Source: a virus (Duplodnaviria > Caudoviricetes). From it: a stretch of 64,000 bases of DNA. Shown one piece after another: positions 1 to 64,000 of the stretch. Location of the stretch: IMG/VR virus record IMGVR_UViG_3300021959_007005. One strand, written 5' to 3'. Made by a program: the position numbers and the translations under genes. Below the pieces are notes generated by a model, which was not told the DNA's origin, made no database searches, and saw only the letters and a list, made by a program, of their open reading frames with translations. The number at the start of each line of letters is the position of its first letter. The stretch's first letter is position 1.

Positions 1-1
1 T

Positions 2-262
2 GTTGCTAACAACGGATACCCTAAACTTCATAAATGTCAGTTTAGTTGGTGGTGTGATGGTAAATCAGATATTCCAAAACCAGGCGATGCATGGATTGAA
101 GCACAAACAATTGCATTTAATTTATATAATTTCGCCAATTATAGAGGAATTACTGAAGGTTCAACACATTATCATGCTAATTATATTTCCAGTCCAGTAT
201 GGGTGAAAGAACTACAGCTAGTAGGTCGCATTGGTTCACACATATATTATAGGTGGGAATAG
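2..262 (+). CDS. SleB/Hydrolase_2 cell wall hydrolase, C-terminal part (truncated by window; not in ORF track)
   Basis: Frame +2 reads CQFSWWCDGKSD...GSTHYHANY...RIGSHIYY to TAG at 260-262; same motifs as the SleB at 41027. Confidence 0.85.
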   Translation, partial: VANNGYPKLHKCQFSWWCDGKSDIPKPGDAWIEAQTIAFNLYNFANYRGITEGSTHYHANYISSPVWVKELQLVGRIGSHIYYRWE

Positions 263-274
263 CTAAATACATAC

Positions 275-964
275 ATGAAAATAAATGAAATAGTATTATC
301 ACAGCTTGATGAGGGTCCACACGACCCTCATATTTTTAAAGCAATATTCCTTTCTGGTGGGCCAGGTAGCGGTAAAAGCTATGTGGCTCGACAAATCTTG
401 CAAGGCTATGGTCTTAAATTTGTAAACAGTGATGATATATATGAATACCTTGCTAACAAGAATGATTTGGACATGTCTGATCCGTCACAAATTATTAGTA
501 AACAAGGGCAAGAAATTAGAGGAAAAGCTAAAGATATAACCAACAATAAAAAAGGTAGTCATTTACGTGGCCGCTTAGGTATGGTGATTGACGGTACTGG
601 AAAAAATCTTAACACTGTTTCCAAACAAGTTATCGGTCTTAGAGCTATTGGATATGATTGTATGATGGTTATGGTTAATACAGATTTAGACGTGGCACAA
701 GGACGAAATGCAAAAAGAGCAAGACGTGTGCCAACAGAACTTGTAACTCAGATGTGGAATAAAGTCCAATCTAATTTAATGAAGTTTCAACAAGTATTTG
801 GTGCTAGTAATTTTCATATTGTTGATAACAGCGGTGGATTAGAAGATCCAGACCGAAAAGAAAATATTCTTAATGTAGAAAAAGCAGTTAGAAATTTTCT
901 TACAAAAAACCCCACACATAGAGCAGCAACTCAGTGGATTAACTCTCACAGAAAAAGTACTTAA
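275..964 (+). CDS. Zeta-toxin/AAA_33-like P-loop kinase
   Basis: Walker A GGPGSGKS, VNSDD, IDGTG; TAAATA at 264-269. Confidence 0.7.
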   Translation: MKINEIVLSQLDEGPHDPHIFKAIFLSGGPGSGKSYVARQILQGYGLKFVNSDDIYEYLANKNDLDMSDPSQIISKQGQEIRGKAKDITNNKKGSHLRGRLGMVIDGTGKNLNTVSKQVIGLRAIGYDCMMVMVNTDLDVAQGRNAKRARRVPTELVTQMWNKVQSNLMKFQQVFGASNFHIVDNSGGLEDPDRKENILNVEKAVRNFLTKNPTHRAATQWINSHRKST

Positions 965-990
965 CATCAGTGAGAAAAGGAATAACTGAA

Positions 991-1338
991 ATGCACACCT
1001 ATAAATGTCAAACAATAAGAGTGGTAGATGGAAATACTGTTGATGCTATCATTGATCTTGGATTTAATGTAACTATATCTCAGCGTATAAAGTTATATGG
1101 TGTTTATGTGGAAGATATTAAAAGCACTGACAGTGAAATTAAGAATATGGCAATTAAATCAAAAGAAAAATTGTCAGAAATATTAGGAAAAGAATTTGTA
1201 TGTGAAACTATTATGAATAAACGTGGCAGAGCAGGTAGAATTATGGGAAAAATTAATACTACTGATGCCAGTGGAAATAAGATAGATGTCAATGATATGC
1301 TAATTCAACAAGGCTTTGCAAAGCATTTTGGAGAATAG
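991..1338 (+). CDS. Thermonuclease (SNase)-like protein, degenerate active site
   Basis: RVVDGNTVDAIIDLGF resembles 21529 gene but lacks DGD and GIDTPE; start re-called at ATG 991. Confidence 0.6.
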   Translation: MHTYKCQTIRVVDGNTVDAIIDLGFNVTISQRIKLYGVYVEDIKSTDSEIKNMAIKSKEKLSEILGKEFVCETIMNKRGRAGRIMGKINTTDASGNKIDVNDMLIQQGFAKHFGE

Positions 1339-1341
1339 GAC

Positions 1342-3507
1342 ATGTTTTTAGGTATATTAACATTAATAATAGCACTAACTATTAGTGCAGTGGCTATCTA
1401 CTATAGTGTAGCAGGACTAGTTGCAATATTTGCCGCAGCCGCCCTACCAATTATAATTATGGGTGGTGCCCTTGAGATTGGTAAATTGGTAACAGCATTA
1501 TGGCTACATAAAAATTGGGCAAAAGCAAAATGGTGGCTTAAAGGTTATCTAAGTATTGCTGTATTTGTATTAATGTTTATCACAAGTATGGGAATTTTTG
1601 GATTCTTGTCTAAAGCACATATTGAACAAACTTCTGGTGCAGAAGAAGGGTTAGCACAAATTGAAAGAATCGATCAAGATGTACTGCGTCAAGAAGCTAT
1701 TATTGAACGAGCAGAAACTCGTATAATTAAAGCAGAAAATAATGCTGACAAACAAGATACAGGTATACAAGAAAAAATTGATAAAGAGCAAGAAAGAATT
1801 GATAGTGCTTATAATCGACGTGAACCTGCCATTGCAGAACAAAATGCAATAATTTTAGCACAAGCTACTGCATTAGAAGATCGTGTCACAGTATATGAAA
1901 ATGAAATTAAAGACTTAGGCGATGAATTAACAAGGTTAAATGAACTAGTTAATGAATATCGTACACAACTTGATAGTACAACTGTTGCAAGTGTAGAAGA
2001 ACAAATACAACCTTATCAAGATCAAATTGCACAACTAGATGTAGATTTAGAACGTATTAACACACAAGCAAATGAATATGAAGCTCGTATTAGTCAAGTA
2101 CAAGTGGATAATACCGCAATACAAAGTTTACAAGAACAAATTACAAATGTTGAAGAAGCAATTGTAGTAACTACAAATAAATTGCAAAGTACAGAACGAG
2201 ATCAAATTAAGGCCGGTCAGGCTGTTATTGGTGTAACTAGTGACGGACTATTTGGGGGCAATACTCGTCGAGCATTAGCAACTTGGGTAGAAGCACAACA
2301 AGAACGTATTGCACAACTACAAGCACAAGAGTCGGAATTAAGAACGCAAGCACAAAATACAGTTAATAATGAACGTGCAAGACTAACTGACCTTGTTAAA
2401 GACTTGCGTGGCACAAAAACTGAGCAAGCAAATAGTCGTAAGCAAGGCTTGCTCGACACCATTGCATCATTACGCAATGATGCGGCAAGTGGTTTACAAA
2501 CAACTCGTAATACCATTCAAGAAAAGATTGATTATATCCTTGCCACCGATATACCAGATGTTAGACAAGATAGAACAATTGCGCAAAATAAAATAACAGA
2601 ATTAAGAAATGCACCTAATGTTATTGTTGAATCAGCTCGAGAAGAAATTACTAGACAACGTAATAGTGCTGATAGTGAAATAGCCGCTGCACAAAGTATT
2701 ATTAACAAGTTACGTAATGAAATACAAATTGGTGATAATGTGGACTTAGACGATATTATCCGCCAACAAAATACAATCATACGTGATGCCAATGATGCAA
2801 CTGACATATTAATTGAACAAAAATATGAATTACAAGCAGAGTATAGAAAACTTGAGGCAGAAGTAGGGCCGATTAAATATCTAGCAGAGTTTGTTTATGG
2901 TGATGTAGCAGATCAAGACATCCTTGAACAAGCCGTACGATGGGTTATTTTAGTCATTATATTTGTATTTGATCCACTAGCGGTATTATTATTAATAGCA
3001 AGCCAATATACATTTGAATGGCGTAGACAAGAAAAGGTAACACACAATGTACACACAGATGATAGACCTATACCTCCAGAACCTAAAAACGATGGACCGG
3101 ATAATGGGGACAAACTACCAGAAGATATGCAAGATGATGATATGGGACATAATGAACGAGATAGAGAAACCGTTGATGAGGAAAGTTTATCAGGACGGAG
3201 CAAATTGGAATCTGCACAAGAACAAGTTCTTAACAGTGGAGAAGCCAAGGAGCAAACTGATACCGAACAGGACACCGGAGGAAGTTCTGGAGAGATACCA
3301 GAGCAAGAAGCGACCGATTTAATAGTTGACAAGAAAGCATATAACCCGTATACTGATGATAGACCTGACGAAGAATTAACAAAAATTCAATTATCAGCTA
3401 GACATGATATGAAACTATATAGCCCTAGTGGGGTGTTAGTTTCTAATAGAGGCAAGGCTATTAAAAAAGTAACCATTAAATCGAAAGAGGACAAGAACAC
3501 CCAATGA
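1342..3507 (+). CDS. Membrane-anchored long coiled-coil protein with internal PG-binding-like motif
   Basis: N-terminal TM helices, long Q/E-rich heptads, GVTSDGLFGGNTRRAL, late TM IFVFDPLAVLLLIA, acidic tail. Confidence 0.7.
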   Translation: MFLGILTLIIALTISAVAIYYSVAGLVAIFAAAALPIIIMGGALEIGKLVTALWLHKNWAKAKWWLKGYLSIAVFVLMFITSMGIFGFLSKAHIEQTSGAEEGLAQIERIDQDVLRQEAIIERAETRIIKAENNADKQDTGIQEKIDKEQERIDSAYNRREPAIAEQNAIILAQATALEDRVTVYENEIKDLGDELTRLNELVNEYRTQLDSTTVASVEEQIQPYQDQIAQLDVDLERINTQANEYEARISQVQVDNTAIQSLQEQITNVEEAIVVTTNKLQSTERDQIKAGQAVIGVTSDGLFGGNTRRALATWVEAQQERIAQLQAQESELRTQAQNTVNNERARLTDLVKDLRGTKTEQANSRKQGLLDTIASLRNDAASGLQTTRNTIQEKIDYILATDIPDVRQDRTIAQNKITELRNAPNVIVESAREEITRQRNSADSEIAAAQSIINKLRNEIQIGDNVDLDDIIRQQNTIIRDANDATDILIEQKYELQAEYRKLEAEVGPIKYLAEFVYGDVADQDILEQAVRWVILVIIFVFDPLAVLLLIASQYTFEWRRQEKVTHNVHTDDRPIPPEPKNDGPDNGDKLPEDMQDDDMGHNERDRETVDEESLSGRSKLESAQEQVLNSGEAKEQTDTEQDTGGSSGEIPEQEATDLIVDKKAYNPYTDDRPDEELTKIQLSARHDMKLYSPSGVLVSNRGKAIKKVTIKSKEDKNTQ

Positions 3508-3932
3508 GGGAAAATCCAATCTACACAGTAACTCCACCAGATATGATGCTACCTGATCGTGGACCGATTATTACATTATTAACCACAGAACAATCATTTG
3601 TTGATCAAGTAGAAACACTTTATGAGAACTTATTTAAAAGTGTTCCAATTACATTGTATCACCCTGGCGGCATTGTAAATGATTCAAACAGTGGGTGGCT
3701 AATGTCAATGGCTCGTTTTAGTGATACACTATACATTGATCTTGATAGTATAAATGAATTAGGTATAGTAGTAAGTTTAATGGCTAATACTAATAAAGTG
3801 TTTATTACTAAAACCAATAAGCGTAAAAGTATTGTAAAATTACTTAATACCAAACAGAGCTCTAAGTGTGCTGTTTTTGAAGACTTAAATGAATATGCAG
3901 AAATGATGCTGGATTCGATGCACTATGAATAG
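3504..3932 (+). CDS. Hypothetical protein
   Basis: 142-aa ORF overlapping both neighbours. Confidence 0.6.
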   Translation: MRENPIYTVTPPDMMLPDRGPIITLLTTEQSFVDQVETLYENLFKSVPITLYHPGGIVNDSNSGWLMSMARFSDTLYIDLDSINELGIVVSLMANTNKVFITKTNKRKSIVKLLNTKQSSKCAVFEDLNEYAEMMLDSMHYE

Positions 3933-4464
3933 ATCAGCATTTAAACAAGAAAATAAGACGGCACCCATTAACAATTATATACGTCAATCTAAGTTGAGAT
4001 TAATTGATCAAAATGGAATACAACATGGGATAATTGATAAGCATCGAGCATTACAAATGGCTGATGCAATTAATTTAGATTTAGTACTTATTAATGAAAA
4101 AGCAGATCCTCCTATTGCAAAATTGTTAGATGCGGGTAAATACTTTTACGAGCAAAAACGCAAAGAAAAAGACCTACAACGTAAGCAGCGTGAAAGCACA
4201 ACTGTAATTAAAGAAATGCAATTTAAATTAGGTATTGGAGATAATGATTTCAATACAAAATTAAGACATATTGAAAAATTTCTTAGTAAAGATTGTAAAG
4301 TTAAATGTGTTATCAAGTATCGTGGAAGAGAAAACGCTAATAAACAAATAGGATTTGAAATAATGGAACGCATTATTGAAAACACTACATCAACTGAATG
4401 GGACATTAAGCCTAGTTTAAATGGTAATAGACTAATAGGCATATTAAAAACGAGGAAAGAATGA
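3925..4464 (+). CDS. infC: Translation initiation factor IF-3
   Basis: INNYIR..LRLID, DLVLINEKADPPIAKLLDAGKYFYE, KEMQFKLGIGDNDFNTK, KYRGRE. Confidence 0.9.
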   Translation: MNRSAFKQENKTAPINNYIRQSKLRLIDQNGIQHGIIDKHRALQMADAINLDLVLINEKADPPIAKLLDAGKYFYEQKRKEKDLQRKQRESTTVIKEMQFKLGIGDNDFNTKLRHIEKFLSKDCKVKCVIKYRGRENANKQIGFEIMERIIENTTSTEWDIKPSLNGNRLIGILKTRKE

Positions 4465-4691
4465 GAGAACCTAAAAGAGAATATCAAAAACGTGGGCTTT
4501 ATGTTGAAGTTAGGAATAACGATGTAACTCGTGCTTTACGCAAGTTAAAAAAATTAGTGAATACTGAAGGGTTAGTTAAAGAACTTCGAGACAAAGAATA
4601 TTACGAAAAGCCTAGCTTAAAGAAAAAGAAAGCTAAAGCAGCCGCCAGAAAACGACACCTTAAAGAATTAGAAAAGAAAAAAGAAAAATAA
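4461..4691 (+). CDS. rpsU: 30S ribosomal protein bS21
   Basis: VEVRNNDVTRALRKLKK...KEYYEKPSLKKKK. Confidence 0.85.
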   Translation: MREPKREYQKRGLYVEVRNNDVTRALRKLKKLVNTEGLVKELRDKEYYEKPSLKKKKAKAAARKRHLKELEKKKEK

Positions 4692-4694
4692 CTC

Positions 4695-4723
4695 TTGACT
4701 TTGCAAGTGAAACGTACTATATT
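4695..4723 (+). promoter_or_regulatory. Sigma70-like promoter upstream of orphan RNA
   Basis: TTGACT-N17-TATATT. Confidence 0.6.
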
Positions 4724-4729
4724 ATATAC

Positions 4730-5062
4730 ATAGCTTGGGAGATATCCCAGAGTTAGATAGTGCAAGGAAATGTTGTTTTGTAAGGACAATAACTTGGCTA
4801 GTAGCCGTAGTGGCAGCGTATGAGCATGGAGACATGAAGATACGTATTTCGAACGTAACTGTTTGATACTAGGCGCAACTGAAGGTATGAAATACTTACT
4901 AGGTTGTTGGAGGTAGACTGCAATCCTCCCTATCACTTTATATCCTAACTGTAACAAGAAAGGATCCCACTAGATAAGAATTATAGTGTCACTACAAGAA
5001 AAACAACGTAGTAGGGGTTGCGCCATAATACGCACGTTAGGGACCACGGTTAGTCCCTAAAT
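4730..5062 (+). ncRNA. Unassigned structured ncRNA (~330 nt)
   Basis: No credible ORF; nested long-range pairs GGCGCAAC/GTTGCGCC and GCGTAT/ATACGC, several hairpins, terminal TTAGGGAC/GTCCCTAA stem. Confidence 0.55.
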
Positions 5063-5076
5063 TACTAAATAAACAT

Positions 5077-5126
5077 GTAGATGCCAATAGGGTCTACTTT
5101 TACCAATCTTGCTTTAAAAGGAGATT
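5077..5126 (+). promoter_or_regulatory. ROSE-like RNA thermometer leader
   Basis: Two hairpins; the second pairs UCUUGCUU (bulged G) with the AAGGAGA Shine-Dalgarno. Confidence 0.5.
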
Positions 5127-5129
5127 ATT

Positions 5130-5327
5130 ATGAAAGCAAATTATATCAACGGACTAGTGGACCAAATCCACACACAAACAAAAACTTTCCTCAACACAAT
5201 TGATCCAAGTGAACAGTACACAACGCCTCTACGGGCAATGGCTGACGCAAACACAGAGTTTGCTAAATCTTGGGCAACTGCAACAGAATCAATGACCACT
5301 GCTTATACAGCGGCATTGAAAGTGTAA
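5130..5327 (+). CDS. Small helical protein (phasin-like, tentative)
   Basis: 65 aa, strong AGGAG RBS, Ala/Thr-rich amphipathic helix. Confidence 0.6.
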   Translation: MKANYINGLVDQIHTQTKTFLNTIDPSEQYTTPLRAMADANTEFAKSWATATESMTTAYTAALKV

Positions 5328-5338
5328 GGGGGATGGAT

Positions 5339-5773
5339 ATGAATAGATTAACAACATTAGACATCAATAAACTTACTCCATATGCTGTTGGCTTTGATAG
5401 AGTATTTGACGATATGTTCAAATATGCAAATCATAACCAAAATAGTACAGGGGGATATCCACCTTACAACATTGTACGTGATGGTGAGAAGTTTCAAATT
5501 GAAATTGCACTAGCTGGTATTGCCAAAGAAGATTTGGATATTACAGTAGCAGAGGGTGTACTTACAGTTGAACACACACCGGAAGGCGAAGTAGAGTCTA
5601 GCGGATGGGAATGGTTACACAAAGGCATCAGCCAGCGTCATTTCAAACGCAACTTTACACTTAGCGACGACATTGTAGTAAATGGATCTAGAATGGAAAA
5701 TGGTATGCTATTCATCGAACTAGAGCGTATTATTCCAGAAGAGAAGAAACCACGCACTATTCAAATTAAATAA
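5339..5773 (+). CDS. ibpA: Small heat-shock protein Hsp20 (IbpA-like)
   Basis: GFDRVFD, YPPYNI, EIALAG, GISQRHFKRNFTL, NGMLFIELERIIPEEKKPRTIQI; start re-called. Confidence 0.95.
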   Translation: MNRLTTLDINKLTPYAVGFDRVFDDMFKYANHNQNSTGGYPPYNIVRDGEKFQIEIALAGIAKEDLDITVAEGVLTVEHTPEGEVESSGWEWLHKGISQRHFKRNFTLSDDIVVNGSRMENGMLFIELERIIPEEKKPRTIQIK

Positions 5774-5779
5774 GTAATA

Positions 5780-5803
5780 CTTGGGGAGGAATTCCTCCCC
5801 AAG
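5780..5803. other. Perfect 24-bp palindrome between hsp20 and clpS (hairpin; stabiliser or terminator)
   Basis: CTTGGGGAGGAATTCCTCCCCAAG; no clear U-tract. Confidence 0.6.
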
Positions 5804-5821
5804 AACTTTATAGGTAAATGT

Positions 5822-6121
5822 ATGAGCACTCAAGAAAATCTACAACAGAAAGAAAAGATAAACCTAGCAACCCCAAAAAAATACAAAGTTATAGTACATA
5901 ATGATGATGCTACTCCAATGGAGTTCGTTATCGAATTATTAGTAAACACATTTCAACACACAAGAGAAAGTGCAGAAAAAATTACATTATCTATACATGT
6001 AGAAGGTTCTGGTATAGCTGGTGTGTATTTTTATGAAATTGCTGAACAAAAAGTAGCAGAAGGTATTCTTGCAAGTAGATCCTTGGGATATCCATTAGTT
6101 CTTGAGATTGAAGAAACTTAG
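5822..6121 (+). CDS. clpS: ClpS adaptor
   Basis: [23 protein letters not shown]...[10 protein letters not shown]...YPL. Confidence 0.9.
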
Positions 6122-6132
6122 AAAGGAATTTT

Positions 6133-7266
6133 ATGCGAATCGATCCAGAAATTCGTCTTGACTATAAAGATGTTCTTATACGTCCAAAACGTAGTACACT
6201 ACAAAGCAGACGCCAAGTAAAACTAGAGCGTAAGTTTGAATTTAGAAATTATATTCCAGATCCGATGAGTATAGAGTTTATTAAGGGTAGACCATCTTAT
6301 GAGGGTATTCCTATTATGGCTGCTAACATGGATGGTGTTGGTACTATGCATATGGCCGATAAACTTACTGAACAAAAAATCTTTACCTGCCTAGTAAAGA
6401 CATACAGTGCAGAACAACTTTCAAAATTCTTTAACAGTGATTATCCAGACAGCAGACGTCGAGAAAATGTTGCTATGAGTATTGGTACAAGCGATGCTGA
6501 CTTTTTAAAATTAGTTGAAGTTCAAGCACAAGTTGGTAGCAACTTAAAATATGTATGTATGGATATTGCAAATGGTTATAGTGACCATTTTGCAGCAAGA
6601 GTACGTAAAGTACGTGACCAGTTTCCAAGACTGGTAATTATAGCAGGTAATGTAGTAACCGGAGAAATGACAGAGGAGTTAATTTTAAGTGGAGCAGATA
6701 TTATTAAAGTGGGCATTGGTCCCGGCTCTGTTTGCACTACTAGGATACAAACTGGTGTTGGATATCCGCAGTTATCTGCGGTTATCGAGTGTGCAGATGC
6801 CGCCCATGGACTTGGGGGTCACATTATTGCTGACGGTGGGTGTACTTGCCCTGGCGATGTCGCTAAGGCCTTTGCAGGTGGAGCAGATTTTGTTATGCTC
6901 GGTGGTATGCTTGCTGGCCATGATGAAGGCGGCGGCGAAGTAATTGAAAAATTTTATGAAACTAACCAGTTAGAAGATTTACATGGCAAACGTGTAATCG
7001 AAAGAAAACAGTTTGTACAATTCTACGGTATGAGTAGTGATGCGGCTAACACAAAACATTTTGGTGGACTTAAAGACTATCGTTCATCAGAAGGGCGTGA
7101 AGTACTTGTTCCTTATAGAGGGAATGTAGAAGCCACAATACAAGATTTACTTGGTGGTATTCGTAGTACATGTACATATGCTGGTGCCATGAAGTTAAAA
7201 CAACTTAGTAAGTGTACCACGTTTATTAGATGCACTCAACAATTTAATGCAATTTATGCAAAATAA
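6133..7266 (+). CDS. guaC: GMP reductase
   Basis: [57 protein letters not shown]. Confidence 0.95.
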
Positions 7267-7374
7267 CTGTTGACTATGATCTTTTAATACGCTACAACAG
7301 TCGTATAGCAACTATGCTAGAGCAGAGGTGTAACACACAGGCTTAAAATAGTATCACAACCCAGAGACGGCGTT

Positions 7375-7404
7375 AAGGGAGGACATTTTGTTCTCCCTTT
7401 TCTT
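7375..7404 (+). terminator. Intrinsic terminator
   Basis: AAGGGAGGAC-ATTTT-GTTCTCCCTT followed by TTCTT. Confidence 0.7.
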
Positions 7405-7513
7405 ATGTGCAGATACGCACAGTTGCACAAAACGCATATCGTCTTTGCGCATACAGCACTAGTAAACCATGGTTTTTAGTGTTATATTAAAATAAATAAA
7501 AGTACAACAACAA

Positions 7514-7612
7514 GCGTCCTCAGCTTGCAAAAAATGAGGGGCAGGCGCAGACTGCCATATCAAGCGAATGACGCCAGGAAAAGACCTGGGGTATTGCTTT
7601 CCTCAAGCATCC
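7514..7612 (+). promoter_or_regulatory. Structured 5' leader of small-protein operon
   Basis: GCGTC/GACGC closing CTCA/TGAG and GGCAG/CTGCC; then CAGG/CCTG and TGCTT-TCCTC-AAGCA hairpins. Confidence 0.45.
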
Positions 7613-7637
7613 ACAAAACTGAATATGGAGATTCAAA

Positions 7638-7808
7638 ATGGTTAATATACTATACAATAACCTTGCGAGCTTGTTTGCGAGGAAAAATAAGCACTCTGAT
7701 GATATGCGACTATACGCAAAAACAGAATACAAAAGTGATTGGCAGTTTGCTTATCACTATATGATGACACACAACGGCGCTGGGCCACGAATGGGAGTAC
7801 ACAACTAA
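7638..7808 (+). CDS. 56-aa protein (not in ORF track)
   Basis: GGAGA RBS; MVNILYNNLASLFARK...GVHN; TAATG overlap with next gene. Confidence 0.6.
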   Translation: MVNILYNNLASLFARKNKHSDDMRLYAKTEYKSDWQFAYHYMMTHNGAGPRMGVHN

Positions 7809-8068
7809 TGACACAAGCAATTTTAACAGCATCAACTATCTTAACAGACGCAGTACAAGGACTAATGGACCTTATACATGACATGAAAATTAAATCACAA
7901 AAACGTGCATTGGTACGTAAAACAAAAATTGAACTGTCAAGACTTTCAGACTATGAGTTAAAAGACTTGGGCATTGGTCGCAGTGATATTACTTCAATTG
8001 CTAATGGAACCTTTCACGATAACAGAAGTGTTGTAGAAGCAAACCGCAACTTGAGAGGTTGGGTATAA
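7808..8068 (+). CDS. DUF1127 (YjiS-like) protein
   Basis: RKTKIELSRLSDYELKDLGIGRSDI; start re-called. Confidence 0.8.
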   Translation: MTQAILTASTILTDAVQGLMDLIHDMKIKSQKRALVRKTKIELSRLSDYELKDLGIGRSDITSIANGTFHDNRSVVEANRNLRGWV

Positions 8069-8262
8069 TGGAAGCAGTAGGAAACACACCAGTAGAAACA
8101 CCAACATTTATCAAAACACTCAACAAGTACGCCGTTGCATTTGCTATGGGCGTATGGGCATTTGGTGAATCAGCAGGTAGAGCCAGGGCTGCCGCTGAAC
8201 TACATCGTCAAGGCTACTACAAAGAAGCCAAAGCACTTATGCTTGGAGATAAAGATGTTTAA
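8068..8262 (+). CDS. Small hypothetical protein
   Basis: Translationally coupled (TAATG); GRARAAAELHRQGY. Confidence 0.6.
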   Translation: MEAVGNTPVETPTFIKTLNKYAVAFAMGVWAFGESAGRARAAAELHRQGYYKEAKALMLGDKDV

Positions 8263-8389
8263 GAGATTTTTGAAAGCAATGGAATATCGTTCATACTGCA
8301 TGGCAATTCGTGAATTGCGCAACAAAGGTATGTTTAAAGAAGCTAATAAGATTTCTGAGTACAAGCATACCATGTACCCAACACACTAA
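8255..8389 (+). CDS. 44-aa hypothetical protein
   Basis: MFKRFLKAMEYRSY..AIRELRNKG; overlaps previous gene. Confidence 0.5.
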   Translation: MFKRFLKAMEYRSYCMAIRELRNKGMFKEANKISEYKHTMYPTH

Positions 8390-8479
8390 GACTGCTACGT
8401 TTTAGCGCACTAAAAAATACAATAGCAGGCTTGATTTTTGTTCAAAGCCTGCTATATACATTATATGGAGGCACTAATA

Positions 8480-8641
8480 ATGAGCGAACAAACTAACTAT
8501 TGTACTACAAAAGGATTAGGATTAGCTTTCTTGATTATTATTATCGGGATGGTAGGTATGCCTATTCTTGGATCGGCGATTGCTTATCCAGACAACTGTA
8601 AACAAAGTATACTAATTCCTTGCTTAGGATTAGGCGAATAA
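8480..8641 (+). CDS. Small single-TM protein
   Basis: GGAGG RBS; one hydrophobic span and three Cys. Confidence 0.55.
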   Translation: MSEQTNYCTTKGLGLAFLIIIIGMVGMPILGSAIAYPDNCKQSILIPCLGLGE

Positions 8642-8657
8642 ATTTTAAGGATAGAAA

Positions 8658-9077
8658 ATGAAAAAATTACTAGCTACTATAGCAGTACTAACTGCTTTCA
8701 CAACTACTGCCTTTGCCGCAGACACTACAGTCGAAATGTTAAACAAACGTGATGACGGCGCCAAAATGGTGTACTCAGAAGATATCACACGTATTGATGT
8801 AGGCGATACGATTACTTGGGTACCAACAGCAAAAGGTCACAATGTAGAATTCATTGCTGGTCCAGATGGCTGGGATGCACCACGTAAATCAAAACTCAAC
8901 AAAGAAGTTGCGATTACATTTGACACACCAGGCGTATATCTATATCAGTGTTCACCACACAAGTCAATGGGTATGATTGCTATTGTTGTCGTAGGTGACG
9001 GAGACAATGATGTATCCAAAGCCAAAGTAAAAGGCAAGTCAAAGAAAAAACTAAAGGCATTGTTGAAAGAGTTATAA
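8658..9077 (+). CDS. paz: Pseudoazurin (type-1 copper protein)
   Basis: Signal peptide; GHNVEF and YQCSPHKSMGM supply the His/Cys/His/Met ligands. Confidence 0.9.
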   Translation: MKKLLATIAVLTAFTTTAFAADTTVEMLNKRDDGAKMVYSEDITRIDVGDTITWVPTAKGHNVEFIAGPDGWDAPRKSKLNKEVAITFDTPGVYLYQCSPHKSMGMIAIVVVGDGDNDVSKAKVKGKSKKKLKALLKEL

Positions 9078-9080
9078 GTT

Positions 9081-9488
9081 ATGCTTAAAAACTTGGTAAA
9101 CAAAATCCCAGAGTTTTGTATGACTCATTGGTTGCTACGCTTACCGCTTATTGTTGTATTTGTACAGCAAGGAATGGACAAGTGGCCAATCGACGTAAAC
9201 GACTCACCAGTAGAATTAACTCTACTGGTGTGGTCAGTTGTTGTATTAGGTGAACTGGGCGCCGCATTAGGTTTAGTAGTTGGCGGTGTAATTGGACTGC
9301 AAAAGCGTATTAAAGAGCTTGGCGATATGATTACACGATTCTCGGGCATTACTATTGCCAGTATTATGACAGGTGTTATATGGACTGGCGAGCCTGAAAG
9401 TTTCACAGACGTTATACTATATGATCACTTTCATGTCCTACTATGGGTAGGTGGAATGTACTTCGCTCTGCGAGGAAACAGAACTTGA
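9081..9488 (+). CDS. DoxX-family membrane protein
   Basis: WLLRLPLIVVFVQQGMDKWP, GELGAALGL, TM pattern. Confidence 0.7.
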   Translation: MLKNLVNKIPEFCMTHWLLRLPLIVVFVQQGMDKWPIDVNDSPVELTLLVWSVVVLGELGAALGLVVGGVIGLQKRIKELGDMITRFSGITIASIMTGVIWTGEPESFTDVILYDHFHVLLWVGGMYFALRGNRT

Positions 9489-9655
9489 TTAAAAGATGGT
9501 GGCGGATATGGGCTAAAAGCCTTGGCGAAAAAGTTGGTGAAACTGATGCGCAAGCAAATGCAGTAGCAGCAATTCGAACGTTTTGGTGGGTAGTACACAT
9601 CCTCACTTGCTTTGCAATTATTATACACAACACCAAAAAATTAGGATGGTGGTAA
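9485..9655 (+). CDS. Small phage membrane protein
   Basis: WWRIWAKSLGEK...AIRT; TTG start re-called. Confidence 0.5.
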   Translation: MIKRWWRIWAKSLGEKVGETDAQANAVAAIRTFWWVVHILTCFAIIIHNTKKLGWW

Positions 9656-9671
9656 TGAGAGGAAACAGAAC

Positions 9672-9875
9672 ATGACCGACGAAGAAATGAGAGCCTCACT
9701 ACAAGCCGAAGCAGAGAAAACATTTGCTGGATTTATCTTGTGGAGTAAGCGAGGATCATATGCGGCAATTGCGGCTTTGTTGGTTGCAGCATCGTGTAAC
9801 TTCGGTGTCGACGAAAGTAAGTACTCGGGATACAATGGCGCACAGTATAACCCTTCAGGACTAAGTACAAAGTAA
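9672..9875 (+). CDS. aa3-type cytochrome c oxidase subunit IV-like
   Basis: EAEKTFAGFILWSKRG followed by a TM helix. Confidence 0.5.
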   Translation: MTDEEMRASLQAEAEKTFAGFILWSKRGSYAAIAALLVAASCNFGVDESKYSGYNGAQYNPSGLSTK

Positions 9876-9978
9876 TGCATGGCGACAGAGGCAATCCTAA
9901 AATAGTTATATTAATGCTTGCCTTATGCGTTGTATTACATATAGTCGTTATACCAATTTGGATGTGGAGTTTAGGATT

Positions 9979-10194
9979 ATGAAACCAAATAACAACTTTG
10001 ACTTATCAGTTCGTGACATTGAAGTCATTGAATCAGCACTAAGAGCAAAAGCTGGACGCAGAGGAATGGCTATTGCTCAAGGTGATACATCAACCCAACT
10101 CCATTCGGAGATGACAGAGATACAAGCACTACTCGGACGTATTCATGATCAAAAAGTATGGTACAGGCCTAAAGGTAAATTTGTAAGCGGTTAG
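9979..10194 (+). CDS. Hypothetical protein
   Basis: MKPNNNFDLSVRDIEVIESALR; start re-called. Confidence 0.55.
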   Translation: MKPNNNFDLSVRDIEVIESALRAKAGRRGMAIAQGDTSTQLHSEMTEIQALLGRIHDQKVWYRPKGKFVSG

Positions 10195-10952
10195 GCTTCG
10201 ATTTTATTTGATATGTGTTTAACATAGTGGGTCATACTATGATCACTTAAACTATCAAAAAATTGGCGCTGTTTCCACGCTGCACGATATCCCCTAAACC
10301 TGTCTTTAAATCGTTGCCATAACGTAGCATTACGAATATTTCCATATGTATTAATGTAATGTAAATTTCCAGCATGTTTAAAGAATAATGAAGCTGGAGG
10401 AACACGAGTTACAATATCATTATTGTTTACAAAACGATGTATTGTAAAATTTTTATTAACTTCCTTGACCCAACTTTTAGTGCCAGTTCTTGGACTTCCA
10501 AAGTTATAACATATTGTTCCAGCAGGCAGTCTACTAGTTGCAATAGTACTCATTGCTGCACCCAAACTATGCCCACAGGTATATGCTTGTTTATATGGTT
10601 TTTTCAATAACCATTTTTCAATTTCTGGCCAAAGATGATTTACTTGATTTTTAAATCCTTTATGTACTCTTCCTATACCTAGTTCGTTCTTTACATGAAA
10701 TGCTCTGAGATCTGCTTTTATATCACTAAACTGTGTGGGCTCAGTTCCTCTAAATGCTAATATAACATAATCCTTAAATCTTATACCATATGCTTGCGCA
10801 CCATTTTTGTCAAAAAACATAATATCTTTATATCCTAATGATTTGACACTTTTTGTAAAATTGACTTTGTCCTTGTATGCCCATTCGCTTAATTTTGCAA
10901 AATGAGCGGCGTTAGCATAACTAAAATTATTTGTTATGTTATAATTTGTCAT
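10191..10952 (-). CDS. Class 3 lipase
   Basis: AFRGTE, VHKGF, GHSLGAA nucleophile elbow, NNNDIVTRVPP, DHSM. Confidence 0.9.
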   Translation of the reverse strand: MTNYNITNNFSYANAAHFAKLSEWAYKDKVNFTKSVKSLGYKDIMFFDKNGAQAYGIRFKDYVILAFRGTEPTQFSDIKADLRAFHVKNELGIGRVHKGFKNQVNHLWPEIEKWLLKKPYKQAYTCGHSLGAAMSTIATSRLPAGTICYNFGSPRTGTKSWVKEVNKNFTIHRFVNNNDIVTRVPPASLFFKHAGNLHYINTYGNIRNATLWQRFKDRFRGYRAAWKQRQFFDSLSDHSMTHYVKHISNKIEA

Positions 10953-11034
10953 CTTAGACTCCCTGTATTACTCTCTCATACTATATTTATTGGTAAACTG
11001 GGTAAATATATTAAAGTACCTAAAGGGATAGTAT

Positions 11035-11583
11035 ATGAATTTAAGTAAAGACTTTTTAATTAGTTTGCCTACCATGGCAACTAAAAAATTCAGTAATAGT
11101 TTGATTTATATGCATGAACATAATGGTAACGGAGCAGCTGGATGGATAATTAATAAGCCGCTTGATGATAAGAGTAGTGCTAGTGTATCACAAGAAATGG
11201 GGCTAAAGGAAAAAAACCAACCTATTTATTTCGGTGGTCCAGTTAATGTAGAGCAAGCATATGTGTTGCATACTCCTGATTTAAGGCTTAGTAACACTAT
11301 TGAATTAACTGAAAATTTGTGCCTAACTAGAGAAAAGCATATAATCAATATGCTTAATTTAGGAAATTTCCCATCTAAATGGAAGATTGTAATTGGTCAA
11401 AGTCAATGGGGACCTGGTCAATTAGAAAGTGAAATTTATGGAAGTAGAACACAGGGTAAAAGTTTATGGACAAATATACCGTATAGAGAAGATCTTATGT
11501 GGAATACTATCAGTAGTTACCAATGGAGTACTGGATTAAAAGCCAGTGCATCTAATAAAGTAAAGAGCTTGATTACTTTTTAG
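11035..11583 (+). CDS. YqgE/AlgH (UPF0301) family protein
   Basis: GAAGWIINKP, YFGGPV, LHT, WGPGQLESE. Confidence 0.8.
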   Translation: MNLSKDFLISLPTMATKKFSNSLIYMHEHNGNGAAGWIINKPLDDKSSASVSQEMGLKEKNQPIYFGGPVNVEQAYVLHTPDLRLSNTIELTENLCLTREKHIINMLNLGNFPSKWKIVIGQSQWGPGQLESEIYGSRTQGKSLWTNIPYREDLMWNTISSYQWSTGLKASASNKVKSLITF

Positions 11584-11602
11584 TAGTGTTAGCGCACAAC
11601 AT

Positions 11603-11881
11603 TTGAGGTACAGATTAAATAGACTTATGAAACATTTCATCAATTCTTATAGTGCATATTTACCAGTTACTATCAAAGAAGCCAATTGGATGTTTTGGAA
11701 AGTTAATGGTCATCTAATACCTGAAAACTGGAACAACACGGACATTATAAATATGTACGATACATATTTCGCTGAAACATGGGGAAATGAAGACATATCA
11801 TCAATCAGTGAAGATAATTTTGTAATAGCATGGGAAACCAAAAATGGTAATAAGCAACAAAATACAATCTCTATCCAATGA
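11603..11881 (+). CDS. Hypothetical protein
   Basis: ORF in tandem array; start uncertain. Confidence 0.5.
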   Translation: MRYRLNRLMKHFINSYSAYLPVTIKEANWMFWKVNGHLIPENWNNTDIINMYDTYFAETWGNEDISSISEDNFVIAWETKNGNKQQNTISIQ

Positions 11882-12068
11882 AGAACTTAAATTTATTGAA
11901 AAATTAGCAAGATCACAAATGGCATTAGAGGCGGATAAACGTAAAACATATAGTGGATTTTTAACCAAAGGTATGGTCGATAATTCACCAGTAGATACAT
12001 GTCGTAAAATTATCGATGCTGTTCAAAGTCAACAACAACTTAATGTTACAATGTCAACCAAGTGGTAG
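11844..12068 (+). CDS. Hypothetical protein
   Basis: ORF in tandem array. Confidence 0.5.
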   Translation: MVISNKIQSLSNEELKFIEKLARSQMALEADKRKTYSGFLTKGMVDNSPVDTCRKIIDAVQSQQQLNVTMSTKW

Positions 12069-12073
12069 TTAGT

Positions 12074-12289
12074 TTACTTTATATATTTTTTTAATAATAG
12101 ATAAGCAGTATAACACACAAACAAATATATTGTTGCTACTCCTACGTCTACTAGATGTTCTCGCATATGATAGATGAACTCTATTCCTGCTTGAACATCA
12201 CCCATAGACGATGGATCGACGGTAATTGCTTCGACTGTGCCATCTGCACTAAACTCTATAGCAGTTCTTTCTGTTTCATTTGGTTCCAT
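12074..12289 (-). CDS. Small protein with C-terminal TM
   Basis: Coupled to upstream minus-strand gene. Confidence 0.55.
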   Translation of the reverse strand: MEPNETERTAIEFSADGTVEAITVDPSSMGDVQAGIEFIYHMREHLVDVGVATIYLFVCYTAYLLLKKYIK

Positions 12290-12627
12290 TATAAGTTACT
12301 CCCCCAACCTTGACCCCATTCTTCCATTACAAATTCTCCAAACGCCTGACCAAAGATCCATATTAATACAAGTATACATGCTGCCACACATATTGTAAGC
12401 GTCCATATCCAAATTTGTAGTACTGGATGTTTTCCCATTGTCCAATATATTAATTTTTTTATTTTACTCTTTAATCCGTCCAATATATATTTTCCCACAG
12501 TCCATCTCAGTAATCGCATCACTATTAATATTGGTGATGATACAACTTCAATCAGTAGTAAAAATAAGTCAACAGATAGATCCACAACATGGTCTATATT
12601 CAACCATTTGCGAAACCGTTGCCACAT
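12289..12627 (-). CDS. Membrane protein
   Basis: Two hydrophobic spans. Confidence 0.55.
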   Translation of the reverse strand: MWQRFRKWLNIDHVVDLSVDLFLLLIEVVSSPILIVMRLLRWTVGKYILDGLKSKIKKLIYWTMGKHPVLQIWIWTLTICVAACILVLIWIFGQAFGEFVMEEWGQGWGSNL

Positions 12628-12761
12628 TAGTTCTTTCTGTTATGATTTATTTTATCAATCATTTCCTTCTGCTGTTTGATTAATTCTCGCTGTTTATCTA
12701 AAATAATAAATTGTTTGTCCAGCTCACTTAGTTCTGGAAATTTTAATACATTGTCTGACAT
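12627..12761 (-). CDS. 44-aa coiled-coil protein (not in ORF track)
   Basis: MSDNVLKFPELSELDKQ...; AAGGG RBS; minus-strand TAAATA at 12783-12788. Confidence 0.5.
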   Translation of the reverse strand: MSDNVLKFPELSELDKQFIILDKQRELIKQQKEMIDKINHNRKN

Positions 12762-12799
12762 TTATTTTCCCTTACATATTAATATTTATTTAATAAAGA

Positions 12800-12830
12800 T
12801 TGACATCGTTATATACTACTGTTATAAATA
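12800..12830 (+). promoter_or_regulatory. ssrA promoter (sigma70 consensus whose -10 also matches T4-late TATAAATA)
   Basis: TTGACA-N17-TATAAA(TA). Confidence 0.75.
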
Positions 12831-12834
12831 ATAT

Positions 12835-12897
12835 TGTAAACGTTGAAGCAACGTGAACGCATACTGGACCGCGGGGCAGTACCGCGCATCTCCACCA
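12835..12897 (+). ncRNA. ssrA: tmRNA acceptor piece (permuted two-piece ssrA)
   Basis: T-arm CGCGG-GGCAGTA-CCGCG then CATCTCC-A-CCA; 5' end approximate. Confidence 0.92.
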
Positions 12898-12911
12898 TAA
12901 GGACATTGAGA

Positions 12912-13100
12912 ATGGAAATTATCTGGCACATACTATTAACAGTTTGTTCTGGCACAACCTGCTTAGAACAAGATGTACAACAGTTTGAAACTAAAGCACA
13001 GTGTAAAACTATGCTTGTAGAATATACAGAAATGCCAGCGGACGGACATTGGGATACAGTTGAATATATCTGTAAACCTTTAGATTCAGTGTCTTTATGA
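12912..13100 (+). CDS. 62-aa Cys-containing protein inside the tmRNA intervening segment
   Basis: AAGGA RBS directly after CCA; MEIIWHILLTVCSGTTC...C...ICKPLDSVSL; TGA ends 1 nt before the coding piece. Confidence 0.75.
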   Translation: MEIIWHILLTVCSGTTCLEQDVQQFETKAQCKTMLVEYTEMPADGHWDTVEYICKPLDSVSL

Positions 13101-13101
13101 T

Positions 13102-13268
13102 GGGGATGAAATAGGATCGACAGGTGTGGTAGTGAAGTGGAGTTTACCGGATGACTGCGTTATTGGTCAACATTTCTAAATGCAAACGCAAATAGAGCGC
13201 CAGAAATGGCATTAGCAGCCTAAGGGTATGTGGGGGCGGGTACTGCCTAGCAACAGAAGTGCCACTCT
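13102..13268 (+). ncRNA. ssrA: tmRNA coding piece (permuted two-piece ssrA), tag ANANRAPEMALAA at 13182-13223
   Basis: GGGGATGAAATAGGATCGAC pairs with CATCTCC with G3:U70; TAAAT-GCA resume; 3' GCAACAGAA motif; 3' end approximate. Confidence 0.93.
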
Positions 13269-13285
13269 AATGTAAAGGACATCTA

Positions 13286-14071
13286 ATGACAGAGAAATAT
13301 AAAATACAAATCGTTGCACCTGGTCGAACTGGCAGTACTTTTCTTCATCAAGTTTTAAGTGATGAATTGGTGGGCGATAGTGTATATCGTTTCAATGAGC
13401 CAATTGGAGTACCTTATGACGATCTACTATTAGGAGGAGAACTTTTCGACGAAGAGGATTTATCTGATGCACAATATGTTATTGAAAATTCAAAATTTTT
13501 CGATTCGTTAAACAGTGACAATGTAGTGGTAAAGAATGTAGTAGTGCCACTAAAAGAAATGAAAGACTCCCATCCTATTTTATGGGAAGAATACATAAAA
13601 CATAATTGGAATACTGTAATACTATATAGACAAGATCTTTTTTCTACAATAATTAGTTACTGTATAGCAGAATATAAAAATAAAAATGATGATGACATTA
13701 ATCATTTTCAAACTCATACTGCTAAACTAAGCAACCAACTTACATTTGATCAAGAATACTTTACTGAAAAGTTTATGTTCTATGTAGAACAATATAAGAT
13801 TCTTGTAGAGTTTATGAATGAATTTAAAAACCACATTGTATTAGCATATGAAGACTTTTCAGATGATCATGTTGATATTAAACGTAAAGTGCATGGGTTT
13901 GCAGATTTAAATAACGAAGATCAAGTACAACATGTTTTGACAAAAAATATTGATAATAAAGATATGATAGAGAACTATGAAGAATTACATACTTTATTTT
14001 TAACTTTAGTAGAAGAATTTATTGTTGATGGAATTGAAATATCTGAAGATGGAATGTTAAGTATAGACTAG
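13286..14071 (+). CDS. Sulfotransferase-like (Stf0-type) P-loop protein
   Basis: APGRTGSTFL, LYRQDLFSTIISY, LAYEDF. Confidence 0.5.
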   Translation: MTEKYKIQIVAPGRTGSTFLHQVLSDELVGDSVYRFNEPIGVPYDDLLLGGELFDEEDLSDAQYVIENSKFFDSLNSDNVVVKNVVVPLKEMKDSHPILWEEYIKHNWNTVILYRQDLFSTIISYCIAEYKNKNDDDINHFQTHTAKLSNQLTFDQEYFTEKFMFYVEQYKILVEFMNEFKNHIVLAYEDFSDDHVDIKRKVHGFADLNNEDQVQHVLTKNIDNKDMIENYEELHTLFLTLVEEFIVDGIEISEDGMLSID

Positions 14072-14073
14072 AC

Positions 14074-14997
14074 ATGAGTAAAGATATGACTTCTAAAAAA
14101 CAATGTGTTTTTTCTTGCTTTATAGATATATTTCAAGAGAACAGTGGCTTTTTCCTTCAGCAGCCTGTACGTTTTCCAGGTGAGTTTTTTCCTTATCAAG
14201 AAGAAACTTCTACTCAAGGATATAGAGGTAAACATACAGATTACGTATGTGCAAAACAAAATGCGTATGCAGACCATGTAGGAGCAGACTACAAGTTTTT
14301 TAACGATATAGATTTCTTAAACAGCCTTTGGGAAAAACATAATTTAAAAAGAACTGGATTTGAAGATGTGTATCATTATGCATTTTTGCTGATAGATTAT
14401 CTTTTTAATGAACTGGGTTATGACCAAGTAGCTTATTTAGACATAGACGTAGTTCCGTTTATTTTTAAAAAAGATTCTTATAAATCTATTTTTACAGATA
14501 GTTATAAATTACAAGTAACTTATGACAAACCGAGATCTCCTAAATATGATTTACTTAATCAGTATTATAAAAGTAGGTATGAAGAACACTCTAGATATAA
14601 ACAGATCAGTAATTGTGTACAGTGTAATACAGGTGTGGTTTCATTTGACAAAACATTTTGGAACAAAACTAAATTTTTGTTAAGATATATACAATGTCAG
14701 CAACATGGATTTAAAGCAGATGACGAAGTATTATTTTGTGAAGTAATTTCACAATTAGCAGAATACGATTCTCTCCCAGAGTTACTTAACTGGTCTAGTA
14801 ATATCATAGTAAGAAATAATTCTGAATTGGACCATGCGATATTTGATAAATCAAAATATGATTGGTTACCAATTAGCTTCATCCATTTCACAACATCAGT
14901 GGGTAAAGATTTTTTATGTTCTATTGCTGACAATACAGATAATACAATGGAAAATAGAATAGATCGTGTAATAGATTTTTATAAAAAAATAAGTTAG
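14074..14997 (+). CDS. Glycosyltransferase-like protein
   Basis: AYLDIDVV DxD motif, NTGVV, DDEVLF, FIHF. Confidence 0.5.
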   Translation: MSKDMTSKKQCVFSCFIDIFQENSGFFLQQPVRFPGEFFPYQEETSTQGYRGKHTDYVCAKQNAYADHVGADYKFFNDIDFLNSLWEKHNLKRTGFEDVYHYAFLLIDYLFNELGYDQVAYLDIDVVPFIFKKDSYKSIFTDSYKLQVTYDKPRSPKYDLLNQYYKSRYEEHSRYKQISNCVQCNTGVVSFDKTFWNKTKFLLRYIQCQQHGFKADDEVLFCEVISQLAEYDSLPELLNWSSNIIVRNNSELDHAIFDKSKYDWLPISFIHFTTSVGKDFLCSIADNTDNTMENRIDRVIDFYKKIS

Positions 14998-15148
14998 TGA
15001 TAATTGGTAATGTATCAGTAACACAGGCGTTGCATATTTGCAACAAACTTTAGTTAACTTACTATGAAAGTTGACTTTTAACCAAGAAAGTGTTAAATAT
15101 ATATGAAGCAACTGATTACCAGTTGTTTTTTTTACGAACAGGGAAAAT

Positions 15149-15919
15149 ATGATGAATCGTGTATTAGCAATTTTAACAGCAGGCACAATGGTACTCAGTA
15201 CTAATGTATTTGCACAAGATGCTACAATCGGCGGAGAAGTTTCACTAGACTTTAGTGAACAGACTTCAGGCGACTGGGGCGGAAAAATGGGAGTCGACGT
15301 TGATGTTGACTCAGCATTAGGCGGCGTAGCACTGGACTTTAGTGCTACAGATGGCGGCAACCTAAAACTTGACAACTGGACAGTTGGAACGTCAGTAAGT
15401 GGCGTATCAATGGCATTTGGTGATGACAATAGTCTTATGCCAGGTGCAGAAGGCGAACAAACACTAGCAGCGCCAGCAATGACTGAATCACTACAATTAT
15501 CAGTAGGTGCAGCAAGTGTAGCAATTGGTTTTACTGACTGGACAAGCGATATCACAGATATCAGCAACGTTCAAGGTGCTTACACATTAGGCGATGTAGT
15601 AACAGCAAGTGTTGATATGAATCTCGATACAGATAATGTTGTACTAGGTGCGGAAGTTGCAGACCAAGATCTTGGTGTAGCATTAATCGGCGGCGCTGCA
15701 ACATATGACATGGATGCAGAAATGTTTGGCTTTGAAACAGTAGCAAAAACAGGTAGCATCGAATCTTACCTAAATGGTGATCAAGATGACCTATTACAGA
15801 ACATTGGTGCTGAGTATACATATACTATGTCTGAAGGTGTAGAATTTTCAGCAGGCACAAACTACAATTTGGATAGTGAAGATTTAACTCCAACAGTTGG
15901 ACTTAGCTTTAACTTCTAA
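15149..15919 (+). CDS. Alphaproteobacterial-type porin / outer-membrane beta-barrel
   Basis: Signal peptide (VFA-Q), alternating beta pattern, C-terminal VGLSFNF. Confidence 0.75.
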   Translation: MMNRVLAILTAGTMVLSTNVFAQDATIGGEVSLDFSEQTSGDWGGKMGVDVDVDSALGGVALDFSATDGGNLKLDNWTVGTSVSGVSMAFGDDNSLMPGAEGEQTLAAPAMTESLQLSVGAASVAIGFTDWTSDITDISNVQGAYTLGDVVTASVDMNLDTDNVVLGAEVADQDLGVALIGGAATYDMDAEMFGFETVAKTGSIESYLNGDQDDLLQNIGAEYTYTMSEGVEFSAGTNYNLDSEDLTPTVGLSFNF

Positions 15920-15940
15920 GTTAAAAACATAAAATAAATT

Positions 15941-15963
15941 AAGGCTCTTCGGAGCCTTTTTTT
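15941..15963 (+). terminator. Intrinsic terminator
   Basis: AAGGCTC-TTCG-GAGCCTT-TTTTT. Confidence 0.85.
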
Positions 15964-16042
15964 ACGGCTATCTCTTGACTTATACGGATAAGTATACTAT
16001 ATTAGATGTATAACAAATAACATAATGAGTTAGGATGATTAA

Positions 16043-16216
16043 ATGGCTGGATATGAACCATATATTGGATGTGCATTGGCATTATTAATATGTTACATGG
16101 GTTACCGAAAAGGAATTCGTGACGGCATTGAAGCTGCTATTGATGGGATGATAGCACAAAATGTATTAGCTATTGATAATAACGGTGAAATTACAGCTGG
16201 ATCTAAAATTAAATAG
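16043..16216 (+). CDS. 57-aa TM protein (not in ORF track)
   Basis: MAGYEPYIGCALALLICYMGYRKG...; sigma70-like promoter near 15977. Confidence 0.55.
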   Translation: MAGYEPYIGCALALLICYMGYRKGIRDGIEAAIDGMIAQNVLAIDNNGEITAGSKIK

Positions 16217-16238
16217 TAAATCAGAACTACTCGACTAC

Positions 16239-16268
16239 AAGGCATTACTTCGGTAATGTCTTTTTTTT
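16239..16268 (+). terminator. Intrinsic terminator
   Basis: AAGGCATTAC-TTCG-GTAATGTC-T8. Confidence 0.85.
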
Positions 16269-16293
16269 GAGTAAATTTTAAATAAATACGATT

Positions 16294-16581
16294 ATGTTCA
16301 ACTGGTTTAAACCTACCCCAATTGATAGGAGTGATATTGATAGACTGGAACAGCGAGTACGTGATATACGAGGACGCATCTGGGAAGCACAAAATCCCCA
16401 GAAGCCAGTTCTTCCCACACCGAGGATGGACGAAACCAAAGAAATCCAAAGACTCCGTATCAAAAGTGCTGACCTCAGAAGAAGCCTTACTCAAGGACCA
16501 ACGGTATCTAAAGAGTCTCAAATCAAATCAGAAATCACAGAAGCAGAGAGACTCAAAGCAAAGCTCCTTGGAAAAACCTGA
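16294..16581 (+). CDS. Hypothetical helical protein (overlapped by next ORF)
   Basis: TAAATA at 16283; MFNWFKP...RLKAKLLGK. Confidence 0.55.
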   Translation: MFNWFKPTPIDRSDIDRLEQRVRDIRGRIWEAQNPQKPVLPTPRMDETKEIQRLRIKSADLRRSLTQGPTVSKESQIKSEITEAERLKAKLLGKT

Positions 16582-16642
16582 ACCAAAACAGCCAGAGCCT
16601 GCCAAGCCCAAAAAAGAAAAGTATAGCAGTCCTTGGGATTAG
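16337..16642 (+). CDS. Hypothetical protein in a different frame over the previous ORF
   Basis: AGGAG at 16327-16331, TTG start; IDWNSEYVIYEDASGKHKIPRSQF. Confidence 0.45.
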   Translation: MIDWNSEYVIYEDASGKHKIPRSQFFPHRGWTKPKKSKDSVSKVLTSEEALLKDQRYLKSLKSNQKSQKQRDSKQSSLEKPEPKQPEPAKPKKEKYSSPWD

Positions 16643-16670
16643 AAACTAATGAAAGATAAGTTAAAGAAAT

Positions 16671-17030
16671 TTACAAAGCCACAATAACATAAAACAAGTA
16701 ACAGACCATATGTGCAATTTGATCAATACTTTGCAAAGTCCAAAATTTCTGAGATTTCATTGTTAATTTCTTACGGTTTATGTAAGTTGTTTTTGCATAG
16801 TCTATAACAAAATGTAACACAAAATCTAGTAAAGAAAGGGCAATAGCAGTGGGCAGCCCTACTAGAACTAGTACTACTAATCCGGTCAGTACTGCATGGT
16901 CCAGAGCATGTAGATAATTTCTACTATCTTTAAGTGACCCCTTGTCTCCTTTATTATAATGTCGATGTTGTAATGCTAAGTCTGCTATTGCATGCTTTAT
17001 CATTAAGAGGAATAATAATATTGTACTCAT
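16671..17030 (-). CDS. DUF3307 membrane protein
   Basis: KHAIADLALQ, HALDHA, HFVIDYAK, IDQIAH. Confidence 0.75.
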   Translation of the reverse strand: MSTILLFLLMIKHAIADLALQHRHYNKGDKGSLKDSRNYLHALDHAVLTGLVVLVLVGLPTAIALSLLDFVLHFVIDYAKTTYINRKKLTMKSQKFWTLQSIDQIAHMVCYLFYVIVAL

Positions 17031-17197
17031 ATATAACTTTCTATTGACTATTTAATTATAGTAGTGTATTACTATATGTCTATTTAACATTAAATAAAGA
17101 ACGATGAATCGTGATAGTGAGGACTACATAATTACTGATAAAAATTGGCGAGATGATCCGTGCGATGACTGCACACACTGGATTACAGGGTTATGAA

Positions 17198-17395
17198 ATG
17201 TTTGATATATATCAAATAAAACAAACTTCAACAAGCAAAATTTTATATGAGTGTTTGCCGGATAAGGATACTGCATTAGCGATAATGGAGAAACTAATTT
17301 CCCGGAATAGCAGCCTTGCGGACGATTTAGAAATTACCACTGATTTTCAAGAGCCTGTGTATAATAAAACAAAATATGTTGACAAAGACTTATAG
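17198..17395 (+). CDS. Hypothetical protein
   Basis: Start re-called at MFDIYQ. Confidence 0.45.
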   Translation: MFDIYQIKQTSTSKILYECLPDKDTALAIMEKLISRNSSLADDLEITTDFQEPVYNKTKYVDKDL

Positions 17396-17425
17396 TAGTG
17401 TTAAGTTAGTTTTATAGGAGAAAAA

Positions 17426-17599
17426 ATGTATAGTGTTGTTGATACCTCAAACAAAGTATTTGCTATGGCTAGTGAATTACATGATGCTATTGCATTATGT
17501 CAAGGTCCATTTAAAATTGATGAACCTCTACGACATGTTATTGACGATACTGGTAAGATGGTGTATCCAATTCAAGGAGAAGAAAATGAAAGTAGTTAA
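17426..17599 (+). CDS. 57-aa hypothetical protein (not in ORF track)
   Basis: AGGAG RBS; MYSVVDTSNKVFAMASELHDAIALC. Confidence 0.55.
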   Translation: MYSVVDTSNKVFAMASELHDAIALCQGPFKIDEPLRHVIDDTGKMVYPIQGEENESS

Positions 17600-18131
17600 A
17601 ACATTATTAGCAATGTCATTTTTGACAGTAGCAGGATGTACAACAATGCCATTGTCTGCAATGGCAAATAGTAGTTATCAAACACAGGGTATTGTAAAAC
17701 ATATTACACCAGTATATACTCAAGTACGACAACAACAGCCACAACAAAGTTGTCAAAATGTTGATGTACCAATTTACGGTCAAGCTGGCGGCGGTGATGC
17801 TGGTGCCAATGCACTTGCAGGCATGATTATTGGTGGATTACTTGGTAAAGGTGTTACTGGAAAAGATAAAGGCGCCGCTGCAGGTGCAGTAATTGGTGGT
17901 ATTGTAGGGGCCAATAATTCACAAGGACAGCGTGTAATTACTGGATATCGTACGCAGAGACAATGTAATACTACCTATCAATATGTTAGTACCAGGGTTA
18001 TTAATGAGTATGATATCACTTATAATATTGACGGTAGAAATGTTAGCTTTCGTGTTAACCGAGCACAAGGTGAACGGTTACGTGTAGGGCAATGGAAAAC
18101 CTTTCGTATTCGCTATCAAATGTTAAATTAA
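17586..18131 (+). CDS. Glycine-zipper outer-membrane lipoprotein (YcfJ/17-kDa-like)
   Basis: Lipobox VAGC; AGMIIGGLLG...GAAAGAVIGGIVG; start re-called. Confidence 0.8.
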   Translation: MKVVKTLLAMSFLTVAGCTTMPLSAMANSSYQTQGIVKHITPVYTQVRQQQPQQSCQNVDVPIYGQAGGGDAGANALAGMIIGGLLGKGVTGKDKGAAAGAVIGGIVGANNSQGQRVITGYRTQRQCNTTYQYVSTRVINEYDITYNIDGRNVSFRVNRAQGERLRVGQWKTFRIRYQMLN

Positions 18132-18179
18132 CATTTACGCTATACCGTAAGAAACAATAATTTACGCTGGAGAGTAAAC

Positions 18180-18530
18180 ATGAGTATGCATTTAGTTGGT
18201 CCATACATGACCACTACACAGTACAATCGTAAAAAGAAAAAAGTCAACGCCAAAACAATAAAGGCAAACGCAGAGCATGAAAAATGGTTAGCTAAAATGG
18301 GCGTGGGTAAATCTAAAACCAAACACACTAACGAAATACCTGATTACAGTACTACACAAGAAGTAGAGCTTAGTAATCAGATTGCTGGACATGGTCCTGC
18401 TAAAGAAAGTATGACATACAGTGGAGAGAGACAGTTACTTGGTATTGCCACGATGCATAAATCAAATATGGTTCCTATCTTCGCCGATAAAAAAGAAGAT
18501 GCAAAAGATATTGCGAGTATGAGACGATAA
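18180..18530 (+). CDS. Conserved phage hypothetical protein
   Basis: MHLVGPYMTT...GIATMHKSNMVPIF. Confidence 0.6.
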   Translation: MSMHLVGPYMTTTQYNRKKKKVNAKTIKANAEHEKWLAKMGVGKSKTKHTNEIPDYSTTQEVELSNQIAGHGPAKESMTYSGERQLLGIATMHKSNMVPIFADKKEDAKDIASMRR

Positions 18531-18659
18531 TGAAATGGTGGGACTATCCAGTTTGCATATTCTTTGCCTTTAATCTTTGGATAAGTTTGTTATCTTTTAA
18601 CTTGCTTTCTTTAGCAATACATTGTATACTATGGATACAATATGAAAACTGGAGGAAAA

Positions 18660-19202
18660 ATGCCAATTCACGCAATGATTGATTTAGAAACATTGGCAAC
18701 CGACCCACACTGTACAGTGCTGACAGTTGGCGGTGTTAAGTTTAATCCGAATAACGATAATGAACCATATGACGAGTTTTACTATAAATTAGATATTGAC
18801 GAACAAGACGCTCTTGGTCGAACAGTTACCGACTCAACAATTGAATGGTGGGGTAAACAAGATCCCAAAGTAAAAGAAGAAGCATTTGGTGATAATGGTG
18901 ACCGAGTTAGTATGGAGGCAATGTTAACTGCTCTTAGTAAATGGCTTGTTGGTGCTGATACAATCTGGGGGTGGGGATATGGATTTGATTTAACTATTAT
19001 TGAAGATATGTACCGATCAAAAGGTATTCCAATTCCTTATAACTTCTGGCAAGTAAAAGATGCAAGAACATTTATCAGTATATTGCCAAGTGATCCACGT
19101 AAAACTATGCAACAAGATTTACATAATGCACTTGCTGATAGTTACTATCAAGCAAAAGCAATTCAAATAGCACATCAAAAACTACTATGTGTACAGCAAT
19201 AA
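18660..19202 (+). CDS. DEDDh 3'-5' exonuclease (Rv2179c-like)
   Basis: MIDLETL, FDLTII, HNALADSYYQA; GGAGG RBS. Confidence 0.85.
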   Translation: MPIHAMIDLETLATDPHCTVLTVGGVKFNPNNDNEPYDEFYYKLDIDEQDALGRTVTDSTIEWWGKQDPKVKEEAFGDNGDRVSMEAMLTALSKWLVGADTIWGWGYGFDLTIIEDMYRSKGIPIPYNFWQVKDARTFISILPSDPRKTMQQDLHNALADSYYQAKAIQIAHQKLLCVQQ

Positions 19203-19276
19203 ATATAGTACAGTGGACTAAAAAAGGATCGACCCACTATAAAGACTCCGCTCCTAACACATCATAAGGAGAAATT

Positions 19277-19729
19277 ATGGCTTATTATAGCACAAAAACA
19301 TACGGACACAACATTGGACTAAGTGCAGTATTCCGTCAACCACATGCAGATCATTCACATTGCAAGTTTTTACATGGATATAGTTTGGCATTCAAGTTTA
19401 CGTTTGGATGCGACGAACTAGATAACAAAAACTGGGCTGTTGACTTCGGTGGATTGAAGCCACTCAAGAAGTGGTTGGAAGATACATTTGATCACAAGAC
19501 AGTAATTGATCGTGAAGATCCATACTTATATAAGTTTTCTGAACTTGAGAGTATGGGGTTATGTGAAGTTACGGTTCTAGATGGAGTTGGTGCAGAAAAG
19601 TTTGCAGAACACGCATGTAAATTTGCAGATAAATTAATACGTGAAGCCACAGACAATCGTTGTTATTGTGTGAGTGCTGAATGTAGTGAACACGGCGCAA
19701 ACTCAGCAATTTATGAAATGGAGAAATAA
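19277..19729 (+). CDS. queD: 6-carboxytetrahydropterin synthase
   Basis: HSHCKFLHGYS, WAVDFGGLK, FDHKT, GAEKFA, EHGANSAIY. Confidence 0.9.
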   Translation: MAYYSTKTYGHNIGLSAVFRQPHADHSHCKFLHGYSLAFKFTFGCDELDNKNWAVDFGGLKPLKKWLEDTFDHKTVIDREDPYLYKFSELESMGLCEVTVLDGVGAEKFAEHACKFADKLIREATDNRCYCVSAECSEHGANSAIYEMEK

Positions 19730-20178
19730 TGCCACATTTTCAAGTTAAAACTTATGGTGATGAGTATAATTTGTCAGTTGCATTTCGAGTATTCGAAAAT
19801 ATGGAAACTGAAAATCCAAAAAGACACCTAACTGGTCACACTTTAAACTTTAAAATTACAATTGCATGCCATGATGTTGATGAAAATCTTGAAGTTATAA
19901 GCAGTTTTAACTGGTTGGAAGACTGGTTATTCACCAGATGGCGTAACACTGTAATAGTAGACATAGCAGATCCTTATCTTGACGAGTTTCGAAATATGGA
20001 AAAGTTAGACCTGCTAAAACTTTTTGAAGTAGACGGCACTGGTGTACATGCGTTTGCAAAAGAAGTTCTGAGTTATGGAAGCATCTATATTAAAAGAAAT
20101 ACTGATAATCGTTGTTGGATTGCATCTGTAGAATGTACTGTTGGTAATGAAACTGGCGTATACATGGGCGATATATAA
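19729..20178 (+). CDS. Degenerate QueD paralogue
   Basis: Colinear with QueD but HLTGHT / WRNT / TVGNE replace catalytic motifs. Confidence 0.7.
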   Translation: MPHFQVKTYGDEYNLSVAFRVFENMETENPKRHLTGHTLNFKITIACHDVDENLEVISSFNWLEDWLFTRWRNTVIVDIADPYLDEFRNMEKLDLLKLFEVDGTGVHAFAKEVLSYGSIYIKRNTDNRCWIASVECTVGNETGVYMGDI

Positions 20179-20190
20179 AGGAAAAATATT

Positions 20191-20484
20191 ATGAAATGGA
20201 TTAACAAACTCTTTGGTTATAATTCAACAGAATCTAATCAAAAAGAAGCAATGGATGAAGTAGTTAATGTATTTAAAAATGCCACGGCTACTAACGCATT
20301 GGTTATTAGTCCAAGAGAAAAAATTACTAACGAATCTAACAAACATACTGTACGTAGCTTAAATAAGTTAAATAAAAAACAGCTAATTGATCTAGCTACA
20401 GATGAATTGGGAATAGAAATAGATCAAAGAAATAAAAAAGTTGATATTATAAATCAGTTTTTAGCAGAAGCAAGTAAGGATTAA
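20191..20484 (+). CDS. Hypothetical protein, C-terminal Rho-N-like helical motif
   Basis: LNKLNKKQLIDLA...KKVDII. Confidence 0.5.
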   Translation: MKWINKLFGYNSTESNQKEAMDEVVNVFKNATATNALVISPREKITNESNKHTVRSLNKLNKKQLIDLATDELGIEIDQRNKKVDIINQFLAEASKD

Positions 20485-20490
20485 ACTTAA

Positions 20491-20847
20491 TTGACGTATA
20501 TTGTTAACGATGCTTGTATTTTGTGTAAGCATACAGATTGTGTAGAGGTTTGTCCTGTAGACTGCTTTTACGAAGGCGAAAACACTCTTGTAATTAATCC
20601 AGTTGAATGTATCGACTGTGGGGTATGTGAGCCAGAATGCCCAGAGGGTGCAATATTTCCAGATACTGCACCAGAATCTGAAGGATGGGTTGAAATTAAT
20701 CAAAGATATGCTGATATATGGCCAGTAATTACTGAAAAAAGAGAACCACTACCTGACCACAAATACTATGGTCCCAAAGGTGGTACATGGGATCCATTAA
20801 AATCAAAACTACATTTGTTCAGTAAAAATCCAGGAGAAGGCAGTTGA
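20491..20847 (+). CDS. fdxA: 7Fe ferredoxin (FdxA type)
   Basis: [30 protein letters not shown]. Confidence 0.92.
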
Positions 20848-21506
20848 GTAAAATTATTGTCGCATTAGATTATACTAATCCATTAGATGCATTAGAAATG
20901 GCGGCAAAATTAAGACACCATGTAGACGGATTTAAAACTAATCACACACTGTGGAGTCAAAGTGTTTACATTAAAGATTATACAGAAGGTAAAGAACTAT
21001 TTGTTGACTGTAAACTATGGGACACACCAAATACTGTAAAGCAAGTTGTACAGAAAATTGTAGACAAGGGCGCTACAATGACAACTATATGCACACACAA
21101 TAATGAAGCAGTATTTGAAGAACTTAAACAATTTTCAAATCAAATTAAACTACTGGGCGTTACATATCTCACCAGTTGGAGCGGCAGTGACTTGTTAAAC
21201 ATATTGCACTATTTGCCTAAAGGTGTAGACGCAATGTGGAGAGACAACATCGAACGAGTACAAAAGCACGGTTTTAGTGGTATGATATGTAGCCCTGCAG
21301 ACTTAGCAATAGTAAAGCCCTTAGCACAAGATATGATAACAGTCTGTCCTGGCATTGGAAGCAATAAAGGACAAGTGAGAGCAGTTACGGCCCAAGAAGC
21401 ATATAACATGGGCGCTGACTATTTGGTTATTGGTAGAACTATTACTGAAAGTGACGATCCTATTAGGGCTATTGAACAAATTAAGGAAAGCATGAGTTGC
21501 TCATAA
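20844..21506 (+). CDS. pyrF: Orotidine-5'-phosphate decarboxylase
   Basis: [31 protein letters not shown]. Confidence 0.9.
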
Positions 21507-21528
21507 ATACTCCATAGAGGAGTACACA

Positions 21529-21975
21529 ATGAGTAAAGAAATTGAATTATATAACTTTCGGGTTAAACAAGTAACAAGAGTGGTTGACGGTGACACATTT
21601 GACTGTATACTAGATTTAGGATTCGACGTATTACTAGCAGGAAGAGTTAGGATGTTGGGTATAGATACTCCGGAGAGCCGTACACGAGATTTAGAAGAAA
21701 AAGCATACGGATTACTTGCAAAAGACTGGTTATATGAAAACATTAAAGGCGAAGAAATTATTGTGCAAACTGTAGTAGACAATGAAAAAGGTAAGTTCGG
21801 ACGTATATTAGGAACAGTACTAGTAGACGGAGTAGACATTAATGCTAAGATGATTACTGAAGGACATGCAACAGCATATCATGGACAGTCAAAAGATGAT
21901 ATTGCACAAGCACACTTAAATAACAGAGCAATGCTAACAGAGCGTGGCATTATACCAGAACCAATAGAGAAGTAA
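21529..21975 (+). CDS. Thermonuclease (SNase) family protein
   Basis: VVDGDT, RMLGIDTPESRT, GKFGRILG. Confidence 0.85.
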   Translation: MSKEIELYNFRVKQVTRVVDGDTFDCILDLGFDVLLAGRVRMLGIDTPESRTRDLEEKAYGLLAKDWLYENIKGEEIIVQTVVDNEKGKFGRILGTVLVDGVDINAKMITEGHATAYHGQSKDDIAQAHLNNRAMLTERGIIPEPIEK

Positions 21976-21976
21976 A

Positions 21977-22288
21977 ATGCAGATACCATTAACAGTTACC
22001 GAATCAGCTAAAAGTTACTTGCAAGAAATGTTGCTACAAAACAAAAAGCAATATGTAAGGTTGGCAGTTCAAGGCGGCGGCTGTAGTGGATTTAAGTATG
22101 ATTGGGACTTTACAGATGAGCCAGAAGGAAAAGTAATAGACGATATTCTAGAACTTGATCCAATGAGCGAAATGTTTGTTTTCGGTTGTACAGTTGATTA
22201 TATAAGAGAACTTGGCGGCAACTATCTAGTTGTCAAAAATCCAAACGCGACAGCTTCATGTGGCTGTGGCGAAAGTTTTAACGTTTAA
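21977..22288 (+). CDS. A-type Fe-S carrier (IscA/HesB)
   Basis: GGGCSGFKY, NPNATASCGCGESF. Confidence 0.9.
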   Translation: MQIPLTVTESAKSYLQEMLLQNKKQYVRLAVQGGGCSGFKYDWDFTDEPEGKVIDDILELDPMSEMFVFGCTVDYIRELGGNYLVVKNPNATASCGCGESFNV

Positions 22289-22303
22289 CCATAAGAGGAA
22301 ATA

Positions 22304-23236
22304 ATGACTGTAAAAATCTTGAGCGGTAATAGTAATTTACCTTTTGCTACTAATGTAGCCACCCACTGTTTTACCGATTTGGTACCATCCAATATTAAAC
22401 AATTTGCAGACGGAGAAATATGTACAGAAGTACTTGAAAATATCCGTGGAAAAGATTTATTTTTAATTCAAAGCACTTGTACTCCAGTTAATGATAACTT
22501 AATGGAATTATTAATTATGATAGACACTGCAAAACGATCAAGTGCAAAAAGAATTACCGCAGTTATTCCTTATTTTGGTTATGCGAGACAAGATCGTAAA
22601 AGTGCAAGTCGTACACCTATTACTGCAAAACTAGTAGCAGATTTACTAACAACAGCAGGTGCAGATAGAGTCCTTACAATGGATCTACATGCAGGACAGA
22701 TACAAGGATTTTTTGATATTCCAGTAGATGATTTAACAAGCCGTGTAGTATTTGCTAAAGACATTGAACAACATATTAATGTAAGTGAAGGGACAGTATT
22801 TGTATCTCCAGACGCAGGTGGTGTTGTGAGAGCTCGTAAATTTGCTGATACATTTGCTGGTGATATTGCTATCGTAGACAAGGTTCGTCCAGAAGCAGGA
22901 AAATCTGAAGTAATGAATTTAATTGGGGAGGTAAAAAACAAACACGCAATTTTAGTAGATGATATCGTAGACAGCGGAGGAACGTTATGTAATGCAGCTC
23001 AAGCAATTATAGATGCAGGTGCATTAAGTGTTCGTGCTTATATTACACATGGGGTGTTAAGTGGTACAGCTAGTGAAAAGATTCAAAAAAGTGTATTGGA
23101 AGAACTTGTTATTAGTGATACAATTCAATATACTGGAAAAACCAAAAAGATTAGAACTGTAACAGTAAGCAAACTATTTGGTGAAGCTATTAGACGCATC
23201 ACTAATGAAGAATCAGTCTCAAGTCTATTTCAATGA
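22304..23236 (+). CDS. prs: Ribose-phosphate pyrophosphokinase
   Basis: FADGE, PYFGYARQDRK, DLHAGQIQGFF, SPDAGG, VDDIVDSGGT. Confidence 0.95.
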   Translation: MTVKILSGNSNLPFATNVATHCFTDLVPSNIKQFADGEICTEVLENIRGKDLFLIQSTCTPVNDNLMELLIMIDTAKRSSAKRITAVIPYFGYARQDRKSASRTPITAKLVADLLTTAGADRVLTMDLHAGQIQGFFDIPVDDLTSRVVFAKDIEQHINVSEGTVFVSPDAGGVVRARKFADTFAGDIAIVDKVRPEAGKSEVMNLIGEVKNKHAILVDDIVDSGGTLCNAAQAIIDAGALSVRAYITHGVLSGTASEKIQKSVLEELVISDTIQYTGKTKKIRTVTVSKLFGEAIRRITNEESVSSLFQ

Positions 23237-24198
23237 CAGTTAAAGTAGGCATTAATGGATTTGGAAGAATAGGTCGGTGCGTAGCTCGTCATATACTTGA
23301 CGAGAGAGATGATCTGACTCTAGTAAAAATAAACGCAAGTGGTGATGTTGAATCTAATATCCATTTGTTACATTACGATAGTATTCACGGTCGTTGGGCC
23401 GGACAACTAAGCGACAAGCTAAAATGGAGTCATACTAGGGACATAGAAATGATAGATTGGTCCGGTGTTGATGTTGTACTGGAATGTACAGGCGCATTTA
23501 ACGATGGAGAAGTATCAAAAGTACACATTGAGAACGGAGCAAAGAAAGTTCTTATTAGTGCGCCTGCTAAGAATGTAGACAAAACAATTGTATATGGAGT
23601 TAACCATGAAGAAGCCACCAGTAGTGACAAAATTATCAGCAATGCAAGTTGCACAACAAATTGTCTTGGGCCAATGGCAAAGATATTGCATCAAGAGTTT
23701 GGGATTAAAAGGGGAATAATGACAACAGTACACAGTTACACTGGTGACCAAAGTACAGTTGACCGACGACATAAAGATCCCTATCGTGCTAGAACAGCAG
23801 GCATGAGTATGATACCCACCAGCACAGGTGCAACAAAAAACATAGGATTAATTATTCCCGAATTAGAAGGAAAATTAACAGGCAGTGCAATTAGAGTACC
23901 AACCGCAAATGTAAGTTGTGTTGATTTTACTTTTGAAAGTGATACAGATACTTCAGTTGATGATATTAATACGGCATTATACAATGCAAGTGTGAATGAT
24001 ATGAACGGAGTACTTGGATATGAAATTGCACCATTAGTTAGTATAGATTATAACCATACTAGTGAAAGCTGTATTGTTGCAGCCGACCAAACAAAAGTAG
24101 TAGACAAAAGGATGGTTCGTGTGTTAGGATGGTATGATAATGAATGGGGGTTTTCATGTCGCATGGCTGATAATGCCGCACATATAGCTAAACTATGA
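23233..24198 (+). CDS. gap: Type I glyceraldehyde-3-phosphate dehydrogenase
   Basis: GINGFGRIGR, SNASCTTNCL, PTSTGA, WYDNEWGFS; INAS instead of IND. Confidence 0.95.
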   Translation: MTVKVGINGFGRIGRCVARHILDERDDLTLVKINASGDVESNIHLLHYDSIHGRWAGQLSDKLKWSHTRDIEMIDWSGVDVVLECTGAFNDGEVSKVHIENGAKKVLISAPAKNVDKTIVYGVNHEEATSSDKIISNASCTTNCLGPMAKILHQEFGIKRGIMTTVHSYTGDQSTVDRRHKDPYRARTAGMSMIPTSTGATKNIGLIIPELEGKLTGSAIRVPTANVSCVDFTFESDTDTSVDDINTALYNASVNDMNGVLGYEIAPLVSIDYNHTSESCIVAADQTKVVDKRMVRVLGWYDNEWGFSCRMADNAAHIAKL

Positions 24199-24557
24199 AC
24201 TGCATATGTCGCAACAGAGAACTTGTAATGGAGTTACCTAGTAGCGCATTTTCAGTACGATGCGCCGGCTGTCATGGAACAGTATACGGCTTAGAGAAAG
24301 AAGATTGTAGGCAAGTTAGGTTACCAAATATGTACAAAGCAGTAATAACATTAAAATTGGGTATACTAGATAATGCAGGAAATGCTGTTACCCATGCACT
24401 AAAATATTTAGGATTTCCAGAAGTAAACAGTGTACGTATTGGAAAGATATTAGAATACAATGCAGACAGTCTAGAACAGGCTTGTGCAATTGCTGAAAGT
24501 CAAACTAACGAAGTAATGGAAGACTATGAAGTTAGTGAAATAACGGAAAACAATTAG
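24195..24557 (+). CDS. purS: PurS with a Cys-rich N-terminal extension
   Basis: ITLKLGILDNAGNAV..AL..LGF...VRIGK...NEVMEDY; upstream CxC/CxxC segment in frame. Confidence 0.75.
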   Translation: MNCICRNRELVMELPSSAFSVRCAGCHGTVYGLEKEDCRQVRLPNMYKAVITLKLGILDNAGNAVTHALKYLGFPEVNSVRIGKILEYNADSLEQACAIAESQTNEVMEDYEVSEITENN

Positions 24558-25421
24558 ATGGCAGTGGGTAGACATTTATCATCAATGAATAAACATAGGA
24601 GTAAATGGAAAGATATGACATTTATCGCAGCAATGGATCACAGTGGTGGTTCAACAGGTGGCGTACTAGAACGCTACGGACAAGAATATACTGAAGAAAA
24701 TAAAATGGATCTTGTGCATGATATGAGATTGCGCATGATTAACAATCATAATTTTAATAGTAGTTACATTCAGGCGGCTATTGTATATAAAGATAGTGTT
24801 GATCGGGGAATTGTTAACGTACTAGAAAGAAAGGGTATTAAAACATATCTTAAAATAGATAGTGGATGCAATGAAGACGGAACACTTAAACAGTTTCCAG
24901 TAAAACAGATGATTTCATATGCTAAAAACTATGGATGCATTGGAACAAAGATGCGTAGTATTGTAAAAACTACAGAAATATTGGATAAGGTGTTAGAGCA
25001 ACAATTTACACTTGCTACTACTATCTACAAGGCAGGACTAATGCCAATTATTGAACCTGAAATTCCAATTGATCATCCAAAAAAAGATCTATTAGAAAAA
25101 TTATTAGACGCTAGACTTAGAGCATTTTTAGAAAAGTATACTGGAATGTGTATTCTTAAATTAACACTTCCTGAAGAGTCTAACCAGTATTTACATACAT
25201 CCAAGTCTCCTAAAGTACACAAACTAGTAGGGTTATCTGGCGGATACGATAATAAAGAAGCATGTGAGAGACTTTCAAAAAATAGCAATATGACAGCAAG
25301 TTTTAGTAGAGCACTTAGTGAACATCTTTATTATACTGACAGCGAAGAATATTTTGATGTTGCTATTACAAAAAATATAACCAATATTTATAAAGCAGCG
25401 AATTCAGGAAATGAAAGTTAA
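24558..25421 (+). CDS. fda: Class I fructose-bisphosphate aldolase (bacterial Fda type); start uncertain
   Basis: FIAAMDHSGGST, LKIDSG, GTKMRS, PIIEPE, LKLTLP, VGLSGGY, ASFSRAL. Confidence 0.88.
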   Translation: MAVGRHLSSMNKHRSKWKDMTFIAAMDHSGGSTGGVLERYGQEYTEENKMDLVHDMRLRMINNHNFNSSYIQAAIVYKDSVDRGIVNVLERKGIKTYLKIDSGCNEDGTLKQFPVKQMISYAKNYGCIGTKMRSIVKTTEILDKVLEQQFTLATTIYKAGLMPIIEPEIPIDHPKKDLLEKLLDARLRAFLEKYTGMCILKLTLPEESNQYLHTSKSPKVHKLVGLSGGYDNKEACERLSKNSNMTASFSRALSEHLYYTDSEEYFDVAITKNITNIYKAANSGNES

Positions 25422-25434
25422 AAGGAAATCATGT

Positions 25435-25716
25435 ATGACTGAAATTAAACAAGCGATACAAGCAAGTCAATACGGACACCCTAATGTATATCCTAACAGC
25501 GAACACATTAAACCGCCGATGGAAAAAGAACGTATTCGAGTTATAGAAGCAGCTACACGAGCAGATCTAAAATTAGATCAAACTAGGAAAGTTGAAGAAC
25601 GAATGTTAGAGATTCAACAACTAAGAGATCAAGCTGCTACTCGCTACGACCGAAGCGGTAAAACTGTAAGCCCAGGAGAAACTCAAGGGCAGTTTATAGA
25701 TTTAGAAGTAAAATGA
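25435..25716 (+). CDS. Hypothetical protein
   Basis: Ends GQFIDLEVK; start re-called. Confidence 0.5.
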   Translation: MTEIKQAIQASQYGHPNVYPNSEHIKPPMEKERIRVIEAATRADLKLDQTRKVEERMLEIQQLRDQAATRYDRSGKTVSPGETQGQFIDLEVK

Positions 25717-26423
25717 GTACTAAACAAGAATGGTCTTTTATACACGGCTTAATTAAACTACAACGTCCTAGAATAGCAATAGAAATAGGAGTTGCTGAAG
25801 GACGTATGGCTAATGCAATATACAGTGCATTAAATGAAAACACACAAGATACAGATATTGAATCTTGGTATACAGGATTTGATATTTGGGATACACATGG
25901 CGTAAGTGGTCAATTTTCACAAATGGGATCATTTGAACACGTCGATGAAAAATTAAAACATATTGGAGATCGTTATTCACTTGTCAAATTAGACACACAA
26001 AAAGATCAAGACACATTTAGGAAAGAACTTACTAGTCGTTTTACACTTGGTATTGATTTTGCATTTATAGATGGCTGTCATAGTTATGAAGGAATTAAAA
26101 ATGATTTCTTTAATGTATGGACGCATATGAATCCACAAGGTATAATAGTATTTCATGATACCGCAGTAATAGATGGATGTAGAGAATTTATTGCAGATCT
26201 ACGCATACATAATAATGGAAGTTATGATATTAGCGACTATCCATACGGAACAGACGAACGTAATTGTGGCATTACATTAATAACAACCCCAGGATTTGGT
26301 GATGTTAAAATAGATGAAATATGTACAAGTATTAGTACTCCATCTGAAATATATGAGAAAGAAAAAAATCCATTAACACCAACTAGTCAATGGTGGCTAG
26401 ATAATTTAAAAGAAAGAATATAA
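25713..26423 (+). CDS. Class I SAM methyltransferase (Methyltransf_24-like)
   Basis: IEIGVAEG, FAFIDGCHSYE, IIVFHD. Confidence 0.8.
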   Translation: MSTKQEWSFIHGLIKLQRPRIAIEIGVAEGRMANAIYSALNENTQDTDIESWYTGFDIWDTHGVSGQFSQMGSFEHVDEKLKHIGDRYSLVKLDTQKDQDTFRKELTSRFTLGIDFAFIDGCHSYEGIKNDFFNVWTHMNPQGIIVFHDTAVIDGCREFIADLRIHNNGSYDISDYPYGTDERNCGITLITTPGFGDVKIDEICTSISTPSEIYEKEKNPLTPTSQWWLDNLKERI

Positions 26424-26780
26424 ATGACAAACCCATTTAAAGATATTGAAACATTTGGCACAGCATGTGACCAACCACCCAGTGAAGCAAATTACAAGAT
26501 GTATCTAAGTCTTGTAGATGAAGAAATGGATGAGCTATTAGAAGCTGTTGCTGCAAATGATAAAGTAGAACAACTAGATGCACTAATTGATATTCTTGTT
26601 GTTACTATGGGTGCTATTCGTGCCGCAGGTTGGGATGGCGAAGCGGCCTGGAAAGAAGTAATGGACACAAACTTTGCTAAGATTGATCCAGACACAGGCA
26701 AAGTACGCAAACGTGAAGACGGAAAAGTACTAAAGCCAGAAGGTTGGAAAGCACCACAACTAGCACAGTTTGTTGAGTAA
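26424..26780 (+). CDS. MazG-like NTP pyrophosphohydrolase
   Basis: EEMDEL, DALIDILVV, VMDTNFAK, REDGKVLKPEGW. Confidence 0.8.
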   Translation: MTNPFKDIETFGTACDQPPSEANYKMYLSLVDEEMDELLEAVAANDKVEQLDALIDILVVTMGAIRAAGWDGEAAWKEVMDTNFAKIDPDTGKVRKREDGKVLKPEGWKAPQLAQFVE

Positions 26781-26854
26781 TAAATAATTTTTGTAATACA
26801 AAAGTATTATATTTGTGAGCGACGGGGTAAAGCCGTCAAGCAAAGGAGATTATT

Positions 26855-27826
26855 ATGGACGCACTCACTTTATGGAGCCTACTTGGCTTCTTATTAGCTG
26901 CCTATGCAGTTATAGCAAACGATTCAGTACAAACGCTCGGTACTTGGATGGCATCAAACAATGAGCGATTCAACTACAAAGTATTATGGGGAGCCGCAAG
27001 TGCAGTGTTACTTGCAACCTTATGGTACGGTTGGACAGTAAATGGTGGGGACATCAGTTACGGAAGACTAAACAAAATACCGTGGCAAGAAGTACAATGG
27101 TATCACGCAGCCGCACCTGCTATTCTTGTAGCACTTACAAGGATGGGTGTACCAGTTAGCACAAGTTTCTTGGTGCTAAGTGTATTCGCAAGTACCTTTG
27201 TACTAGAGAAGATGCTGATGAAATCAATCATGGGCTACGGCGTTGCGGCGGGTTTTGCATATGTAGTATGGTTTGCAATACACAAGTACTTTGGACGCTG
27301 GTATGATGAAACTGCTCCAGTCACTGAAAGCAATAAGAAGTTCTGGCGCATCGCACAATGGGTAGCCACAGGTGGCTTATGGTGGACTTGGTTGTCACAT
27401 GATATGGCTAACATAGCTGTGTTCCTTCCAAGAGTCATTCCAGTTGATCTAATGTTAATGATCAGCGTAGTATTTGTTGCTGGTCTATTCTTTATGTTCA
27501 GAGAGCGTGGTGGTAAGATTCAACAGATTGTTTTAGAAAAACATAACACAAGATATGTTCGATCAGCAACATTGATTGACTTGTTCTATTGGTTGTGTCT
27601 TTACTTCTTCAAAGAGTTGAATGACATTCCTATGAGTACTACTTGGGTGTTTGTAGGCTTGTTAGCAGGACGTGAGTTGGCTATGGCGACATACTTTGGT
27701 AAGAAGAAAACTAAGTCTGTATTCCCATTGGTAGCAAAGGACTTTGGTAAGATGATGGTAGGCCTAGGTGCAAGTGTTGCACTAGTGCTGATGATCCATT
27801 ATATTATTGTACCTAACGGATTATAA
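26855..27826 (+). CDS. Multi-pass transporter, PiT/PHO4-like
   Basis: ANDSVQTLGT and SHDMAN signature-like repeats, PVSTS, PMSTT. Confidence 0.6.
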   Translation: MDALTLWSLLGFLLAAYAVIANDSVQTLGTWMASNNERFNYKVLWGAASAVLLATLWYGWTVNGGDISYGRLNKIPWQEVQWYHAAAPAILVALTRMGVPVSTSFLVLSVFASTFVLEKMLMKSIMGYGVAAGFAYVVWFAIHKYFGRWYDETAPVTESNKKFWRIAQWVATGGLWWTWLSHDMANIAVFLPRVIPVDLMLMISVVFVAGLFFMFRERGGKIQQIVLEKHNTRYVRSATLIDLFYWLCLYFFKELNDIPMSTTWVFVGLLAGRELAMATYFGKKKTKSVFPLVAKDFGKMMVGLGASVALVLMIHYIIVPNGL

Positions 27827-27842
27827 TTAATAAACATAGACT

Positions 27843-27870
27843 AAAAAGGCTCTTTAATAGGGCCTTTTTT
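27843..27870 (+). terminator. Intrinsic terminator
   Basis: AAAAAGGCTCT-TTAAT-AGGGCCTTTTTT. Confidence 0.75.
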
Positions 27871-27928
27871 CTTGACTTACGGTTATTATAGCGTATAATA
27901 AAAGTTGTTAATACTAGTAGGAATATGA

Positions 27929-28675
27929 ATGAAAATTGGAATAGCAGGTTATGGATTTGTTGGTAAAGCACACCATAATGTTTTAAAATCTCACCATGAT
28001 ATTGAAATATATGACCCAGCATTAAAGTATAAGAATTTTAATCAACCTGATGCAGTAATTATATGTGTGAGTACACCACAAGGTTCACATGGCGGCTGTC
28101 ATATGGACAATGTATATGATGTGGTTAGACTTGCACCTAATGTTCCAATACTGATTAAAAGTACAATTAGTTTAGAAGGTTGGCAAACACTAAAACATAT
28201 GTTTCCAAACAACAATTTTACATTTAGTCCAGAATTTCTTCGTGCAGATACTGCATTACAAGATTTCGCAAATACTAAAGAAATAATGATGGGTGGTGAC
28301 GATGTTACGTTTTGGGCAAACCTGTTTACAGGTGCCATGGATGTTAACGTTAATATTTTTAAACCTGAAGAGCTTATTCTTATAAAATACTTCCGCAACA
28401 GTTTCTTAGCAACTAAAGTTGCATTCTTTAATCAGATATCTGATTTGTGTAAAGTAACTAATATTGATTATAAAATAGTATCAGAATATATTGGAGCAGA
28501 TGAAAGAATTGGCAAAAGCCATACACAAGTAACATCAGAACGTGGATTTGGTGGACATTGTTTTCCTAAAGATACATTTGCTTTAGTAACTACAGCTAAA
28601 AAGAATGGATATAATTTATCTATCTTACAAGAAGCAATCAACTATAACAATAGCATACGAAAGGATGATACTTGA
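27929..28675 (+). CDS. Short UDP-glucose/GDP-mannose dehydrogenase family protein
   Basis: GYGFVG, SPEFLR, KYFRNSFLATKV, GFGGHCFPKD; no C-terminal UDP-binding domain. Confidence 0.85.
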   Translation: MKIGIAGYGFVGKAHHNVLKSHHDIEIYDPALKYKNFNQPDAVIICVSTPQGSHGGCHMDNVYDVVRLAPNVPILIKSTISLEGWQTLKHMFPNNNFTFSPEFLRADTALQDFANTKEIMMGGDDVTFWANLFTGAMDVNVNIFKPEELILIKYFRNSFLATKVAFFNQISDLCKVTNIDYKIVSEYIGADERIGKSHTQVTSERGFGGHCFPKDTFALVTTAKKNGYNLSILQEAINYNNSIRKDDT

Positions 28676-28705
28676 CAAATTTATGTCATAGTGTTATATT
28701 TAAAC

Positions 28706-28942
28706 ATGTTTACAGATTATACAGGAATGTCACAAGATCAACTAACAGAGAAATTATTAGAACTTCGAAAAAAACATAGTATAGCATACCAGACTGGTAT
28801 GTCACAGGATGTTGTAGATCAAATTCAGAATATGATAGATTATTTGCAGATACATATGAGATCTGAATTAGCAAGTGATGATTTACGCAAAGCACAAGAC
28901 GATGGTAAAGACCCTGATGAAGATGTGTTAAATATAGGATGA
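28706..28942 (+). CDS. Hypothetical protein
   Basis: Helical; start re-called. Confidence 0.55.
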   Translation: MFTDYTGMSQDQLTEKLLELRKKHSIAYQTGMSQDVVDQIQNMIDYLQIHMRSELASDDLRKAQDDGKDPDEDVLNIG

Positions 28943-29448
28943 AATTGAATAACTATAATGAAATTGTTGTTAAGGAAAATGATCTAGTGGAAGCAATGCT
29001 AGAAGGAAAAACCTTTGAAAAGGTTATAACTTATAACCCTGAAATTATTGACCAATTTAATCATTTTAGTACCTTATTTAAATTTGGTGATGAAATTGAA
29101 GTATCTAATCCTAGTAGAAATGGTGAGGATAAGTATAGTTATAAAAATGCTGACAATTGGTGGATACCAGAAGAATTTAAACAACTAAACATCGTGGATT
29201 ATATACTAGGACTAAGTCCTAGAGAAAATTATGACAGATGCGTTGAGGAACTTGAAGAATTTAAAAAGCGTGATATGTTTCCTGTACTAAAGTTTCTAGT
29301 ATATATGGTAGCTGAATTAAAAAGTAACAATATCTTGTGGGGTGTTGGCAGAGGAAGTAGCGTTTCAAGCTATATCTTGTATTTAATTGGTGTACATAAA
29401 GTTGATAGTATTAAATACGATTTAGACTATAAGGAGTTTTTAAGATGA
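28939..29448 (+). CDS. Stand-alone fragment of DNA polymerase III alpha (DnaE)
   Basis: WGVGRGSSVSSYILYLIGVHKVDSIKYDLDYKEFLR matches the GxGRGS...FERFL block. Confidence 0.8.
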   Translation: MKLNNYNEIVVKENDLVEAMLEGKTFEKVITYNPEIIDQFNHFSTLFKFGDEIEVSNPSRNGEDKYSYKNADNWWIPEEFKQLNIVDYILGLSPRENYDRCVEELEEFKKRDMFPVLKFLVYMVAELKSNNILWGVGRGSSVSSYILYLIGVHKVDSIKYDLDYKEFLR

Positions 29449-29870
29449 GTAGAGGAGTTAAAACAGCCCGTGGCAGAATTATTGACATGGCTAGTATGGC
29501 TATGAAGCATGAACAAACTAGAGCAGTGAGTAATGTTCTTATGAATGCTCGTGGTGACCGTCTTAATAATGACGGTAGTGTTAAAGTTAAAGTAGAAGAT
29601 ATTGCAGTAGCTCATCAAAATATGGTAGAGCCACCGCAACAACAACCCATTAGTGATACAAAGCCAATTGTACAAAAGACTACCCCACAGCCTGAACCAG
29701 AAGTAGAAACACCAACTATGCCTGATTTAGATGAAGAATTTGAACAAGAAAATATTCCAGAACCCGTAAGTAAAATTACTAGAACTAGACAAGACGGAAC
29801 AAAGTATGTCGAAATTGAATTCGATGACGGAAGCATCGAAACTTTAGAAATATCATTAGATGAGGAATAA
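29445..29870 (+). CDS. Conserved phage hypothetical protein
   Basis: KTARGRIIDM...MNARGD. Confidence 0.6.
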   Translation: MSRGVKTARGRIIDMASMAMKHEQTRAVSNVLMNARGDRLNNDGSVKVKVEDIAVAHQNMVEPPQQQPISDTKPIVQKTTPQPEPEVETPTMPDLDEEFEQENIPEPVSKITRTRQDGTKYVEIEFDDGSIETLEISLDEE

Positions 29871-31063
29871 TGACCAACATTAGCATAACCACCAGTCCAA
29901 CTGGTCGCAGTCCTGAGAACAAATACTTCTTTGGACATAAAACAAAATACTTAGACATGTCGAGGCCTAAGTATAATAAAATTGGTAAAGAACAAGACTT
30001 CAAAGACTTTCATAACGAAATGTATGAACTAGAATATAATCATAATCTTGTGTTTTATACATGTGGAATATGCTTTAGAGTAGAAACAAATGATGACAGA
30101 CATGCACAGTTTGTACGCAACATGTTTACTGTAGAGGAAAACGGATTAGAACACACAGCTGACTGGACAATACTACATAACACAGACCTAGTAGTTACTG
30201 AGCCCAAGATACATGTACACTTAAATGAACAAGTGATGCTTATTGCAGGCACTACTTTCTTAGGTGAGATTAAAAAAGGTGTGTTTGGTATTATTAGTTT
30301 TATGTTACCCGACAGTGGCTCACTTCCTATGCATTGTAGTGCATTTACCTACAATGATACAACAAACTTAATGTTTGGACTTAGTGGCACAGGCAAAACA
30401 ACACTTAGTAGTGATCCTGATTATCAGCTTATTAGTGATGACGAAGTTGCATGGGAACAAGACGGCATTCAAATGATTGAAACAGGATGCTATGCAAAGT
30501 CAGAAGGCCTTACACCAGAAACGCATCCAACTATTTTTAATGCAGTAGAACTTGCCCGTGAACGTGATACATTGGTTGTAGAAAACCCAGGTGTGTCAAA
30601 TGCTAGACTAAGTTATCCAATTGACTGTGTAGAAAATGCATATCACACATCAAAAATGTTCGACCATCCAACTAATATTTTCTTTTTAACAATGGATGCT
30701 AAAGGTGTATTTCCACCAGTAAGTAAAATTACAAACGGAACTATTAGACGTTTCTTTGAAACAGGATATACCAGTCAAATGCCAGGTACAGAAGCAGGAA
30801 CAGATGAAATTAAACCTTTGTTCTCACCTTGCTATGGTTCGCCATTTATGCCAAGAGCAGTAAAAGAGTATAGTGATTTATTAATACAAAAAGTACATGC
30901 CAACGACTGTAATGTGTATTTGATTAATACAGGCATGGATAGAGACGGTGTACGTTTTCCATTAGACTTTACTAGAGAATGTGTTAAAATGGCTATTAAC
31001 GAAGGTGCGCCTGATAATAGCAGTGCATGTTTAGAAATATTAGAAGAATTAATTAAGGAGTAA
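29870..31063 (+). CDS. pckA: ATP-dependent PEP carboxykinase, short form
   Basis: TGRSPENK, EIKKG, MHCSA, FGLSGTGKTTLS, SDDE, GCYAK, FSPCYGSPF, YLINTG. Confidence 0.9.
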   Translation: MTNISITTSPTGRSPENKYFFGHKTKYLDMSRPKYNKIGKEQDFKDFHNEMYELEYNHNLVFYTCGICFRVETNDDRHAQFVRNMFTVEENGLEHTADWTILHNTDLVVTEPKIHVHLNEQVMLIAGTTFLGEIKKGVFGIISFMLPDSGSLPMHCSAFTYNDTTNLMFGLSGTGKTTLSSDPDYQLISDDEVAWEQDGIQMIETGCYAKSEGLTPETHPTIFNAVELARERDTLVVENPGVSNARLSYPIDCVENAYHTSKMFDHPTNIFFLTMDAKGVFPPVSKITNGTIRRFFETGYTSQMPGTEAGTDEIKPLFSPCYGSPFMPRAVKEYSDLLIQKVHANDCNVYLINTGMDRDGVRFPLDFTRECVKMAINEGAPDNSSACLEILEELIKE

Positions 31064-31066
31064 ACG

Positions 31067-31390
31067 ATGAAAAATATTAGAGCAATTAGACATAGTGTGT
31101 TAGGATTTTTTGTTAACAAGCCAGGAGAATCAACAACAAAAGGCGGGGTTATTGTTTTAGACGATGACGGAAAAACTAGAGGAATTAAAAGCAGGTACTT
31201 TATTGTTCATAGTGTAGGTGACGACAACATAGTAACAAATGACATCAAAGAAGGTGATATTATTTGTGTAGCGCACGGACGTTGGACTCGTGGATTTGAT
31301 ATAGATCATCCTGAAGGTAAAAAGTTATACGGAATCGATCCCAAAGATATTATGGGAGTATATCACGGAAGTGTGGACGAGATTTATTAA
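31067..31390 (+). CDS. groES: GroES-like co-chaperonin
   Basis: GESTTKGGVIV mobile loop, VHSVG, IKEGDII. Confidence 0.7.
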   Translation: MKNIRAIRHSVLGFFVNKPGESTTKGGVIVLDDDGKTRGIKSRYFIVHSVGDDNIVTNDIKEGDIICVAHGRWTRGFDIDHPEGKKLYGIDPKDIMGVYHGSVDEIY

Positions 31391-31624
31391 ATGATAACTG
31401 CCGAACAGCTCGCTGATTTAGCTTTGGAAATTGACAAACGTGACCAAATTGATTGGGGCGAACTAGCTATTGACGAGCATACGGCATTTAAACTAATGGC
31501 AATGCATGTGCTTGATATGGATAATTGTCCATTGACAAATAAAGCAGTCATTGTTAAACTGTTAGTTGAAAACTTTGTTTTAAATCTTAAACTATTACAA
31601 AATTCTAAAAATTTAAGGCTATAA
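31391..31624 (+). CDS. Hypothetical protein
   Basis: IDWGEL...VKLLVENFVLNLKL. Confidence 0.55.
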   Translation: MITAEQLADLALEIDKRDQIDWGELAIDEHTAFKLMAMHVLDMDNCPLTNKAVIVKLLVENFVLNLKLLQNSKNLRL

Positions 31625-31625
31625 T

Positions 31626-32540
31626 ATGAAAGACATTTGGGTAGAAAAGTATCGCCCCGATACAGTTGAAGATTATGTATTTAAAGATAATGCACAAAAA
31701 AATCAAGTAAAGAGCTGGATTGCAGATGGGGGAATACCACATCTATTGTTTAGTGGCAGTGCTGGCACAGGTAAAACAACATTAGCAAAAGTGCTTATTA
31801 ATGACTTGGACGTACAGCCTGCTGATGTGCTTGTTATTAACGCAAGTCGCACAAATAGTGTTGATGATGTTAGAGAATCGATTATCAATTTTATACAAAC
31901 CATGCCTTGGGGTGACTTTAAGGTTGTGTTGCTTGATGAAGCTGATTATCTGTCACACCAAGCACAGGCAGCATTACGTGGAGTAATGGAAGAATACCAT
32001 TCAACAGCACGTTTTATTCTCACATGCAATTATCCCAACAAGATTATTCCAGCTATTCATAGTAGATGCCAAGGGTTTCATATTACTAGTTTGGATGAAA
32101 CAGACTTTACAGTACGTATTGCAGAAATACTTGTTGAAAATAAAGTACAATTTGAAATTGAAACACTTGATAGTTTTGTAAGAGCAACATATCCAGATAT
32201 GCGTAAAACTATTAATAATGTACAGATGGCAGTTGTTGATAATATACTAAACATTGGTGATGTATCTGAACAAGATACTGGTTGGCGCATTACTATGGTA
32301 GATTTGTTTAAGTCAGGTAAGATTTCTGAAGCACGTAAACTTATTGTTGCAAATGCTAGACAAGATGAGTATGAGGATATGTATCGTTGGCTTTATCGTA
32401 ATGTTAACTTTTTTGGTGATACTGATGATAAACATGACGAAGCGATTGTGGTGATCCGCAACAGTATGGTTAAACATACACAAGTTGCGGATCCTGAAAT
32501 TAATCTTAGTGCTACATTAATTGAGCTAGCTCAATTGTAA
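31626..32540 (+). CDS. Clamp-loader AAA+ subunit (gp44/RFC small-like)
   Basis: WVEKYRP, GSAGTGKTT, LLDEADYL, SRC. Confidence 0.92.
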   Translation: MKDIWVEKYRPDTVEDYVFKDNAQKNQVKSWIADGGIPHLLFSGSAGTGKTTLAKVLINDLDVQPADVLVINASRTNSVDDVRESIINFIQTMPWGDFKVVLLDEADYLSHQAQAALRGVMEEYHSTARFILTCNYPNKIIPAIHSRCQGFHITSLDETDFTVRIAEILVENKVQFEIETLDSFVRATYPDMRKTINNVQMAVVDNILNIGDVSEQDTGWRITMVDLFKSGKISEARKLIVANARQDEYEDMYRWLYRNVNFFGDTDDKHDEAIVVIRNSMVKHTQVADPEINLSATLIELAQL

Positions 32541-32541
32541 C

Positions 32542-32946
32542 CTACCAATCGTCATCCTTTGCGGCTTTTTTGGCTACTGGTTTAGATACTGCTTTAGCGG
32601 TGTACGCCTGTGATCCATAAAATGCAGCAACAATAGCAGCAACTGATACAAAATACACACTCGCCATATCTCCTAAAATTTCACTTGCTTGCACTAAGTT
32701 TAGTGCTACACCAATAACAACCGCAAATGGATACAACAACATTCCAGCTAGTGCAAACCATGCCATGTTACGCTGTGCATCTTGCTTTTTATCTTCATTC
32801 TCCATTGTTACTTTACGAAATTCAAGTTCCATAATTGCCTCAGCCTGTGCCATTTCATCGTCTGTAATAATACCATCGCCATCAGCATCTAATTGGTTAT
32901 ATTTAGATGATGATTCTAGTGTTTTAGCTTTTTTCGCTGCCGCCAT
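32542..32946 (-). CDS. EF-hand-like motif plus two TM helices (holin-like)
   Basis: LDADGDGIITDDE; two hydrophobic spans. Confidence 0.55.
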   Translation of the reverse strand: MAAAKKAKTLESSSKYNQLDADGDGIITDDEMAQAEAIMELEFRKVTMENEDKKQDAQRNMAWFALAGMLLYPFAVVIGVALNLVQASEILGDMASVYFVSVAAIVAAFYGSQAYTAKAVSKPVAKKAAKDDDW

Positions 32947-32987
32947 CGAGTTCTCCTTTGTCTTCTCTCAGGAGTATTTATTGCTAA

Positions 32988-34124
32988 TTACCAAAATTTA
33001 AGTTTCTTAGCTGCATGTTTTACTGCATTTTCTGCATCCCTTGCTGCTTTAGCTGCGGCATCTGCTTGTCTTTGAGCTTCTGCTGCAACACGTTTAGCTT
33101 CTTGTTCCGCCGCACGTTGTGCCGCAGCCGCTTGTTCTGCTGCCTGTTGAGCTGCAACCTGTGCTGCTTTCTGAGCAGCTCGGCGTTGAGATTCAGCCTC
33201 GGCTGCAACACGTTTTGCTTCTGCTTGTAATTCTCTATTATGACGTGCAAGAGCTTCAGCTGCTTCTCTAGCAGCCGCCTCGGCTTCTTTTTGTTGTTGC
33301 TTTATCATAGCAGCGGCACGATCTGCTTCTACTTGTGCGGCTTCCGCAGCCGCATCTGCTTGTTCTTTTGCTAATTTAGCAGTGTCATATGCTGCTTGAT
33401 GTGATGCTTCTGCAACTGCCTTTGAGGTTTGGGTGACTGCCTCTACTGCTGGTTTTGTATCCACACTAACACTAGCATCAATTTCAACACCTGCAAGTAA
33501 TTCAACTTCTCCACTAACACCGATAGTTGCAACACCATCTTCCATTGTTGCACCACCACCAACATCAGCACCTACTTGAGCACCAATACTTACACCAGCC
33601 CCAATGCTTCCGCCATTCCCTGCGTCATCATATGCACTAGTTGAGTTTTCAACCCCTACACCAACACCAGCATGAGCACCAGCCTCACCAGAAATACCAT
33701 CCATTCCAGCCTGTGCATGGGCACCTGCATCAGCTTCTGCAAAAGCGGTTGCTGATGACTCATTAGTAATAGTCACATCACCTACGTCTGCACTAGTACT
33801 TGTGCCAGCTTCAACACTGGCACCAGTTTCGGCACCAATATCAGCATATGCATTTCTATCATCTACACCAGCTTGTGCTTCTGCGGTTGCATGTACTTCT
33901 GCACCAACATGTGCTTCGTTTGTAATTTCAACATCACCAACAGTATCTGTTCTACTTGCACTTGCTCCAGTTTCGGCATGTGCTTCAGCAGTTGCCGCAA
34001 CACTTGAATCAGTTACTTCAGCACTTGCACTTGCTCCAGCTTCAGCATGTGCTTCTACATCAGCCCCTGCTACAAATGCCTCCGCTTTTTCCTGTTTACT
34101 CAACTCGACTTTATCTTCGCTCAT
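32988..34124 (-). CDS. Ala/Gly-rich beta-repeat protein with Ala/Glu/Gln coiled-coil tail
   Basis: AEAHAE.GASAS-type strands; KRVAAEA repeats. Confidence 0.65.
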   Translation of the reverse strand: MSEDKVELSKQEKAEAFVAGADVEAHAEAGASASAEVTDSSVAATAEAHAETGASASRTDTVGDVEITNEAHVGAEVHATAEAQAGVDDRNAYADIGAETGASVEAGTSTSADVGDVTITNESSATAFAEADAGAHAQAGMDGISGEAGAHAGVGVGVENSTSAYDDAGNGGSIGAGVSIGAQVGADVGGGATMEDGVATIGVSGEVELLAGVEIDASVSVDTKPAVEAVTQTSKAVAEASHQAAYDTAKLAKEQADAAAEAAQVEADRAAAMIKQQQKEAEAAAREAAEALARHNRELQAEAKRVAAEAESQRRAAQKAAQVAAQQAAEQAAAAQRAAEQEAKRVAAEAQRQADAAAKAARDAENAVKHAAKKLKFW

Positions 34125-34160
34125 AAATCTTCTCCTATAATAAGTTTATTATGTATGTAG

Positions 34161-34820
34161 TTATTTATTCATATCATTGAGAGGATTATCAAGTGCTTCG
34201 TCTATTCTTTCATTAACCTTGCTATCTAATTTACTCATTTCCTTATCAATACGTTCTTCGGTTTCACGCATATTATCCCTAACATCTTTTTCTGACTCTC
34301 TAACAGTATTTTCAATTTCACGTAGTGTTGCACTAGTCTCAACTCTAATGACATCCATTTGTGTTCTAATAATTTCTAATGTATTATTAATTTCTTGTTG
34401 TGTTGCTTTAAGTCTGGATTCACTTGCTTCTAATTGGTTCTCAATATTATCTTCTGTTTTCTTAACTCTCAATTCAGTACTATCAGTTGCCGCTTCTAGA
34501 CTTTGTATGTCAGCTTTAAGTTGGTTTCTAATATCTCTTGTATAGTCCAGAGCCTTAATTACTGAATCATCAATTGCAATTAACTTAGTTGCATTTGTTT
34601 GTTCAACTCTTTCTAATTGAGAATTTAACACACTTAGTTGCTCCTGCAATCCACTAAGATCTGGAGCAACATATTCTTGTATCTGTTCTTTCATATTTCT
34701 ATAATCGTTATAAAATTCAAACCCACCCCATGCAACTCCACCCAATGTGCTGAGTGCAGTTATAACAGCAAACATCTTGCCACCTGTAAATTTTACTCCA
34801 CCTACTTCTACTTCGGCCAT
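34161..34820 (-). CDS. Membrane-anchored coiled-coil protein
   Basis: N-terminal TM LSTLGGVAWGGFEFY then heptads. Confidence 0.65.
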   Translation of the reverse strand: MAEVEVGGVKFTGGKMFAVITALSTLGGVAWGGFEFYNDYRNMKEQIQEYVAPDLSGLQEQLSVLNSQLERVEQTNATKLIAIDDSVIKALDYTRDIRNQLKADIQSLEAATDSTELRVKKTEDNIENQLEASESRLKATQQEINNTLEIIRTQMDVIRVETSATLREIENTVRESEKDVRDNMRETEERIDKEMSKLDSKVNERIDEALDNPLNDMNK

Positions 34821-34822
34821 AT

Positions 34823-35143
34823 TTAATCTCCTATTGGTATTTCTAATCCAAAAACAATTCCTACTTGTCTGCCATTTTCAATCCCAGGCATAACAAACCA
34901 ATTGTCTTTCTTCCATCTTATCATTGGCGTAATTTTGTAATCAGTATAGCCAGTAATCATTCCTACTTCTATATTTTCAAAAATATTTACCCCAGTGTAT
35001 ATACTTACTTTATTTTCGCTGTTTAAAAACACTCCAGCAAATATTTGTTCTTGTGTACATCTAAAATTTGGATGTATTTGGTTATAATCATATTCAAACC
35101 CCACATGCATACTCAATCCTAAACTAATTAGACATTCAATCAT
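34823..35143 (-). CDS. Small predicted beta-barrel/outer-membrane protein
   Basis: Alternating beta pattern; FLNSE, GMITGY. Confidence 0.45.
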   Translation of the reverse strand: MIECLISLGLSMHVGFEYDYNQIHPNFRCTQEQIFAGVFLNSENKVSIYTGVNIFENIEVGMITGYTDYKITPMIRWKKDNWFVMPGIENGRQVGIVFGLEIPIGD

Positions 35144-37976
35144 TGTATTGTTCCCTTACCATTTTTTTATGTAGTTCATCACTTGCACCATTAAAAAATC
35201 TAGCACTAGGGTTATCCCAAACCTTCTGGTCAGTGTATATCCCTTCAGAACTATACCAATCGTTATTAGTTGGCATTTGCGGCTGTATGTATTGACGGAA
35301 GCTAGGATTGTACCCTAGTAGTGCTGCCTGTGCATCTTCACTGTCATCACCTGCTAGTGCTTTTTCAACTAGATCGTCTTCTAGTTGCTGTTGTTCTAAC
35401 AAATCTTCTGGACTAACTTCGTCTAACGGTTCTCCCATTTCATTTGCTTCTTCTAATGCTCGCTTTGTCATATCAATTATAAATGCGTTTATTTCTGCTG
35501 CAATTATACTTGATATCTCCGCTGCTACAGTTGCATCTATATTGCCGCCAAAGGAATATGTTGACTCCTGAGTTTGTCCGTAATCAGCTGCGCCTGTAAC
35601 ATCTACTGTAGAAACCCCTGTGCCTGCAAGCATTTCTGTAGATGTTCCAGAATTGAGAGCAGCGATGCCGCTGTCTCCCTGTTGTAGTGTTGTTTGTCCT
35701 GTGCTAAAGTTTTGCATAGAACTATTACTACCTGTTGTGAATGATGTTTGTGATCCTGTTGACCCTCCTTCGCTTGTTGACCCTCCTCCGTTATTGTTAG
35801 CAAAGTCGCTACTACTTTGTCCTGTATCTTGTCCTGTATCTTGACTAGCGCCACTATTGTTAGCACTTGAACCTGCATTTCCTGTATTACTATTTTCAGT
35901 ACTTCCAGTATTCTGTGCTGTACTATTTGCACTGTTGCCTGCACTATATCCACCTGTGCTAGATTGTGTACTCTGTTGTGCTTGTGTTGACGCCACTTGT
36001 TCTGCTGCTTTAGTTGTGGTACTTGCAATATTAAGTGCTCTAGTTTTTACACTTGATCGTTTTGCAACAGTTGCAATTGGAGATTCTACTGTTTCTTCTT
36101 CAATTACTTCTTCTTCAATTACTTCTTCTGTAATTTCCTCAATAGTTTCTTCTACTAATTCTTCTTCAATAACTTCTTCTATAGTTTCTTCAACTGTAGC
36201 TTCTGTTTCCTCTACAATTGGCTCTTCTACAATTGACTCTTCAAACGCTTCAACTGTCTCTGTAAACGTTTCTACTTCAGTAAATTCTTCTACAGGATCT
36301 GTAAATATTTCTACAGGCTCTGTAAATTCTTCTTGCGTGTCAACTACACCTGTTGACTGTTCTACGTCAACACCCGTTGACTGTTCTACATCAACACCTG
36401 TAGTTGCTTGTACATCTTCGCCTGTGCTTATATCAACAATAGGATCTTCGTATGTTTCTTCTGGAACAGGCGGCTCACTAAAATCTTGTTGTCCTGTTTG
36501 TTCTTCAATGTCAATACCAGTAGTTGCTTCTAGGTCAACACCGGTGGCTGCTTCAACATCAATACCTGTTGTGTTTTGAATGTCTACTCCTGAATTAGTA
36601 TCTACCATTCCGGTGCTTTGATCTACTGGATCGCTTGTCCCTGTAAATGTTTCTGGTTCAGGGTTTCCTGCATCTGACCCGTCATCCTGTCCGTCACTAG
36701 ACTGTGTACTTGGATCATCATAAGTCTCAGGAGTTGGTTCAATATATCCTGGACACATATTACTACTCTGTGCATCCATTCTACATTGTTCATCAAACTG
36801 TTGCTGTTGATATGCATCATCATAACCGTCACAACTTGAGTCATACAACGGATCTGCTGAACACTGTTGTTGTGTGTATGCTTGTTGATATCCAGCACAC
36901 GATTCGTCATACAATGGATCGTTTGCACACTGTTGATCAGTATATGCTTGTTGATATCCGCTACAACTTGAATCGTATAACGGATCTTGTGAACACTGCT
37001 GATCAGTATATGCCTGTTCATAGCCACTGCAACTTGAATCATACAATGGATCGTTTGCACACTGTTGGTTTGTGTATGCTTGTTCATAACCACTGCAACT
37101 CGAATCGTAAAGAGGATCGTTCGAACATTGTTGGTCAGTATATGCTTGTTGATAGCCCGGACATTGATCTGAACTTAACGGGTCTGAATTACAAGCTGCC
37201 GCAAAGTCATCAGCTGCACCGTAATCGTAGTTAGGATCAAATGGATCTGCTCCTTCTCTGATTGCATATGCGAATGTCATTTTCATTCCACGCACACCAC
37301 TGCCTTCGCCGTTGCCTTCCATAGTCATTTCTACATACCAGTCATCTTCCACTGTAAAAAATCCTGGTGGAGGATGATCTACATCAAAGCCTGTCCAGTC
37401 TGCAAAAGATTGATTAGCATAGCTGTATTCAGAACTATATATTAATCCGTCTTCCCAATCGCCTTCATGTGTTTGACCTGTGGTGCCATTATTACTAGGA
37501 CCCCAAATTTTAACAGTAAGTATTAAGTTACTACTAGCATCAGGTTTCTTAACTTCCCATTCGTAACCAAAGCCTCTAAATTGTGTTGTAAGGCCAGCTT
37601 GCTGTAGTGCTTCATTAATAGCAAATGTAGATTTAATAATTTTATTACTAAGAGTGTCTGCGGAAAATGTATAGGAACCGTCTGTTGAAGAATATACTGC
37701 TACAGGATTACCATCTGAGTCGTAGCTCATAGTTTCATCAACGATATAACCTACGTTGCCATTCATGTCAAGTGTTGTACACTCTAATGTATCGCTTTCT
37801 GTGTTTTGGTATTTTCTGCCGTCGCGGTTTGATATCATTGCTGAGCCGCTGCCTGTGCCTGTGTAAGTTGTTACAGCACAGTTAGATGCTGGTGTAGGAT
37901 CTGCTAGGCTTTCGTTAGAGTAAAAGAAGAAGCAAGATGCCAGCGCCAGCGCCTTTAAGCATGTTGTTAGTTGCAC
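35136..37976 (-). CDS. 946-aa secreted acidic protein with Cys-repeat domain
   Basis: Signal peptide; C-x2-DPLYDSSC-x-GY repeats; E-rich and S/T-rich linkers. Confidence 0.75.
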   Translation of the reverse strand: MQLTTCLKALALASCFFFYSNESLADPTPASNCAVTTYTGTGSGSAMISNRDGRKYQNTESDTLECTTLDMNGNVGYIVDETMSYDSDGNPVAVYSSTDGSYTFSADTLSNKIIKSTFAINEALQQAGLTTQFRGFGYEWEVKKPDASSNLILTVKIWGPSNNGTTGQTHEGDWEDGLIYSSEYSYANQSFADWTGFDVDHPPPGFFTVEDDWYVEMTMEGNGEGSGVRGMKMTFAYAIREGADPFDPNYDYGAADDFAAACNSDPLSSDQCPGYQQAYTDQQCSNDPLYDSSCSGYEQAYTNQQCANDPLYDSSCSGYEQAYTDQQCSQDPLYDSSCSGYQQAYTDQQCANDPLYDESCAGYQQAYTQQQCSADPLYDSSCDGYDDAYQQQQFDEQCRMDAQSSNMCPGYIEPTPETYDDPSTQSSDGQDDGSDAGNPEPETFTGTSDPVDQSTGMVDTNSGVDIQNTTGIDVEAATGVDLEATTGIDIEEQTGQQDFSEPPVPEETYEDPIVDISTGEDVQATTGVDVEQSTGVDVEQSTGVVDTQEEFTEPVEIFTDPVEEFTEVETFTETVEAFEESIVEEPIVEETEATVEETIEEVIEEELVEETIEEITEEVIEEEVIEEETVESPIATVAKRSSVKTRALNIASTTTKAAEQVASTQAQQSTQSSTGGYSAGNSANSTAQNTGSTENSNTGNAGSSANNSGASQDTGQDTGQSSSDFANNNGGGSTSEGGSTGSQTSFTTGSNSSMQNFSTGQTTLQQGDSGIAALNSGTSTEMLAGTGVSTVDVTGAADYGQTQESTYSFGGNIDATVAAEISSIIAAEINAFIIDMTKRALEEANEMGEPLDEVSPEDLLEQQQLEDDLVEKALAGDDSEDAQAALLGYNPSFRQYIQPQMPTNNDWYSSEGIYTDQKVWDNPSARFFNGASDELHKKMVREQYND
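36742..37193 (-). repeat. Coding tandem repeat, 66-bp / 22-aa period, 7 units including degenerate ends
   Basis: QQAYTDQQCANDPLYDSSCSGY with synonymous divergence between units. Confidence 0.9.
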
Positions 37977-39147
37977 GTTCTTTGTCCTCTTCAGTCTGCA
38001 CTGCTACAGGTTGTTTTTCTGGATTAGCTGCCCATTTGTCTTTTGCTTCTTGACCTATTGAGCCATCGAATGGGCAAGGTGTTCCTGCCATTTCCATTGA
38101 ACGATAAACCCGTTCGTCTTGACAGAGTAAGCTAACTGCCGCGACCTTCATGCCCATGTTATATAATGTCTTAGAAAGTTTTAAAGCTTCACAGTTCATA
38201 TCTCTTACATGTGTTCCGCCTGCAATACCTACAATTTGTGTTTGCACTGCACCACTAATACTAGTTGTACAAGTGTCATTGCCGCCAGCATTTACTGTAG
38301 GAGCAATAGCACTCGGGGGAGGAGCTTCTATCTTTTGTGTAATAGTGCTGTTGTTATTGTTATTGTTTGTATTAGTGTTGTCACTAGTACTGTCAACAGT
38401 AGTTTCATTTGTATTGTTATTTGTATTGTTGTTTGTATTGGTGTTGGTATTTGTGTTAGTATTGTTATTCGTGTTTGTATTATTACTAGTACTATTAACA
38501 GTTTGGTCTACAGTACTATTATTAGTGCTGTTTACAGTTTGATTAACAGTGCTTGTATTCGTGTTGGTATTATTGTTAGTGTTCGTATTGTTCGTACCAC
38601 CACTTATAACATTGTTATTAGTATTAGTTGCTGTACTATTAACAGTTGTATTGTTGGTATTGTTGTTTGTATTGGTATTCGTGCTTGTGTTCGTATTAGT
38701 ATTGTTCGTGCCACCGCTTAAAACATTATTATTAGTGTTCGTATTTGTATTATTGGTACCACCGCTTAAAACATTATTATTAGTGTTCGTATTTGTATTA
38801 GTACCAGTATACGTTGTGGTGTTGTTGTTGGTATTTGTGTTGGTGTTGTTATTCGTATTTGTATTAGTACCAGTATACGTTGTGGTGTTGTTGTTTGTAT
38901 TCGTATTGGTATTTGTATTATTATTAGTATTTGTGTTAGTTGTTCCACCACTCATAACTGTATTGTTATTATTTGTATTAGTATTTGTACTATTCACAGT
39001 GCTAGTGCTAGTAGTTGTACTATCAGTTTCTACGTAACTTGTATCATCAAAGTTACCATCAGCATCGTTTGCCACTTGTGCTGATACACTCGATGCTATC
39101 ATCCACAGTAACGCCGCTAAGATGGTGGTCTTTAAAAAAAACTTCAT
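37915..39147 (-). CDS. Secreted Asn/Thr-repeat protein with Cys-rich C-terminal domain and TM tail
   Basis: Signal peptide from ATG 39147; NTNTNNN tracts; APPPSAIAP...C...C...C...CP. Confidence 0.75.
   Translation of the reverse strand: MKFFLKTTILAALLWMIASSVSAQVANDADGNFDDTSYVETDSTTTSTSTVNSTNTNTNNNNTVMSGGTTNTNTNNNTNTNTNTNNNTTTYTGTNTNTNNNTNTNTNNNTTTYTGTNTNTNTNNNVLSGGTNNTNTNTNNNVLSGGTNNTNTNTSTNTNTNNNTNNTTVNSTATNTNNNVISGGTNNTNTNNNTNTNTSTVNQTVNSTNNSTVDQTVNSTSNNTNTNNNTNTNTNTNTNNNTNNNTNETTVDSTSDNTNTNNNNNNSTITQKIEAPPPSAIAPTVNAGGNDTCTTSISGAVQTQIVGIAGGTHVRDMNCEALKLSKTLYNMGMKVAAVSLLCQDERVYRSMEMAGTPCPFDGSIGQEAKDKWAANPEKQPVAVQTEEDKERATNNMLKGAGAGILLLLLL
38340..39010 (-). repeat. Low-complexity coding repeat (NTNTNNN); ends approximate
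   Basis: Repeated gtatt/gttgtt units. Confidence 0.85.
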
Positions 39148-39204
39148 GAATTTCCCCAGTTGTATGTATCTAGCACATATTCTCACTACAGTATTTATCG
39201 ATCA

Positions 39205-39224
39205 GGTGTTAAAATTTTAACACC
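39205..39224. promoter_or_regulatory. Perfect 20-bp palindrome between divergent late promoters
   Basis: GGTGTTAAAATTTTAACACC; TAAATA on minus 39192-39197, TATAAATA on plus 39236-39243. Confidence 0.6.
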
Positions 39225-39248
39225 AGTTAACTATGTATAAATAGTTTT

Positions 39249-39491
39249 ATGAAATCACAACAAATGGAAGAACAAGATACATTTTTTGAATTGTTTGAGA
39301 CTTGGACAGAAGCATTACCTGTACCAGAAGAATATTGTTTAGACAATGATGTTGATGATTTTATTATTGATAAAATAAAAGATGCATTATTGGAGCATAA
39401 TGGAAATCAAACAAAAGCAAGCAAGTGCTTGGGTATTAAGCGTACTACACTAATTGCTAAGTGTAAAAAATTAAATATTTTTAGCCTTTAA
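39249..39491 (+). CDS. Fis-family HTH protein
   Basis: IKDALLEHNGNQTKASKCLGIKRTTLIAKCKK. Confidence 0.85.
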   Translation: MKSQQMEEQDTFFELFETWTEALPVPEEYCLDNDVDDFIIDKIKDALLEHNGNQTKASKCLGIKRTTLIAKCKKLNIFSL

Positions 39492-39651
39492 TATCTACAT
39501 AAACGCATTCTATTGTTTCAGATTTGTCGTTTACCATAACTGATGCTTTTTTTAAGTTTACTGTACACAGTGTTTCAGCTGTAAACGTATCTAAATGATG
39601 ATACCTTACACCTTGATCTTCCATGAATACAAACCACATTAATAACCACAT
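39481..39651 (-). CDS. 56-aa protein with hydrophobic N-terminus and Cys pair (not in ORF track)
   Basis: MWLLMWFVFM...FTAETLC...IECVYV. Confidence 0.55.
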   Translation of the reverse strand: MWLLMWFVFMEDQGVRYHHLDTFTAETLCTVNLKKASVMVNDKSETIECVYVDIKG

Positions 39652-39652
39652 A

Positions 39653-40135
39653 TTACCATTTCCCTGTTCCCATACCTATTAACCAAAAAATAACAGCTAA
39701 TACGCCTGCGCCTACTGCTGCTATAGATCCTCCGACTATCCATTCAAGAATCATTTGTTTGCGTTCTTCAGCTGCATAAACTTCTGCTGCACGTTTCTTG
39801 CGCATTTGACCTTCCATGCGTACAATTTCATCCCAAGCACTCGGGCCGTAATAAAAGCTGATGTGCGTTTTCATTTCTTCACGCATTTCTTTTGCTTTTT
39901 GTTTATGTCCCCAAATTTCTAGAGCATTTTGCTCTATTTGACTTGCACCAAACAGTTTTTTGAACATTGGTGGATTTTGTGCTTGTTTGTGTGAAAAGTC
40001 TAAATCACTCATAGCAGTTGACCACTGAGAAAGTGTGCCTGCCATATCGTGCAGTTCTTTTCCTGTGTCTATTGCTGACTTAATTCCGCGATATGCGGCG
40101 GCCGCCATGCCAATGGCGCTTACTGGATCTATCAT
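39653..40135 (-). CDS. Conserved phage protein with C-terminal TM
   Basis: MIDPVSAIG...; GAGGAG RBS; minus-strand TAAATA at 40188-40193. Confidence 0.65.
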   Translation of the reverse strand: MIDPVSAIGMAAAAYRGIKSAIDTGKELHDMAGTLSQWSTAMSDLDFSHKQAQNPPMFKKLFGASQIEQNALEIWGHKQKAKEMREEMKTHISFYYGPSAWDEIVRMEGQMRKKRAAEVYAAEERKQMILEWIVGGSIAAVGAGVLAVIFWLIGMGTGKW

Positions 40136-40216
40136 GTGTTAGATCGAACTCCTCTGTTTAAAACTTATTACTCTGTACTCTCATTACTATTTATTCATTT
40201 TATTGTAAAAAAGTAC

Positions 40217-40243
40217 TTGACACTAATATGCATTGGTGCTATA
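40217..40243 (+). promoter_or_regulatory. Palindrome-spacer promoter, degenerate copy
   Basis: TTGACACTAATATGCATTGGTGCTATA. Confidence 0.65.
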
Positions 40244-40277
40244 CGTTACGTATCTTAAACACAAATGGAGAAATAAA

Positions 40278-40466
40278 ATGGACTTTAATACACTACAAAA
40301 CATCCAAGTCGAGGATGTCGACATGAAAGACTATCCAAAATTTTGTGATGCTTATATCGCGTCTGCTGAACATGCAGATGGAACAGAACTTACTGATGCT
40401 GAATTAGAGCTAGTAAACAGTGACTCTTCTTTCGTCTACCAAGAAATTCAAAATTTTATTTGGTAA
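40278..40466 (+). CDS. Early hypothetical protein
   Basis: GGAGA RBS; DYPKFCDAYI; start re-called. Confidence 0.6.
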   Translation: MDFNTLQNIQVEDVDMKDYPKFCDAYIASAEHADGTELTDAELELVNSDSSFVYQEIQNFIW

Positions 40467-40534
40467 AACGAAAAAAGTGTTTGACAATGGTTGCACCATT
40501 TGCTATAGATAGTGCAACCAACGGAGATGATGAA

Positions 40535-40714
40535 ATGACAAAGTTTAACATTATTTTAAACGGAACAACTACACTACCAACTGGTGAAGTTAAAACTTTT
40601 GTGAATGAAGTTGAAACTACAGAAGATTGTTATGGCAATGCAGCTGAGTTTGTTTGCCTTTATCAAGAGTTTTATCCAGAAATTGACTTTAAAATAGAAG
40701 AGGTAACTGTATAA
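40535..40714 (+). CDS. Early hypothetical protein
   Basis: Own TTGACA promoter at 40481; start re-called. Confidence 0.55.
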   Translation: MTKFNIILNGTTTLPTGEVKTFVNEVETTEDCYGNAAEFVCLYQEFYPEIDFKIEEVTV

Positions 40715-40802
40715 TGTTGGAAGCAATTAATAATTGGGCTATTAATACATTGAGTACTACAATGAGTTTAATTGTAGTGGCTGGTATATTGAGCATAATG
40801 TC

Positions 40803-41033
40803 ATGATATCAATTCCAGGGATTACACAGCAACAGAAAAAGTTGTTGGATATTATGTGGGATCTTGATAATCAAGAAGATTTATTAACTTGGTTTGACAC
40901 ACTTGATGACGATGAATTCCAACAAGCGGTTACACTTCATGAAATGATACTCATTGCAATGATGGAACACGATGATCGTGACAATTTAAACTTAGCACAA
41001 AAAATGTTAGCAGATATTGGAGTAGTATGTTGA
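40803..41033 (+). CDS. Hypothetical protein
   Basis: QQQKKLLDIMWDLD. Confidence 0.55.
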   Translation: MISIPGITQQQKKLLDIMWDLDNQEDLLTWFDTLDDDEFQQAVTLHEMILIAMMEHDDRDNLNLAQKMLADIGVVC

Positions 41034-41554
41034 GCCGTTTGAAACTTATACTTGGTATATTTGCATTATCTATTAATGTGATGATACTGATAACTGTAAC
41101 TGCAATAGTGTCACTTCAGTGGAATGAAGCACGAGCTGAACAACGATTAAAGCATGTTACTTCTGATGACGTATTTTGTTTACAACAAAATATTTATTTT
41201 GAAGCCCGTAATCAGAGTGTGTTGGGACAAGTTGCGGTTGCTTGGGTTACTCTCAATCGAATGACCGATACGTCTTACCCTAACAGTGTTTGTAAAGTAG
41301 TTTGGCAAAATAAGCAATTCAGCTGGACCCATGACGGTAAAAGCGATAAGCCAGGTAAAACTAAACTAGAGCAACGTGCTTGGGAAGATGCTGGGCTTGT
41401 GGCACAGATTGTACTTCTTGATTGGGCTCGAGCAAATAATAGTCCTATTTCAGAAGCTATTATGTATCACGCTAATTATGTTGATCCATATTGGACAGAT
41501 TCTTACGTTGAAGTAATCGTTATTGATGATCATATTTTTTATGAAAAAGGCTAA
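41027..41554 (+). CDS. SleB/Hydrolase_2 cell wall hydrolase with N-terminal TM
   Basis: CLQQNIYFEARNQ, VTLNR, KQFSW, YHANYV, DHIFY. Confidence 0.9.
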   Translation: MLSRLKLILGIFALSINVMILITVTAIVSLQWNEARAEQRLKHVTSDDVFCLQQNIYFEARNQSVLGQVAVAWVTLNRMTDTSYPNSVCKVVWQNKQFSWTHDGKSDKPGKTKLEQRAWEDAGLVAQIVLLDWARANNSPISEAIMYHANYVDPYWTDSYVEVIVIDDHIFYEKG

Positions 41555-41664
41555 CCTTTATTTTATTTACAAACTTATTATATAATAATCCATACTTTTG
41601 CTAGATTGCATTCTATGACTTCTTACTATATAACGTAAGAGTAACTTAACAAAAAGGAAAGACA

Positions 41665-41853
41665 ATGCAAATTAACCCATTATGGATTATGTTCGCAGTA
41701 GTATTTGGTGGTCTGGGTATTTGGCTTATTGCATTAGATGCACTAATGCCAGGTTTCTTAATGTGCTCCGGTGTATTAGGTTGGTTGTTTATAGCAAACA
41801 ACACAGGTCAACTATGGATCGAAGATGAAGACGAGGAGTATGAAGATGACTAA
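41665..41853 (+). CDS. Small 2-TM protein with acidic tail
   Basis: Hydropathy pattern. Confidence 0.5.
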   Translation: MQINPLWIMFAVVFGGLGIWLIALDALMPGFLMCSGVLGWLFIANNTGQLWIEDEDEEYEDD

Positions 41854-42064
41854 TGAAATTATTATCTTAATGGTTGCAATCCCGGTAGTAGTTGCTATTA
41901 TAGCAATGTGCATAGATGTAGGAGACAGGTAATGGAATATCTAACATATGAATTGTTGCAAAGAGTTGCAATAGGGTTTCTTGTAGGAGTAGGACTAGGA
42001 TGTATGATAATGCAAGTGTCCGCACTAGTGTGGATGTATTGGGATATGTTTAAGAGTAAACGCA

Positions 42065-42295
42065 ATGGATCTTAATATCGCACTATCTAACCTAGCAGAA
42101 ATTGTAGTTTTAATTGTTGGTTTTGGAGTATGTGGCATAGTTTTTGCACATATGATGTCACTAGCAGATGTATCAACCAGACATGAAGATGATTATGAAG
42201 ATGAAGATGATTATGAAGATGATGATCTGTTTGAAGACGACGAGTTTACTGAAATGGATCGAGAAGACGAAGCTGAACTACAACGTATAGCATAA
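42065..42295 (+). CDS. Small TM protein with very acidic tail
   Basis: TM then D/E repeats; terminator at about 42303-42329. Confidence 0.5.
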   Translation: MDLNIALSNLAEIVVLIVGFGVCGIVFAHMMSLADVSTRHEDDYEDEDDYEDDDLFEDDEFTEMDREDEAELQRIA

Positions 42296-42363
42296 AGTAA
42301 TCAAAGGCACATCACTTGTGCCTTTTTTATTGACAATAATTATCTTTATGTTACAATTTATAT

Positions 42364-43083
42364 ATGCTTATGAAAAATAAAGAAACAATATTAACATTCT
42401 ACCAAAAAGATAATCCAGTATTCGCTGAAGTATTTGCTCCTCGAACTAAACTTTATCCAGATTGGTGGCGATCATTAAAAGAATCCAAATCAGACACAAG
42501 TCGAAGTTTACATGATATTGTACCAACTATGAAAACGTGTCCAGGGTTTGTTGACTTATTAAGTACTGCTATTGCTATACCTATGTGGAGAGAAATAAAA
42601 ATCACATATGACACTCGAATTAGGAAAATAGAGATAGCTGGTGTTAATACTGACCAAGAACTAAGTGAACAGGCTGAAACTCATCCAAGTGTACAGTATG
42701 GAAATAATTTTAGTGATAGTATACATTTAAAATTAAAAAGTCCTTGGCTGACAGTCTGTAATGATAGAACAGAGTTTTTATTGCTGGATGCAACTTGGCA
42801 TCGGAATGAATTTTCTAATTATACAGTATTGCCTGGGAAATTAGAATTTAAATTTCAACACTCAGCGCATGTTAATCTATTCATACCAAAAAGTAAAGAA
42901 ACTAAGACATTCACAATAGAGCCAGGAACTCCAATTTGTTATCTATTACCATTAACAGATAAAGATATAAATATTGAGATTAAAACAGTTACTTGGGAAG
43001 AATGGCGCAGATTATTTCGACCTTGGATATGGTTCAGAGGCGGCTATACAAAACTAAAAAAATTATTTGATAAAGGAATTTAA
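42364..43083 (+). CDS. Hypothetical beta-fold protein
   Basis: TMKTCPGF, LKLKSPW, PGTPI. Confidence 0.55.
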   Translation: MLMKNKETILTFYQKDNPVFAEVFAPRTKLYPDWWRSLKESKSDTSRSLHDIVPTMKTCPGFVDLLSTAIAIPMWREIKITYDTRIRKIEIAGVNTDQELSEQAETHPSVQYGNNFSDSIHLKLKSPWLTVCNDRTEFLLLDATWHRNEFSNYTVLPGKLEFKFQHSAHVNLFIPKSKETKTFTIEPGTPICYLLPLTDKDINIEIKTVTWEEWRRLFRPWIWFRGGYTKLKKLFDKGI

Positions 43084-43084
43084 T

Positions 43085-43666
43085 ATGCATCTATTTCCAA
43101 TACTAATTTATGACCATGTTGTTGGGTTCGAGGAAGGTCAAAATATACAGACTGAGGCAGAATGGTTATACGAGAAAGCCCTACAAACTGGATTTTCAAA
43201 ACATCCTGGCTGGGAGAAAAATACTCACAGTCTCAGTGATCCTACCTTTGAAGAAAATATATTACATAAGCATCGATGTTATCATTTAATAGATAAAATT
43301 AATGAGTGTGTTAAAGAATATACTGATCAGTTACAGTCAGTACATAATGGATGGAAAATTACATCCAGTTGGTTAACTAGTACTGCACCTGGTGAGTATG
43401 CTAGACTGCATGACCATGGAACATCAGATATTTCTGGCGTCTATTATATTAAAACTCATACTGATACAGCTGGTAACATTTATTTTATAAGTCCTCTCGC
43501 AGTTACAAGAGCAACAAATTTAATGGTCAATTCACCAAGCCAACACGATATGCCGCCAGGAGTGCAATCTTTGTATCTATTTCCAGGATGGTTACAACAT
43601 GGTACACGTATAAACCAATGGGATCAAGATAGAATTAGTTTAAGTTTTAATGTAGATTTTCTTTAA
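43085..43666 (+). CDS. 2OG-Fe(II) oxygenase-like protein
   Basis: LHDH..SDISGVYY, LFPGWLQHGT, RISLSFN. Confidence 0.8.
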   Translation: MHLFPILIYDHVVGFEEGQNIQTEAEWLYEKALQTGFSKHPGWEKNTHSLSDPTFEENILHKHRCYHLIDKINECVKEYTDQLQSVHNGWKITSSWLTSTAPGEYARLHDHGTSDISGVYYIKTHTDTAGNIYFISPLAVTRATNLMVNSPSQHDMPPGVQSLYLFPGWLQHGTRINQWDQDRISLSFNVDFL

Positions 43667-43672
43667 TAGTTG

Positions 43673-43699
43673 TTGACACCAAGACGTATTGGTGTTAGA
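43673..43699 (+). promoter_or_regulatory. Palindrome-spacer promoter
   Basis: TTGACACCAAGACGTATTGGTGTTAGA. Confidence 0.8.
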
Positions 43700-43738
43700 A
43701 CATGTATATAGAAACAACGTAACACGGAGAAGATCAAA

Positions 43739-44146
43739 ATGGCATATGTATCACAAGCGATGAAAAAAGAATTAGCACCAGGCATTAAAGCTGTACTGAA
43801 AAAGTACAAAACCAAAGCCAGCATTAGTGTTAATAATCACTCAACAATTTGTGTAAACATTAAGAGCGGTCCAATTGACTTTATTGGCGAAGCTAATAAA
43901 AAGAATATGGAGATCGCAGAACGCCGTGGAACACCATACTATGAAAATGATGGATACATTCAAGTCAATGATTGCTATCCTGAAACATACGGTGCCGCTA
44001 GTGACTTCCTAGTAGAGCTTGTAGCTGCTATGAAAGGTCCAAAGTACTTTAATAATGACGACACAATGACTGATTATTTTAGTCGTTCACATTACACTGA
44101 CATTAATGTTGGTAAGTGGAACAAGCCATACGAGTGTGTGGCTTAA
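43739..44146 (+). CDS. Early hypothetical protein
   Basis: MAYVSQAMKKELAPGIKAVLKKY...IN.GKWNKPY. Confidence 0.65.
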   Translation: MAYVSQAMKKELAPGIKAVLKKYKTKASISVNNHSTICVNIKSGPIDFIGEANKKNMEIAERRGTPYYENDGYIQVNDCYPETYGAASDFLVELVAAMKGPKYFNNDDTMTDYFSRSHYTDINVGKWNKPYECVA

Positions 44147-44159
44147 TAAGGAAAATTAA

Positions 44160-44375
44160 ATGAATCCCGAAGATAGAAAAGACTTTACAGTAGAAGAAAT
44201 ACAAAACAGACATGGTAAAACTAAATGGGCAGTAATGATAGCTAGTAAGTATACTCATAGTATCTGTCATACTTTAGATGATGCAAATAAAATGGCTAGT
44301 AACTTAAATCTAGATCCGTATCACTATGATCGTATAGTTAACAATCATCGTTCTAAGACTTATTATAATAGTTGA
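44160..44375 (+). CDS. Hypothetical protein
   Basis: AAGGA RBS. Confidence 0.5.
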   Translation: MNPEDRKDFTVEEIQNRHGKTKWAVMIASKYTHSICHTLDDANKMASNLNLDPYHYDRIVNNHRSKTYYNS

Positions 44376-44425
44376 AAAATAAAAAGGCTGATTTCCTACC
44401 AGGGTTTTCAGTCTTTTATTTCATG

Positions 44426-44656
44426 TTATTTGCGTTCCCAGATTTGATATAACACCCAGATTGCGATTAAGCCCATTAGGCCTTCCGCTCCAAGTGAACC
44501 GAGCATACTACTAACATTTGCAATAACACTCACTTCTGGAAAAAATGGGATCGCACCAACGCCAAGTACTTCTACTATGATCATTAATGCCGCGATGCTG
44601 ATACCAAGATCAGCTAGTCCTCCGGCCCACGCTCTTACTTTATTCAGTATATCCAT
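44426..44656 (-). CDS. Small membrane protein
   Basis: GGAGG RBS; 2 TM; minus-strand TAAATA at 44702-44707; convergent hairpin at about 44375-44422. Confidence 0.65.
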   Translation of the reverse strand: MDILNKVRAWAGGLADLGISIAALMIIVEVLGVGAIPFFPEVSVIANVSSMLGSLGAEGLMGLIAIWVLYQIWERK

Positions 44657-44740
44657 TATATACCTCCTTTTTCAGTTAGATAGGTTTTAAACCTACAAGT
44701 ATATTTACATAAAAAAGGTGAAAAAAAGTGAAAAAACTGC

Positions 44741-44767
44741 TTGACGCCAAAACGTCTTGGTGCTATA
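44741..44767 (+). promoter_or_regulatory. Palindrome-spacer promoter
   Basis: TTGACGCCAAAACGTCTTGGTGCTATA. Confidence 0.8.
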
Positions 44768-44801
44768 AAGTGTGAGTAAGTTAAACAAATGAGGTACTAA
44801 A

Positions 44802-45143
44802 ATGCAAGAACAGATTCAAACATTGATCCAAAAAGCCAAAGCAGACTACACAAAATTTGCTACTGCTGGCGGACGTGGTGAACCAGAAGCAGGTAGCTAC
44901 TTTGCTAAAGAACTTGCTAACTTTGAAAATAGTTTTACTGTTAAAGAAGGCAGTAAGTATATCAAACTAATCCGAGGCGGAGGTGTTTGGGGCTTTATTG
45001 TTAACACAGACAACGATAAAAAGTTTGTTAAAGGTGATATCCTTAAAGCCGCAGGTTATAATGCTCCAGCTCGTAACGCTGCACGTGGCAATGTTTTTGG
45101 TGAATACAATGTAGCATGGACTGGCCCACATTATTTGAAATAA
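44802..45143 (+). CDS. Early conserved phage protein
   Basis: KYIKL...VWGFIV...GDILKAAGYNAPARN. Confidence 0.65.
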   Translation: MQEQIQTLIQKAKADYTKFATAGGRGEPEAGSYFAKELANFENSFTVKEGSKYIKLIRGGGVWGFIVNTDNDKKFVKGDILKAAGYNAPARNAARGNVFGEYNVAWTGPHYLK

Positions 45144-45251
45144 GGAAATAAAATGACTCAAGTAGCGTTATGGAGAACAATACATTGTGCAATAATTGGT
45201 ATGTTAGGTATTACACCAATTATTGCACTACTTTTAATATTATAAAAACAG

Positions 45252-45278
45252 TTGACACCAATACGTATTGGTGTTAAA
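45252..45278 (+). promoter_or_regulatory. Palindrome-spacer promoter (perfect palindrome 45256-45273)
   Basis: TTGACACCAATACGTATTGGTGTTAAA. Confidence 0.8.
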
Positions 45279-45311
45279 ACATGTATATAAATTAAACAAA
45301 CGGAGTTGAAA

Positions 45312-45815
45312 ATGTCTGTAATTGATAAAGCATTTGCATTTGCCACCGCAGCACACGCCGCAGTTGGACAAAAAAGAAAGTATGATGGTGCACCTTACAT
45401 TGTTCATCCTCAGAGAGTTGCTGATATTGTTAGAACATATGGAGGCAGTGACGATCAGATTGCCGCCGCTTACCTACATGATGTTGTGGAGGATACACAA
45501 GTTGACATTGATACTATTCGTGACATGTTTGGCGATACTATCGCTGATTTGGTTTCAGACCTTACAGATGTGTCTTGTTCCTATGATGGCAATAGAGCAA
45601 CCAGAAAATCAATAGACATGGAGCACACACTCTGTGGCAGTGTTGATGCACAGTTTGTTAAACTGGCTGATATATTGGATAACAGTCAGGACATCAAAGA
45701 AAATGATCCTAGTTTTTGGAAAGTATACCAAAAGGAAATGCTTGCACTATTAGAAGGAATGACAGATTGTACTATGTTCCCTCTATATGCTAAAGCATTG
45801 GACAGTGTTAGTTAA
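45312..45815 (+). CDS. HD-domain hydrolase, RelA/SpoT hydrolase (SAH/Mesh1)-like
   Basis: AH..GQKRK...PYIVHP, AAYLHDVVEDT, VKLADILDN. Confidence 0.85.
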   Translation: MSVIDKAFAFATAAHAAVGQKRKYDGAPYIVHPQRVADIVRTYGGSDDQIAAAYLHDVVEDTQVDIDTIRDMFGDTIADLVSDLTDVSCSYDGNRATRKSIDMEHTLCGSVDAQFVKLADILDNSQDIKENDPSFWKVYQKEMLALLEGMTDCTMFPLYAKALDSVS

Positions 45816-45818
45816 TAA

Positions 45819-46589
45819 TTAACTTGGTTTAATTCCAGATAATGTTTTGAGATCGTCAATTGAAGAATCATCAGAACCCATTCTTTTTCCTTGCGTAGCA
45901 CTAGTGTTTGCTGGAAATTTATCAGTGGGTTCTGATTTAGCTTTTTCTGCTTCAGCGGCCTTTAATTCAGATAATCTTGGAAGGTCTGCATATCCACCCT
46001 TTGCATTAATTTTTTTAACTTCATCATCTGATAGTACTCTATTAATCATCATGTTACCAGAAATAATCCAATTTCCTGTCATGTTATTATTTGTTTTAAA
46101 TCTATAATGTCCGCCCAATGGTATTTGGTCAGTAATAGCTTTACTTTTTGCACTGATTTGACCTTTAAACGGTCCACTTTTTAATACAGTACCTTTTGCA
46201 TCAGCTCTCGCCTGCCAATCAACTTCGTCACTCATTAATACTTCTGCCCATACTTGGTTATCTGGTCTGTAATCTGGCTCTGCTTGACCTTTGCCTTTAC
46301 TCTTACCACCAATATGTGTTGCCATTGGATAATCACCTGCATGCCAACCTGGACGATATGCTAAATCACCTAATTTAGATTTAACCATTCTTCCACCACT
46401 TTTATTATCTTTAGCACGTTCACCTTCTTCAGCAGTTTTCCATACACCCATTTCTACTGGTATATTTTTATTCACATATAATGGATATAATTTTCCACCT
46501 TTTGTATTGAATAATTTGTATGCTTTAATGGTTTTACCTTCAAATTCATTAATTTGGGTTTCCTTAAGGTACTCTTTTAAATTTTTCAT
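45819..46589 (-). CDS. Late protein of unknown function
   Basis: LAYRPGWHAG, PDNQVWAEV, YRFKTN; minus-strand TAAATA at 46610-46615; ends LKTLSGIKPS. Confidence 0.65.
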   Translation of the reverse strand: MKNLKEYLKETQINEFEGKTIKAYKLFNTKGGKLYPLYVNKNIPVEMGVWKTAEEGERAKDNKSGGRMVKSKLGDLAYRPGWHAGDYPMATHIGGKSKGKGQAEPDYRPDNQVWAEVLMSDEVDWQARADAKGTVLKSGPFKGQISAKSKAITDQIPLGGHYRFKTNNNMTGNWIISGNMMINRVLSDDEVKKINAKGGYADLPRLSELKAAEAEKAKSEPTDKFPANTSATQGKRMGSDDSSIDDLKTLSGIKPS

Positions 46590-46686
46590 GACGATATCCT
46601 TGTTATGTTTATTTATTCTTTTATTGACAACTATTATAAAATAGTATATTGATAGTTAGAGAGTTTAAATAAAAGAGGTGAGAATA

Positions 46687-47793
46687 ATGCAGAATATAGT
46701 TAGTTTAAACAGCCTTTACAAAAGAGATTCAAAAGGCAAAGTTCGTATTTGGACTATAGAGTTTGGATACGACAATGAAGATACAGCAGGTATCCGCAGT
46801 ATTAGCGGGTTAGTTGATGGCGAGAAGATCACAAGTGTTTGGAACATAAGTGAAGCAAAGAACGTAGGACGTTCAAATGCCACTACTGCAAGAGAGCAAG
46901 CACAAGATGAAGCACATGCACAGTGGACTAAAAAAGCTGACAAAGAATATTTTGCAGACGTAAACAAAATCGATACGTATGAAAAGTTCAAGCCAATGCT
47001 TGCACATGATTATACCAAGCGTCCACAAAGCGAAGGTTACAGTCAACCTAAACTAGATGGTATCCGTTGTGTAGCAGATGCTAACGGACTATGGACACGT
47101 AGCGGCAAAGCCATTACAAGTTGTCCGCATGTTTGGGAAAGTGTAAAGCCATTTATTGACGCTAATCCAGGCATTGTACTGGATGGTGAGCTTTACAATC
47201 ACGACCTTAAAGCAGACTTTCAAAAGATTGTTAGCCTTGTGCGTAAAGTAAAATGTCGTCCAGAAGAGATTGCAGAAAGTGCAGAGCTTGTGCAGTATCA
47301 CGTATATGATTGCTATATCCCAGACATGGAGTTCGCAGACCGTATCAAAATTGCCAAAGGTGCAAAAAGTGATGTTGTACATATTGTACAAACAGATTAT
47401 GCTAGTTTCCAGGAGGAACTAGATGCACTGTACAGCGATTATATGGAACGTGGATATGAAGGACAAATGATCCGCAATAACACACCATACGAATGTAAAC
47501 GTAGCAAAAATCTACTCAAGCGTAAAGAGTTTATCACAGAAGAGTTTGACGTAGTAGAGGTAATAGAAGGACAAGGTGCATGGACTGGATATGCAAAACG
47601 TTTTGTTCTTGCAATGCCAGATGGCACACAGTTTGGCAGTGGAGTACGTGGCACTCAAGCACAACTCAAAGAGCTGTTGGAAACGGAAGTAAAACCCAAT
47701 TGGGTTACTTGTAGATTCTTCGAATACAGCAACGACGGTGTACCTCGCTTTCCAGTAGTAATTGATTATGGTGTAGGAGTACGTAATGATTGA
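46687..47793 (+). CDS. lig: ATP-dependent DNA ligase
   Basis: QPKLDGIRC, LDGELY, YHVYD, EGQMIR, LLKRKEF, PRFP. Confidence 0.92.
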   Translation: MQNIVSLNSLYKRDSKGKVRIWTIEFGYDNEDTAGIRSISGLVDGEKITSVWNISEAKNVGRSNATTAREQAQDEAHAQWTKKADKEYFADVNKIDTYEKFKPMLAHDYTKRPQSEGYSQPKLDGIRCVADANGLWTRSGKAITSCPHVWESVKPFIDANPGIVLDGELYNHDLKADFQKIVSLVRKVKCRPEEIAESAELVQYHVYDCYIPDMEFADRIKIAKGAKSDVVHIVQTDYASFQEELDALYSDYMERGYEGQMIRNNTPYECKRSKNLLKRKEFITEEFDVVEVIEGQGAWTGYAKRFVLAMPDGTQFGSGVRGTQAQLKELLETEVKPNWVTCRFFEYSNDGVPRFPVVIDYGVGVRND

Positions 47794-48070
47794 ATCAGTT
47801 AAACAATTTTTTAAAGATAGTTATACACTGTCACCATTGGCATTTTACTGTGAACTAGTTGAGGCAGTAATGCTAATAGGTGCTAGTGCAGTACTAACAT
47901 TTACTGTGCTAGATCCAGCAACTAAAATCTTCATTCCAATGTATTTGGTAGGCAGTATACTTGGTGTGATTAGTACTTGGATTAGGCGGGCTGGATTTGC
48001 TATTGTTCTGACACTTTGGTTTGTTGTAATGAATAGCATTGCTATGGTGCAATTATTTGTATTAAGCTAA
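47786..48070 (+). CDS. 3-TM membrane protein
   Basis: Hydropathy pattern. Confidence 0.55.
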   Translation: MIESVKQFFKDSYTLSPLAFYCELVEAVMLIGASAVLTFTVLDPATKIFIPMYLVGSILGVISTWIRRAGFAIVLTLWFVVMNSIAMVQLFVLS

Positions 48071-48101
48071 ATAATGATATACATGTATTAAAGGAAAAAT
48101 A

Positions 48102-48575
48102 ATGGACGATTTAAATAGAGTAAGAGAACTGGCAGGAGTGCCATTATTAGAGTCTCACGTTAGTTCAGAAATTGAGTCAGCAGAAGTAGTAGAAAAAGAA
48201 ACTACTGAAGAAGAAGCAGTCGACGAAGCGGGTGATTATTATACTAAAGGTGTTTGGAAATTAATTGATGCACATGGTGCCGATGCAGTACTAAGAGAAA
48301 TGCTGCGATTTTTACATGCTGATGTGATTCAAGATTTTACAAACCATGTGCATGATGCAGATGCTATGTCATTTGAATCAACAGCTAATGAAGGCGAGAC
48401 AAAACCCAAATTTGTGTTTACAGTAATTAATTCTAATACGTTGCTAATTGTTAACGATAACACAGGGGAGCAACGTTATGCAAACAATGTTACGCTGCCG
48501 TCGCTGTATGATGTAACACAAGCACAACTTGCAAAATTATTTAAAACTGGAACACATTCAGACGCTCGGTCTTAG
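48102..48575 (+). CDS. Late protein with RELAGV N-terminal motif
   Basis: TAAATA at 48068; MDDLNRVRELAGVPLLES. Confidence 0.6.
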   Translation: MDDLNRVRELAGVPLLESHVSSEIESAEVVEKETTEEEAVDEAGDYYTKGVWKLIDAHGADAVLREMLRFLHADVIQDFTNHVHDADAMSFESTANEGETKPKFVFTVINSNTLLIVNDNTGEQRYANNVTLPSLYDVTQAQLAKLFKTGTHSDARS

Positions 48576-48670
48576 TAACTTTTGCCACTAATATCCTCAG
48601 TTGACCCATGGAAAAGGTCACTACGGCAAGAAGAAAAAGTAATATAAACAAGAAGTCAACGACGAAGATA

Positions 48671-48696
48671 GCGAAGGATTAAACCTTCGCTTTTTT
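48671..48696 (+). terminator. Terminator immediately before a palindrome promoter
   Basis: GCGAAGG-ATTAAA-CCTTCGC-TTTTTT. Confidence 0.8.
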
Positions 48697-48697
48697 C

Positions 48698-48724
48698 TTG
48701 ACATCAATACGTCTTGGTGCTATT
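48698..48724 (+). promoter_or_regulatory. Palindrome-spacer promoter
   Basis: TTGACATCAATACGTCTTGGTGCTATT. Confidence 0.8.
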
Positions 48725-48757
48725 GTGAAGATAAGTTAAACAAAGCGAGGTGCCAAA

Positions 48758-48901
48758 ATGTATACAGTAGAATATGGATACTATAACTACCCAAAAAAGA
48801 TACGCACTTTCAAAACATATGAAAGCGCCAAAAAGTTTTTTTACTACATCGGAAAACAAAACGGTGTGAAAAAAGCAGAACTCACAGTACCAGGATCATA
48901 A
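48758..48901 (+). CDS. 47-aa early protein (not in ORF track)
   Basis: GAGG RBS; MYTVEYGYYNYPKKIRTFKTYESAKKFF. Confidence 0.6.
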   Translation: MYTVEYGYYNYPKKIRTFKTYESAKKFFYYIGKQNGVKKAELTVPGS

Positions 48902-48903
48902 TA

Positions 48904-49179
48904 ATGGAAGACATCATGCCAATTCAAGAACTCAAAGAACTTTTGAGTAATGAAATCGTAACTGTAACATTTACAAAACTTAATGGTGAAGAGCGTACTA
49001 TGCCCTGTACATTAATGGAAACTTATTTGCCTGAAGCAAAAAAAGAAGATCCATTAACACAGAAGAAAATTAGAACTCTTAATGAAAACGTACAAGTTGT
49101 ATGGGCTTTAGAGAGTAATGGCTTTCGTAGTTTTCGTTATGACCGTGTAACTAAAATTGAGGTTAAAAATGACTCGTAA
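48904..49179 (+). CDS. WYL_2 / SH3-like phage protein
   Basis: VTVTFTKLNGEERTMPCTL...VWALESNGFRSFR. Confidence 0.75.
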   Translation: MEDIMPIQELKELLSNEIVTVTFTKLNGEERTMPCTLMETYLPEAKKEDPLTQKKIRTLNENVQVVWALESNGFRSFRYDRVTKIEVKNDS

Positions 49180-49387
49180 TGAAATAATAGATGATGCCAT
49201 TGGTGTTATGTTGCTTGCTGTATTTGCTTTTGGGTGGATGGATACTCTTTGGATTTTTGGTGTGGAAAATAGTCAACAATACACTTGGTGGAATTTAATT
49301 CAGTATTTTGCCAATTAATACATTGACAAACTATTGTAATAGTAGTATAACGTATGAATAAAGTTAAGTAGATCAGGAGATAATAAA

Positions 49388-49579
49388 ATGAGTGCTACAA
49401 AAAATTGGATGATGGCAGTAGAAGAAACTTTTTGGGACTGTGTTAACGATATTATGAAGCAATCTTCAACTTTAAATGAGGCTATTGAAAGATCAGTTTC
49501 ATTAGGTAAACCAATGGTTCCACATATTAGCGAATCTCAGATTGACGAAGCAGTTTCAGAAATGTATACACATGGATGA
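49388..49579 (+). CDS. Hypothetical protein
   Basis: AGGAG RBS; TTGACA promoter at about 49324. Confidence 0.55.
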   Translation: MSATKNWMMAVEETFWDCVNDIMKQSSTLNEAIERSVSLGKPMVPHISESQIDEAVSEMYTHG

Positions 49580-49814
49580 GAACCAAATGTTAGAAACACT
49601 TAAACAGGAGTACCTAGGTATGAAGTTTGTAGTTGAATTTAAAAAGCATATGACAACTGGCATTTTGCAAGGTCTTACTTTCGATGAAAAGATGAACTTT
49701 GTAGACTGGAGCGATGCTTGTGATTGGGCAAGTAAAGTTACTGCCAGTGCAAAAGTACCGTTTAATATTCTTGAAATGCATAACCCTTTAACTGGTGAAA
49801 TGGAGACATTTTAA
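49572..49814 (+). CDS. Hypothetical protein
   Basis: Start re-called at MDENQ. Confidence 0.5.
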   Translation: MDENQMLETLKQEYLGMKFVVEFKKHMTTGILQGLTFDEKMNFVDWSDACDWASKVTASAKVPFNILEMHNPLTGEMETF

Positions 49815-50222
49815 TGAACGATCTATTAGAAGATATCGCAGTAATGGAAAGCGTACTTATTGCAATGGCAGAAGGTGCTAGTGATGAACGCCGAATGGCA
49901 CTTGGTTATATGGAAAACTTAGTTGCTAAAAAACAATTAATAGTAGAGGAATTTGAGAAACAAGCAGAATAATTAATATTACAAAAAAGGAGCAGGTAAT
50001 ATTTTGAGTAATAAAGAGGTTGATTTTGAAGATGCAATGTCGGATGATGACTATGGTATTATTATTAGTAGAACTGGAGAGCTAAAAGGTCTATTTGTTC
50101 CAAAAATTATCAATAATAATGAAAACGTGCCAGATAGTATTGTTGCAATCATTACTGACATTTTTGGATTAGAACTTGATGGAAATGAAGAAAATAATAT
50201 AACAATACACTGAGGAGTTTAA

Positions 50223-50468
50223 ATGACAATACCTAATGCTTTTGAAGTAACTAATGATCGTCGGGAAGCAACAAAGCTCGCTGAGTTTATCGCGAACCTA
50301 ACTTATTCGACTGGAGAAGATTATAAACTAGCAAACACGTTGAGTGAAATTTCACGAAATTTACAATCATTTAATGAAATATTTGGATATAGATGGAATG
50401 ATTTTAGTCAGGAACATCAACGTATTATAGTTCAATGCAAAAAATTAATGGAAAAAGAAGTGAAATAA
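50223..50468 (+). CDS. Hypothetical protein
   Basis: GAGGAG RBS. Confidence 0.55.
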   Translation: MTIPNAFEVTNDRREATKLAEFIANLTYSTGEDYKLANTLSEISRNLQSFNEIFGYRWNDFSQEHQRIIVQCKKLMEKEVK

Positions 50469-50469
50469 A

Positions 50470-50646
50470 ATGGGAAGATTTAGTGTAACTGATGAAGATC
50501 AGAAATTAATTGACGAGTATTTAAAAAAAGGTGGCGAGGTAACAATTTGTAAGAAATTTGCTCGTACAGAAGAAGAAGACATTCGTTATCTATGGAAAAA
50601 GAAAGCATTCAATCCTCCAAAAAAAGTTGACACTGATGACAAATAG
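50470..50646 (+). CDS. 58-aa protein (not in ORF track)
   Basis: LIDEYLKKGGEVTIC. Confidence 0.55.
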   Translation: MGRFSVTDEDQKLIDEYLKKGGEVTICKKFARTEEEDIRYLWKKKAFNPPKKVDTDDK

Positions 50647-50685
50647 TGTTAGATATATTATGAATTAGAAATAAAGGATGAAGAA

Positions 50686-51270
50686 ATGAAATTTAGAAAA
50701 GATATAATTTTAACTGATGTAGATGGTGTCTTACTTGATTGGGAAAGTAAATTTACTCAATGGATGGAAACCAAAGGGTTTCGACCAGAACCTGAGCAAT
50801 ATAGTTATGAAATGAACCTTCGTTTTGGTTTAAAAAAACCACACGTTAAAGAGCTAATACGTCAGTTCAATGAAAGTGCCTGGATTGGATTCTTACAACC
50901 ATTACGTGATTCAGTAGAAGGGGTTCGTATATTACACCAAGAAAAAAAATGGAGGTTCGGCGCTATTACAAGTTTATCCGAAGATCCATTTGCTACACAG
51001 TTACGTAAAAATAATTTAGAACTAATTTTCGGAGAAGACACGTTTGACTTTGTAAAATGTATCGATACTGGTGCAGATAAAGACAATGAGCTTTTGCCAT
51101 ATAAAGACAGTGGTCTTTATTGGCTAGAAGATAAGCCTGAGAATGCACTACTAGGTGCAGACCTAGGATTAAACACAATTCTAATGCGGCATAAACATAA
51201 CGCAAATTTTTATGATGAACGTATCAAAGTTGTGGACAATTGGACTCAAATTGTTAATACTATAACTTAG
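50686..51270 (+). CDS. HAD-family 5'(3')-nucleotidase-like protein
   Basis: LTDVDGVLLDW, WLEDKPEN. Confidence 0.8.
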   Translation: MKFRKDIILTDVDGVLLDWESKFTQWMETKGFRPEPEQYSYEMNLRFGLKKPHVKELIRQFNESAWIGFLQPLRDSVEGVRILHQEKKWRFGAITSLSEDPFATQLRKNNLELIFGEDTFDFVKCIDTGADKDNELLPYKDSGLYWLEDKPENALLGADLGLNTILMRHKHNANFYDERIKVVDNWTQIVNTIT

Positions 51271-51989
51271 TTATTTTCACCGTAAATATTCAGTATGTCT
51301 ATCACAGCGGGATGTCTTTCGACATCCCGTTTTGTAAAATGCACATGTCCTATAGACGCAGGAGAATGTGATCTATATCTTTCTAAAAAGTCTTTTAAAC
51401 CATTATTTGTAAATCCTCTATCATGTTGAGCAAGGTCACCTGTCACAACAACCTTTGATCCAACACCGATACGAGTTAATAACATTTTAGTTTGTTCTTG
51501 AGTTGCGTTTTGCATTTCGTCTGCAACAATCCAAGATTTTTTAAATGTTCGTCCTCGCATATATGCTAATGGGGAAATTTCAATGTCTTTGTTTTCTAAC
51601 ATTGCTGCTATCTGTTTGATAGTATAAAATTCCTCAAGGAAATCAAATATTGGTCGTGTCCAAGGCGCCATCTTGGCGTTTAAATCACCGGGTAAGAATC
51701 CATGTTGTTCGTCAACACTTACAGCGGGCCGTGTAACAACGATTTTGTCTACACTTCCTGCCTCCATTTGTTTAATTCCCATTTGGACAGCCATCATGGT
51801 TTTGCCTGTACCCGCAGGTCCAGTTGCAAAGCATATATGTTTATGGGTGTCTTCTAGGATATCAAGATATTCTTCTTGATTTAAATTACGAGGTAGGATT
51901 TGTAGTTTGGTTTTTTTAGAACGCTCTAGTTCTGATACCATATCGTTAAACGATCCTTTTTGTTTTGTTTGTCTTGCTCTTTTAGCCAT
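51267..51989 (-). CDS. phoH: PhoH-family ATPase
   Basis: GPAGTGKT, TRPAV, GFLPG, AYMRGRT, DEMQN, TGDLAQHD, RHP. Confidence 0.95.
   Translation of the reverse strand: MAKRARQTKQKGSFNDMVSELERSKKTKLQILPRNLNQEEYLDILEDTHKHICFATGPAGTGKTMMAVQMGIKQMEAGSVDKIVVTRPAVSVDEQHGFLPGDLNAKMAPWTRPIFDFLEEFYTIKQIAAMLENKDIEISPLAYMRGRTFKKSWIVADEMQNATQEQTKMLLTRIGVGSKVVVTGDLAQHDRGFTNNGLKDFLERYRSHSPASIGHVHFTKRDVERHPAVIDILNIYGENN
51308..51333 (+). terminator. Plus-strand terminator embedded in antisense phoH coding sequence
   Basis: CGGGATGTC-TTTC-GACATCCCG-TTTT. Confidence 0.6.
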
Positions 51990-52090
51990 TTGTAGAACTC
52001 CATTGTTGAGTTAGTCTTTGCCGAGTCCAATGTGTCCACACTATTACTTATTACCAAACTGCTAAATAACTGTATAAAAGAGATGTAAAA

Positions 52091-52636
52091 ATGCGTGAAA
52101 TTGAAGAATTAAAACAAACATTAGACCAACTAGTCGATTCTAGTAGCGATTTAAATATCCTATTAGAGTTTGAAGAAGTATTGGATAATCTAAACATATA
52201 TGCATATAAGAATTGGGAGTATGGAGAAGTACTTGCTGGTCCTGATATTAGTAAGTATTGGATTACTTGTTCATTGATGTGGCCTCGAAATCTTATGCCA
52301 GATCCAGATGGTGCATTACGATTAACTAAACACGGTGCAAGAGTATCTTTTAAGAAAGACACTCTTATTGAACCAATTAAGATTGTAACACAAGACGATT
52401 TAGAGATTGCGCCTGGCACAGACGGAAAAAGCAGAGCAAAAAAGAAAAACACTCCAATTTGGATAGTAAATGTTGAAATGCCACGACAGTTTGTTGATGA
52501 ATTTGAAAGCAGTAAGATTACTATTAACGGAACAGACATTGATTTAAGTGAAGTTGATGGAGCATATGATAGTGATCAAAATCTTGATTTAACACCAGAA
52601 AAATCAGATGTATTAGACAATATTGGAGAACAATAA
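52091..52636 (+). CDS. Conserved late hypothetical protein
   Basis: TAAATA at 52063; YAYKNW...MPDPDGALRL. Confidence 0.65.
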   Translation: MREIEELKQTLDQLVDSSSDLNILLEFEEVLDNLNIYAYKNWEYGEVLAGPDISKYWITCSLMWPRNLMPDPDGALRLTKHGARVSFKKDTLIEPIKIVTQDDLEIAPGTDGKSRAKKKNTPIWIVNVEMPRQFVDEFESSKITINGTDIDLSEVDGAYDSDQNLDLTPEKSDVLDNIGEQ

Positions 52637-53109
52637 TGAGTGTAAAATTTAATGAAATGGCAAACCTAGTTAATCCAACAATTAGTATTGATCAATATAA
52701 GCCTAAAATTGGCGAAGCTAGTGAAACAGTTGTAGTAGCATTTGAAGTTGACTCAGAACAACCAGCAAGTGATTTAGCAAATTTATTAGAAACTGATGTT
52801 GTTGAAATGTTAGATGTGGATGTTTCCCAAGGTCCAAATAAGGATGGCAAGCATCTTGTATTTGTTGAATTTGCTAGAGATAATAGATTACACAGTAATA
52901 TCTTAGATATTATGCATGCTGTATCGAGTGCAACTGGTATATCAGAATGGCAGTTTGATGGATACAAATCTGAAGCATCTTCACAATTAGATGAAGACAA
53001 TCTGTCTTCTTTGGTACTTGACAATCCGCAAGATTATGTGTTAAAGTATGCGGACAAGATGGAAGAATCTTCAGAATTATTAAGGCTAAAAACCTTATCT
53101 GGAATTTAA
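52636..53109 (+). CDS. Hypothetical protein ending LKTLSGI
   Basis: ISIDQYKPKIG. Confidence 0.6.
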   Translation: MSVKFNEMANLVNPTISIDQYKPKIGEASETVVVAFEVDSEQPASDLANLLETDVVEMLDVDVSQGPNKDGKHLVFVEFARDNRLHSNILDIMHAVSSATGISEWQFDGYKSEASSQLDEDNLSSLVLDNPQDYVLKYADKMEESSELLRLKTLSGI

Positions 53110-53125
53110 AAATCGAGGTATAATA

Positions 53126-53587
53126 ATGGGAGCAAAATTAGCAGGTGTTATGTTTATAATACTGATTGCCGCAAGTGGTGTCGGTTACTGGTACTATAAT
53201 GACACCCAGCAACGTATTGCAATCTTAAATGAAAATAATGCTAAACTAAACGTAGCAATAAATTTAAATGAAGAAACTATAACTTCTTTGGAATCAGATT
53301 ACAGAAGAGTTAATGAAGAACTAACAACTATTAATCAACAATTTGCTAATGTTCGGAAACAAAATAATAGATTAAATGAAAAACTTGCAACGATTGATCT
53401 TGGACTAGCGGCAGTTAATAATCCCGATGGGATTGGCAGAGCAGTCAATAGAGGTACAGAAAATGCAGGAAGATGTTTCGAATTATTAAGTGGTGCTGAT
53501 TTAAATGAAAAGGAAAAGGGAGCCACCAATGGCATACAATTTAACAAAGAGTGTCCTTGGCTTTGGCCTGGTAATGACACTCCTTAG
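53126..53587 (+). CDS. Putative i-spanin (Rz-like)
   Basis: N-terminal TM, periplasmic coiled coil, C-terminal Cys. Confidence 0.55.
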   Translation: MGAKLAGVMFIILIAASGVGYWYYNDTQQRIAILNENNAKLNVAINLNEETITSLESDYRRVNEELTTINQQFANVRKQNNRLNEKLATIDLGLAAVNNPDGIGRAVNRGTENAGRCFELLSGADLNEKEKGATNGIQFNKECPWLWPGNDTP

Positions 53588-53918
53588 TGGGTGCAGTAGT
53601 TTACCAAGCACCTTAAATGTATCAACAAAACCAGTTACAAAGCCAATATTGGTATTGCCTGATGTTGACGAAGTATCAATGCGCCGCATTGAATGGATTG
53701 TTATTAATGAAGAAAATGTAGATGATGAGTTAGCTAAACTTAAAGAAAAAAACATTCCAACTGGTTTGTATGCATTAACTGGTCAAGGTTATGAAAATTT
53801 AGGTCTGAACTTTAGTGACATACGTGCTCTAGTACAACAACAGCAAGCAATTATTGTAGCATATAAAAATTATTATATTGAAGCAGAAGAAACTCTAGAC
53901 AACTCAGTAGCAAAGTAA
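53529..53918 (+). CDS. Putative o-spanin lipoprotein (Rz1-like)
   Basis: Lipobox LSGC; overlaps 3' end of previous gene; start re-called. Confidence 0.55.
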   Translation: MAYNLTKSVLGFGLVMTLLSGCSSLPSTLNVSTKPVTKPILVLPDVDEVSMRRIEWIVINEENVDDELAKLKEKNIPTGLYALTGQGYENLGLNFSDIRALVQQQQAIIVAYKNYYIEAEETLDNSVAK

Positions 53919-54769
53919 TGTCAACAAAACCATATAAAAATTCAGATCCATATGATCTATTAGGTGTTGACAAAACTGCTACTGATAGTGATATTAAAAG
54001 TGCGTATAGAAAATTAGCAAAAAAATGGCATCCTGATACTCCTAATGGAGATGCTAAAAAGTTTAATGAAGTAAATACTGCATATGAATCAATTAAAGAT
54101 GTCGATGCTAGGTTCCAACAAGAACAACAACAGCATACATCTAACCCACATAACTGGCAACATAAAGCAGAGTCTAATCCATTCAATAATCACAACACTC
54201 CTCCTGGATTTGATAGTATGTTTGATAGTATGTTTGGAAGACAGCAAAAATACCACCAACGTAATCAGGATGTAGAAATAACTGCACATGTAACATTAGA
54301 AGAAGTATTAAACGAATCTCAAAAAAACTTAAATATAAATCTTATGAATGGTAATTTTAGAACTGTTACTATACACATTCCACGTGGTGTACATGAAGGA
54401 TCTAAGATAAGATACAATAGTATGGGTGATGATTCCGTTCCTGGACCACCTGGTAATTTAATCGTAACTTATCGATTAAAAAAACATAATAGGTTTTGGA
54501 CAGATGGTTACAATTTAAATGAAAAAATTAATATAAGTTTAAAAACTGCATTATTTGGTGGTGACATCCCTATTAGCGGAATAGACGGAAGTCAATTTAA
54601 ATTAAATATAAAGGCGGGTACTAGCCCAAATACAAAACTTAGAATACCACAACATGGGTTACCACAACCCAATCAACCAAATGGTGATTTAATATTACAT
54701 ATTGATGTTTCTATACCACCATTAACAGTCGACAATTTAAATACCCCAATTGGGGAATTATTAGAATAA
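53918..54769 (+). CDS. dnaJ: DnaJ/CbpA-type co-chaperone (no zinc finger)
   Basis: PYDLLGV, AYRKLAKKWHPD, C-terminal DnaJ domain, GDLIL. Confidence 0.9.
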   Translation: MSTKPYKNSDPYDLLGVDKTATDSDIKSAYRKLAKKWHPDTPNGDAKKFNEVNTAYESIKDVDARFQQEQQQHTSNPHNWQHKAESNPFNNHNTPPGFDSMFDSMFGRQQKYHQRNQDVEITAHVTLEEVLNESQKNLNINLMNGNFRTVTIHIPRGVHEGSKIRYNSMGDDSVPGPPGNLIVTYRLKKHNRFWTDGYNLNEKINISLKTALFGGDIPISGIDGSQFKLNIKAGTSPNTKLRIPQHGLPQPNQPNGDLILHIDVSIPPLTVDNLNTPIGELLE

Positions 54770-54788
54770 AGTAATAGGAGTAAGTTTA

Positions 54789-57032
54789 TTGTCTAATGAA
54801 GATAAGATTGAAAAAATCGTAAACAAGACATTTATGTTGAGTAAAGATTACCGTCACCACTATGTAACTATTGAGCATTTACTAGCTATTATTCTTGATT
54901 TAGATGAAGTGAAGGATATTGTTTCTGATTTTAGTGTAGATCCATCTGATATAAGCAGAGAAGTATACGATCATTTAGCAGATTCAGTTGATAGTTATCC
55001 AGATGCTACAGAACAAGAACCCAAAAAGACTGTCATGTTGGAGCGAGTATTCCATAGAGCATTTACGCAAGCATTGTTCAATGGCCGTAATAACTTAGAC
55101 CCCAGAGATTTACTGATTAGTATTTTATCAGAGCAACAAACGCCAAGTGCTTTTATTTTACAAAAATACGGTATTGACAGAGATGCAGTTAGTAACTATC
55201 TTCAGGATATTAATCGTATTCGAGAGCAAAATATTAATCAAGATTCATCACCAACAATTACAAAAGCTGACAAGATATTACGTAAATTTTGTGAAAATTT
55301 AAATGAATCAGCAGCTAGTGGTAAAATAGATGCTATTGTTGGTAGAGAAGAAGAATTAGCCGAAACAGTACAGACCCTTGCTCGTCGTAAAAAGAATAAT
55401 GTTGTACTTGTTGGTGATAGTGGTGTTGGCAAAACTGCCATTGCCGAAGGACTTGCTTATTTAATCAATGAAGGAAGTGTTCCTGATCTAATACAAGGAC
55501 ATATTGTTTATAGTTTAGATTTAAGTGCTTTATTAGCTGGTACTAAATTTAGAGGAGACTTTGAAGACCGACTTAAAGAAGTACTAGATGTATTAGAAAA
55601 AAGAGACGATGCTATTTTGTTTATTGATGAAATACATATGATTATGGGAGCAGGCAATAGTGGATCCGGTGCAATGGATGTTGCTAATATGTTAAAGCCA
55701 GCACTACAAAAAGGAAAGTTGCGTTGTCTTGGTAGTACAACCTATGATGAATACCGCCAACATTTTGAAAAAGATAAGGCACTTGTACGTAGATTTCACA
55801 AAGTAGACGTACCTGAGCCAAGTGTGGCAGATGCAAAGCGTATAATTAATAACAGCATATATCCATATGAAGCACACCACGAGATTGCATTTACTAAGAA
55901 CGCACTTGATGGTGCAGTAGACTTAACTGCACAATATTGGCATAATAAATTTCTTCCAGATAAAGCATTTGATGTAATTGATAGTGCGGCGGCTCGTCAA
56001 CGGTTACTTCCCAAAGACGATCGTAAGAGTATTATTGACTTAGATGAAATTAGATTTGAGGTTGCTAAACTAACAAGGATACCAATTGACCAATTAGTAT
56101 TAACCAAAGATAGTGAGTACAAAAAAGAAAAGCCTGTAGATATTGAAAAGCAATTAAATCTTAAAGTGTTTGGCCAATCAGAAGCTATCACTAAGTTAGC
56201 TGATAGTATTTACATTGCGAAAGCAGGTCTTAAAGCAGAAGATAAACCAATTGGTAGTTACTTGTTTAGTGGACCAACGGGTGTTGGTAAAACAGAAACA
56301 GCAAAGCAGCTCAGTAATACCATGGGAATGGAATTATTACGTTTTGATATGAGTGAATATCAAGAAAGACATACAGTATCAAAACTTATCGGCAGTCCTC
56401 CAGGCTACGTTGGATTTAGTGAAGGCGGTTCAGGTAGTGGTCTGTTAATTAATAAACTAGAAGAAAATCCAAATAGTATTTTACTATTAGATGAGATTGA
56501 AAAGGCTCATCCAGACGTTAGTAACGTATTGTTACAACTAATGGATAATGGAATGGTTACATCAAGTGACGGCAAAACAGTCAGTGCTAGAAATTGTATT
56601 ATTATACTTACAAGTAATTTAGGTGCTGCTGATAGCGAAAAGAACTTAATTGGCTTTGGTGCTGGAAAAAATGAGTCAGCAGCAGGTGAGGCAGTTAAAA
56701 GTTTCTTTAGTCCAGAGTTTAGAAATAGACTTGATGCAATTGTGCAATTTAAAAAATTAGACAGAACATTGATGAAAAATGTTACAGTTAAGTTTATTAC
56801 TGAACTAGAAGCAATGTTAACTCCACGGGAGATTGTACTATTATATGATGATAAAGTAATTGAATGGCTAACTGACAATGGATTCAGTGAAACAATGGGC
56901 GCAAGGCCGATGGCACGTGTCATTAATCAACAAATCAAAAAACCGCTTGCTAAAGAATTATTATTTGGTAGTGACATTAAAACAGTAACACTGGAAATAT
57001 TAGATGGCAGTATTAACATTACAACAAATTAA
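54789..57032 (+). CDS. clpA: ClpA-type AAA+ unfoldase
   Basis: Clp N-domain, GDSGVGKT, FIDEIH, GPTGVGKT, RFDMSEYQE, LLDEIEKAH, GARP. Confidence 0.92.
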   Translation: MSNEDKIEKIVNKTFMLSKDYRHHYVTIEHLLAIILDLDEVKDIVSDFSVDPSDISREVYDHLADSVDSYPDATEQEPKKTVMLERVFHRAFTQALFNGRNNLDPRDLLISILSEQQTPSAFILQKYGIDRDAVSNYLQDINRIREQNINQDSSPTITKADKILRKFCENLNESAASGKIDAIVGREEELAETVQTLARRKKNNVVLVGDSGVGKTAIAEGLAYLINEGSVPDLIQGHIVYSLDLSALLAGTKFRGDFEDRLKEVLDVLEKRDDAILFIDEIHMIMGAGNSGSGAMDVANMLKPALQKGKLRCLGSTTYDEYRQHFEKDKALVRRFHKVDVPEPSVADAKRIINNSIYPYEAHHEIAFTKNALDGAVDLTAQYWHNKFLPDKAFDVIDSAAARQRLLPKDDRKSIIDLDEIRFEVAKLTRIPIDQLVLTKDSEYKKEKPVDIEKQLNLKVFGQSEAITKLADSIYIAKAGLKAEDKPIGSYLFSGPTGVGKTETAKQLSNTMGMELLRFDMSEYQERHTVSKLIGSPPGYVGFSEGGSGSGLLINKLEENPNSILLLDEIEKAHPDVSNVLLQLMDNGMVTSSDGKTVSARNCIIILTSNLGAADSEKNLIGFGAGKNESAAGEAVKSFFSPEFRNRLDAIVQFKKLDRTLMKNVTVKFITELEAMLTPREIVLLYDDKVIEWLTDNGFSETMGARPMARVINQQIKKPLAKELLFGSDIKTVTLEILDGSINITTN

Positions 57033-57681
57033 AAATTTACCAGAATTTACCTATGCTACTGGAATATATTATAAAAAGTTTCCTTGGCGTATTCAGTTTT
57101 GGCAACCAGAGTTCTTTAGACGTGGATTTTATAAAGATCTAGAGCATGAGAATGCATGGAGAACTTGTATGATACGTAATATGGACATCAACTCACTTTT
57201 AAAAAATCAATTAGGATATGAACGTTGGAAGGTTAGGCGAGACAGAAAGTTTTTTGTATATCTGACTGAACATAATTTAATATCTAAATTAGTAGATCGT
57301 TGGGGTGAAGATATATTGCAAATACAAGGGCCTATTAACCAAAAACATCAAGAGCTTATGATTGATAATTTAGACTTGGTAACAAAAAAAGAACTTTGGT
57401 ATAATAAATTTAGATATAAGGTTAGCTTTACTAGACATGGTAGACAACCACTCGACATACTGTCTGAAATTTTTGAGTTTGTTGATGAAACATTTGACGC
57501 AAATAATTATCAGATGAATCATATTATGAAGCGGTCTATTAGGCACAAGACAATGCACGATCCTTATACTAACACTGGTACTATATTTTTAAAAGAATAT
57601 GATGATGTTGCCACATTGCATCTGATGTTTAAGAAACACATAACATCAACCAAAAAATGTGTTCTAATAAATGAACTGTAA
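57004..57681 (+). CDS. Hypothetical protein
   Basis: 225-aa ORF overlapping clpA end. Confidence 0.6.
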   Translation: MAVLTLQQIKNLPEFTYATGIYYKKFPWRIQFWQPEFFRRGFYKDLEHENAWRTCMIRNMDINSLLKNQLGYERWKVRRDRKFFVYLTEHNLISKLVDRWGEDILQIQGPINQKHQELMIDNLDLVTKKELWYNKFRYKVSFTRHGRQPLDILSEIFEFVDETFDANNYQMNHIMKRSIRHKTMHDPYTNTGTIFLKEYDDVATLHLMFKKHITSTKKCVLINEL

Positions 57682-57712
57682 TAAATACATGTAACTAATA
57701 GGATATTGTGCT

Positions 57713-57883
57713 ATGGCAAAGATGAATGAAGATATGGTCGTTATTAAAGTAAGCGAACTAATTCGAGACGATCAATCAGCATCAGAGATACTTAACGGAG
57801 AAATAATCTCCACTATAGAAGAAGCAGTACAAGCTCTAGTCGGCGCTGGTAAATTAGTGGAGATTATTAAAGATGAAAGCTAA
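57713..57883 (+). CDS. 56-aa late protein (not in ORF track)
   Basis: TAAATA at 57682; VVIKVSELIRDD. Confidence 0.6.
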   Translation: MAKMNEDMVVIKVSELIRDDQSASEILNGEIISTIEEAVQALVGAGKLVEIIKDES

Positions 57884-58199
57884 AGAATTTACAATTAACG
57901 TACCAATTAATATTAAGATTAATGGTGACGGCGATCCTGAAATTGATATGGGACAAAATGATGATGGTTATGAAAAGTCTGATGGACTTGACCCAGATCC
58001 ATTAATGGTTCCACCATTACAGCAAAACTTAGAACTTAAAAAAGCTGCATTAGGTAAAGATAGTGAAGCAATTGATAAAATTACATCTGATGATATCCCA
58101 TCAGATGAACAAGAACAAATTGATAATGACAGTATGGATAATTTTCGCAAGGCGTTGGGTTTAGTACAGGATGGTGGCAACGGCGCAGAGGTGGAATAA
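57873..58199 (+). CDS. Acidic hypothetical protein
   Basis: MVPPLQQNLELKK. Confidence 0.6.
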   Translation: MKAKEFTINVPINIKINGDGDPEIDMGQNDDGYEKSDGLDPDPLMVPPLQQNLELKKAALGKDSEAIDKITSDDIPSDEQEQIDNDSMDNFRKALGLVQDGGNGAEVE

Positions 58200-58865
58200 A
58201 TGTCTGTTCAAAAATTAGTTACTAGTCTTAATAAAAAACTTGATGGTCCTGATTATGTAGGCGAAAAGAATAGACTATTTTTTGATCTTGCAACTAGATC
58301 ATTTAGACTCAGTGACGGCGTGACACCAGGCGGTATAGTATTACAAGGCGGTGGTGGCGGAGGCGGTGGTGGTTTAACTGGTATTACTGATTTTGCAACT
58401 AGCAGTGTTGTTGAGCTTACTGATACTCAAATAACAATTACAGGTGCTGCACTATTAGAATCTGACGAGACTATTGATCCTGTTACAAAATATGAATATG
58501 TGTTATACGGCACAACAGTTAATAACACAGTATCAGAACTTTATAGAGATTCACTCAATAATAAAATTATCTTAGATAATAATACAACTTATTTTTATGA
58601 AATTGATGTAATAGGCAGAGGTAATGCAGGAACTAATCATGCCGCCATACAATTTACTGGTGCAATCAATGTTGACAATTATGGTAGTATGAGTAAAATT
58701 AATGAACAAAAAACTACTATTTCATCTGGACCAGGATTTGATTTAGATGCTATAATCGGCCTAACCTCTAATGATACTTCACTAAATGTTTCAGGCAGTG
58801 GAAGAGCTTCAAGTACTATTAGATGGACGGCACTTGTAAAATTAATTGAAGTTAAACAGATTTAA
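58200..58865 (+). CDS. Virion fibre/structural protein, Mtd-N-like N-terminus with poly-Gly hinge
   Basis: GEKNRLFFD...LSDGVTPGG, GGGGGGGGG. Confidence 0.6.
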   Translation: MSVQKLVTSLNKKLDGPDYVGEKNRLFFDLATRSFRLSDGVTPGGIVLQGGGGGGGGGLTGITDFATSSVVELTDTQITITGAALLESDETIDPVTKYEYVLYGTTVNNTVSELYRDSLNNKIILDNNTTYFYEIDVIGRGNAGTNHAAIQFTGAINVDNYGSMSKINEQKTTISSGPGFDLDAIIGLTSNDTSLNVSGSGRASSTIRWTALVKLIEVKQI

Positions 58866-58935
58866 ACACATAAAATAGATAAATAAATATATAGGTACAC
58901 AATATAGTGTAATGAATTTTTAGAGGAGACCAGAA

Positions 58936-59190
58936 ATGGCTTTAACAACAAACGCAGCAACCAAAGCAGGCAACGGCTTAGGTTCAGTAACACAAATCGT
59001 TTCAGCAGCACCATCAGATCAAGCGGCATTAGATGCATTTGAAAAAGCAGTAGGCGCAGCAGGACACACAATTGCAGGCGTCGACGGCGCACACGGCGGA
59101 ACAATGCACTTTGCAATCCAAGGTGGCGGTGCAGTAGCTAACCCAACAGGCGCAGAAGCAACAGCAATTGTTGCAACATTTGAAGACTAA
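58936..59190 (+). CDS. Small Ala/Gly-rich late (likely virion) protein
   Basis: TAAATA, GAGGAG RBS, own terminator at about 59211-59238. Confidence 0.65.
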   Translation: MALTTNAATKAGNGLGSVTQIVSAAPSDQAALDAFEKAVGAAGHTIAGVDGAHGGTMHFAIQGGGAVANPTGAEATAIVATFED

Positions 59191-59274
59191 GTTTTAGTAA
59201 TACTAAAATAAAAGCAGTGTTTCGGCACTGCTTTTTTTATGACTAAATACAGGTAGAGTATATAGGAGATTAAA

Positions 59275-59622
59275 ATGGTAGCAAGAGCAACAAACAATTT
59301 AAATGCATTTAGCCACACAAATGGAATTGCCGAAGATGTAGAAATGTTTACAATTGATGGTGGTGCAACACTGGCAAATGAAACTAATCCAGGCGAAGCT
59401 ATGGACGCAATTACAAGATGTATTGAAGAATTTTCAAATATTATTGCAGTAGGAGTAGAAGATACTGCTGGTGCATTTCGTATTATGTTACATGGTGGTA
59501 AATGGAAAGCGGCGACATTACAGGACGCACTAAGGGTATTAGGACCAACAGCAAACGGACTAAACGTTGGATCAAATAATTATGACTTATCAGGTGCAAC
59601 AGTAGTCGATTTTGAATTCTAA
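59275..59622 (+). CDS. Late (likely virion) protein
   Basis: TAAATA at 59244, AGGAG RBS, terminator at about 59646-59672. Confidence 0.65.
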   Translation: MVARATNNLNAFSHTNGIAEDVEMFTIDGGATLANETNPGEAMDAITRCIEEFSNIIAVGVEDTAGAFRIMLHGGKWKAATLQDALRVLGPTANGLNVGSNNYDLSGATVVDFEF

Positions 59623-59693
59623 ATTATAAAGAATATCCCCAGAAGAAGGCGCATTTCGATGCGTCTTTTTTTATGATTTCTTACAATTAAGTG

Positions 59694-59720
59694 TTGACAC
59701 CAAGACGTATTGGTGCTATA
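59694..59720 (+). promoter_or_regulatory. Palindrome-spacer promoter
   Basis: TTGACACCAAGACGTATTGGTGCTATA. Confidence 0.8.
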
Positions 59721-59761
59721 TGTAGTACATAGAAAACAACATAACAAAGAAGGAAGACAAA

Positions 59762-60106
59762 ATGCAAACTCAGTTAAGCACAGCAGAAACCGGATTTGGA
59801 ATTTGGAACCGTTACGTTAATAAGTCAGGCTCTAATAAATCAATACGTTTTAGCTTTGAGCGTGAAACTCAAAACGGTGAGTGGGCATATGATCTTCCAA
59901 TTTGGAATATCAAATATACAGAAGATGGCTTTCATTATACTACAGTTGGTTGTGTTACAGCGTTTCCAGGAGATGGTGTACAAGCTACTATAAGAGGTTA
60001 TGATACGGTCAAAGGTGTAGATCCGTTTACAGTGTTTGAAGATGCAGTTGAAGCCGCCGCAGATTTTGATTTAGAAGAGTTTTATAGAGCAAAAGAAAGT
60101 GATTGA
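59762..60106 (+). CDS. Early hypothetical protein
   Basis: Stop codon lies inside the next TTGACA. Confidence 0.6.
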   Translation: MQTQLSTAETGFGIWNRYVNKSGSNKSIRFSFERETQNGEWAYDLPIWNIKYTEDGFHYTTVGCVTAFPGDGVQATIRGYDTVKGVDPFTVFEDAVEAAADFDLEEFYRAKESD

Positions 60107-60129
60107 CACCAAGACGTCTTGGTGCTATG
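60103..60129 (+). promoter_or_regulatory. Palindrome-spacer promoter (perfect palindrome 60107-60124)
   Basis: TTGACACCAAGACGTCTTGGTGCTATG. Confidence 0.8.
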
Positions 60130-60163
60130 GTATGTGTATAAGTTAAACAAAAAGGAACACACA

Positions 60164-60493
60164 ATGAGCTATATGATCAATAAATTCAATAACGGTGAAG
60201 TTAAAATGCAAAATGGCGCCGCAGGTTGGTTGTTTGATAGTGGTGAGTTTCGTCCGCTTATGGCAGATGCAATGGCAGAGCTTTTAGAAGCAGGACTTGT
60301 AGATACCGCTATTGTTAATGCAACTGCAGATGCCCGTAAAGAGCATCTTAAAGAAATATTTGCAGAATATAGAACAGCACAAGCAAATCGCAGTCCAGAA
60401 CAAATTGCAGAAGAACGTATGATGGCAGCTGGTGCAATGGGACCAGGTGTTGATATGGTAAATATATTCACAGGTGAAACTTACACTACATAA
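60164..60493 (+). CDS. Early hypothetical protein
   Basis: AAGGA RBS; start re-called. Confidence 0.6.
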   Translation: MSYMINKFNNGEVKMQNGAAGWLFDSGEFRPLMADAMAELLEAGLVDTAIVNATADARKEHLKEIFAEYRTAQANRSPEQIAEERMMAAGAMGPGVDMVNIFTGETYTT

Positions 60494-60504
60494 GGATTAA
60501 TAAA

Positions 60505-60768
60505 ATGAAACGTAATTATAGAACAGCATTCAATGCACTGAAGAAAATGGGGGTGCCAGTAATCGAAGGCGGTTATAATGGCGAAGATACATTTCGTATT
60601 AGCGGTGAAGATAACGATACAGTTGTTTGGGCCGACTACTATGGTGAGTACATGAATGAGCCAGAATACTTGTTTGGTGTTAAGCGTGAAATTAATGATG
60701 TGCTGGACACATGTGGATTGTTTGCAGAGTGGATTAATCCAGGTGTGTTAGGTGTGTGCGAAGCATAA
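60505..60768 (+). CDS. Hypothetical protein
   Basis: FRISGE...WADYY...FAEWINPG. Confidence 0.6.
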   Translation: MKRNYRTAFNALKKMGVPVIEGGYNGEDTFRISGEDNDTVVWADYYGEYMNEPEYLFGVKREINDVLDTCGLFAEWINPGVLGVCEA

Positions 60769-60794
60769 ATATTGTTAATACAAAGGACAATGTT

Positions 60795-61037
60795 ATGAAC
60801 GAATTAGATTTATTAAAACGCAATGCTGGTATCTCAGAAGATTCGCAAATGATTCAAGTTAGAGTAATAAACAGTGGATTCGGATCTGATCGAGGTATGA
60901 TGGATGCACAGATTATTAGTCAAGAATTAGACCATAGAATGATGCCTATTCTCAAAGTTAAAATTAAAGATGTTAATATGGGTGACCCTGTTGTTGCGGA
61001 TTTCCGTGACGGTGGATGGGTTGTGGACATGGACTAA
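60795..61037 (+). CDS. Late protein with LKRNAGI N-terminal motif
   Basis: TAAATA at 60766; start re-called. Confidence 0.6.
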   Translation: MNELDLLKRNAGISEDSQMIQVRVINSGFGSDRGMMDAQIISQELDHRMMPILKVKIKDVNMGDPVVADFRDGGWVVDMD

Positions 61038-61595
61038 ATGCAAGATTTTTATATACTACAAAGAACAGATAAGCCACTTAATGCTGAAGTAATTCAGCGT
61101 TGGTACTTAACTGTTGACATGCTTACACCAGAAGATGTTATTATGAGTGATGACGAAACTAATAGTTTTGTTATGGCTACACAAGCTGATTCGTATTTGT
61201 ACTTAATACCGCTAGTAAGACATCTTACTGCTAACGAAGCAGAAGTAATTGTTGAAGGGTATATGAGAATTGCAGATCATGATTTTCAAATAGAATCAAG
61301 TAACGTATATCGTGTAGATGCAGACTTTGGTCATCCTTTTGATTATGACATTGATTTAGACGAAGGTGCTCGTAGTATATTAGAAGATACATATTCAAGA
61401 CAGCAACATAATGCTTGGATACAAGACAAGCAACACAAAGGCTGGCGCTACGGGTTAAATTTAAGTATGCAAGAAAAAACTCATCCAGCAATGCGTCCCT
61501 GGGACGATTTACCAGAGTCTTACAGAAAACAGCCAAGTGCAGATAATAAACAACTAGTTGATTTTTATGCTAGTAATGTAAGCAAATTTAAATAA
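61038..61595 (+). CDS. Protein with C-terminal RyR domain
   Basis: HNAWIQDKQHKGWRYG...KTHPAMRPWDDLPE. Confidence 0.75.
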   Translation: MQDFYILQRTDKPLNAEVIQRWYLTVDMLTPEDVIMSDDETNSFVMATQADSYLYLIPLVRHLTANEAEVIVEGYMRIADHDFQIESSNVYRVDADFGHPFDYDIDLDEGARSILEDTYSRQQHNAWIQDKQHKGWRYGLNLSMQEKTHPAMRPWDDLPESYRKQPSADNKQLVDFYASNVSKFK

Positions 61596-61605
61596 CAATC
61601 TCCAC

Positions 61606-61703
61606 TAAATACGTGTGTCCAATAGTACTCATGAGAGGACTTATGCTGCACCACAGCGTAGCCCATAGAACGGGCGTAGGACTTCTTTTTAAGGAGAAAA
61701 CAA
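61606..61703 (+). promoter_or_regulatory. Late promoter plus structured leader, copy 1
   Basis: Near-identical to 62084-62182, with covarying stem. Confidence 0.8.
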
Positions 61704-62075
61704 ATGGGAAGACCACTAAACAAAAGACACTTTGGCAATCCAGGTAATGATGGGTTCCAGATCAGGGTAACAGCAGACGTAGGTGCTGGCGCAAGCGCAG
61801 GTCATATTGTAAAGCAAACAGGCAGCAAGCGTTTTCTATGTGATGTAGGCGGAAGTGAAGCAGTTTGTTCATTAGGAGCAGGCGCACCAGGCGTAGGCGA
61901 AGTGAGAATTAACGTAACAGACAGTGCAGCAGGTACTTATGATGTTACTAAAATCTCAGGTAGAACATGTACAGTTAAACCACAGACAGGTACACAATTT
62001 GCTCAAGGCGATAAAGTTCCTTGGAACAAAATTGGCGCCGTGGTTAATGAAAGTGTTGTAATCGACTTTCTATAA
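61704..62075 (+). CDS. MGRPLNKR-family late protein, paralogue 1
   Basis: Shares KQ.GSKRFL and V.KISGRTCTV...GTQFA with paralogue 2. Confidence 0.75.
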   Translation: MGRPLNKRHFGNPGNDGFQIRVTADVGAGASAGHIVKQTGSKRFLCDVGGSEAVCSLGAGAPGVGEVRINVTDSAAGTYDVTKISGRTCTVKPQTGTQFAQGDKVPWNKIGAVVNESVVIDFL

Positions 62076-62083
62076 TTGCAGCA

Positions 62084-62182
62084 TAAATACGTATGTCCAA
62101 TAGTACTCATGAGAGGACTTATGCTGTACCCACAGCGTAGCGACTAGAACTCGCATAGGACTTCTTTTTAAGGAGAAAACAA
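62084..62182 (+). promoter_or_regulatory. Late promoter plus structured leader, copy 2
   Basis: See copy 1. Confidence 0.8.
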
Positions 62183-62572
62183 ATGGGAAGACCACTAAAC
62201 AAGAGAAATTTCGGCGCACGAGCAGACGCTGGTGCCCAAATTGCACCAGCCGCATACACTACCCAACTATTTGGTAATGCTCATATAATCAAGCAAAAAG
62301 GTAGTAAGCGTTTTCTAGTAGCAACTGCGCTGTCTGGGGTCGATCAACCAGACCAAATTTGCAAACTAGTAACGGATGTACCAGCTGCTACTGGTGAAAT
62401 GGTTATCAAATGTAAAGATAGTGTGAACGGAACTTACTTTGTAAGTAAAATTTCTGGTAGAACTTGCACAGTAGTAGCAGATTCAGGAACACAGTTTGCA
62501 TCAAAAACAAAAGTACAGTGGAACCTCAGTGCCGCTGAAGCTGGCGTATCAGTTATACTAGACCTAGCATAA
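62183..62572 (+). CDS. MGRPLNKR-family late protein, paralogue 2
   Basis: See paralogue 1. Confidence 0.75.
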   Translation: MGRPLNKRNFGARADAGAQIAPAAYTTQLFGNAHIIKQKGSKRFLVATALSGVDQPDQICKLVTDVPAATGEMVIKCKDSVNGTYFVSKISGRTCTVVADSGTQFASKTKVQWNLSAAEAGVSVILDLA

Positions 62573-62590
62573 TAAAATTATAAAACTCTT

Positions 62591-62637
62591 CCCTTAGTAA
62601 ACACATAAATACTTTAAAGTTTACTAAGGGTTTTTTT
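62591..62637 (+). terminator. Terminator whose loop contains a TAAATA late-promoter motif
   Basis: CCCTTAGTAAAC-N16-GTTTACTAAGGG-T7. Confidence 0.7.
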
Positions 62638-62686
62638 ATGGAAGATCCAAACTAATGAGAATAAATACATTTGATAGGAAGTTAAT

Positions 62687-63289
62687 ATGGATAACATGAG
62701 AAATTTAATTAATTTAGTAGAGGGCCGTATTGAAGGCAATCCAGAAGTTAGTTACACAGATAGCGAAGGTGCATCTGCTACCAAAGTTGTAGCACAATTA
62801 AACAGTTATAAAAGCGGCGTGTATACTAAGTTAGCTATGAAATTAACAAGGCTAGAAGAAATTAAACAAGAAGCTAAAGAACTAACTGCTGAAATTAAGC
62901 AACAATCAAGAGAAAATGTTGCAGATTTATTTGATGCAGAAGATGCAGCAAGTACGAGAGTTGTAGACACATTACAATTTATTTTTACTATGACTAAAGA
63001 TCCAAAAGCAACTGAAAGTCCACAATATAAAAAGATACTAGAAACACTCGAAAAACAATTTACACCAGAGTTAACAGAAGTATATACTAGATTAAAATCA
63101 GAAATGGTTACAGTAACACAAAAAGCACCAGCCTTAAAAGTTGCAAAAAAAGAAGAATCAATACAAGAAATGTTAAATCTACGTGAGGGCATTGCTTCTA
63201 TGTTTACTAAAATTAAAAATGCAGTTATGAGATGGGGACAAAAATATGACGCCAAACTTGATGCATTAAAGGCACAAGTAGGGATGTAA
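62687..63289 (+). CDS. Late hypothetical protein
   Basis: TAAATA at 62662; MDNMRNLINLVEG. Confidence 0.65.
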   Translation: MDNMRNLINLVEGRIEGNPEVSYTDSEGASATKVVAQLNSYKSGVYTKLAMKLTRLEEIKQEAKELTAEIKQQSRENVADLFDAEDAASTRVVDTLQFIFTMTKDPKATESPQYKKILETLEKQFTPELTEVYTRLKSEMVTVTQKAPALKVAKKEESIQEMLNLREGIASMFTKIKNAVMRWGQKYDAKLDALKAQVGM

Positions 63290-63291
63290 TA

Positions 63292-63666
63292 ATGAAAATT
63301 AATGAAGTGATACAAATAGTAGAAGAAGTTACGCTAGAAGATGATCAAGACTTCCATGAAGAATATGGCTATCTAGCATACAGCATTGATGAAAGTGATT
63401 TGTTCGAAGCAGAGTATCAAGGACGTAAAGTTAAACTAAACAAGCCAATGCGTGGCGATGTTAAAAAGTTTAAAGTATATGTTAAGAATAAAAAAGGCAA
63501 TGTTATCAAAGTTAACTTTGGACACGGTGGTACTAGTGCCAAACGTCCAACAATGCGTATACGCAAAAGCAATCCAAAAGCACGTAAGAGTTTTAGAGCA
63601 AGACATAATTGCGATAACCCAGGGCCAAAGACTAAGGCACGTTACTGGTCATGTAGAAAGTGGTGA
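63292..63666 (+). CDS. Conserved T4-like marine phage protein with basic C-terminal domain
   Basis: EAEYQGRKVKLNKP...KSFRARHNC...RYWSCRKW. Confidence 0.7.
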   Translation: MKINEVIQIVEEVTLEDDQDFHEEYGYLAYSIDESDLFEAEYQGRKVKLNKPMRGDVKKFKVYVKNKKGNVIKVNFGHGGTSAKRPTMRIRKSNPKARKSFRARHNCDNPGPKTKARYWSCRKW

Positions 63667-63667
63667 T

Positions 63668-64000
63668 ATGAAAGCTGAAGATTTAAGGTTACCTGCAGCC
63701 GCAGCAGGATTAAGAACAGGTACTTCATTTAAAAAAGGTGCTAAAGCGAGTGGACCAGTGAGTCAAGCTACTTACAATCGTGAAATGGGAGCTTTAGCAA
63801 GAAGTAAAACAGCCGTAAAACCAACAAAACAGATTCCAATGCCAGGGCGTGGTGTAAATGAACTTAAAATAGTTAAGCCTAATCCTAAGGATACCAAAGG
63901 TATTAAACGTAGTGATATGCCACAAGTGTCCAAAAAAGATTATCCAGAATTTTTTGAATACTTAAAATCTAACGGTGCTACTTTTGAGATGCAAAGAGAT
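63668..64000 (+). CDS. Hypothetical protein, truncated by window end (not in ORF track)
   Basis: Open frame from ATG 63668 to end; RSDMPQV. Confidence 0.6.
   Translation, partial: MKAEDLRLPAAAAGLRTGTSFKKGAKASGPVSQATYNREMGALARSKTAVKPTKQIPMPGRGVNELKIVKPNPKDTKGIKRSDMPQVSKKDYPEFFEYLKSNGATFEMQRD

What the first reader, a model, noticed from the sequence alone, without database searches (positions are those of the whole stretch)
4730..5062. Orphan ~330-nt highly structured RNA with its own promoter, between rpsU and the heat-shock operon
Seen: a TTGACT-N17-TATATT promoter followed by ~330 nt with no credible ORF in an otherwise gene-dense genome. Nested pairs are GCGTAT(4816-4821)/ATACGC(5028-5033) and GGCGCAAC(4872-4879)/GTTGCGCC(5017-5024). 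Hairpins include TGGGA/TCCCA, CATG-GAGA-CATG, TACGT/ACGTA, GGAGG/CCTCC, CACTA/TAGTG, CTAC/GTAG and a terminal TTAGGGAC/GTCCCTAA. The terminal loop ACGGTTA can pair with TAGCCGT(4802-4808) as a 7-bp pseudoknot. Inference: a large phage ncRNA, possibly a ribozyme-like or ribosome-associated RNA given the neighbouring IF3 and bS21.
Basis: partly seen in the sequence, partly recalled or inferred. Interest (0 to 1): 0.8.

Follow-up and report, generated by a model that had tools for sequence, protein, structure and literature searches.

The report
Phage manA RNA plus new pseudoknot
The "orphan" 330-nt RNA is not one new molecule: it is a promoter-driven copy of the known marine-phage manA RNA joined to a second, apparently undescribed, 47-nt pseudoknot motif, and comparison with other phages suggests both are stand-alone stable RNAs rather than switches for the heat-shock genes next door.

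Summary
The promoter, the lack of a conserved ORF and every listed hairpin are at the stated coordinates, and the + strand folds better than shuffles (z -4.4).

Positions 4735-4939 are a full-length match to Rfam manA RNA (RF01745): 48.8 bits against a cut-off of 55.2, E 1.8e-9. The syntenic copy L015 scores 59.5, and the helices covary in 47 related sequences.

The proposed pseudoknot overlaps manA helices that covary.

The 3' end (5014-5060) is a separate unit that I call the "AB motif":
- It is an H-type pseudoknot plus an 8-bp hairpin with invariant loop CAYGGUUA.
- It has one copy per phage genome and is essentially absent from 185,579 prokaryote species genomes.
- It has no Rfam match.
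- Elsewhere it follows tRNA genes or ORFs.

manA carries the same sigma-70 promoter in 56 of 61 copies. It has its own terminator in 36 of 61 copies but in 0 of 16 hsp20 loci. In four phages it sits next to tRNA genes.

Metatranscriptome contigs start at 4743-4752 and run on into hsp20.

Best reading: modular stable ncRNAs co-transcribed with the hsp20 operon. What either RNA does is not shown.

The parts
4695..4723 (+). Sigma-70-type promoter P1 (-35 TTGACT 4695-4700, 17-nt spacer, -10 TATATT 4718-4723). The predicted start is about 4730.
   Evidence: 10 of 12 matches. TTGAC and TATATTA are invariant in 12 relatives. The same promoter ends about 10 nt before manA in 56 of 61 unique manA copies. 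RNA contigs start at 4743, 4745 and 4752.
4735..4939 (+). manA-class RNA domain (Rfam RF01745). Helices: P1 4735-40/4745-50; closing stem 4756-60/4930-34; 4773-78/4784-89; junction stem 4799-4803/4867-71; L5 hairpin 4804-06/4812-14; L6 hairpin 4816-21/4840-45 plus 4825-28/4833-36 with GNRA loop GAGA; L7 hairpin 4849-54/4861-66; 4875-81/4901-07; 4909-13/4925-29. The L5 and L7 loops are complementary (4808-11 with 4858-61).
   Evidence: cmscan gives 48.8 bits over model positions 1-192 of 192, E 1.8e-9 for the whole window. Syntenic copies score 59.5, 51, 43.8, 41.3 and 39 bits. Helices are 92-100% paired with two-sided changes in 47 sequences. The L5-L7 pair 4809-4860 reads AU 38, GC 5, GU 4.
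4940..5013 (+). Variable A-rich linker. It holds a hairpin 4968-72/4984-88 whose loop shows GAUAAGAA. Some relatives carry an extra ~115-nt element here.
   Evidence: Poorly conserved across groups. The hairpin is 100% paired in the 6 closest relatives and 48% overall. GATAAGA recurs upstream of the AB motif in bS21-hsp20 loci that lack manA.
5014..5060 (+). 'AB motif'. H-type pseudoknot: S1 5014-16 with 5023-25, stem A 5019-22 with 5031-34, loop UAAUA. It is followed by CG and hairpin B (5037-44 with 5053-60, invariant loop CACGGUUA 5045-52).
   Evidence: 65 unique instances were aligned. Stem A is 100% paired and stem B 93%. Covariation score is 0.66 against 0.22 for shuffles (0 of 500 as high). 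The pseudoknot pair col3-col14 reads AU 31, GC 14, CG 12. Model R1 scores 70 bits here and finds no other copy in the window.
5066..5072 (+). TAAATAA, invariant in relatives (mostly ATAAATAA). It resembles the T4-type late promoter TATAAATA and is a possible second start for the hsp20 transcript.
   Evidence: Invariant columns. ATAAATAA also sits just before the tmRNA (12824) and another structured leader (7492). ATAAATA follows manA in P-SSM4. Its function as a promoter is inferred.
5077..5132 (+). ROSE-like hairpins that cover the Shine-Dalgarno sequence of orf65 (context, not part of the finding).
   Evidence: ROSE RF00435 scores 24.9 bits (below cut-off). ROSE_3 scores 35.3 bits in L018. 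The region is nearly invariant in relatives.
4461..4691 (+). bS21 gene (upstream neighbour).
   Evidence: Pfam Ribosomal_S21, 3.6e-17.
5130..5773 (+). orf65 (5130-5327) and hsp20 (5333-5773), the downstream genes. clpS and a GMP-reductase-like gene follow.
   Evidence: Pfam HSP20 3.3e-18, ClpS, IMPDH/GMP reductase. Synteny is kept in 19 loci.

Best explanation
The region is a modular non-coding transcription unit of a T4-like marine phage. It is not a single large RNA fold.

1. Shown or strongly supported: host sigma-70 RNA polymerase starts at about 4730 from a conserved promoter.
2. Shown by similarity and covariation: the first 205 nt fold as a manA-family RNA. It keeps the complementary L5 and L7 loops and the GNRA L6 loop. 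In manA RNAs solved by cryo-EM, loops with these labels make contacts between molecules in pentamer-based decamers and 60-mer cages (preprint). Matching my helices to that numbering is my inference.
3. Shown: there is no terminator here. A variable A-rich linker follows. Then comes a second autonomous element, the 47-nt AB motif, which is a pseudoknot plus a hairpin with an invariant loop.
4. Consistent with RNA contigs, not proven: transcription runs on through a late-promoter-like TAAATAA and ROSE-like hairpins into orf65-hsp20-clpS.
5. Inferred: manA and AB are self-contained, probably trans-acting, stable RNAs. They happen to be co-transcribed here with the chaperone operon and are not sensors that gate hsp20. 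manA most likely acts as a self-assembling RNA scaffold or particle made early in infection. AB may be a protein- or RNA-binding module, or a processing or stability element.

The molecular role of either RNA is not shown.
For: Identity of the 5' domain:
- manA matches in the window and in syntenic relatives, one above the Rfam cut-off.
- Helix covariation in 47 sequences and L5-L7 covariation.

manA is modular:
- 56 of 61 unique manA copies carry the same promoter about 10 nt upstream. Cultured cyanophage P-SSM4 (manA 184 bits) does too, with TTGACA-N17-TATAAT.
- 36 of 61 copies are followed by a canonical intrinsic terminator within about 70 nt. That is 31 of 33 before 'MGRP' genes and 0 of 16 before hsp20.
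- In a 100%-complete 204-kb phage genome, manA lies between tRNA-Gly and tRNA-Pro with 9- and 4-nt spacers. Three more copies follow tRNAs directly and lack the promoter.
- L001 keeps the promoter, linker, AB motif, ROSE hairpins and hsp20 but has no manA. Seven bS21-hsp20 loci carry other cargo in place of manA.
- manA and AB lie 4.5 kb apart in G003.

AB motif:
- Covariation.
- One copy per genome in five long contigs.
- Same strand as its neighbours in 59 of 66 (upstream) and 54 of 64 (downstream) cases.
- 13 instances follow a tRNA and 8 precede one.
- Only 1 of 62 pattern hits in 596 Gb of cellular genomes keeps the stems.

Expression:
- RNA-library contigs from three studies start at 4743-4752.
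- X2 depth rises from 18.8 to 138.
- Contigs span manA through hsp20.

Literature: manA oligomer cages (bioRxiv 10.64898/2026.07.01.735769).
Against: - No experiment shows what manA or AB does.
- Rfam and the founding paper class manA as a likely cis-regulator, and ibpA is one of its listed downstream genes (PMC2864571).
- In this locus the RNA is physically continuous with the hsp20 mRNA in RNA contigs, so a cis role cannot be excluded.
- Contigs cannot show transcript ends, processing or strand. DNA carry-over in RNA libraries is possible, although the 7-fold depth step argues against it.
- The window's manA score is below Rfam's cut-off.
- The window's AB copy has a G-A mismatch at the covarying pseudoknot pair (5014/5025).
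- Oligomerisation was shown for other manA sequences in vitro and only in a preprint.
- An aptamer followed by a terminator is also the layout of an OFF riboswitch.
Confidence: 0.55

Rival explanations
1. Cis-regulatory leader or riboswitch. The manA domain senses a metabolite or condition and tunes expression of the downstream orf65-hsp20-clpS operon. This is the original manA hypothesis.
For: - manA was reported in potential 5' UTRs that include ibpA chaperones, and Rfam types it Cis-reg (output).
- manA lies on the same strand upstream of hsp20 in 16 related loci.
- RNA contigs join manA to hsp20.
Against: - No expression platform is present. 190 nt separate manA from the Shine-Dalgarno sequence, and they hold a variable linker, an independent motif and a probable second promoter.
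- The Shine-Dalgarno sequence already has its own ROSE-like hairpins.
- The same RNA has its own terminator with no overlap to the closing stem in 36 of 61 copies, or sits between tRNAs.
- L001 and seven other hsp20 loci do without manA.
Confidence: 0.22
2. Discrete ~330-nt small RNA. The P1 transcript is terminated or processed at the AB hairpin, giving a stable manA-linker-AB RNA. hsp20 is then made mainly from the TAAATAA promoter.
For: - Hairpin B is a strong 8-bp stem.
- In 11 of 66 other loci the AB motif is followed directly by a T-run, which looks like a terminator.
- TAAATAA is invariant and placed as in other late-promoter-like sites.
- In run X6 the contig over 4752-5097 has depth 21.5, against 11-16 downstream.
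Against: - No U-tract follows hairpin B in the window or in any hsp20-context relative.
- X2 and X7 give single contigs from about 4745 through hsp20.
- Contig depths are too crude to show a 3' end.
Confidence: 0.2
3. One reading: one large nested fold with long-range stems and a loop pseudoknot, acting as a ribozyme-like or ribosome-associated RNA linked to IF3 and bS21.
For: - The long-range complements exist in this sequence (8 of 8 and 6 of 6 bp) and appear in the minimum-free-energy fold.
- The neighbours are translation genes.
- The AB loop ACGGUUA is complementary to UAACCGU near the 3' end of 16S rRNA. This rests on my own recollection of the E. coli sequence and is not tested.
Against: - The long-range stems are 51% and 58% paired in 15 relatives. 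Local alternatives covary instead: stem A is 100% paired with 3-4 pair types, and the manA L6 hairpin is 99% paired.
- The proposed pseudoknot uses bases already held in two covarying manA helices.
- manA and AB occur separately in other genomes.
- There is no match to any ribozyme or RNase P family.
- The complement of the loop is not enriched in the window.
Confidence: 0.03

Closest known systems
manA RNA motif (Rfam RF01745; Weinberg et al. 2010, PMC2864571)
   Same: - Full-length match to the covariance model.
- The same multi-helix architecture, with covariation.
- Marine T4-like phage setting.
- Position upstream of an ibpA/hsp20 chaperone gene, which the founding paper lists.
- The L5-L7 loop complementarity (the paper's 'pseudoknot?').
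   Different: - The score is 6 bits under Rfam's cut-off, so this is a divergent subfamily probably from phages of heterotrophs. The window carries an alpha-type tmRNA, IF3 and bS21.
- It is fused without a terminator to a 120-nt extension that ends in a second motif.
- The comparative data argue for a stand-alone RNA gene (own promoter, own terminator or tRNA flanks) rather than the 'Cis-reg' label.
Self-assembling manA RNAs solved by cryo-EM (bioRxiv 10.64898/2026.07.01.735769)
   Same: Same family. The window's copy keeps a GNRA L6 loop and complementary L5 and L7 loops, the elements named there as contacts between molecules.
   Different: Not tested for this sequence. The solved RNAs were isolated domains under 200 nt folded in vitro, whereas this one is embedded in a longer transcript. 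The biological role of the cages is unknown.
Small stable RNAs in phage tRNA clusters (T4 species 1 and 2, rnaC/rnaD; from my own knowledge)
   Same: manA (G003, L093, L120, L086) and the AB motif (13 instances after and 8 before tRNAs) sit inside tRNA arrays with spacers of a few nt. tRNA processing would therefore release them as discrete RNAs, as happens for the T4 stable RNAs of unknown function.
   Different: No sequence or structure relation was tested. In the window neither element is near a tRNA.
ROSE-type RNA thermometers (RF00435, RF02523)
   Same: The hairpins at 5077-5132 just downstream resemble ROSE and precede a small heat-shock gene.
   Different: They lie outside the finding and score below the cut-off (24.9 and 35.3 bits). 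The AB hairpins are not part of the ROSE model and occur in many loci without hsp20.
Compact H-type pseudoknot RNAs (preQ1-I, SAM-II/SAM-V aptamers; type III antitoxin RNAs such as ToxI; T4 gene 32 operator)
   Same: The AB motif has the same size class (about 47 nt) and the same topology: a 3-bp and a 4-bp stem with a 5-nt A/U loop. Its loops are invariant and its stems variable.
   Different: No Rfam family matches at E up to 10. The downstream genes are not consistent, so it does not look like a riboswitch. It is single-copy rather than a repeat array, and the exact-pattern scan found essentially no counterpart in cellular genomes. The resemblance is topological only.

Membership tests
manA RNA (RF01745) | Significant full-length match to the family covariance model | tested here: met
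   48.8 bits over model positions 1-192 of 192. E is 1.7e-11 for the region and 1.8e-9 for the whole window against all 4227 families.
manA RNA (RF01745) | Score at or above Rfam's curated gathering cut-off (55.2 bits) | tested here: inconclusive
   The window scores 48.8, below the cut-off. The orthologous copy at the same syntenic position in L015 scores 59.5, above it. Other orthologues score 39-51. All are alignable to each other.
manA RNA (RF01745) | Consensus helices kept by compensatory changes | tested here: met
   In 47 unique relatives, the closing stem is 99% paired, P3 96%, the junction stem 92%, the L5 hairpin 100%, the L6 hairpin 99-100% (10 of 10 pairs with two-sided changes), the L7 hairpin 82% and the last hairpin 99%. 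P1 and the inner part of the eighth helix were not resolved by the MAFFT alignment.
manA RNA (RF01745) | Loop-loop complementarity ('pseudoknot?' in 2010; L5-L7' kissing loop in the 2026 preprint) | tested here: met
   4808-4811 (UAGU) pairs with 4858-4861 (ACUG). Pair 4809-4860 reads AU 38, GC 5, GU 4 across 47 sequences. Sequence alone cannot tell whether the contact is within or between molecules.
manA RNA (RF01745) | Occurrence in marine T4-like phages, upstream of genes such as ibpA | tested here: met
   IMG/VR relatives. An Hsp20 gene lies downstream. Cultured P-SSM4 carries manA at 184 bits. The founding paper lists ibpA.
manA RNA (RF01745) | Self-assembly into pentamer-based oligomers | not testable with these tools
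   Known only from cryo-EM of other members.
Riboswitch (generic) | Expression platform whose pairing competes with the aptamer (terminator or Shine-Dalgarno-sequestering stem) | tested here: not met
   No terminator follows manA in 16 of 16 hsp20 loci. Terminators elsewhere start after the closing stem with no conserved overlap. The long-range stems that could couple manA to the 3' part are 51-58% paired.
Riboswitch (generic) | Specific ligand binding | not testable with these tools
   No ligand is known for manA.
Intrinsic terminator at hairpin B | GC-rich hairpin followed by a U-tract | tested here: not met
   The sequence after 5060 is ATTACTAAATAAAC. The scan finds no terminator on the + strand. 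The U-tract is absent in all hsp20-context relatives.
Any Rfam 15 family, for the AB motif (5014-5060) | Covariance-model match | tested here: not met
   cmscan of 4600-5200 at E up to 10 lists only manA, ROSE, snoZ182 and MIAT. Nothing lies over 5012-5063.
   None is listed at E up to 10 in the region or at E up to 0.01 in the window.

The most novel reading that the evidence does not exclude
The 47-nt AB motif (pseudoknot plus hairpin with loop CAYGGUUA) is a previously undescribed class of phage-specific RNA with one copy per genome. tRNA-type processing or its own promoter would release it, and it would act in trans, for example as a decoy or antidote for a host RNA-binding protein or nuclease, or as a partner of the manA particle. 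On this reading manA RNAs are stand-alone phage genes for self-assembling RNA particles and not riboswitches.
Probability: 0.35. Interest if true: 0.75.

Novelty: new variant of a known kind. Interest (0 to 1): 0.55.

Why it matters
manA has been a riboswitch candidate without a ligand since 2010. A 2026 preprint shows that it builds RNA cages in vitro, but nobody knows what it does in cells.

The comparative picture here bears on that question:
- the same strong early-type promoter in 56 of 61 copies;
- its own terminator in most copies;
- insertion between tRNAs in four phages;
- free loss and replacement in the bS21-hsp20 spacer.

This makes the claim "stand-alone stable RNA, not a cis-regulator" directly testable. 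It also supplies natural constructs for the test: manA alone, manA-AB fusions, and loci that lack manA.

The AB motif is a compact element with strong covariation. It has one copy per genome, is found essentially only in phage contigs (one intact exception on a 733-nt contig of a cellular-genome assembly), and is in no RNA family library that I could search. It is small enough for quick biochemical and structural work.

Tried and rejected
- Rfam at the curated cut-offs gave nothing in the region. Permissive scans gave manA only. No RNase P, intron, 6S, raiA, ROOL, GOLLD or ribozyme family appeared.
- I tested whether loop B kisses the manA L7 loop (78% paired) or the UAACUGU in the linker (70% paired). 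There is no convincing covariation, so I dropped both ideas.
- I looked for trans targets complementary to loop B in the window: 5 hits against 7.5 expected.
- blastn of the locus and of the AB motif against cultured phages found nothing useful. Model R1 finds no AB motif in HTVC008M, Melnitz, P-SSM4 or Syn33.
- Cyanophage hsp20 genes have short upstream spacers with no room for manA.
- Pfam and PHROGs give no family for the 'MGRP' proteins or for orf65.
- Gene-neighbourhood clustering around 74 AB instances found only the bS21-hsp20 synteny (27 loci) and no other recurrent partner.
- The terminator arms in L027 and L043 resemble manA strands. This is not conserved across terminators, so I treated it as chance.
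- Whole-genome search of the window's own genome was not possible because no genome is held.
- The RNA runs are held as contigs only, so transcript ends, strand and processing could not be read.
- A 2023 catalogue of about 8,500 IMG/VR candidate RNAs (PMC10690425) may already contain the AB motif under a number. I could not check this.

Full report
WHAT IS THERE

The window comes from a large marine phage. The finding sits in a conserved gene row: orf142, IF3, bS21, a spacer, orf65, hsp20, clpS and a GMP-reductase-like gene (Pfam). The same order is kept in 19 IMG/VR loci.

The spacer (4692-5129) has no conserved ORF. Stop-free frames differ in strand and frame between relatives and shrink to 39 aa or less in two of them.

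The promoter TTGACT-N17-TATATT at 4695-4723 is the best sigma-70-like site in the neighbourhood. It is invariant in 12 related spacers.

The + strand folds far better than shuffles (z -4.37), and the - strand does not (z -2.0).

THE 5' TWO-THIRDS ARE A manA RNA

At Rfam's curated cut-offs nothing is reported in the region. A permissive scan gives one strong match: 4735-4939 to manA RNA, RF01745. The match covers the full model at 48.8 bits against a cut-off of 55.2. E is 1.7e-11 for the region and 1.8e-9 for the whole window.

The copies at the same syntenic position in relatives score 59.5 (L015, above the cut-off), 51, 43.8, 41.3 and 39 bits.

I mapped the model's helices onto window coordinates and counted pairs in 47 unique homologues. 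The closing stem, P3, the junction stem and the L5, L6, L7 and last hairpins are 82-100% paired, with many two-sided changes.

manA was described in 2010 from marine metagenomes and T4-like cyanophages. [quoted passage not shown] The association seen here is therefore already on record.

THE PROPOSED GLOBAL FOLD DOES NOT HOLD

Across 15 related leaders (alignment A2):
- GCGTAT/ATACGC is paired in 51% of cells.
- GGCGCAAC/GTTGCGCC is paired in 58% of cells.

The bases involved are used locally instead:
- 4816-4821 pairs with 4840-4845 in the manA L6 hairpin (99% paired, all six pairs covary).
- 5019-5022 pairs with 5031-5034 (100% paired, 3-4 pair types).

The proposed 7-bp pseudoknot (4802-4808 with 5046-5052) scores 89% paired. 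That figure comes from invariant bases, and the pseudoknot overlaps the junction stem and the L5 hairpin of manA, both of which covary.

TACGT/ACGTA is 72% paired in the 8 of 15 rows that align there, but it competes with the covarying manA helices. CTAC/GTAG is not conserved. CACTA/TAGTG holds only in the closest group.

THE 3' END IS A SECOND, INDEPENDENT MOTIF

The stretch 5014-5060 is conserved even in L001, which lacks manA.

Of these:
- 74 are unique instances with both stems intact;
- 58 of those have neither manA upstream nor hsp20 leader hairpins downstream.

The same pattern gives 62 hits in 596 Gb of prokaryote genomes, which I estimate is no more than chance would give. Only one of them keeps the stems, and it lies on a 733-nt contig.

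An alignment of 65 unique copies shows:
- stem A: 4 bp, 100% paired;
- stem B: 8 bp, 93% paired, 7 of 8 pairs with two-sided changes;
- an extra covarying pair between the base 5' of GGG and a loop-A base (AU 31, GC 14, CG 12). It lies next to an invariant G-C and makes an H-type pseudoknot;
- covariation score 0.66 against 0.22 for shuffles (0 of 500 as high) and 0.10-0.14 for slid controls.

The loops UAAUA and CAYGGUUA and the junctions GGGU and CG are invariant, but the pattern fixed most of those bases, so their invariance was imposed by the search. Because I selected instances on intact stems, the percentage paired is also inflated. The number of pair types is not.

A covariance model (R1) finds:
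- one copy in the window (70 bits);
- one per locus in 96 of 100 loci;
- exactly one per genome in five long phage contigs, including one 100% complete (204 kb) and one 90% complete;
- none in HTVC008M, Melnitz, P-SSM4 or Syn33.

The motif lies on the same strand as its neighbours: 59 of 66 upstream and 54 of 64 downstream. It is always intergenic.
- 13 instances start 4-6 nt after a tRNA 3' end, and 8 are followed by a tRNA.
- 11 are followed by a T-run.
- 18 are followed by ATAAATA.
- 23 are followed by a ribosome-binding site within 60 nt.
- Hsp20 is the only recurrent neighbour, in 27 of 74 instances.

No Rfam family matches. I call it the AB motif. As far as I could check it is undescribed, although it may sit unnamed in a 2023 catalogue of IMG/VR candidates.

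manA BEHAVES AS A STAND-ALONE GENE

Among 61 unique full-length manA copies retrieved through the shared core word:
- 56 carry the same promoter, TTGAC-N16-18-TATATT, ending about 10 nt before the first hairpin.
- 36 are followed within about 70 nt by a canonical GC hairpin plus T-run. That is 31 of 33 copies upstream of genes for small 'MGRPxNK' proteins. Those genes have their own ATAAATA motif and freshwater-2 leader after the terminator.
- In hsp20 loci, 0 of 16 have a terminator.

The cultured cyanophage P-SSM4 (manA 184 bits) has TTGACA-N17-TATAAT directly upstream. Downstream it has a hairpin and then CATAAATA.

In a complete 204-kb phage genome, manA (51.8 bits) lies between tRNA-Gly and tRNA-Pro with 9- and 4-nt spacers and no promoter. 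Three further copies directly follow tRNAs. In that same genome the AB motif is 4.5 kb away.

Conversely, bS21-hsp20 spacers in other phages keep the promoter, a GATAAGA-containing linker, the AB motif, ATAAATAA and the hsp20 leader. Between promoter and linker they carry either nothing, other structured cargo, or a ~115-nt element in place of manA.

manA is therefore a portable cassette, and the hsp20 leader works without it.

EXPRESSION

Twenty-two public runs hold the locus or part of it, and 14 of them are recorded as RNA. All are stored as contigs.

Laid on 4200-6200:
- In X2, a contig of depth 18.8 covers IF3 and bS21 and ends at 4769. A contig of depth 138 begins at 4745 and runs past 6200.
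- In X7, a contig begins at 4743 and runs to 5677.
- In X6, a contig begins at 4752 directly after library adapter sequence and covers 4752-5097 at depth 21.5. Downstream pieces are at 11-16.

Three studies thus place an RNA 5' boundary within about 20 nt of the predicted start. None shows a break after hairpin B.

Contigs cannot prove a single transcript, its strand or its ends. I therefore treat read-through into hsp20 as likely, not shown.

HOW IT MOST LIKELY WORKS

Shown or strongly supported: early-type transcription from P1, the manA fold, the absence of a terminator, and the AB pseudoknot fold.

From the literature (preprint): manA RNAs form pentamer-based decamers and a 60-mer cage through L5-L7', L8-L9' or L3-L8' kissing loops and an L6 GNRA contact.

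In the window, L6 is GAGA. L5 (UAGU, 4808-11) is complementary to L7 (ACUG, 4858-61). That complementarity covaries across the subfamily and against the Rfam consensus (GGU with ACC). Matching my helix numbers to the preprint's rests on L6 being the GNRA loop.

Inferred:
- manA is a self-contained, probably trans-acting, RNA scaffold or particle rather than a sensor for hsp20.
- AB is a second autonomous small RNA module. Here the two are strung on one early transcript that also feeds the chaperone operon.
- hsp20 in addition has its own late-type promoter (TAAATAA, 5066-5072) and ROSE-like hairpins.

I put about 0.55 on this reading as a whole. Composite identity alone I put above 0.9. I give 0.22 to a cis-regulatory role of manA on hsp20. 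I give 0.2 to a discrete ~330-nt RNA ending at AB, which overlaps the main reading. I give 0.03 to the single large ribozyme-like fold.

NOVELTY AND SCORE

- The manA part is a divergent new member of a known family in a known context.
- New here: the fusion architecture; the evidence that manA is a promoter-plus-terminator or tRNA-embedded gene, which runs against its "Cis-reg" label; and the AB motif.
- None of this reveals a function, so interest is moderate (0.55).
The Rfam scans do not support that.

Noticed in passing
L001:2490-2610; L003:2490-2600; L009 and L146 at the same place (between the manA position and the linker): A ~115-nt element closed by a 14-bp stem (TTTGAAATACACAC / GTGTGTATTTCAAA). 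It replaces manA in L001 and sits after manA in L003, L009 and L146. It has no Rfam match at E up to 0.1. It could be another cargo RNA of the same promoter, or a small mobile insert.
   Followed up: partly
window 61625-62572: Two tandem genes for 123- and 129-aa 'MGRPLNKR...' proteins with no Pfam family, and no PHROG for homologues from other phages. Each sits behind a freshwater-2 RNA motif (RF02980, 66 and 72 bits). In other marine phages the same gene-plus-leader unit is preceded by a promoter-manA-terminator cassette.
   Followed up: partly
window 5066-5072, 7492-7499, 12824-12831: (A)TAAATAA lies a few nt upstream of three structured RNA starts: the ROSE-like leader, the DUF1127-operon leader and the two-piece tmRNA. 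This fits a T4-type late or middle promoter. Overall the word is not enriched in the window (6 found against 11.8 expected).
   Followed up: partly
window 4974-4981 and the linkers of related loci (L148, L201, L206, L223, L245, L005, L008): The linear motif GAUAAGA(A) recurs, often twice, between the promoter or cargo and the AB motif. In the window's group it is shown in a hairpin loop. It may be a protein-binding site.
   Followed up: no
window 5130-5327: orf65 sits between the ROSE-like hairpins and hsp20. It is present in only part of the relatives: the window, L001-L004, L009-L012, L014, L127 and L213. In the others hsp20 follows the leader directly. It has no Pfam or PHROG family.
   Followed up: partly
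L318 (HTVC008M 5037-5223): A weak manA-like match (25.9 bits, E 6.8e-6) in the cultured Pelagibacter phage HTVC008M, far from its bS21-hsp20 region. That phage and Melnitz lack the AB motif.
   Followed up: no
L319:585-758 (P-SSM4 PSSM4_169.1): An annotated 57-aa hypothetical ORF in P-SSM4 lies wholly inside its 184-bit manA RNA. It is probably a mis-annotation.
   Followed up: no

What the first reader, a model, noticed from the sequence alone, without database searches (positions are those of the whole stretch)
12835..13268. Phage two-piece tmRNA whose excised intervening segment is a complete protein-coding gene
Seen: the acceptor piece ends TCCACCA at 12897 and the coding piece starts GGGGATG at 13102; they form a 7-bp acceptor stem with G3:U70, and the tag is ANANRAPEMALAA. 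The 204-nt spacer holds an AAGGA RBS right after the CCA and a 62-aa ORF (12912-13100) whose TGA ends one base before the first G of the coding piece. Established: alphaproteobacterial ssrA is circularly permuted, and the intervening segment is cut out by RNase P and 3' processing. Inference: the precursor doubles as an mRNA; a ribosome terminating at that TGA would cover the 5' acceptor strand, so translation and tmRNA maturation could compete or be coupled. The protein (hydrophobic N-terminus, 4 Cys) looks like a small exported phage protein.
Basis: partly seen in the sequence, partly recalled or inferred. Interest (0 to 1): 0.92.

Follow-up and report, generated by a model that had tools for sequence, protein, structure and literature searches.

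The report
Protein gene nested inside phage tmRNA
A large marine phage carries a split (two-piece) tmRNA gene, and the spacer that is cut out during tmRNA maturation holds a real, conserved 62-codon protein gene, so one transcript appears to serve both as a stable-RNA precursor and as a messenger RNA.

Summary
ARAGORN and two Rfam models find a permuted tmRNA: acceptor piece 12836-12897, coding piece from 13102, tag ANANRAPEMALAA. The 204-nt intervening segment holds a 62-codon ORF (12912-13100).

The ORF is a real gene. It belongs to a viral family of 73 or more clusters, nearly all exactly 62 aa. 35 related loci have it nested in ssrA in the same way. It has no indels, and median dN/dS is 0.18. 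The acceptor stem shows six compensatory variants across the ORF, so gene and tmRNA are both kept.

In other relatives, Melnitz included, the same gene lies just upstream of ssrA, or between tRNA-Thr and tRNA-Leu with its stop overlapping the tRNA 5' end.

Other phage ssrA spacers hold unrelated small ORFs that are also under purifying selection. A helix of about 23 bp (acceptor stem plus leader/trailer clamp) hides the SD and the stop codon.

The fixed 1-nt gap between stop and G1 comes from a TGAT leader that ORF-less spacers also have. Phage two-piece tmRNA is already published. I found no paper describing the nested gene, but this scan has noted the layout in at least 19 other genomes. An exported protein is not supported. 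Coupling of translation and maturation is untested.

The parts
12800..12830 (+). ssrA promoter. It reads TTGACA (12800-12805), a 17-nt spacer, then TATAAATA (12823-12830). This is a sigma70-type -35/-10 whose -10 also matches the T4-type late-promoter consensus.
   Evidence: Read directly. The same TTGAC[A/T/G]-17-TATAAATA lies about 67 nt before the CCA end in 14 of 24 distinct nested loci, and TATAAATA alone in 19 of 24. The tool's own scan did not list it, because that scan requires a T at position 6 of the -10. The late-promoter reading rests on general T4 knowledge.
12836..12897 (+). tmRNA acceptor piece (3' piece). It comprises the T arm (stem 12870-12874 with 12882-12886), the 3' acceptor strand CATCTCC (12887-12893), discriminator A (12894) and encoded CCA (12895-12897).
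   Evidence: Rfam alignments and ARAGORN. Three of the five T-arm pairs show compensatory changes across 28 relatives.
12898..13101 (+). Intervening segment (204 nt) that is absent from mature tmRNA.
   Evidence: It is treated as an insert by both Rfam models. Its length is 202-205 nt in all 35 nested loci.
12899..12903 (+). Shine-Dalgarno-like AAGGA, 8 nt before the ATG. It is also part of the trailer strand of the clamp helix.
   Evidence: An SD-like motif within 12 nt of the CCA occurs in 18 of 49 ORF-filled spacers and in 0 of 52 other spacers (Fisher p = 3e-7).
12912..13100 (+). 62-codon gene (ORF62), a conserved small viral protein predicted to have a beta-beta-alpha-beta fold and four conserved Cys. 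Its function is unknown.
   Evidence: The family has 73 clusters, almost all of 62 aa, with 19 invariant residues. dN/dS is 0.18 for nested copies and 0.15 elsewhere. The AlphaFold model has pLDDT 88.6. There is no Pfam or PHROG match.
13085..13101 (+). Leader strand of the clamp helix. It covers the last codons of ORF62, the TGA stop and U-1. It pairs with A73, C75, A76 and the trailer 12898-12910, with one invariant A-2/C74 mismatch.
   Evidence: Pair tables: 98.4% of cells are paired, against 33-46% when the partner is slid, and 0 of 500 shuffles reach the observed score. The helix appears in the minimum-energy folds of the precursor (z = -4.2) and of the excised spacer (z = -3.4).
13102..13268 (+). 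tmRNA coding piece (5' piece). It comprises the 5' acceptor strand GGGGATG (13102-13108), the tag reading frame 13182-13223 (ANANRAPEMALAA plus TAA) and the 3' tail.
   Evidence: Acceptor-stem positions 4, 5 and 6 co-vary with the strand 200 nt upstream, giving six stem variants in 35 loci.

Best explanation
This is a functional phage-encoded two-piece (circularly permuted) tmRNA gene. Its excised intervening segment is a working protein-coding cistron.

Shown:
- Both tmRNA halves are kept compatible across the ORF by compensatory changes.
- The ORF is a member of a widespread viral 62-aa family, and it evolves under purifying selection while nested.
- The only promoter-like element with a strong match lies directly upstream of the acceptor piece.
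- A long helix, the acceptor stem plus a leader/trailer clamp, joins the two ends of the spacer. It buries the SD, the last codons and the stop codon.

Inferred:
- One transcript starts at about 12836 and is made early and late in infection.
- The SD and ATG emerge about 190 nt before their pairing partner is transcribed, so ribosomes can load on the nascent precursor and translate ORF62.
- A ribosome reaching the TGA occupies the leader and the 5' acceptor strand. Clamp and acceptor-stem formation, and therefore RNase P cleavage at G1 and trimming to CCA, follow translation or compete with it on each molecule.
- Once the helix forms, it closes the ribosome-binding site, and tRNA-type processing releases the two tmRNA pieces and the spacer.

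The spacer tolerates insertions because the clamp brings the halves together whatever its length. Phages use it as a slot for small genes, which then gain a strong promoter and defined RNA ends.

The confidence given is for the nested, translated gene in a working tmRNA gene. The regulatory coupling alone I put at about 0.35.
For: tmRNA identity: ARAGORN and two Rfam models score far above threshold.

Both halves are functional together: there are six compensatory acceptor-stem variants in 35 nested loci. In the structure count, 8 pairs have double changes, 98.4% of cells are paired and 0 of 500 shuffles reach the score.

The ORF is a real gene:
- 73 protein clusters exist, nearly all of 62 aa, with 19 invariant residues.
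- There are 24 distinct nested nucleotide versions without indels. Variable sites number 30/16/51 by codon position, median dN/dS is 0.18 and median dS is 0.88.
- AlphaFold gives a confident fold.
- The CCA-to-ATG distance varies over 12-15 nt, so the frame starts at the ATG.

Translation signal: SD-like motifs after the CCA occur only in ORF-filled spacers, 18 of 49 against 0 of 52.

Generality:
- Every spacer of 177 nt or more is ORF-filled.
- The unrelated 38-aa and 45-aa spacer ORF families have dN/dS of 0-0.3, against 0.85-2.6 in control frames.
- Bacterial alphaproteobacterial spacers in the sample are 10-74 nt and hold no ORF.

The same cassette layout occurs between tRNA-Thr and tRNA-Leu: CCA, 13-16 nt with AAGGA, ATG, and a stop that abuts or overlaps the next tRNA 5' end.

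The clamp helix appears in the minimum-energy folds.

Metatranscriptome contigs identical to the window run across both the CCA end and G1: X16 at 12876-13228 and X6 at 12883-13158. A DNase-treated library yields only 12870-13043 within 2.2 kb.
Against: - There is no direct evidence of translation or of RNA ends. The RNA-library data are assembled contigs, neighbouring genes are covered at similar depth, and DNA carry-over cannot be excluded.
- The clamp is mostly invariant, with only two to three co-varying pairs. One strand is also coding, so its conservation is confounded.
- The SD is buried in the predicted fold, which could equally mean poor translation.
- Other spacer ORFs end at -12 to +13 (and one at +42), so a precise stop position is not a general requirement.
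- The protein's function is unknown. The best PDB match is weak (8g9s_A, E = 0.19, TM 0.68).
Confidence: 0.8

Rival explanations
1. Pure hitch-hiker. The spacer is only a permissive place in a compact phage genome. ORF62 borrows the ssrA promoter and is translated from the precursor. The overlap of SD and stop with the clamp helix has no regulatory meaning, and tmRNA maturation is indifferent to translation.
For: The same gene works in quite different contexts: upstream of ssrA, between tRNAs, and in ordinary operons. The TGAT leader and the closing helix exist in ORF-less spacers too. Spacer ORFs of other families stop at various distances from G1.
Against: The trailer became SD-like only where an ORF is present, while pairing was kept through G:U pairs. 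The ORF always fills the spacer to within a few nucleotides of both processing sites. The whole initiation region up to the ATG is paired with the ORF's last codons, which makes some interference physically hard to avoid.
Confidence: 0.35
2. ORF62 has its own transcript. An unrecognised promoter inside or just before the acceptor piece, or read-through from elsewhere, makes a separate mRNA, so the tmRNA precursor itself is not the message.
For: T4-type late promoters need only a short TATAAATA-like box and are easy to miss. Weak sigma70-like matches exist in the region.
Against: Only 14 nt separate the CCA from the ATG, and upstream genes are on the other strand. The one strong promoter, conserved in most nested loci, sits in front of the acceptor piece. 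Any transcript from it necessarily contains both the acceptor piece and the ORF.
Confidence: 0.07
3. The ORF is not translated here. It would be a relic carried in by rearrangement, or a frame kept open by RNA-structure constraints.
For: The predicted folds bury the SD and the start. In the closest published analogue, the Coxiella 23S IVS ORF is reported as not expressed and decaying (PMC4990558).
Against: Nested copies have diverged to dS of about 0.9 with dN/dS of 0.18, no indel and third-position-biased variation. This is indistinguishable from non-nested copies.
Confidence: 0.04
4. The tmRNA gene is broken by the insertion and is a pseudogene.
For: One relative (L124) has a G4/A69 mismatch. 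One contig (L123) loses the coding piece after about 30 nt.
Against: There are six compensatory stem variants across the ORF, an invariant G3:U70, intact tag frames ending in ...LAA, and full-length Rfam scores equal to those of ORF-less relatives.
Confidence: 0.03

Closest known systems
Two-piece (circularly permuted) tmRNA of Alphaproteobacteria and of marine myophages (Melnitz, pelagimyophages; PMC9004378, which cites Keiler et al. 2000)
   Same: Same gene order, acceptor stem with G3:U70, tag of the alphaproteobacterial type, and promoter directly upstream. The window's gene scores as a full member. Melnitz even carries the ORF62 homologue (59% identity) next to its ssrA.
   Different: In Melnitz the homologue lies upstream of the acceptor piece, with its TGA inside the -35 box. 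Here it lies between the two pieces. That paper does not discuss spacer ORFs ('intervening' occurs 0 times). Bacterial spacers sampled here are 10-74 nt and ORF-less.
Intervening sequences of bacterial 23S rRNA that carry the S23p ORF (Coxiella burnetii; PMC4990558)
   Same: An ORF sits in a stem-closed spacer that is cut out of a stable-RNA precursor without re-ligation, leaving a fragmented but functional RNA.
   Different: That spacer is excised by RNase III from rRNA. Its ORF lacks a functional RBS, is reported as not made in vivo, and is decaying. Here excision is by tRNA-type processing (inferred), the ORF has an SD, and it is under purifying selection. There is no sequence relation, since ORF62 has no Pfam hit.
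tRNA-punctuated transcripts (mitochondrial mRNAs flanked by tRNAs; tRNA-mRNA co-transcripts such as the E. coli thrU-tufB operon). This rests on general knowledge and was not tested here.
   Same: The mRNA ends are defined by RNase P and by tRNA 3' processing. ORF62 relatives sit between tRNA-Thr and tRNA-Leu, with the TAG stop sharing its G with the tRNA 5' end.
   Different: Here the flanking 'tRNA' halves belong to one molecule and must pair with each other across the message.
Other contents reported in permuted-tmRNA spacers: a tRNA-Ala gene and a repetitive element (tmRNA database, PMC11915505)
   Same: They show that the spacer tolerates large insertions.
   Different: No protein-coding insert is mentioned there, and only 79 phage sequences were in that database.

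Membership tests
Permuted (two-piece) tmRNA, Rfam RF04321 / RF01849 | Score at or above the curated gathering threshold over the full model | tested here: met
   109.8 bits against 47 (model positions 1-213 of 213), and 106.4 bits against 50 (1-355 of 355).
Permuted (two-piece) tmRNA, Rfam RF04321 / RF01849 | The acceptor (3') piece with T arm and CCA is encoded upstream of the coding (5') piece | tested here: met
   The CCA ends at 12897 and G1 is at 13102. ARAGORN flags the gene as permuted.
Permuted (two-piece) tmRNA, Rfam RF04321 / RF01849 | 7-bp acceptor stem between the pieces with the G3:U70 alanine identity pair, maintained in evolution | tested here: met
   GGGGATG pairs with CATCTCC. 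G3:U70 is invariant in 28 sequences, and positions 4-6 co-vary.
Permuted (two-piece) tmRNA, Rfam RF04321 / RF01849 | Tag reading frame with a resume codon and a hydrophobic C-terminus followed by a stop | tested here: met
   ANANRAPEMALAA plus TAA at 13182-13223.
Permuted (two-piece) tmRNA, Rfam RF04321 / RF01849 | Processing into two RNAs, alanylation and SmpB-dependent trans-translation | not testable with these tools
   Only assembled contigs of RNA libraries were available.
ORF62 viral small-protein family (unnamed) | 62 residues with invariant W5, C12, G14, C17, C31, P42, D44, G45, W47, D48 and P56 | tested here: met
   Alignment A1 of 33 representatives and 73 clusters.
ORF62 viral small-protein family (unnamed) | Evolves as a protein-coding sequence in the nested position | tested here: met
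   Median dN/dS of 0.18 over 271 pairs and no indels.
S23p / 23S rRNA intervening-sequence protein | Sequence membership in the S23p family and a location in a 23S rRNA helix | tested here: not met
   No Pfam family matches at E <= 0.01. The host RNA here is tmRNA.
   The first K or R is at residue 28. AlphaFold puts residues 5-25 in a beta-hairpin of a compact domain with pLDDT 88.6. No dedicated signal-peptide predictor was available.

The most novel reading that the evidence does not exclude
The nested gene and the tmRNA form a translation-gated maturation device. The first ribosomes translate ORF62 on the nascent precursor and hold the clamp and acceptor helix open. When they leave, the helix snaps shut, silences the ribosome-binding site and licenses RNase P.

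The released spacer RNA ends one nucleotide after its stop codon. In the tRNA-flanked relatives, RNase P would even cut inside the TAG. The message is therefore a near-non-stop or non-stop substrate of the very rescue system it is cut from. This would give a built-in limit on ORF62 dosage, or a sensor of tmRNA activity, and it would be a phage counterpart of mitochondrial tRNA punctuation.
Probability: 0.15. Interest if true: 0.9.

Novelty: new variant of a known kind. Interest (0 to 1): 0.7.

Why it matters
Stable-RNA precursors are normally treated as non-coding, and the spacer of two-piece tmRNA as disposable. Here the spacer is a selected protein gene, and many marine phages use it for unrelated small genes. 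That has three consequences:
- It adds a class of overlooked small phage genes that annotation pipelines mask under 'tmRNA'.
- It offers a natural system in which ribosome traffic and RNase P or tRNA-type processing act on the same few nucleotides.
- It shows a small gene moving between equivalent tRNA-bounded slots (the ssrA spacer, and the gap between tRNA-Thr and tRNA-Leu). This hints that RNase P-defined mRNA ends are used by large phages.

It also bears on how permuted tmRNA genes tolerate and evolve long spacers.

Tried and rejected
- Megablast of 20 kb of the window against GenBank phages found nothing. The phage is uncultured, and no whole genome is held for it.
- Pfam and PHROGs gave no family for ORF62 or its neighbours.
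- The protein-atlas search found only the protein's own viral clusters, plus a weak DUF1482 lead at 0.82 that I did not pursue.
- Foldseek against PDB and BFVD gave only weak matches: 8g9s_A at E = 0.19, and many uncharacterised 55-90-aa phage proteins. No function can be assigned.
- Laying RNA-library contigs could not separate RNA from DNA or show ends. Two 'joints' that skip the ORF, at 90% likeness, most likely come from related ORF-less tmRNAs.
- The tree of ORF62 (186 columns) is poorly resolved. A single origin of the nested position is neither shown nor rejected (AU p = 0.058).
- The consensus promoter scan missed the obvious promoter because of its T-at-position-6 rule. My first promoter regular expression also failed and was corrected.
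- The genome-contig scan mostly returned one-piece tmRNAs of unrelated phyla. Only about 34 loci were permuted.
- I considered and rejected the 85-aa TTG-extended frame that some gene callers report (P0001). The distance from CCA to ATG varies by 1-3 nt among relatives, so the upstream part is not in a conserved frame.

Full report
**1. The observation**

ARAGORN finds a single permuted tmRNA at 12805-13314 with tag ANANRAPEMALAA. Rfam's tmRNA_permuted model matches 12836-13223 at 109.8 bits (gathering 47). Its alpha_tmRNA model matches 12785-13268 at 106.4 bits (gathering 50). Both matches are full-length, and both treat about 200 nt as an insert.

The acceptor piece ends ...CATCTCC-A-CCA at 12897, and the coding piece starts GGGGATG at 13102. 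That gives seven pairs including G3:U70. The spacer is 204 nt. AAGGA (12899-12903) precedes an ATG at 12912. The 62-codon frame stops at TGA 13098-13100, one base before G1. Only 0.4% of spacer shuffles give an ORF as long.

**2. What the phage is, and what is already known**

The window has phage-type genes: a DNA ligase, an ATP-dependent protease and a dehydrogenase PHROG. By this scan's own notes it belongs to a large phage covered by nine windows. No close GenBank phage exists.

The only DNA hit in GenBank phages is to the four Melnitz isolates (Methylophilales myophage), and it falls exactly on the ORF. The Melnitz paper already reports a phage two-piece ssrA of alphaproteobacterial type. 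It also counts 53 two-piece tmRNAs among sequenced phages, mostly marine (PMC9004378). So a phage two-piece tmRNA is not new.

**3. The ORF is a real gene**

A protein search finds 73 clusters at 90% identity, almost all exactly 62 aa, from marine metagenomes and viromes. Nineteen columns are invariant, including four Cys and a P-x-D-G-x-W-D motif.

I collected 99 loci that carry the gene. In 35 of them it is nested in ssrA exactly as in the window:
- The CCA-to-ATG distance is 12-15 nt.
- The stop TGA is always 1 nt before G1.
- The spacer is 202-205 nt.

The 24 distinct nested nucleotide versions have no indel. Variable sites number 30/16/51 by codon position. Median Nei-Gojobori dN/dS is 0.18 at a median dS of 0.88, the same as for non-nested copies at 0.15.

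**4. The tmRNA stays functional around the gene**

Across the 35 nested loci the acceptor stem occurs in six fully paired variants:
- GGGGATG/CATCTCC
- GGGGGCG/CGCCTCC
- GGGGTCG/CGACTCC
- GGGGCTG/CAGCTCC
- GGGGCCG/CGGCTCC
- GGGCCTG/CAGGTCC

On an alignment of 28 precursors, the T arm, acceptor stem and clamp are 98.4% paired, against 33-46% when the partner columns are slid. Eight pairs show changes on both sides, and 0 of 500 shuffles reach the covariation score. The two halves, 200 nt apart, therefore co-evolve.

**5. A clamp helix**

Beyond the acceptor stem, leader positions -1 and -3 to -17 pair with A73, C75, A76 and the 13 nt after the CCA. There is one invariant A-2/C74 mismatch. The result is a helix of about 23 bp containing the SD, the spacer up to the ATG, the last codons (Ser-Val/Met-Ser-Leu) and the stop.

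The helix is part of the minimum-energy fold of the precursor (-134.6 kcal/mol, z = -4.2). It also closes the excised spacer as a 12-bp panhandle (z = -3.4). Covariation within the clamp is modest, at two to three positions, and one strand is coding. Its conservation is therefore confounded. Another first-stage note on this same stretch (e1-5367392) describes the same clamp, and I confirm it.

**6. The stop-to-G1 spacing**

The leader TGAT|GGGG occurs in 87 of 116 phage permuted ssrA loci retrieved by pattern, including spacers of 25-100 nt without any ORF. A trailer/leader helix is general in these loci. The 1-nt spacing is thus inherited from a structural element, since UGAU lies opposite ACCA. 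It was not evolved for this ORF.

The SD-like trailer, in contrast, is specific. ORF-less spacers begin TAAACA, TAAGCA or TAGATA. AGGA, GGAG or GAGG within 12 nt of the CCA occurs in 18 of 49 ORF-filled spacers and in 0 of 52 others (Fisher p = 3e-7).

**7. Generality**

In the 116 phage loci the spacer ranges from 3 to 247 nt. Every spacer of 177 nt or more, and most of 140 nt or more, is filled by one ORF with an SD and ATG near the CCA and a stop within -12 to +13 of G1. The families are unrelated. Examples:
- a basic 55-aa protein;
- a hydrophobic 38-44-aa family;
- a 45-47-aa family that stops at the TAG of GAAATAGG inside the coding piece;
- a 69-73-aa family.

The 38-aa family has pairwise dN/dS of 0.03-0.31, against 0.85 and 2.6 in the two control frames. 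The 45-aa family has 0-0.10.

Bona fide alphaproteobacterial genomes in a parallel scan have spacers of 10-74 nt without such ORFs. The two long ORF-filled spacers there (260 and 266 nt) have phage-type leaders, low G+C and doubtful bin assignments.

The 2025 tmRNA database paper mentions a tRNA-Ala gene and a repeat in spacers but no protein gene. Three full-text searches found no description of spacer ORFs. This scan itself has noted the layout in at least 19 other genomes, and other follow-ups reached the same general reading. I treat those notes as leads, not as support.

**8. A mobile, tRNA-bounded cassette**

The same gene sits in several other contexts:
- In about 29 loci, Melnitz included, it lies directly upstream of ssrA. 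Its TGA is then inside the -35 TTGACA of the ssrA promoter.
- In about 9 loci it lies 13-16 nt after tRNA-Thr, again with CCA followed by AAGGA. It usually also runs directly into tRNA-Leu, with the G of its TAG stop being the first base of the tRNA.
- In the remaining loci it sits in ordinary operons.

The tRNA-flanked and ssrA-nested layouts are formally the same: a tRNA-like 3' end, an SD, the ORF, then a tRNA-like 5' end. The gene tree is too short to say whether nesting arose once (AU p = 0.058).

**9. Transcription**

TTGACA-17-TATAAATA lies at 12800-12830, about 6 nt before the Rfam start of the acceptor piece. The same arrangement is found in 14 of 24 distinct nested loci, and TATAAATA alone in 19 of 24. 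The -10 is identical to the T4 late-promoter consensus (general knowledge), so expression both early and late is plausible.

Upstream genes are on the opposite strand, and only 14 nt separate the CCA from the ATG. The ssrA precursor is therefore the obvious message.

Metatranscriptome contigs identical to the window cross both junctions: X16 at 12876-13228 and X6 at 12883-13158. In a DNase-treated library the only contig within 2.2 kb is 12870-13043. This is compatible with a precursor RNA, but contigs cannot prove transcription or ends.

**10. The protein**

AlphaFold with the family alignment gives a confident model (pLDDT 88.6) of a beta-hairpin (5-25), a helix (28-40) and a strand (49-56). 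The hydrophobic N-terminus is core beta-structure, and there is no basic residue before position 28. The 'exported protein' idea is not supported.

Structural neighbours are weak. They include a 70-aa chain of a type I-C CRISPR-Cas3 study (8g9s_A, TM 0.68, E = 0.19) and many uncharacterised small phage proteins. Function remains unknown. A small early or late host-interaction protein is a guess.

**11. Mechanism**

Shown:
- a functional two-piece tmRNA gene;
- a selected gene in its spacer;
- a helix that ties the spacer ends together and contains the SD and the stop.

Inferred:
- The precursor is the mRNA.
- Ribosomes load co-transcriptionally, before the 3' strand of the clamp exists.
- A terminating ribosome covers the leader and the 5' acceptor strand, so helix formation and RNase P cleavage follow or compete with translation.
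- After closure, the ribosome-binding site is hidden and tRNA-type processing releases the pieces.

The simpler rival is that the ORF merely hitch-hikes in a permissive slot without regulatory consequence. It remains well alive, at about 0.35. Non-translation, a separate promoter and a dead tmRNA are all unlikely.

**12. Verdict**

The finding is real. The tmRNA itself is a known kind. The nested, selected protein gene, its recurrence with unrelated genes in phage ssrA spacers, and the same gene's alternative tRNA-bounded slots are, as far as the searchable literature goes, undescribed. The closest published analogue is the ORF-bearing intervening sequence of Coxiella 23S rRNA. There, in contrast, the ORF is reported as unexpressed and decaying (PMC4990558).

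Noticed in passing
L133:2409-2772, L134, L172, L212, L216 (also L137 and L138 for the tRNA-Thr side): ORF62 homologues sit 13-16 nt after a CCA-encoding tRNA-Thr and run straight into tRNA-Leu. The G of the TAG stop is the first base of the tRNA. RNase P cleavage would therefore cut inside the stop codon, leaving a message without a complete stop.
   Followed up: partly
L001:2484-2720 (Melnitz), L098, L128-L130, L192-L195, L202, L215-L218: Where ORF62 lies upstream of ssrA, its TGA stop is part of the -35 hexamer TTGACA of the ssrA promoter (TTGACA-17-TATAAATA).
   Followed up: partly
L001:2801-2964 (Melnitz ssrA spacer) and L023:442-642: The Melnitz spacer (142 nt) holds another ORF of 54-58 codons. 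It reads 42 nt into the tmRNA coding piece. The L023 homologue differs by an in-frame 8-codon insertion, which suggests that it is coding.
   Followed up: no
L010, L052, L088, L090, L100, L115, L116, L121 (159-160-nt spacers): These spacers carry two overlapping frames. One is a 23-codon acidic ORF right after an AAGGAG. The other is the conserved 38-codon hydrophobic ORF that ends at the TGA before G1. Only the second was tested for selection.
   Followed up: partly
L123:2691-2815: This contig is 95% identical to the window through the acceptor piece and ORF62. Its tmRNA coding piece breaks off about 30 nt after G1 and is followed by unrelated genes (NnrS- and NnrU-like). It is either an assembly chimera or a natural recombinant with a truncated ssrA.
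   Followed up: no
L124:2470-2700: In this nested locus the acceptor stem has one G4/A69 mismatch (GGGGTCG against CGAATCC). Near-identical relatives have CGACTCC.
   Followed up: no
window 61625-61706 and 62103-62185: Two copies of the Rfam 'freshwater-2' cis-regulatory RNA motif (66.4 and 71.7 bits) lie just upstream of ATG codons.
   Followed up: no
window 54789-57032; L137:210-797 and L138:242-829: The phage encodes a 747-aa ATP-dependent protease (phrog_4871, E = 1e-249). Contigs of about 320 kb that carry ORF62 encode a ClpP-family protease a few genes away. Together with ssrA this suggests a phage-borne tagging-and-degradation set.
   Followed up: no
L232 (MAG labelled Methanobacteriota) and L267 (MAG labelled Rickettsiales): These are permuted ssrA genes with phage-type leaders and spacers of 260 and 266 nt, filled by ORFs of 76 and 75 codons. 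The contigs are probably phage DNA binned into cellular MAGs.
   Followed up: no
L001:3102-3150: A glutamine riboswitch (Rfam 52.8 bits) lies directly after the Melnitz tmRNA, as published. No such element follows the window's tmRNA. There the next gene starts 18 nt after the tmRNA 3' end.
   Followed up: partly

What the first reader, a model, noticed from the sequence alone, without database searches (positions are those of the whole stretch)
40217..60129. Seven sigma70 promoters share an 18-bp palindrome filling the -35/-10 spacer: an operator regulon or mobile promoter cassette
Seen: TTGAC is fused to CACCAA(G/T)ACGT(A/C)TTGGTG and then (C/T)TA at 40221 (degenerate), 43677, 44745, 45256 (perfect), 48702, 59698 and 60107 (perfect). 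Most are followed by an A-rich AAACAA tract, an RBS and a small unknown gene; one drives the (p)ppGpp-hydrolase-like gene. Two sit right after terminators and one overlaps the upstream stop codon. Established: T4-type phages shuffle early genes via repeated promoter/stem-loop cassettes. Inference: a dimeric regulator (phage repressor or host factor) switches an early host-takeover gene set, and the repeats may also seed recombination.
Basis: partly seen in the sequence, partly recalled or inferred. Interest (0 to 1): 0.72.

Follow-up and report, generated by a model that had tools for sequence, protein, structure and literature searches.

The report
Portable early promoters with conserved palindrome
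Seven near-identical host-type promoters, each with the same 18-base palindrome between its two recognition boxes, head small-gene units in an uncultured marine giant phage; they match a cassette type already described in T4-like phages, and whether a protein reads the palindrome is still untested.

Summary
Seven copies of CACCAA-K-ACGT-M-TTGGTG lie at the stated coordinates, all on the + strand, against 0.01 expected by chance. Each copy runs from the CA of a TTGACA -35 box to the TG of an extended -10, across a 17-bp spacer. A 25-32 nt leader, a ribosome-binding site and a small gene follow.

The same 22-mer occurs in 34 IMG/VR loci of related marine phages of about 360 kb. It occurs in none of 185,579 cellular species genomes, and never outside a promoter.

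A relative 96-98.5% identical to the window has four copies where the window has two, with the extra small genes bounded by cassette copies. One cassette gene is about 90% identical in contigs whose flanks are unrelated. At one orthologous position the spacer alternates between three discrete types.

This is the PeSL architecture of T4-like phages (Arbiol 2010, Comeau 2014), which includes stem-loops between -35 and -10. So it is a new member of a known kind.

The operator reading remains open. The palindrome is sequence-specific, its core AAGACGTCTT is the most conserved part, and other promoters show no excess of dyads. But no regulator and no host counterpart was found.

This scan has noted similar palindrome-bearing early promoters in other phages, but not this motif.

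The parts
40217..40245 (+). Cassette 1, with a degenerate palindrome (CACTAATATGCATTGGTG). It comprises TTGACA, a 17-bp spacer, TGc and TATACG. It sits in the divergent gap between the - strand block (which ends at 40135) and the + strand block, and heads an operon of about 2 kb that runs to the terminator at 42303-42325.
   Evidence: RNA contigs of two studies begin at 40272 and 40275, inside the predicted leader; this is only a weak hint.
43673..43701 (+). Cassette 2: TTGACA, CCAAGACGTATTGGTGT, TAGAAC. It drives genes 43739-44146 and 44160-44375.
   Evidence: The gene is about 90-95% identical in many contigs whose flanks are unrelated. An RNA contig spanning 42379-43843 reads through this site.
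44741..44769 (+). Cassette 3: TTGACG, CCAAAACGTCTTGGTGC, TATAAA, with A-tracts upstream. It drives the single gene 44802-45143 (113 aa, pI 9.5, weak DUF7717 match).
45252..45280 (+). Cassette 4, with a perfect palindrome; the dyad extends to 26 bp with one mismatched pair. It drives the stand-alone HD_4 (RelA/SpoT-type hydrolase-like) gene 45312-45815.
48698..48726 (+). Cassette 5: CATCAATACGTCTTGGTG, 6 nt after the terminator at 48670-48691. It heads about 2.5 kb of small genes, the first being a 47-aa basic protein at 48758-48901.
59694..59722 (+). Cassette 6, 21 nt after the terminator at 59649-59672. It drives gene 59762-60106. The near-identical relative G003 has an extra cassette plus a 68-aa gene inserted here.
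60103..60131 (+). Cassette 7, with a perfect palindrome (core AGACGTCT). Its -35 box overlaps the stop codon of the upstream gene. It drives 60164-60493 and three more genes. G003 has two extra genes and one extra cassette immediately upstream.
48670..48691 (+). Intrinsic terminator hairpin with a T-run, directly before cassette 5. This terminator-then-promoter layout is common in the IMG/VR relatives.
59649..59672 (+). Terminator-like hairpin with a T-run before cassette 6.

Best explanation
The seven sites are PeSL-type early promoter cassettes of an uncultured marine jumbo phage of about 360 kb, distant kin of PA5oct and Atu_ph07.

Each cassette is a compact portable expression unit:
- often A-rich DNA or a terminator upstream;
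- a consensus TTGACA;
- a 17-bp spacer;
- a TGn extended -10 and a TAnnnn box;
- a 25-32 nt leader with (G)TATAAGTTAAACAAA and a Shine-Dalgarno sequence;
- then a small accessory gene.

The host sigma70 RNA polymerase presumably reads them as soon as the DNA enters the cell (inferred). Because the copies share about 30-57 bp, they also act as patches of homology. Through these patches small genes are inserted, deleted and exchanged, and the spacer itself is swapped by short conversion tracts (shown by comparison).

The palindrome has core AAGACGTCTT and arms CACC/GGTG. It is one of at least three discrete, conserved spacer 'flavours'. It is most likely the binding site of a two-fold symmetric protein specific to this phage lineage. 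A protein bound between -35 and -10 would block RNA polymerase and so switch this subset of promoters off together (inferred; the factor is unknown).

Sub-claims: host-type promoter cassette about 0.85; recombination role about 0.75; protein operator about 0.45.
For: Promoter anatomy:
- The anatomy and its repetition are seen.
- In relatives the -10 is mostly TATAAT, TATAGT or TATATT, and many copies directly follow a terminator.

Only in this phage lineage:
- The 22-mer is in 34 IMG/VR loci and in 0 of the genome contigs.
- The bare 18-mer gives only 17 scattered, mostly coding, chance hits in 596 Gb.
- In family DNA it occurs in promoters, apart from one coding occurrence that looks like chance.
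- A relative that is 86% complete and 300 kb long has none.

Recombination:
- G003 versus the window shows cassette-bounded indels, with flanking copies 95% identical over 57 nt.
- Homology breakpoints lie at the -35 box or at the start codon.
- Spacer types A and C alternate at one orthologous position, in both the 9x% and the 63% identity groups.

Sequence-specific rather than generic:
- Among 32 copies less than 80% identical over 135 bp, spacer positions carry 1.3-2.0 bits, against 0.2-1.1 bits for -10 positions 3-6 and under 0.8 bits for the flanks (the sample was selected by the motif).
- The other TTGAC..TGnTA promoters show no excess of dyads: 3.43 against 3.30 in shuffles.
- The core stays constant while the arms vary.
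- Three window copies have weakened stems that are not compensated.

Literature:
- PeSLs with the stem-loop between -35 and -10, AT-rich DNA upstream, a hyperplastic location, recombination and lineage-specific stem sequences are all published (PMC2839356; PMC4122927).
Against: - No regulator was found. Pfam and PHROGs found no DNA-binding domain above threshold among 30 early-region proteins of the window or 10 first genes of relatives' cassettes. There were no HTH_3, RHH_1 or MetJ hits in about 515 kb of relatives.
- The timing of expression and the transcription start sites are unknown. Five of the seven window copies lack the -7 T.
- Discrete conserved spacer types could also be kept by gene conversion or by cassette transfer between co-infecting phages, without any binding factor.
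- The same phage carries at least two flavours, which on the operator reading would need at least two factors.
- Covariation of the arms is only weakly above the controls. It does not separate a dimeric-protein site from a hairpin.
- The conservation figures come from loci that were found with the motif itself.
Confidence: 0.5

Rival explanations
1. The palindrome works as a nucleic-acid hairpin, as proposed for PeSL stem-loops. In read-through RNA it would attenuate or terminate upstream transcription or protect 3' ends. In supercoiled DNA it would extrude and modulate the promoter.
For: - The PeSL papers assign a terminator/attenuator role to stem-loops in this very position.
- The perfect copies fold at -9.7 to -12.1 kcal/mol as RNA, with z-scores of -1.7 to -3.1.
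- There is some double-sided change. The variant CACCGAGATATATCGGTG keeps the dyad through four symmetric substitutions. Four pairs show changes on both sides, and 87.3% of cells are paired against 84.4% in shuffles.
- Upstream transcripts do cross site 2.
Against: - No U-tract follows the stem.
- Many cassettes already have a canonical terminator just upstream.
- Three of the seven window copies fold no better than shuffles (z of -0.6 to -1.0) and are not compensated.
- In orthologous promoters the arms change without compensation while the core sequence is kept.
- Other promoters of the family show no excess of dyads.
- An RNA contig runs through site 2.
Confidence: 0.2
2. The palindrome has no function of its own. 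The cassette is a successful strong promoter-leader unit that spreads by duplication, gene conversion and transfer between co-infecting phages. The symmetry grew from the built-in partial dyad of TTGACA...TGnTAA through quasi-palindrome correction.
For: - TTGA-CA and TG-nTA are already partly self-complementary, and the T23 variants extend the dyad to 26 bp.
- Short conversion tracts exactly covering spacer plus -10 are seen.
- Cassettes are demonstrably mobile.
- The motif is absent from a fairly close relative, so it is dispensable for the phage group.
Against: - The spacer is GC-rich (9 of 17) in a genome of 35% GC.
- It is identical upstream of orthologs whose proteins are only 63% identical, while the leader and the -10 differ.
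- It is better conserved than the -10 hexamer.
- Variants stay with their downstream gene across contigs rather than being homogenised within a genome.
Confidence: 0.2
3. A host regulator reads the site. The obvious candidate by sequence is a MetJ-like ribbon-helix-helix repressor, because the core AGACGTCT equals the E. coli met-box consensus (own knowledge). This would tie early phage transcription, or titration of the repressor, to the SAM supply of a phage that carries many radical-SAM enzymes.
For: - The core is AGACGTCT in site 60107 and matches in 6-7 of 8 positions in the others.
- In type-B cassettes a second AGACGTCT lies exactly 24 bp (3 x 8) upstream in six loci.
- T4-like cyanophages appear to use a host regulator site in their early promoters (notes only).
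Against: - MetJ needs at least two adjacent 8-bp boxes, and the flanking octamers match only 2-4 of 8 (sequence).
- The 18-mer is not enriched in any cellular genome.
- The core is not enriched in the window outside promoters.
Confidence: 0.06
4. The palindrome is the target of a recombination or nicking enzyme, an integron-like system that actively moves promoter-gene cassettes.
For: - Cassette-bounded indels and swaps are seen.
- The PeSL authors themselves raise a stem-loop-binding recombination protein.
Against: - Junctions are spread over the cassette (at the -35 edge, in the leader, at the start codon) rather than at one point in the palindrome.
- 49-57 bp of identity is enough for T4-type homologous recombination.
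- No integrase or nuclease was seen next to the cassettes.
Confidence: 0.04

Closest known systems
PeSL (promoter-early stem-loop) cassettes of T4-like phages RB49/phi1, T4/PST and KVP40/nt-1 (Arbiol et al. 2010, PMC2839356; Comeau et al. 2014, PMC4122927)
   Same: - Near-consensus sigma70 promoter with a 17-bp spacer.
- AT-rich DNA upstream.
- An inverted repeat placed between -35 and -10, one of the two commonest published subclasses.
- An SD and a small ORFan downstream.
- Clustering in hyperplastic regions.
- Indels and replacements between close relatives at the cassettes.
- A stem sequence specific to the lineage.
   Different: - The host phage is a marine jumbo phage of about 360 kb, outside the classical T4-like genera.
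- The stem is a mixed-sequence 18-bp palindrome (CACCAAGACGTCTTGGTG), not a G-run/C-run.
- It is not followed by a U-tract and often sits behind a separate terminator, so a terminator role is doubtful.
- The spacer comes in discrete interchangeable types.
- Mini-circles and promoter activity are untested here.
Early-gene regulatory element of T4-like cyanophages
   Same: Marine T4-related phages in which many small early genes each carry the same two-fold symmetric site at a fixed distance from the -10 box.
   Different: According to those notes, the cyanophage promoters lack a -35 box and the site looks like a host activator site (GntR/PlmA type). Here a consensus TTGACA is present and the dyad lies inside the spacer, which suggests repression. 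The sequences were not compared.
Dispersed repressor operators in phage genomes (P1 C1 operators, mycobacteriophage L5 gp71 sites, phiC31 conserved inverted repeats; own knowledge)
   Same: One short conserved site is repeated at many promoters across a phage genome and is read by one phage protein.
   Different: Those systems have an identified repressor and belong to temperate phages. Here no repressor is known and nothing indicates lysogeny.
AGTACT-bearing early promoter cassettes of PBECO4/121Q-type jumbo coliphages
   Same: Jumbo-phage early promoter cassettes with a palindrome in the -35/-10 spacer and no known reader.
   Different: That palindrome is a 6-mer enriched genome-wide. Here the 18-mer and its core occur only inside promoters.

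Membership tests
PeSL cassette | sigma70-like promoter: TTGACA-like -35, a spacer of about 17 bp, TATAAT-like -10 | tested here: met
   TTGACA or TTGACG, a 17-bp spacer, then TGn and TAnnnn in all 7 copies. Relatives mostly have TATAAT, TATAGT or TATATT. Five of the seven window copies lack the final T.
PeSL cassette | Stem-loop-forming inverted repeat within or next to the promoter (between -35 and -10 in one of the two commonest subclasses) | tested here: met
   The 18-bp palindrome spans the spacer. It folds at -9.7 to -12.1 kcal/mol as RNA in the intact copies.
PeSL cassette | AT-rich region upstream of -35; SD and start codon of a small gene at the 3' end | tested here: met
   A-tracts lie upstream in several copies, and an SD plus ATG lies 31-39 nt after the -10 in all 7.
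PeSL cassette | Located in hyperplastic regions rich in ORFans | tested here: met
   All copies lie at 40.2-60.1 kb, among small genes that mostly lack a Pfam or PHROG function. There are none in the first 40 kb. The first genes of relatives' cassettes are also unannotated.
PeSL cassette | Insertions, deletions or replacements between closely related genomes occur at the cassettes | tested here: met
   There are two events between the window and G003, which is 96-98.5% identical. Homology breakpoints lie at the cassette edges. Spacer types are swapped at one position.
PeSL cassette | The stem-loop acts as a transcription terminator or attenuator | tested here: inconclusive
   There is no U-tract after the stem, and separate terminators lie upstream of two copies. 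An RNA contig crosses site 2, but contigs cannot measure termination.
PeSL cassette | Recombination between cassettes yields mini-circles; promoter activity shown in vivo | not testable with these tools
   This needs inverse PCR or long reads from infected cells, and reporter fusions.
Repressor-operator regulon | Two-fold symmetric site repeated at several promoters and overlapping the RNA polymerase footprint | tested here: met
Repressor-operator regulon | A cognate DNA-binding protein is encoded by the phage or the host | tested here: inconclusive
   No DNA-binding domain was found in the window's early region or in relatives. Only about a sixth of this genome and fragments of relatives could be searched.
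MetJ met-box operator | At least two tandem 8-bp boxes close to AGACGTCT | tested here: not met
   There is one central box (8 of 8 in site 60107, 6-7 of 8 elsewhere). The neighbouring octamers TGACACCA and TGGTGCTA match 4 and 2 of 8. The 24-bp spacing of two cores in type-B cassettes is suggestive only.

The most novel reading that the evidence does not exclude
The spacer 'flavours' would be operators of unrecognised small DNA-binding proteins. The flavours are A: CACCAAGACGTnTTGGTG; B: TAAGACGTCTTAC plus a second AGACGTCT 24 bp upstream; C: TTGGTCTAGAAC. On this reading a marine jumbo-phage lineage runs several separately switchable early regulons, and re-assigns genes between them by swapping 25-bp promoter cores.
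Probability: 0.3. Interest if true: 0.6.

Novelty: new member of a known kind. Interest (0 to 1): 0.4.

Why it matters
It extends the PeSL mechanism of gene shuffling from cultured T4-like coliphages and vibriophages to an abundant uncultured lineage of marine giant phages, with direct comparative examples.

It also gives a sharply defined 18-bp site, a defined set of about 10-20 promoters per genome and three interchangeable spacer types. With these, the old open question raised by the PeSL authors, whether a protein reads the stem-loop, could be tested using synthetic oligos and cell-free expressed phage proteins, even without a cultured host.

The promoter itself is a compact, strong-looking, portable expression unit.

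Tried and rejected
- Megablast of 6 kb against GenBank phages found no match. No whole genome is held for the window.
- A literature search for the motif letters returned only chance hits in unrelated papers. Doron 2016 is not held.
- A viral-contig scan that left the spacer free (TTGAC-N16-TGNTA...TAAGTTAA) was too general.
- Generic 'dyad in every spacer' idea: rejected.
- Genome-wide enrichment of the core (GACGTC, AGACGT and so on) in the window: none.
- Host operator: 0 and 17 chance hits in genome contigs.
- Regulator hunt: Pfam and PHROGs on 40 proteins; HTH_3, RHH_1 and MetJ in five relatives; and Atlas look-ups of the two most basic small proteins gave nothing usable.
- The 47-aa first gene of cassette 5 folds confidently (pLDDT 88.6) as a beta-beta-alpha-beta unit, but has no significant PDB match.
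- Metatranscriptome contigs of four runs cover the region. Contigs cannot give starts, strand or level. The starts at 40272 and 40275 in two studies are only a weak hint, no DNA run was laid beside them, and uncovered parts mean nothing.
- One pattern search used a wrong spacing and was repeated.

Full report
**1. The observation**

A search for CACCAAKACGTMTTGGTG with up to 3 mismatches finds exactly seven sites. All are on the + strand, at 40221, 43677, 44745, 45256, 48702, 59698 and 60107. The shuffle expectation is 0.01. A repeat finder that knows nothing of the motif returns the same seven as one family (D3).

The real unit is TTGA-CACCAA-N-ACGT-N-TTGGTG-YTA.

Read as a promoter, this gives:
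- TTGACA as the -35 box;
- a 17-bp spacer, CCAAnACGTnTTGGTGy;
- a TG at the extended -10 position;
- then TAnnnn.

The palindrome therefore runs from the last two bases of the -35 box to the TG. The start codon follows the -10 box by 31-39 nt, after a shared leader (G)TATAAGTTAAACAAA and a Shine-Dalgarno sequence.

The side claims hold:
- Terminators lie at 48670-48691 and 59649-59672.
- The stop codon of 59762-60106 lies inside the TTGACA of site 7.
- An HD_4 domain gene lies behind site 4.

One caveat applies. Only two of the seven window copies end their -10 box in T.

**2. What carries it**

The window encodes:
- a gp44-like clamp loader;
- an ATP-dependent DNA ligase;
- ClpB- and DnaJ-like chaperones;
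- PEP carboxykinase;
- an IMPDH/GMP-reductase-like enzyme;
- a 2OG-Fe(II) oxygenase.

The nearest named phages are PA5oct, Atu_ph07 and other jumbo phages, at 42-55% protein identity. Related IMG/VR contigs are rated 20-41% complete at 74-151 kb, which implies a genome of about 360 kb. Marine and estuary metagenomes and metatranscriptomes hold the stretch.

All seven sites lie in the + strand block at 40.2-60.1 kb, among small genes that mostly have no family. The first 40 kb has other TTGACA...TGnTA promoters but no copy of the palindrome.

**3. Relatives**

The exact 22-mer TTGACACCAAnACGTnTTGGTG occurs in 34 IMG/VR loci. There the -10 box is mostly TATAAT, TATAGT or TATATT. Many copies sit directly behind a terminator hairpin. 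The downstream genes are diverse small ORFs without Pfam families.

The same 22-mer is absent from one genome of each of 185,579 prokaryote species. The bare 18-mer gives 17 scattered hits that look like chance, most of them apparently coding.

A scan for the 16-bp core without promoter context shows that, in family DNA, the palindrome sits inside a promoter in all but one case. That case is a coding occurrence in one conserved gene that looks like chance. The remaining hits are in unrelated contigs of other base composition.

Copies are sparse and clustered: 1-6 per 74-151 kb contig. A 300-kb relative that is 86% complete, and whose ortholog of gene 43739-44146 is 86% identical, has none.

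**4. Mobility**

Contig G003 is 98.5% identical to window 48667-59741 and 93-97% identical beyond that. It has four cassettes where the window has two. There are two differences:
- One extra 68-aa gene is flanked by two cassette copies that are 95% identical over 57 nt, with 49 identical bases in a row. The window has a single copy there. This is the picture expected of homologous exchange between repeats.
- A second difference of 520 bp adds two genes and one cassette. It ends exactly at cassette 7.

Gene 43739-44146 is 89-95% identical at the DNA level in 17 other loci whose flanks do not match the window. The homology starts either 6 bp before the -35 box or at the start codon.

**5. An unbiased look at one promoter position**

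Eighty loci with relatives of that gene were fetched by protein, so they were not selected for the motif. Their upstream regions fall into discrete spacer types:

| Type | Spacer | Seen in |
|---|---|---|
| A | CACCAAGACGTATTGGTG | window, L254; L232 has ACAT at the centre |
| A' | CACTAAGACGTCTTGGTA | L235 |
| B | CA-nn-A(A/T)GACGTCTTACTG, plus a second AGACGTCT exactly 24 bp upstream | six loci |
| B' | AGTAAGACGTTTTACTT | L248 |
| C | TCTTGGTCTAGAACTG | L233, L237, L240, L255 |

Orthologs at 53% identity or less have none of these. One distant relative has a GGGGG...CCCCC hairpin around its -35 box, as in RB49.

Types A and C both occur with the same upstream and downstream genes, in both the 9x% and the 63% identity groups. 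Only the roughly 25 bp from the -35 box to the -10 box differ. So the promoter core is exchanged as a module.

Across types A and B the 10-bp core AAGACGTCTT is the constant part. The arms vary, and only partly in a compensating way.

**6. Structure or sequence?**

As RNA, the intact copies fold at -9.7 to -12.1 kcal/mol. Sites 40221, 44745 and 48702 fold no better than shuffles, and their arm changes are not compensated.

On 21 distinct variants, 87.3% of cells pair, against 84.4% in shuffles. Four of the nine pairs show a change on both sides. This is only weakly above the controls. The variant CACCGAGATATATCGGTG keeps the dyad through four symmetric changes.

Other promoters of the family are not enriched for dyads: the mean best stem is 3.43 bp against 3.30 bp in shuffles. 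The core words are not enriched in the window outside the promoters.

Among 32 copies that are less than 80% identical over 135 bp:
- spacer positions carry 1.3-2.0 bits, apart from the variable twelfth base of the palindrome at 0.7 bits;
- -10 positions 3-6 carry 0.2-1.1 bits;
- the flanks carry less than 0.8 bits.

This sample was chosen by the motif, so the figures are biased upwards.

Together this points to a specific sequence rather than to 'any hairpin'. It does not tell a dimeric protein site from a conserved hairpin with certainty.

**7. Who reads it?**

Nothing was found:
- No DNA-binding family scored above threshold among 30 proteins of the early region or among 10 first genes of relatives' cassettes.
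- No HTH_3, RHH_1 or MetJ match appeared in about 515 kb of relatives.
- The two most basic small proteins gave no lead.
- The 47-aa one folds well but matches no solved DNA-binding fold.

The core AGACGTCT equals the MetJ met-box consensus (own knowledge), but the defining tandem arrangement is not met.

**8. Expression**

Metatranscriptome contigs of several studies cover the region at 99% identity or more. Two begin at 40272 and 40275, inside the predicted leader of site 1. One runs through site 2. This is weak evidence, and timing cannot be read from it.

**9. Comparison with what is known**

Arbiol et al. 2010 describe PeSLs in RB49/phi1: near-consensus sigma70 early promoters with AT-rich DNA upstream and a stem-loop. 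[quoted passage not shown] PeSLs cluster in hyperplastic regions, and recombination between them inserts and deletes ORFans. The authors speculate that a DNA-binding protein may read the stem-loop.

Comeau et al. 2014 extend this to T4/PST and KVP40/nt-1, with lineage-specific stem sequences.

Every sequence-level feature of that definition is met here. The terminator function is doubtful, and mini-circles are untestable. The finding is therefore a new member of a known kind in an uncultured marine jumbo-phage lineage.

Two points may be new:
- the discrete, interchangeable spacer types;
- a well-defined mixed-sequence palindrome that occurs only in promoters.

**10. Verdict**

- Observation: confirmed.
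- Interpretation: partly supported. The cassette and recombination part is supported; the operator part is open.
- Best explanation: PeSL-type early promoter cassettes whose spacer dyad is probably, at about 45%, a site for a lineage-specific protein.
- Interest: moderate.

Noticed in passing
window 46624-46652: The promoter-like site in the divergent gap before the DNA ligase gene has a different perfect palindrome in its spacer: TTGACA, then ACTATT-ATAA-AATAGT, then TATTGA. RNA contigs of three runs all end at 46593, 4 nt beyond the start codon of the - strand gene 45819-46589.
   Followed up: no
window 40481-40508: A second promoter-like site lies at the start of ORF 40460-40714. It carries AATGGT-TGC-ACCATT, a TGGT-N3-ACCA palindrome of the kind bound by GntR-family regulators (own knowledge).
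   Followed up: no
L002, L019, L034, L233, L237, L240, L255 (relatives): A second conserved promoter flavour, TTGACATCTTGGTCTAGAACTGCTAGA, recurs at several loci. It shares TCTTGGT with the right arm of the main palindrome. It occurs in the same phages as type A, and at the same orthologous position.
   Followed up: partly
L230, L234, L236, L246, L249, L256 (relatives): In type-B cassettes an A-run/AGACGTCT/T-run palindrome lies just upstream of the -35 box, exactly 24 bp centre to centre from the AGACGTCT-like core in the spacer.
   Followed up: partly
window 43739-44146: This gene of 135 aa (phrog_10415, unknown function) has about 98 relatives in IMG/VR at 35-96% identity. It is about 90% identical in DNA in contigs with unrelated flanks, so it is a very mobile early gene.
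   Followed up: partly
window 12805-13314: ARAGORN calls a permuted (two-piece) tmRNA with tag ANANRAPEMALAA. It is already treated elsewhere in this scan. Its promoter combines TTGACA...TGTTATAAATA, a host-type and a T4-late-type box in one.
   Followed up: no
window 58588-59652: The two small Gly/Ala-rich genes 58936-59190 and 59275-59622 have by far the highest contig depth in three metatranscriptome runs (68-131, against 3-50 elsewhere). The contigs end at the terminator before cassette 6.
   Followed up: no
window 41665-41853 and 42065-42295: Two small predicted membrane proteins have extremely acidic D/E-rich tails. The DNA encoding them holds short tandem repeats (ATGAAGATGA...).
   Followed up: no
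window 29870-31063, 6133-7266, 53918-57032: This phage carries unusual auxiliary genes: PEP carboxykinase (PF01293, E = 4e-93), an IMPDH/GMP-reductase-like enzyme, and an adjacent DnaJ plus ClpB-type chaperone pair.
   Followed up: no
L259 (distant relative, ortholog 53% identical): Here the -35 box sits in the loop of a GGGGG...CCCCC hairpin followed by a T-run. This is the RB49-type PeSL form, at the same gene position where the window has the CACCAA palindrome.
   Followed up: no
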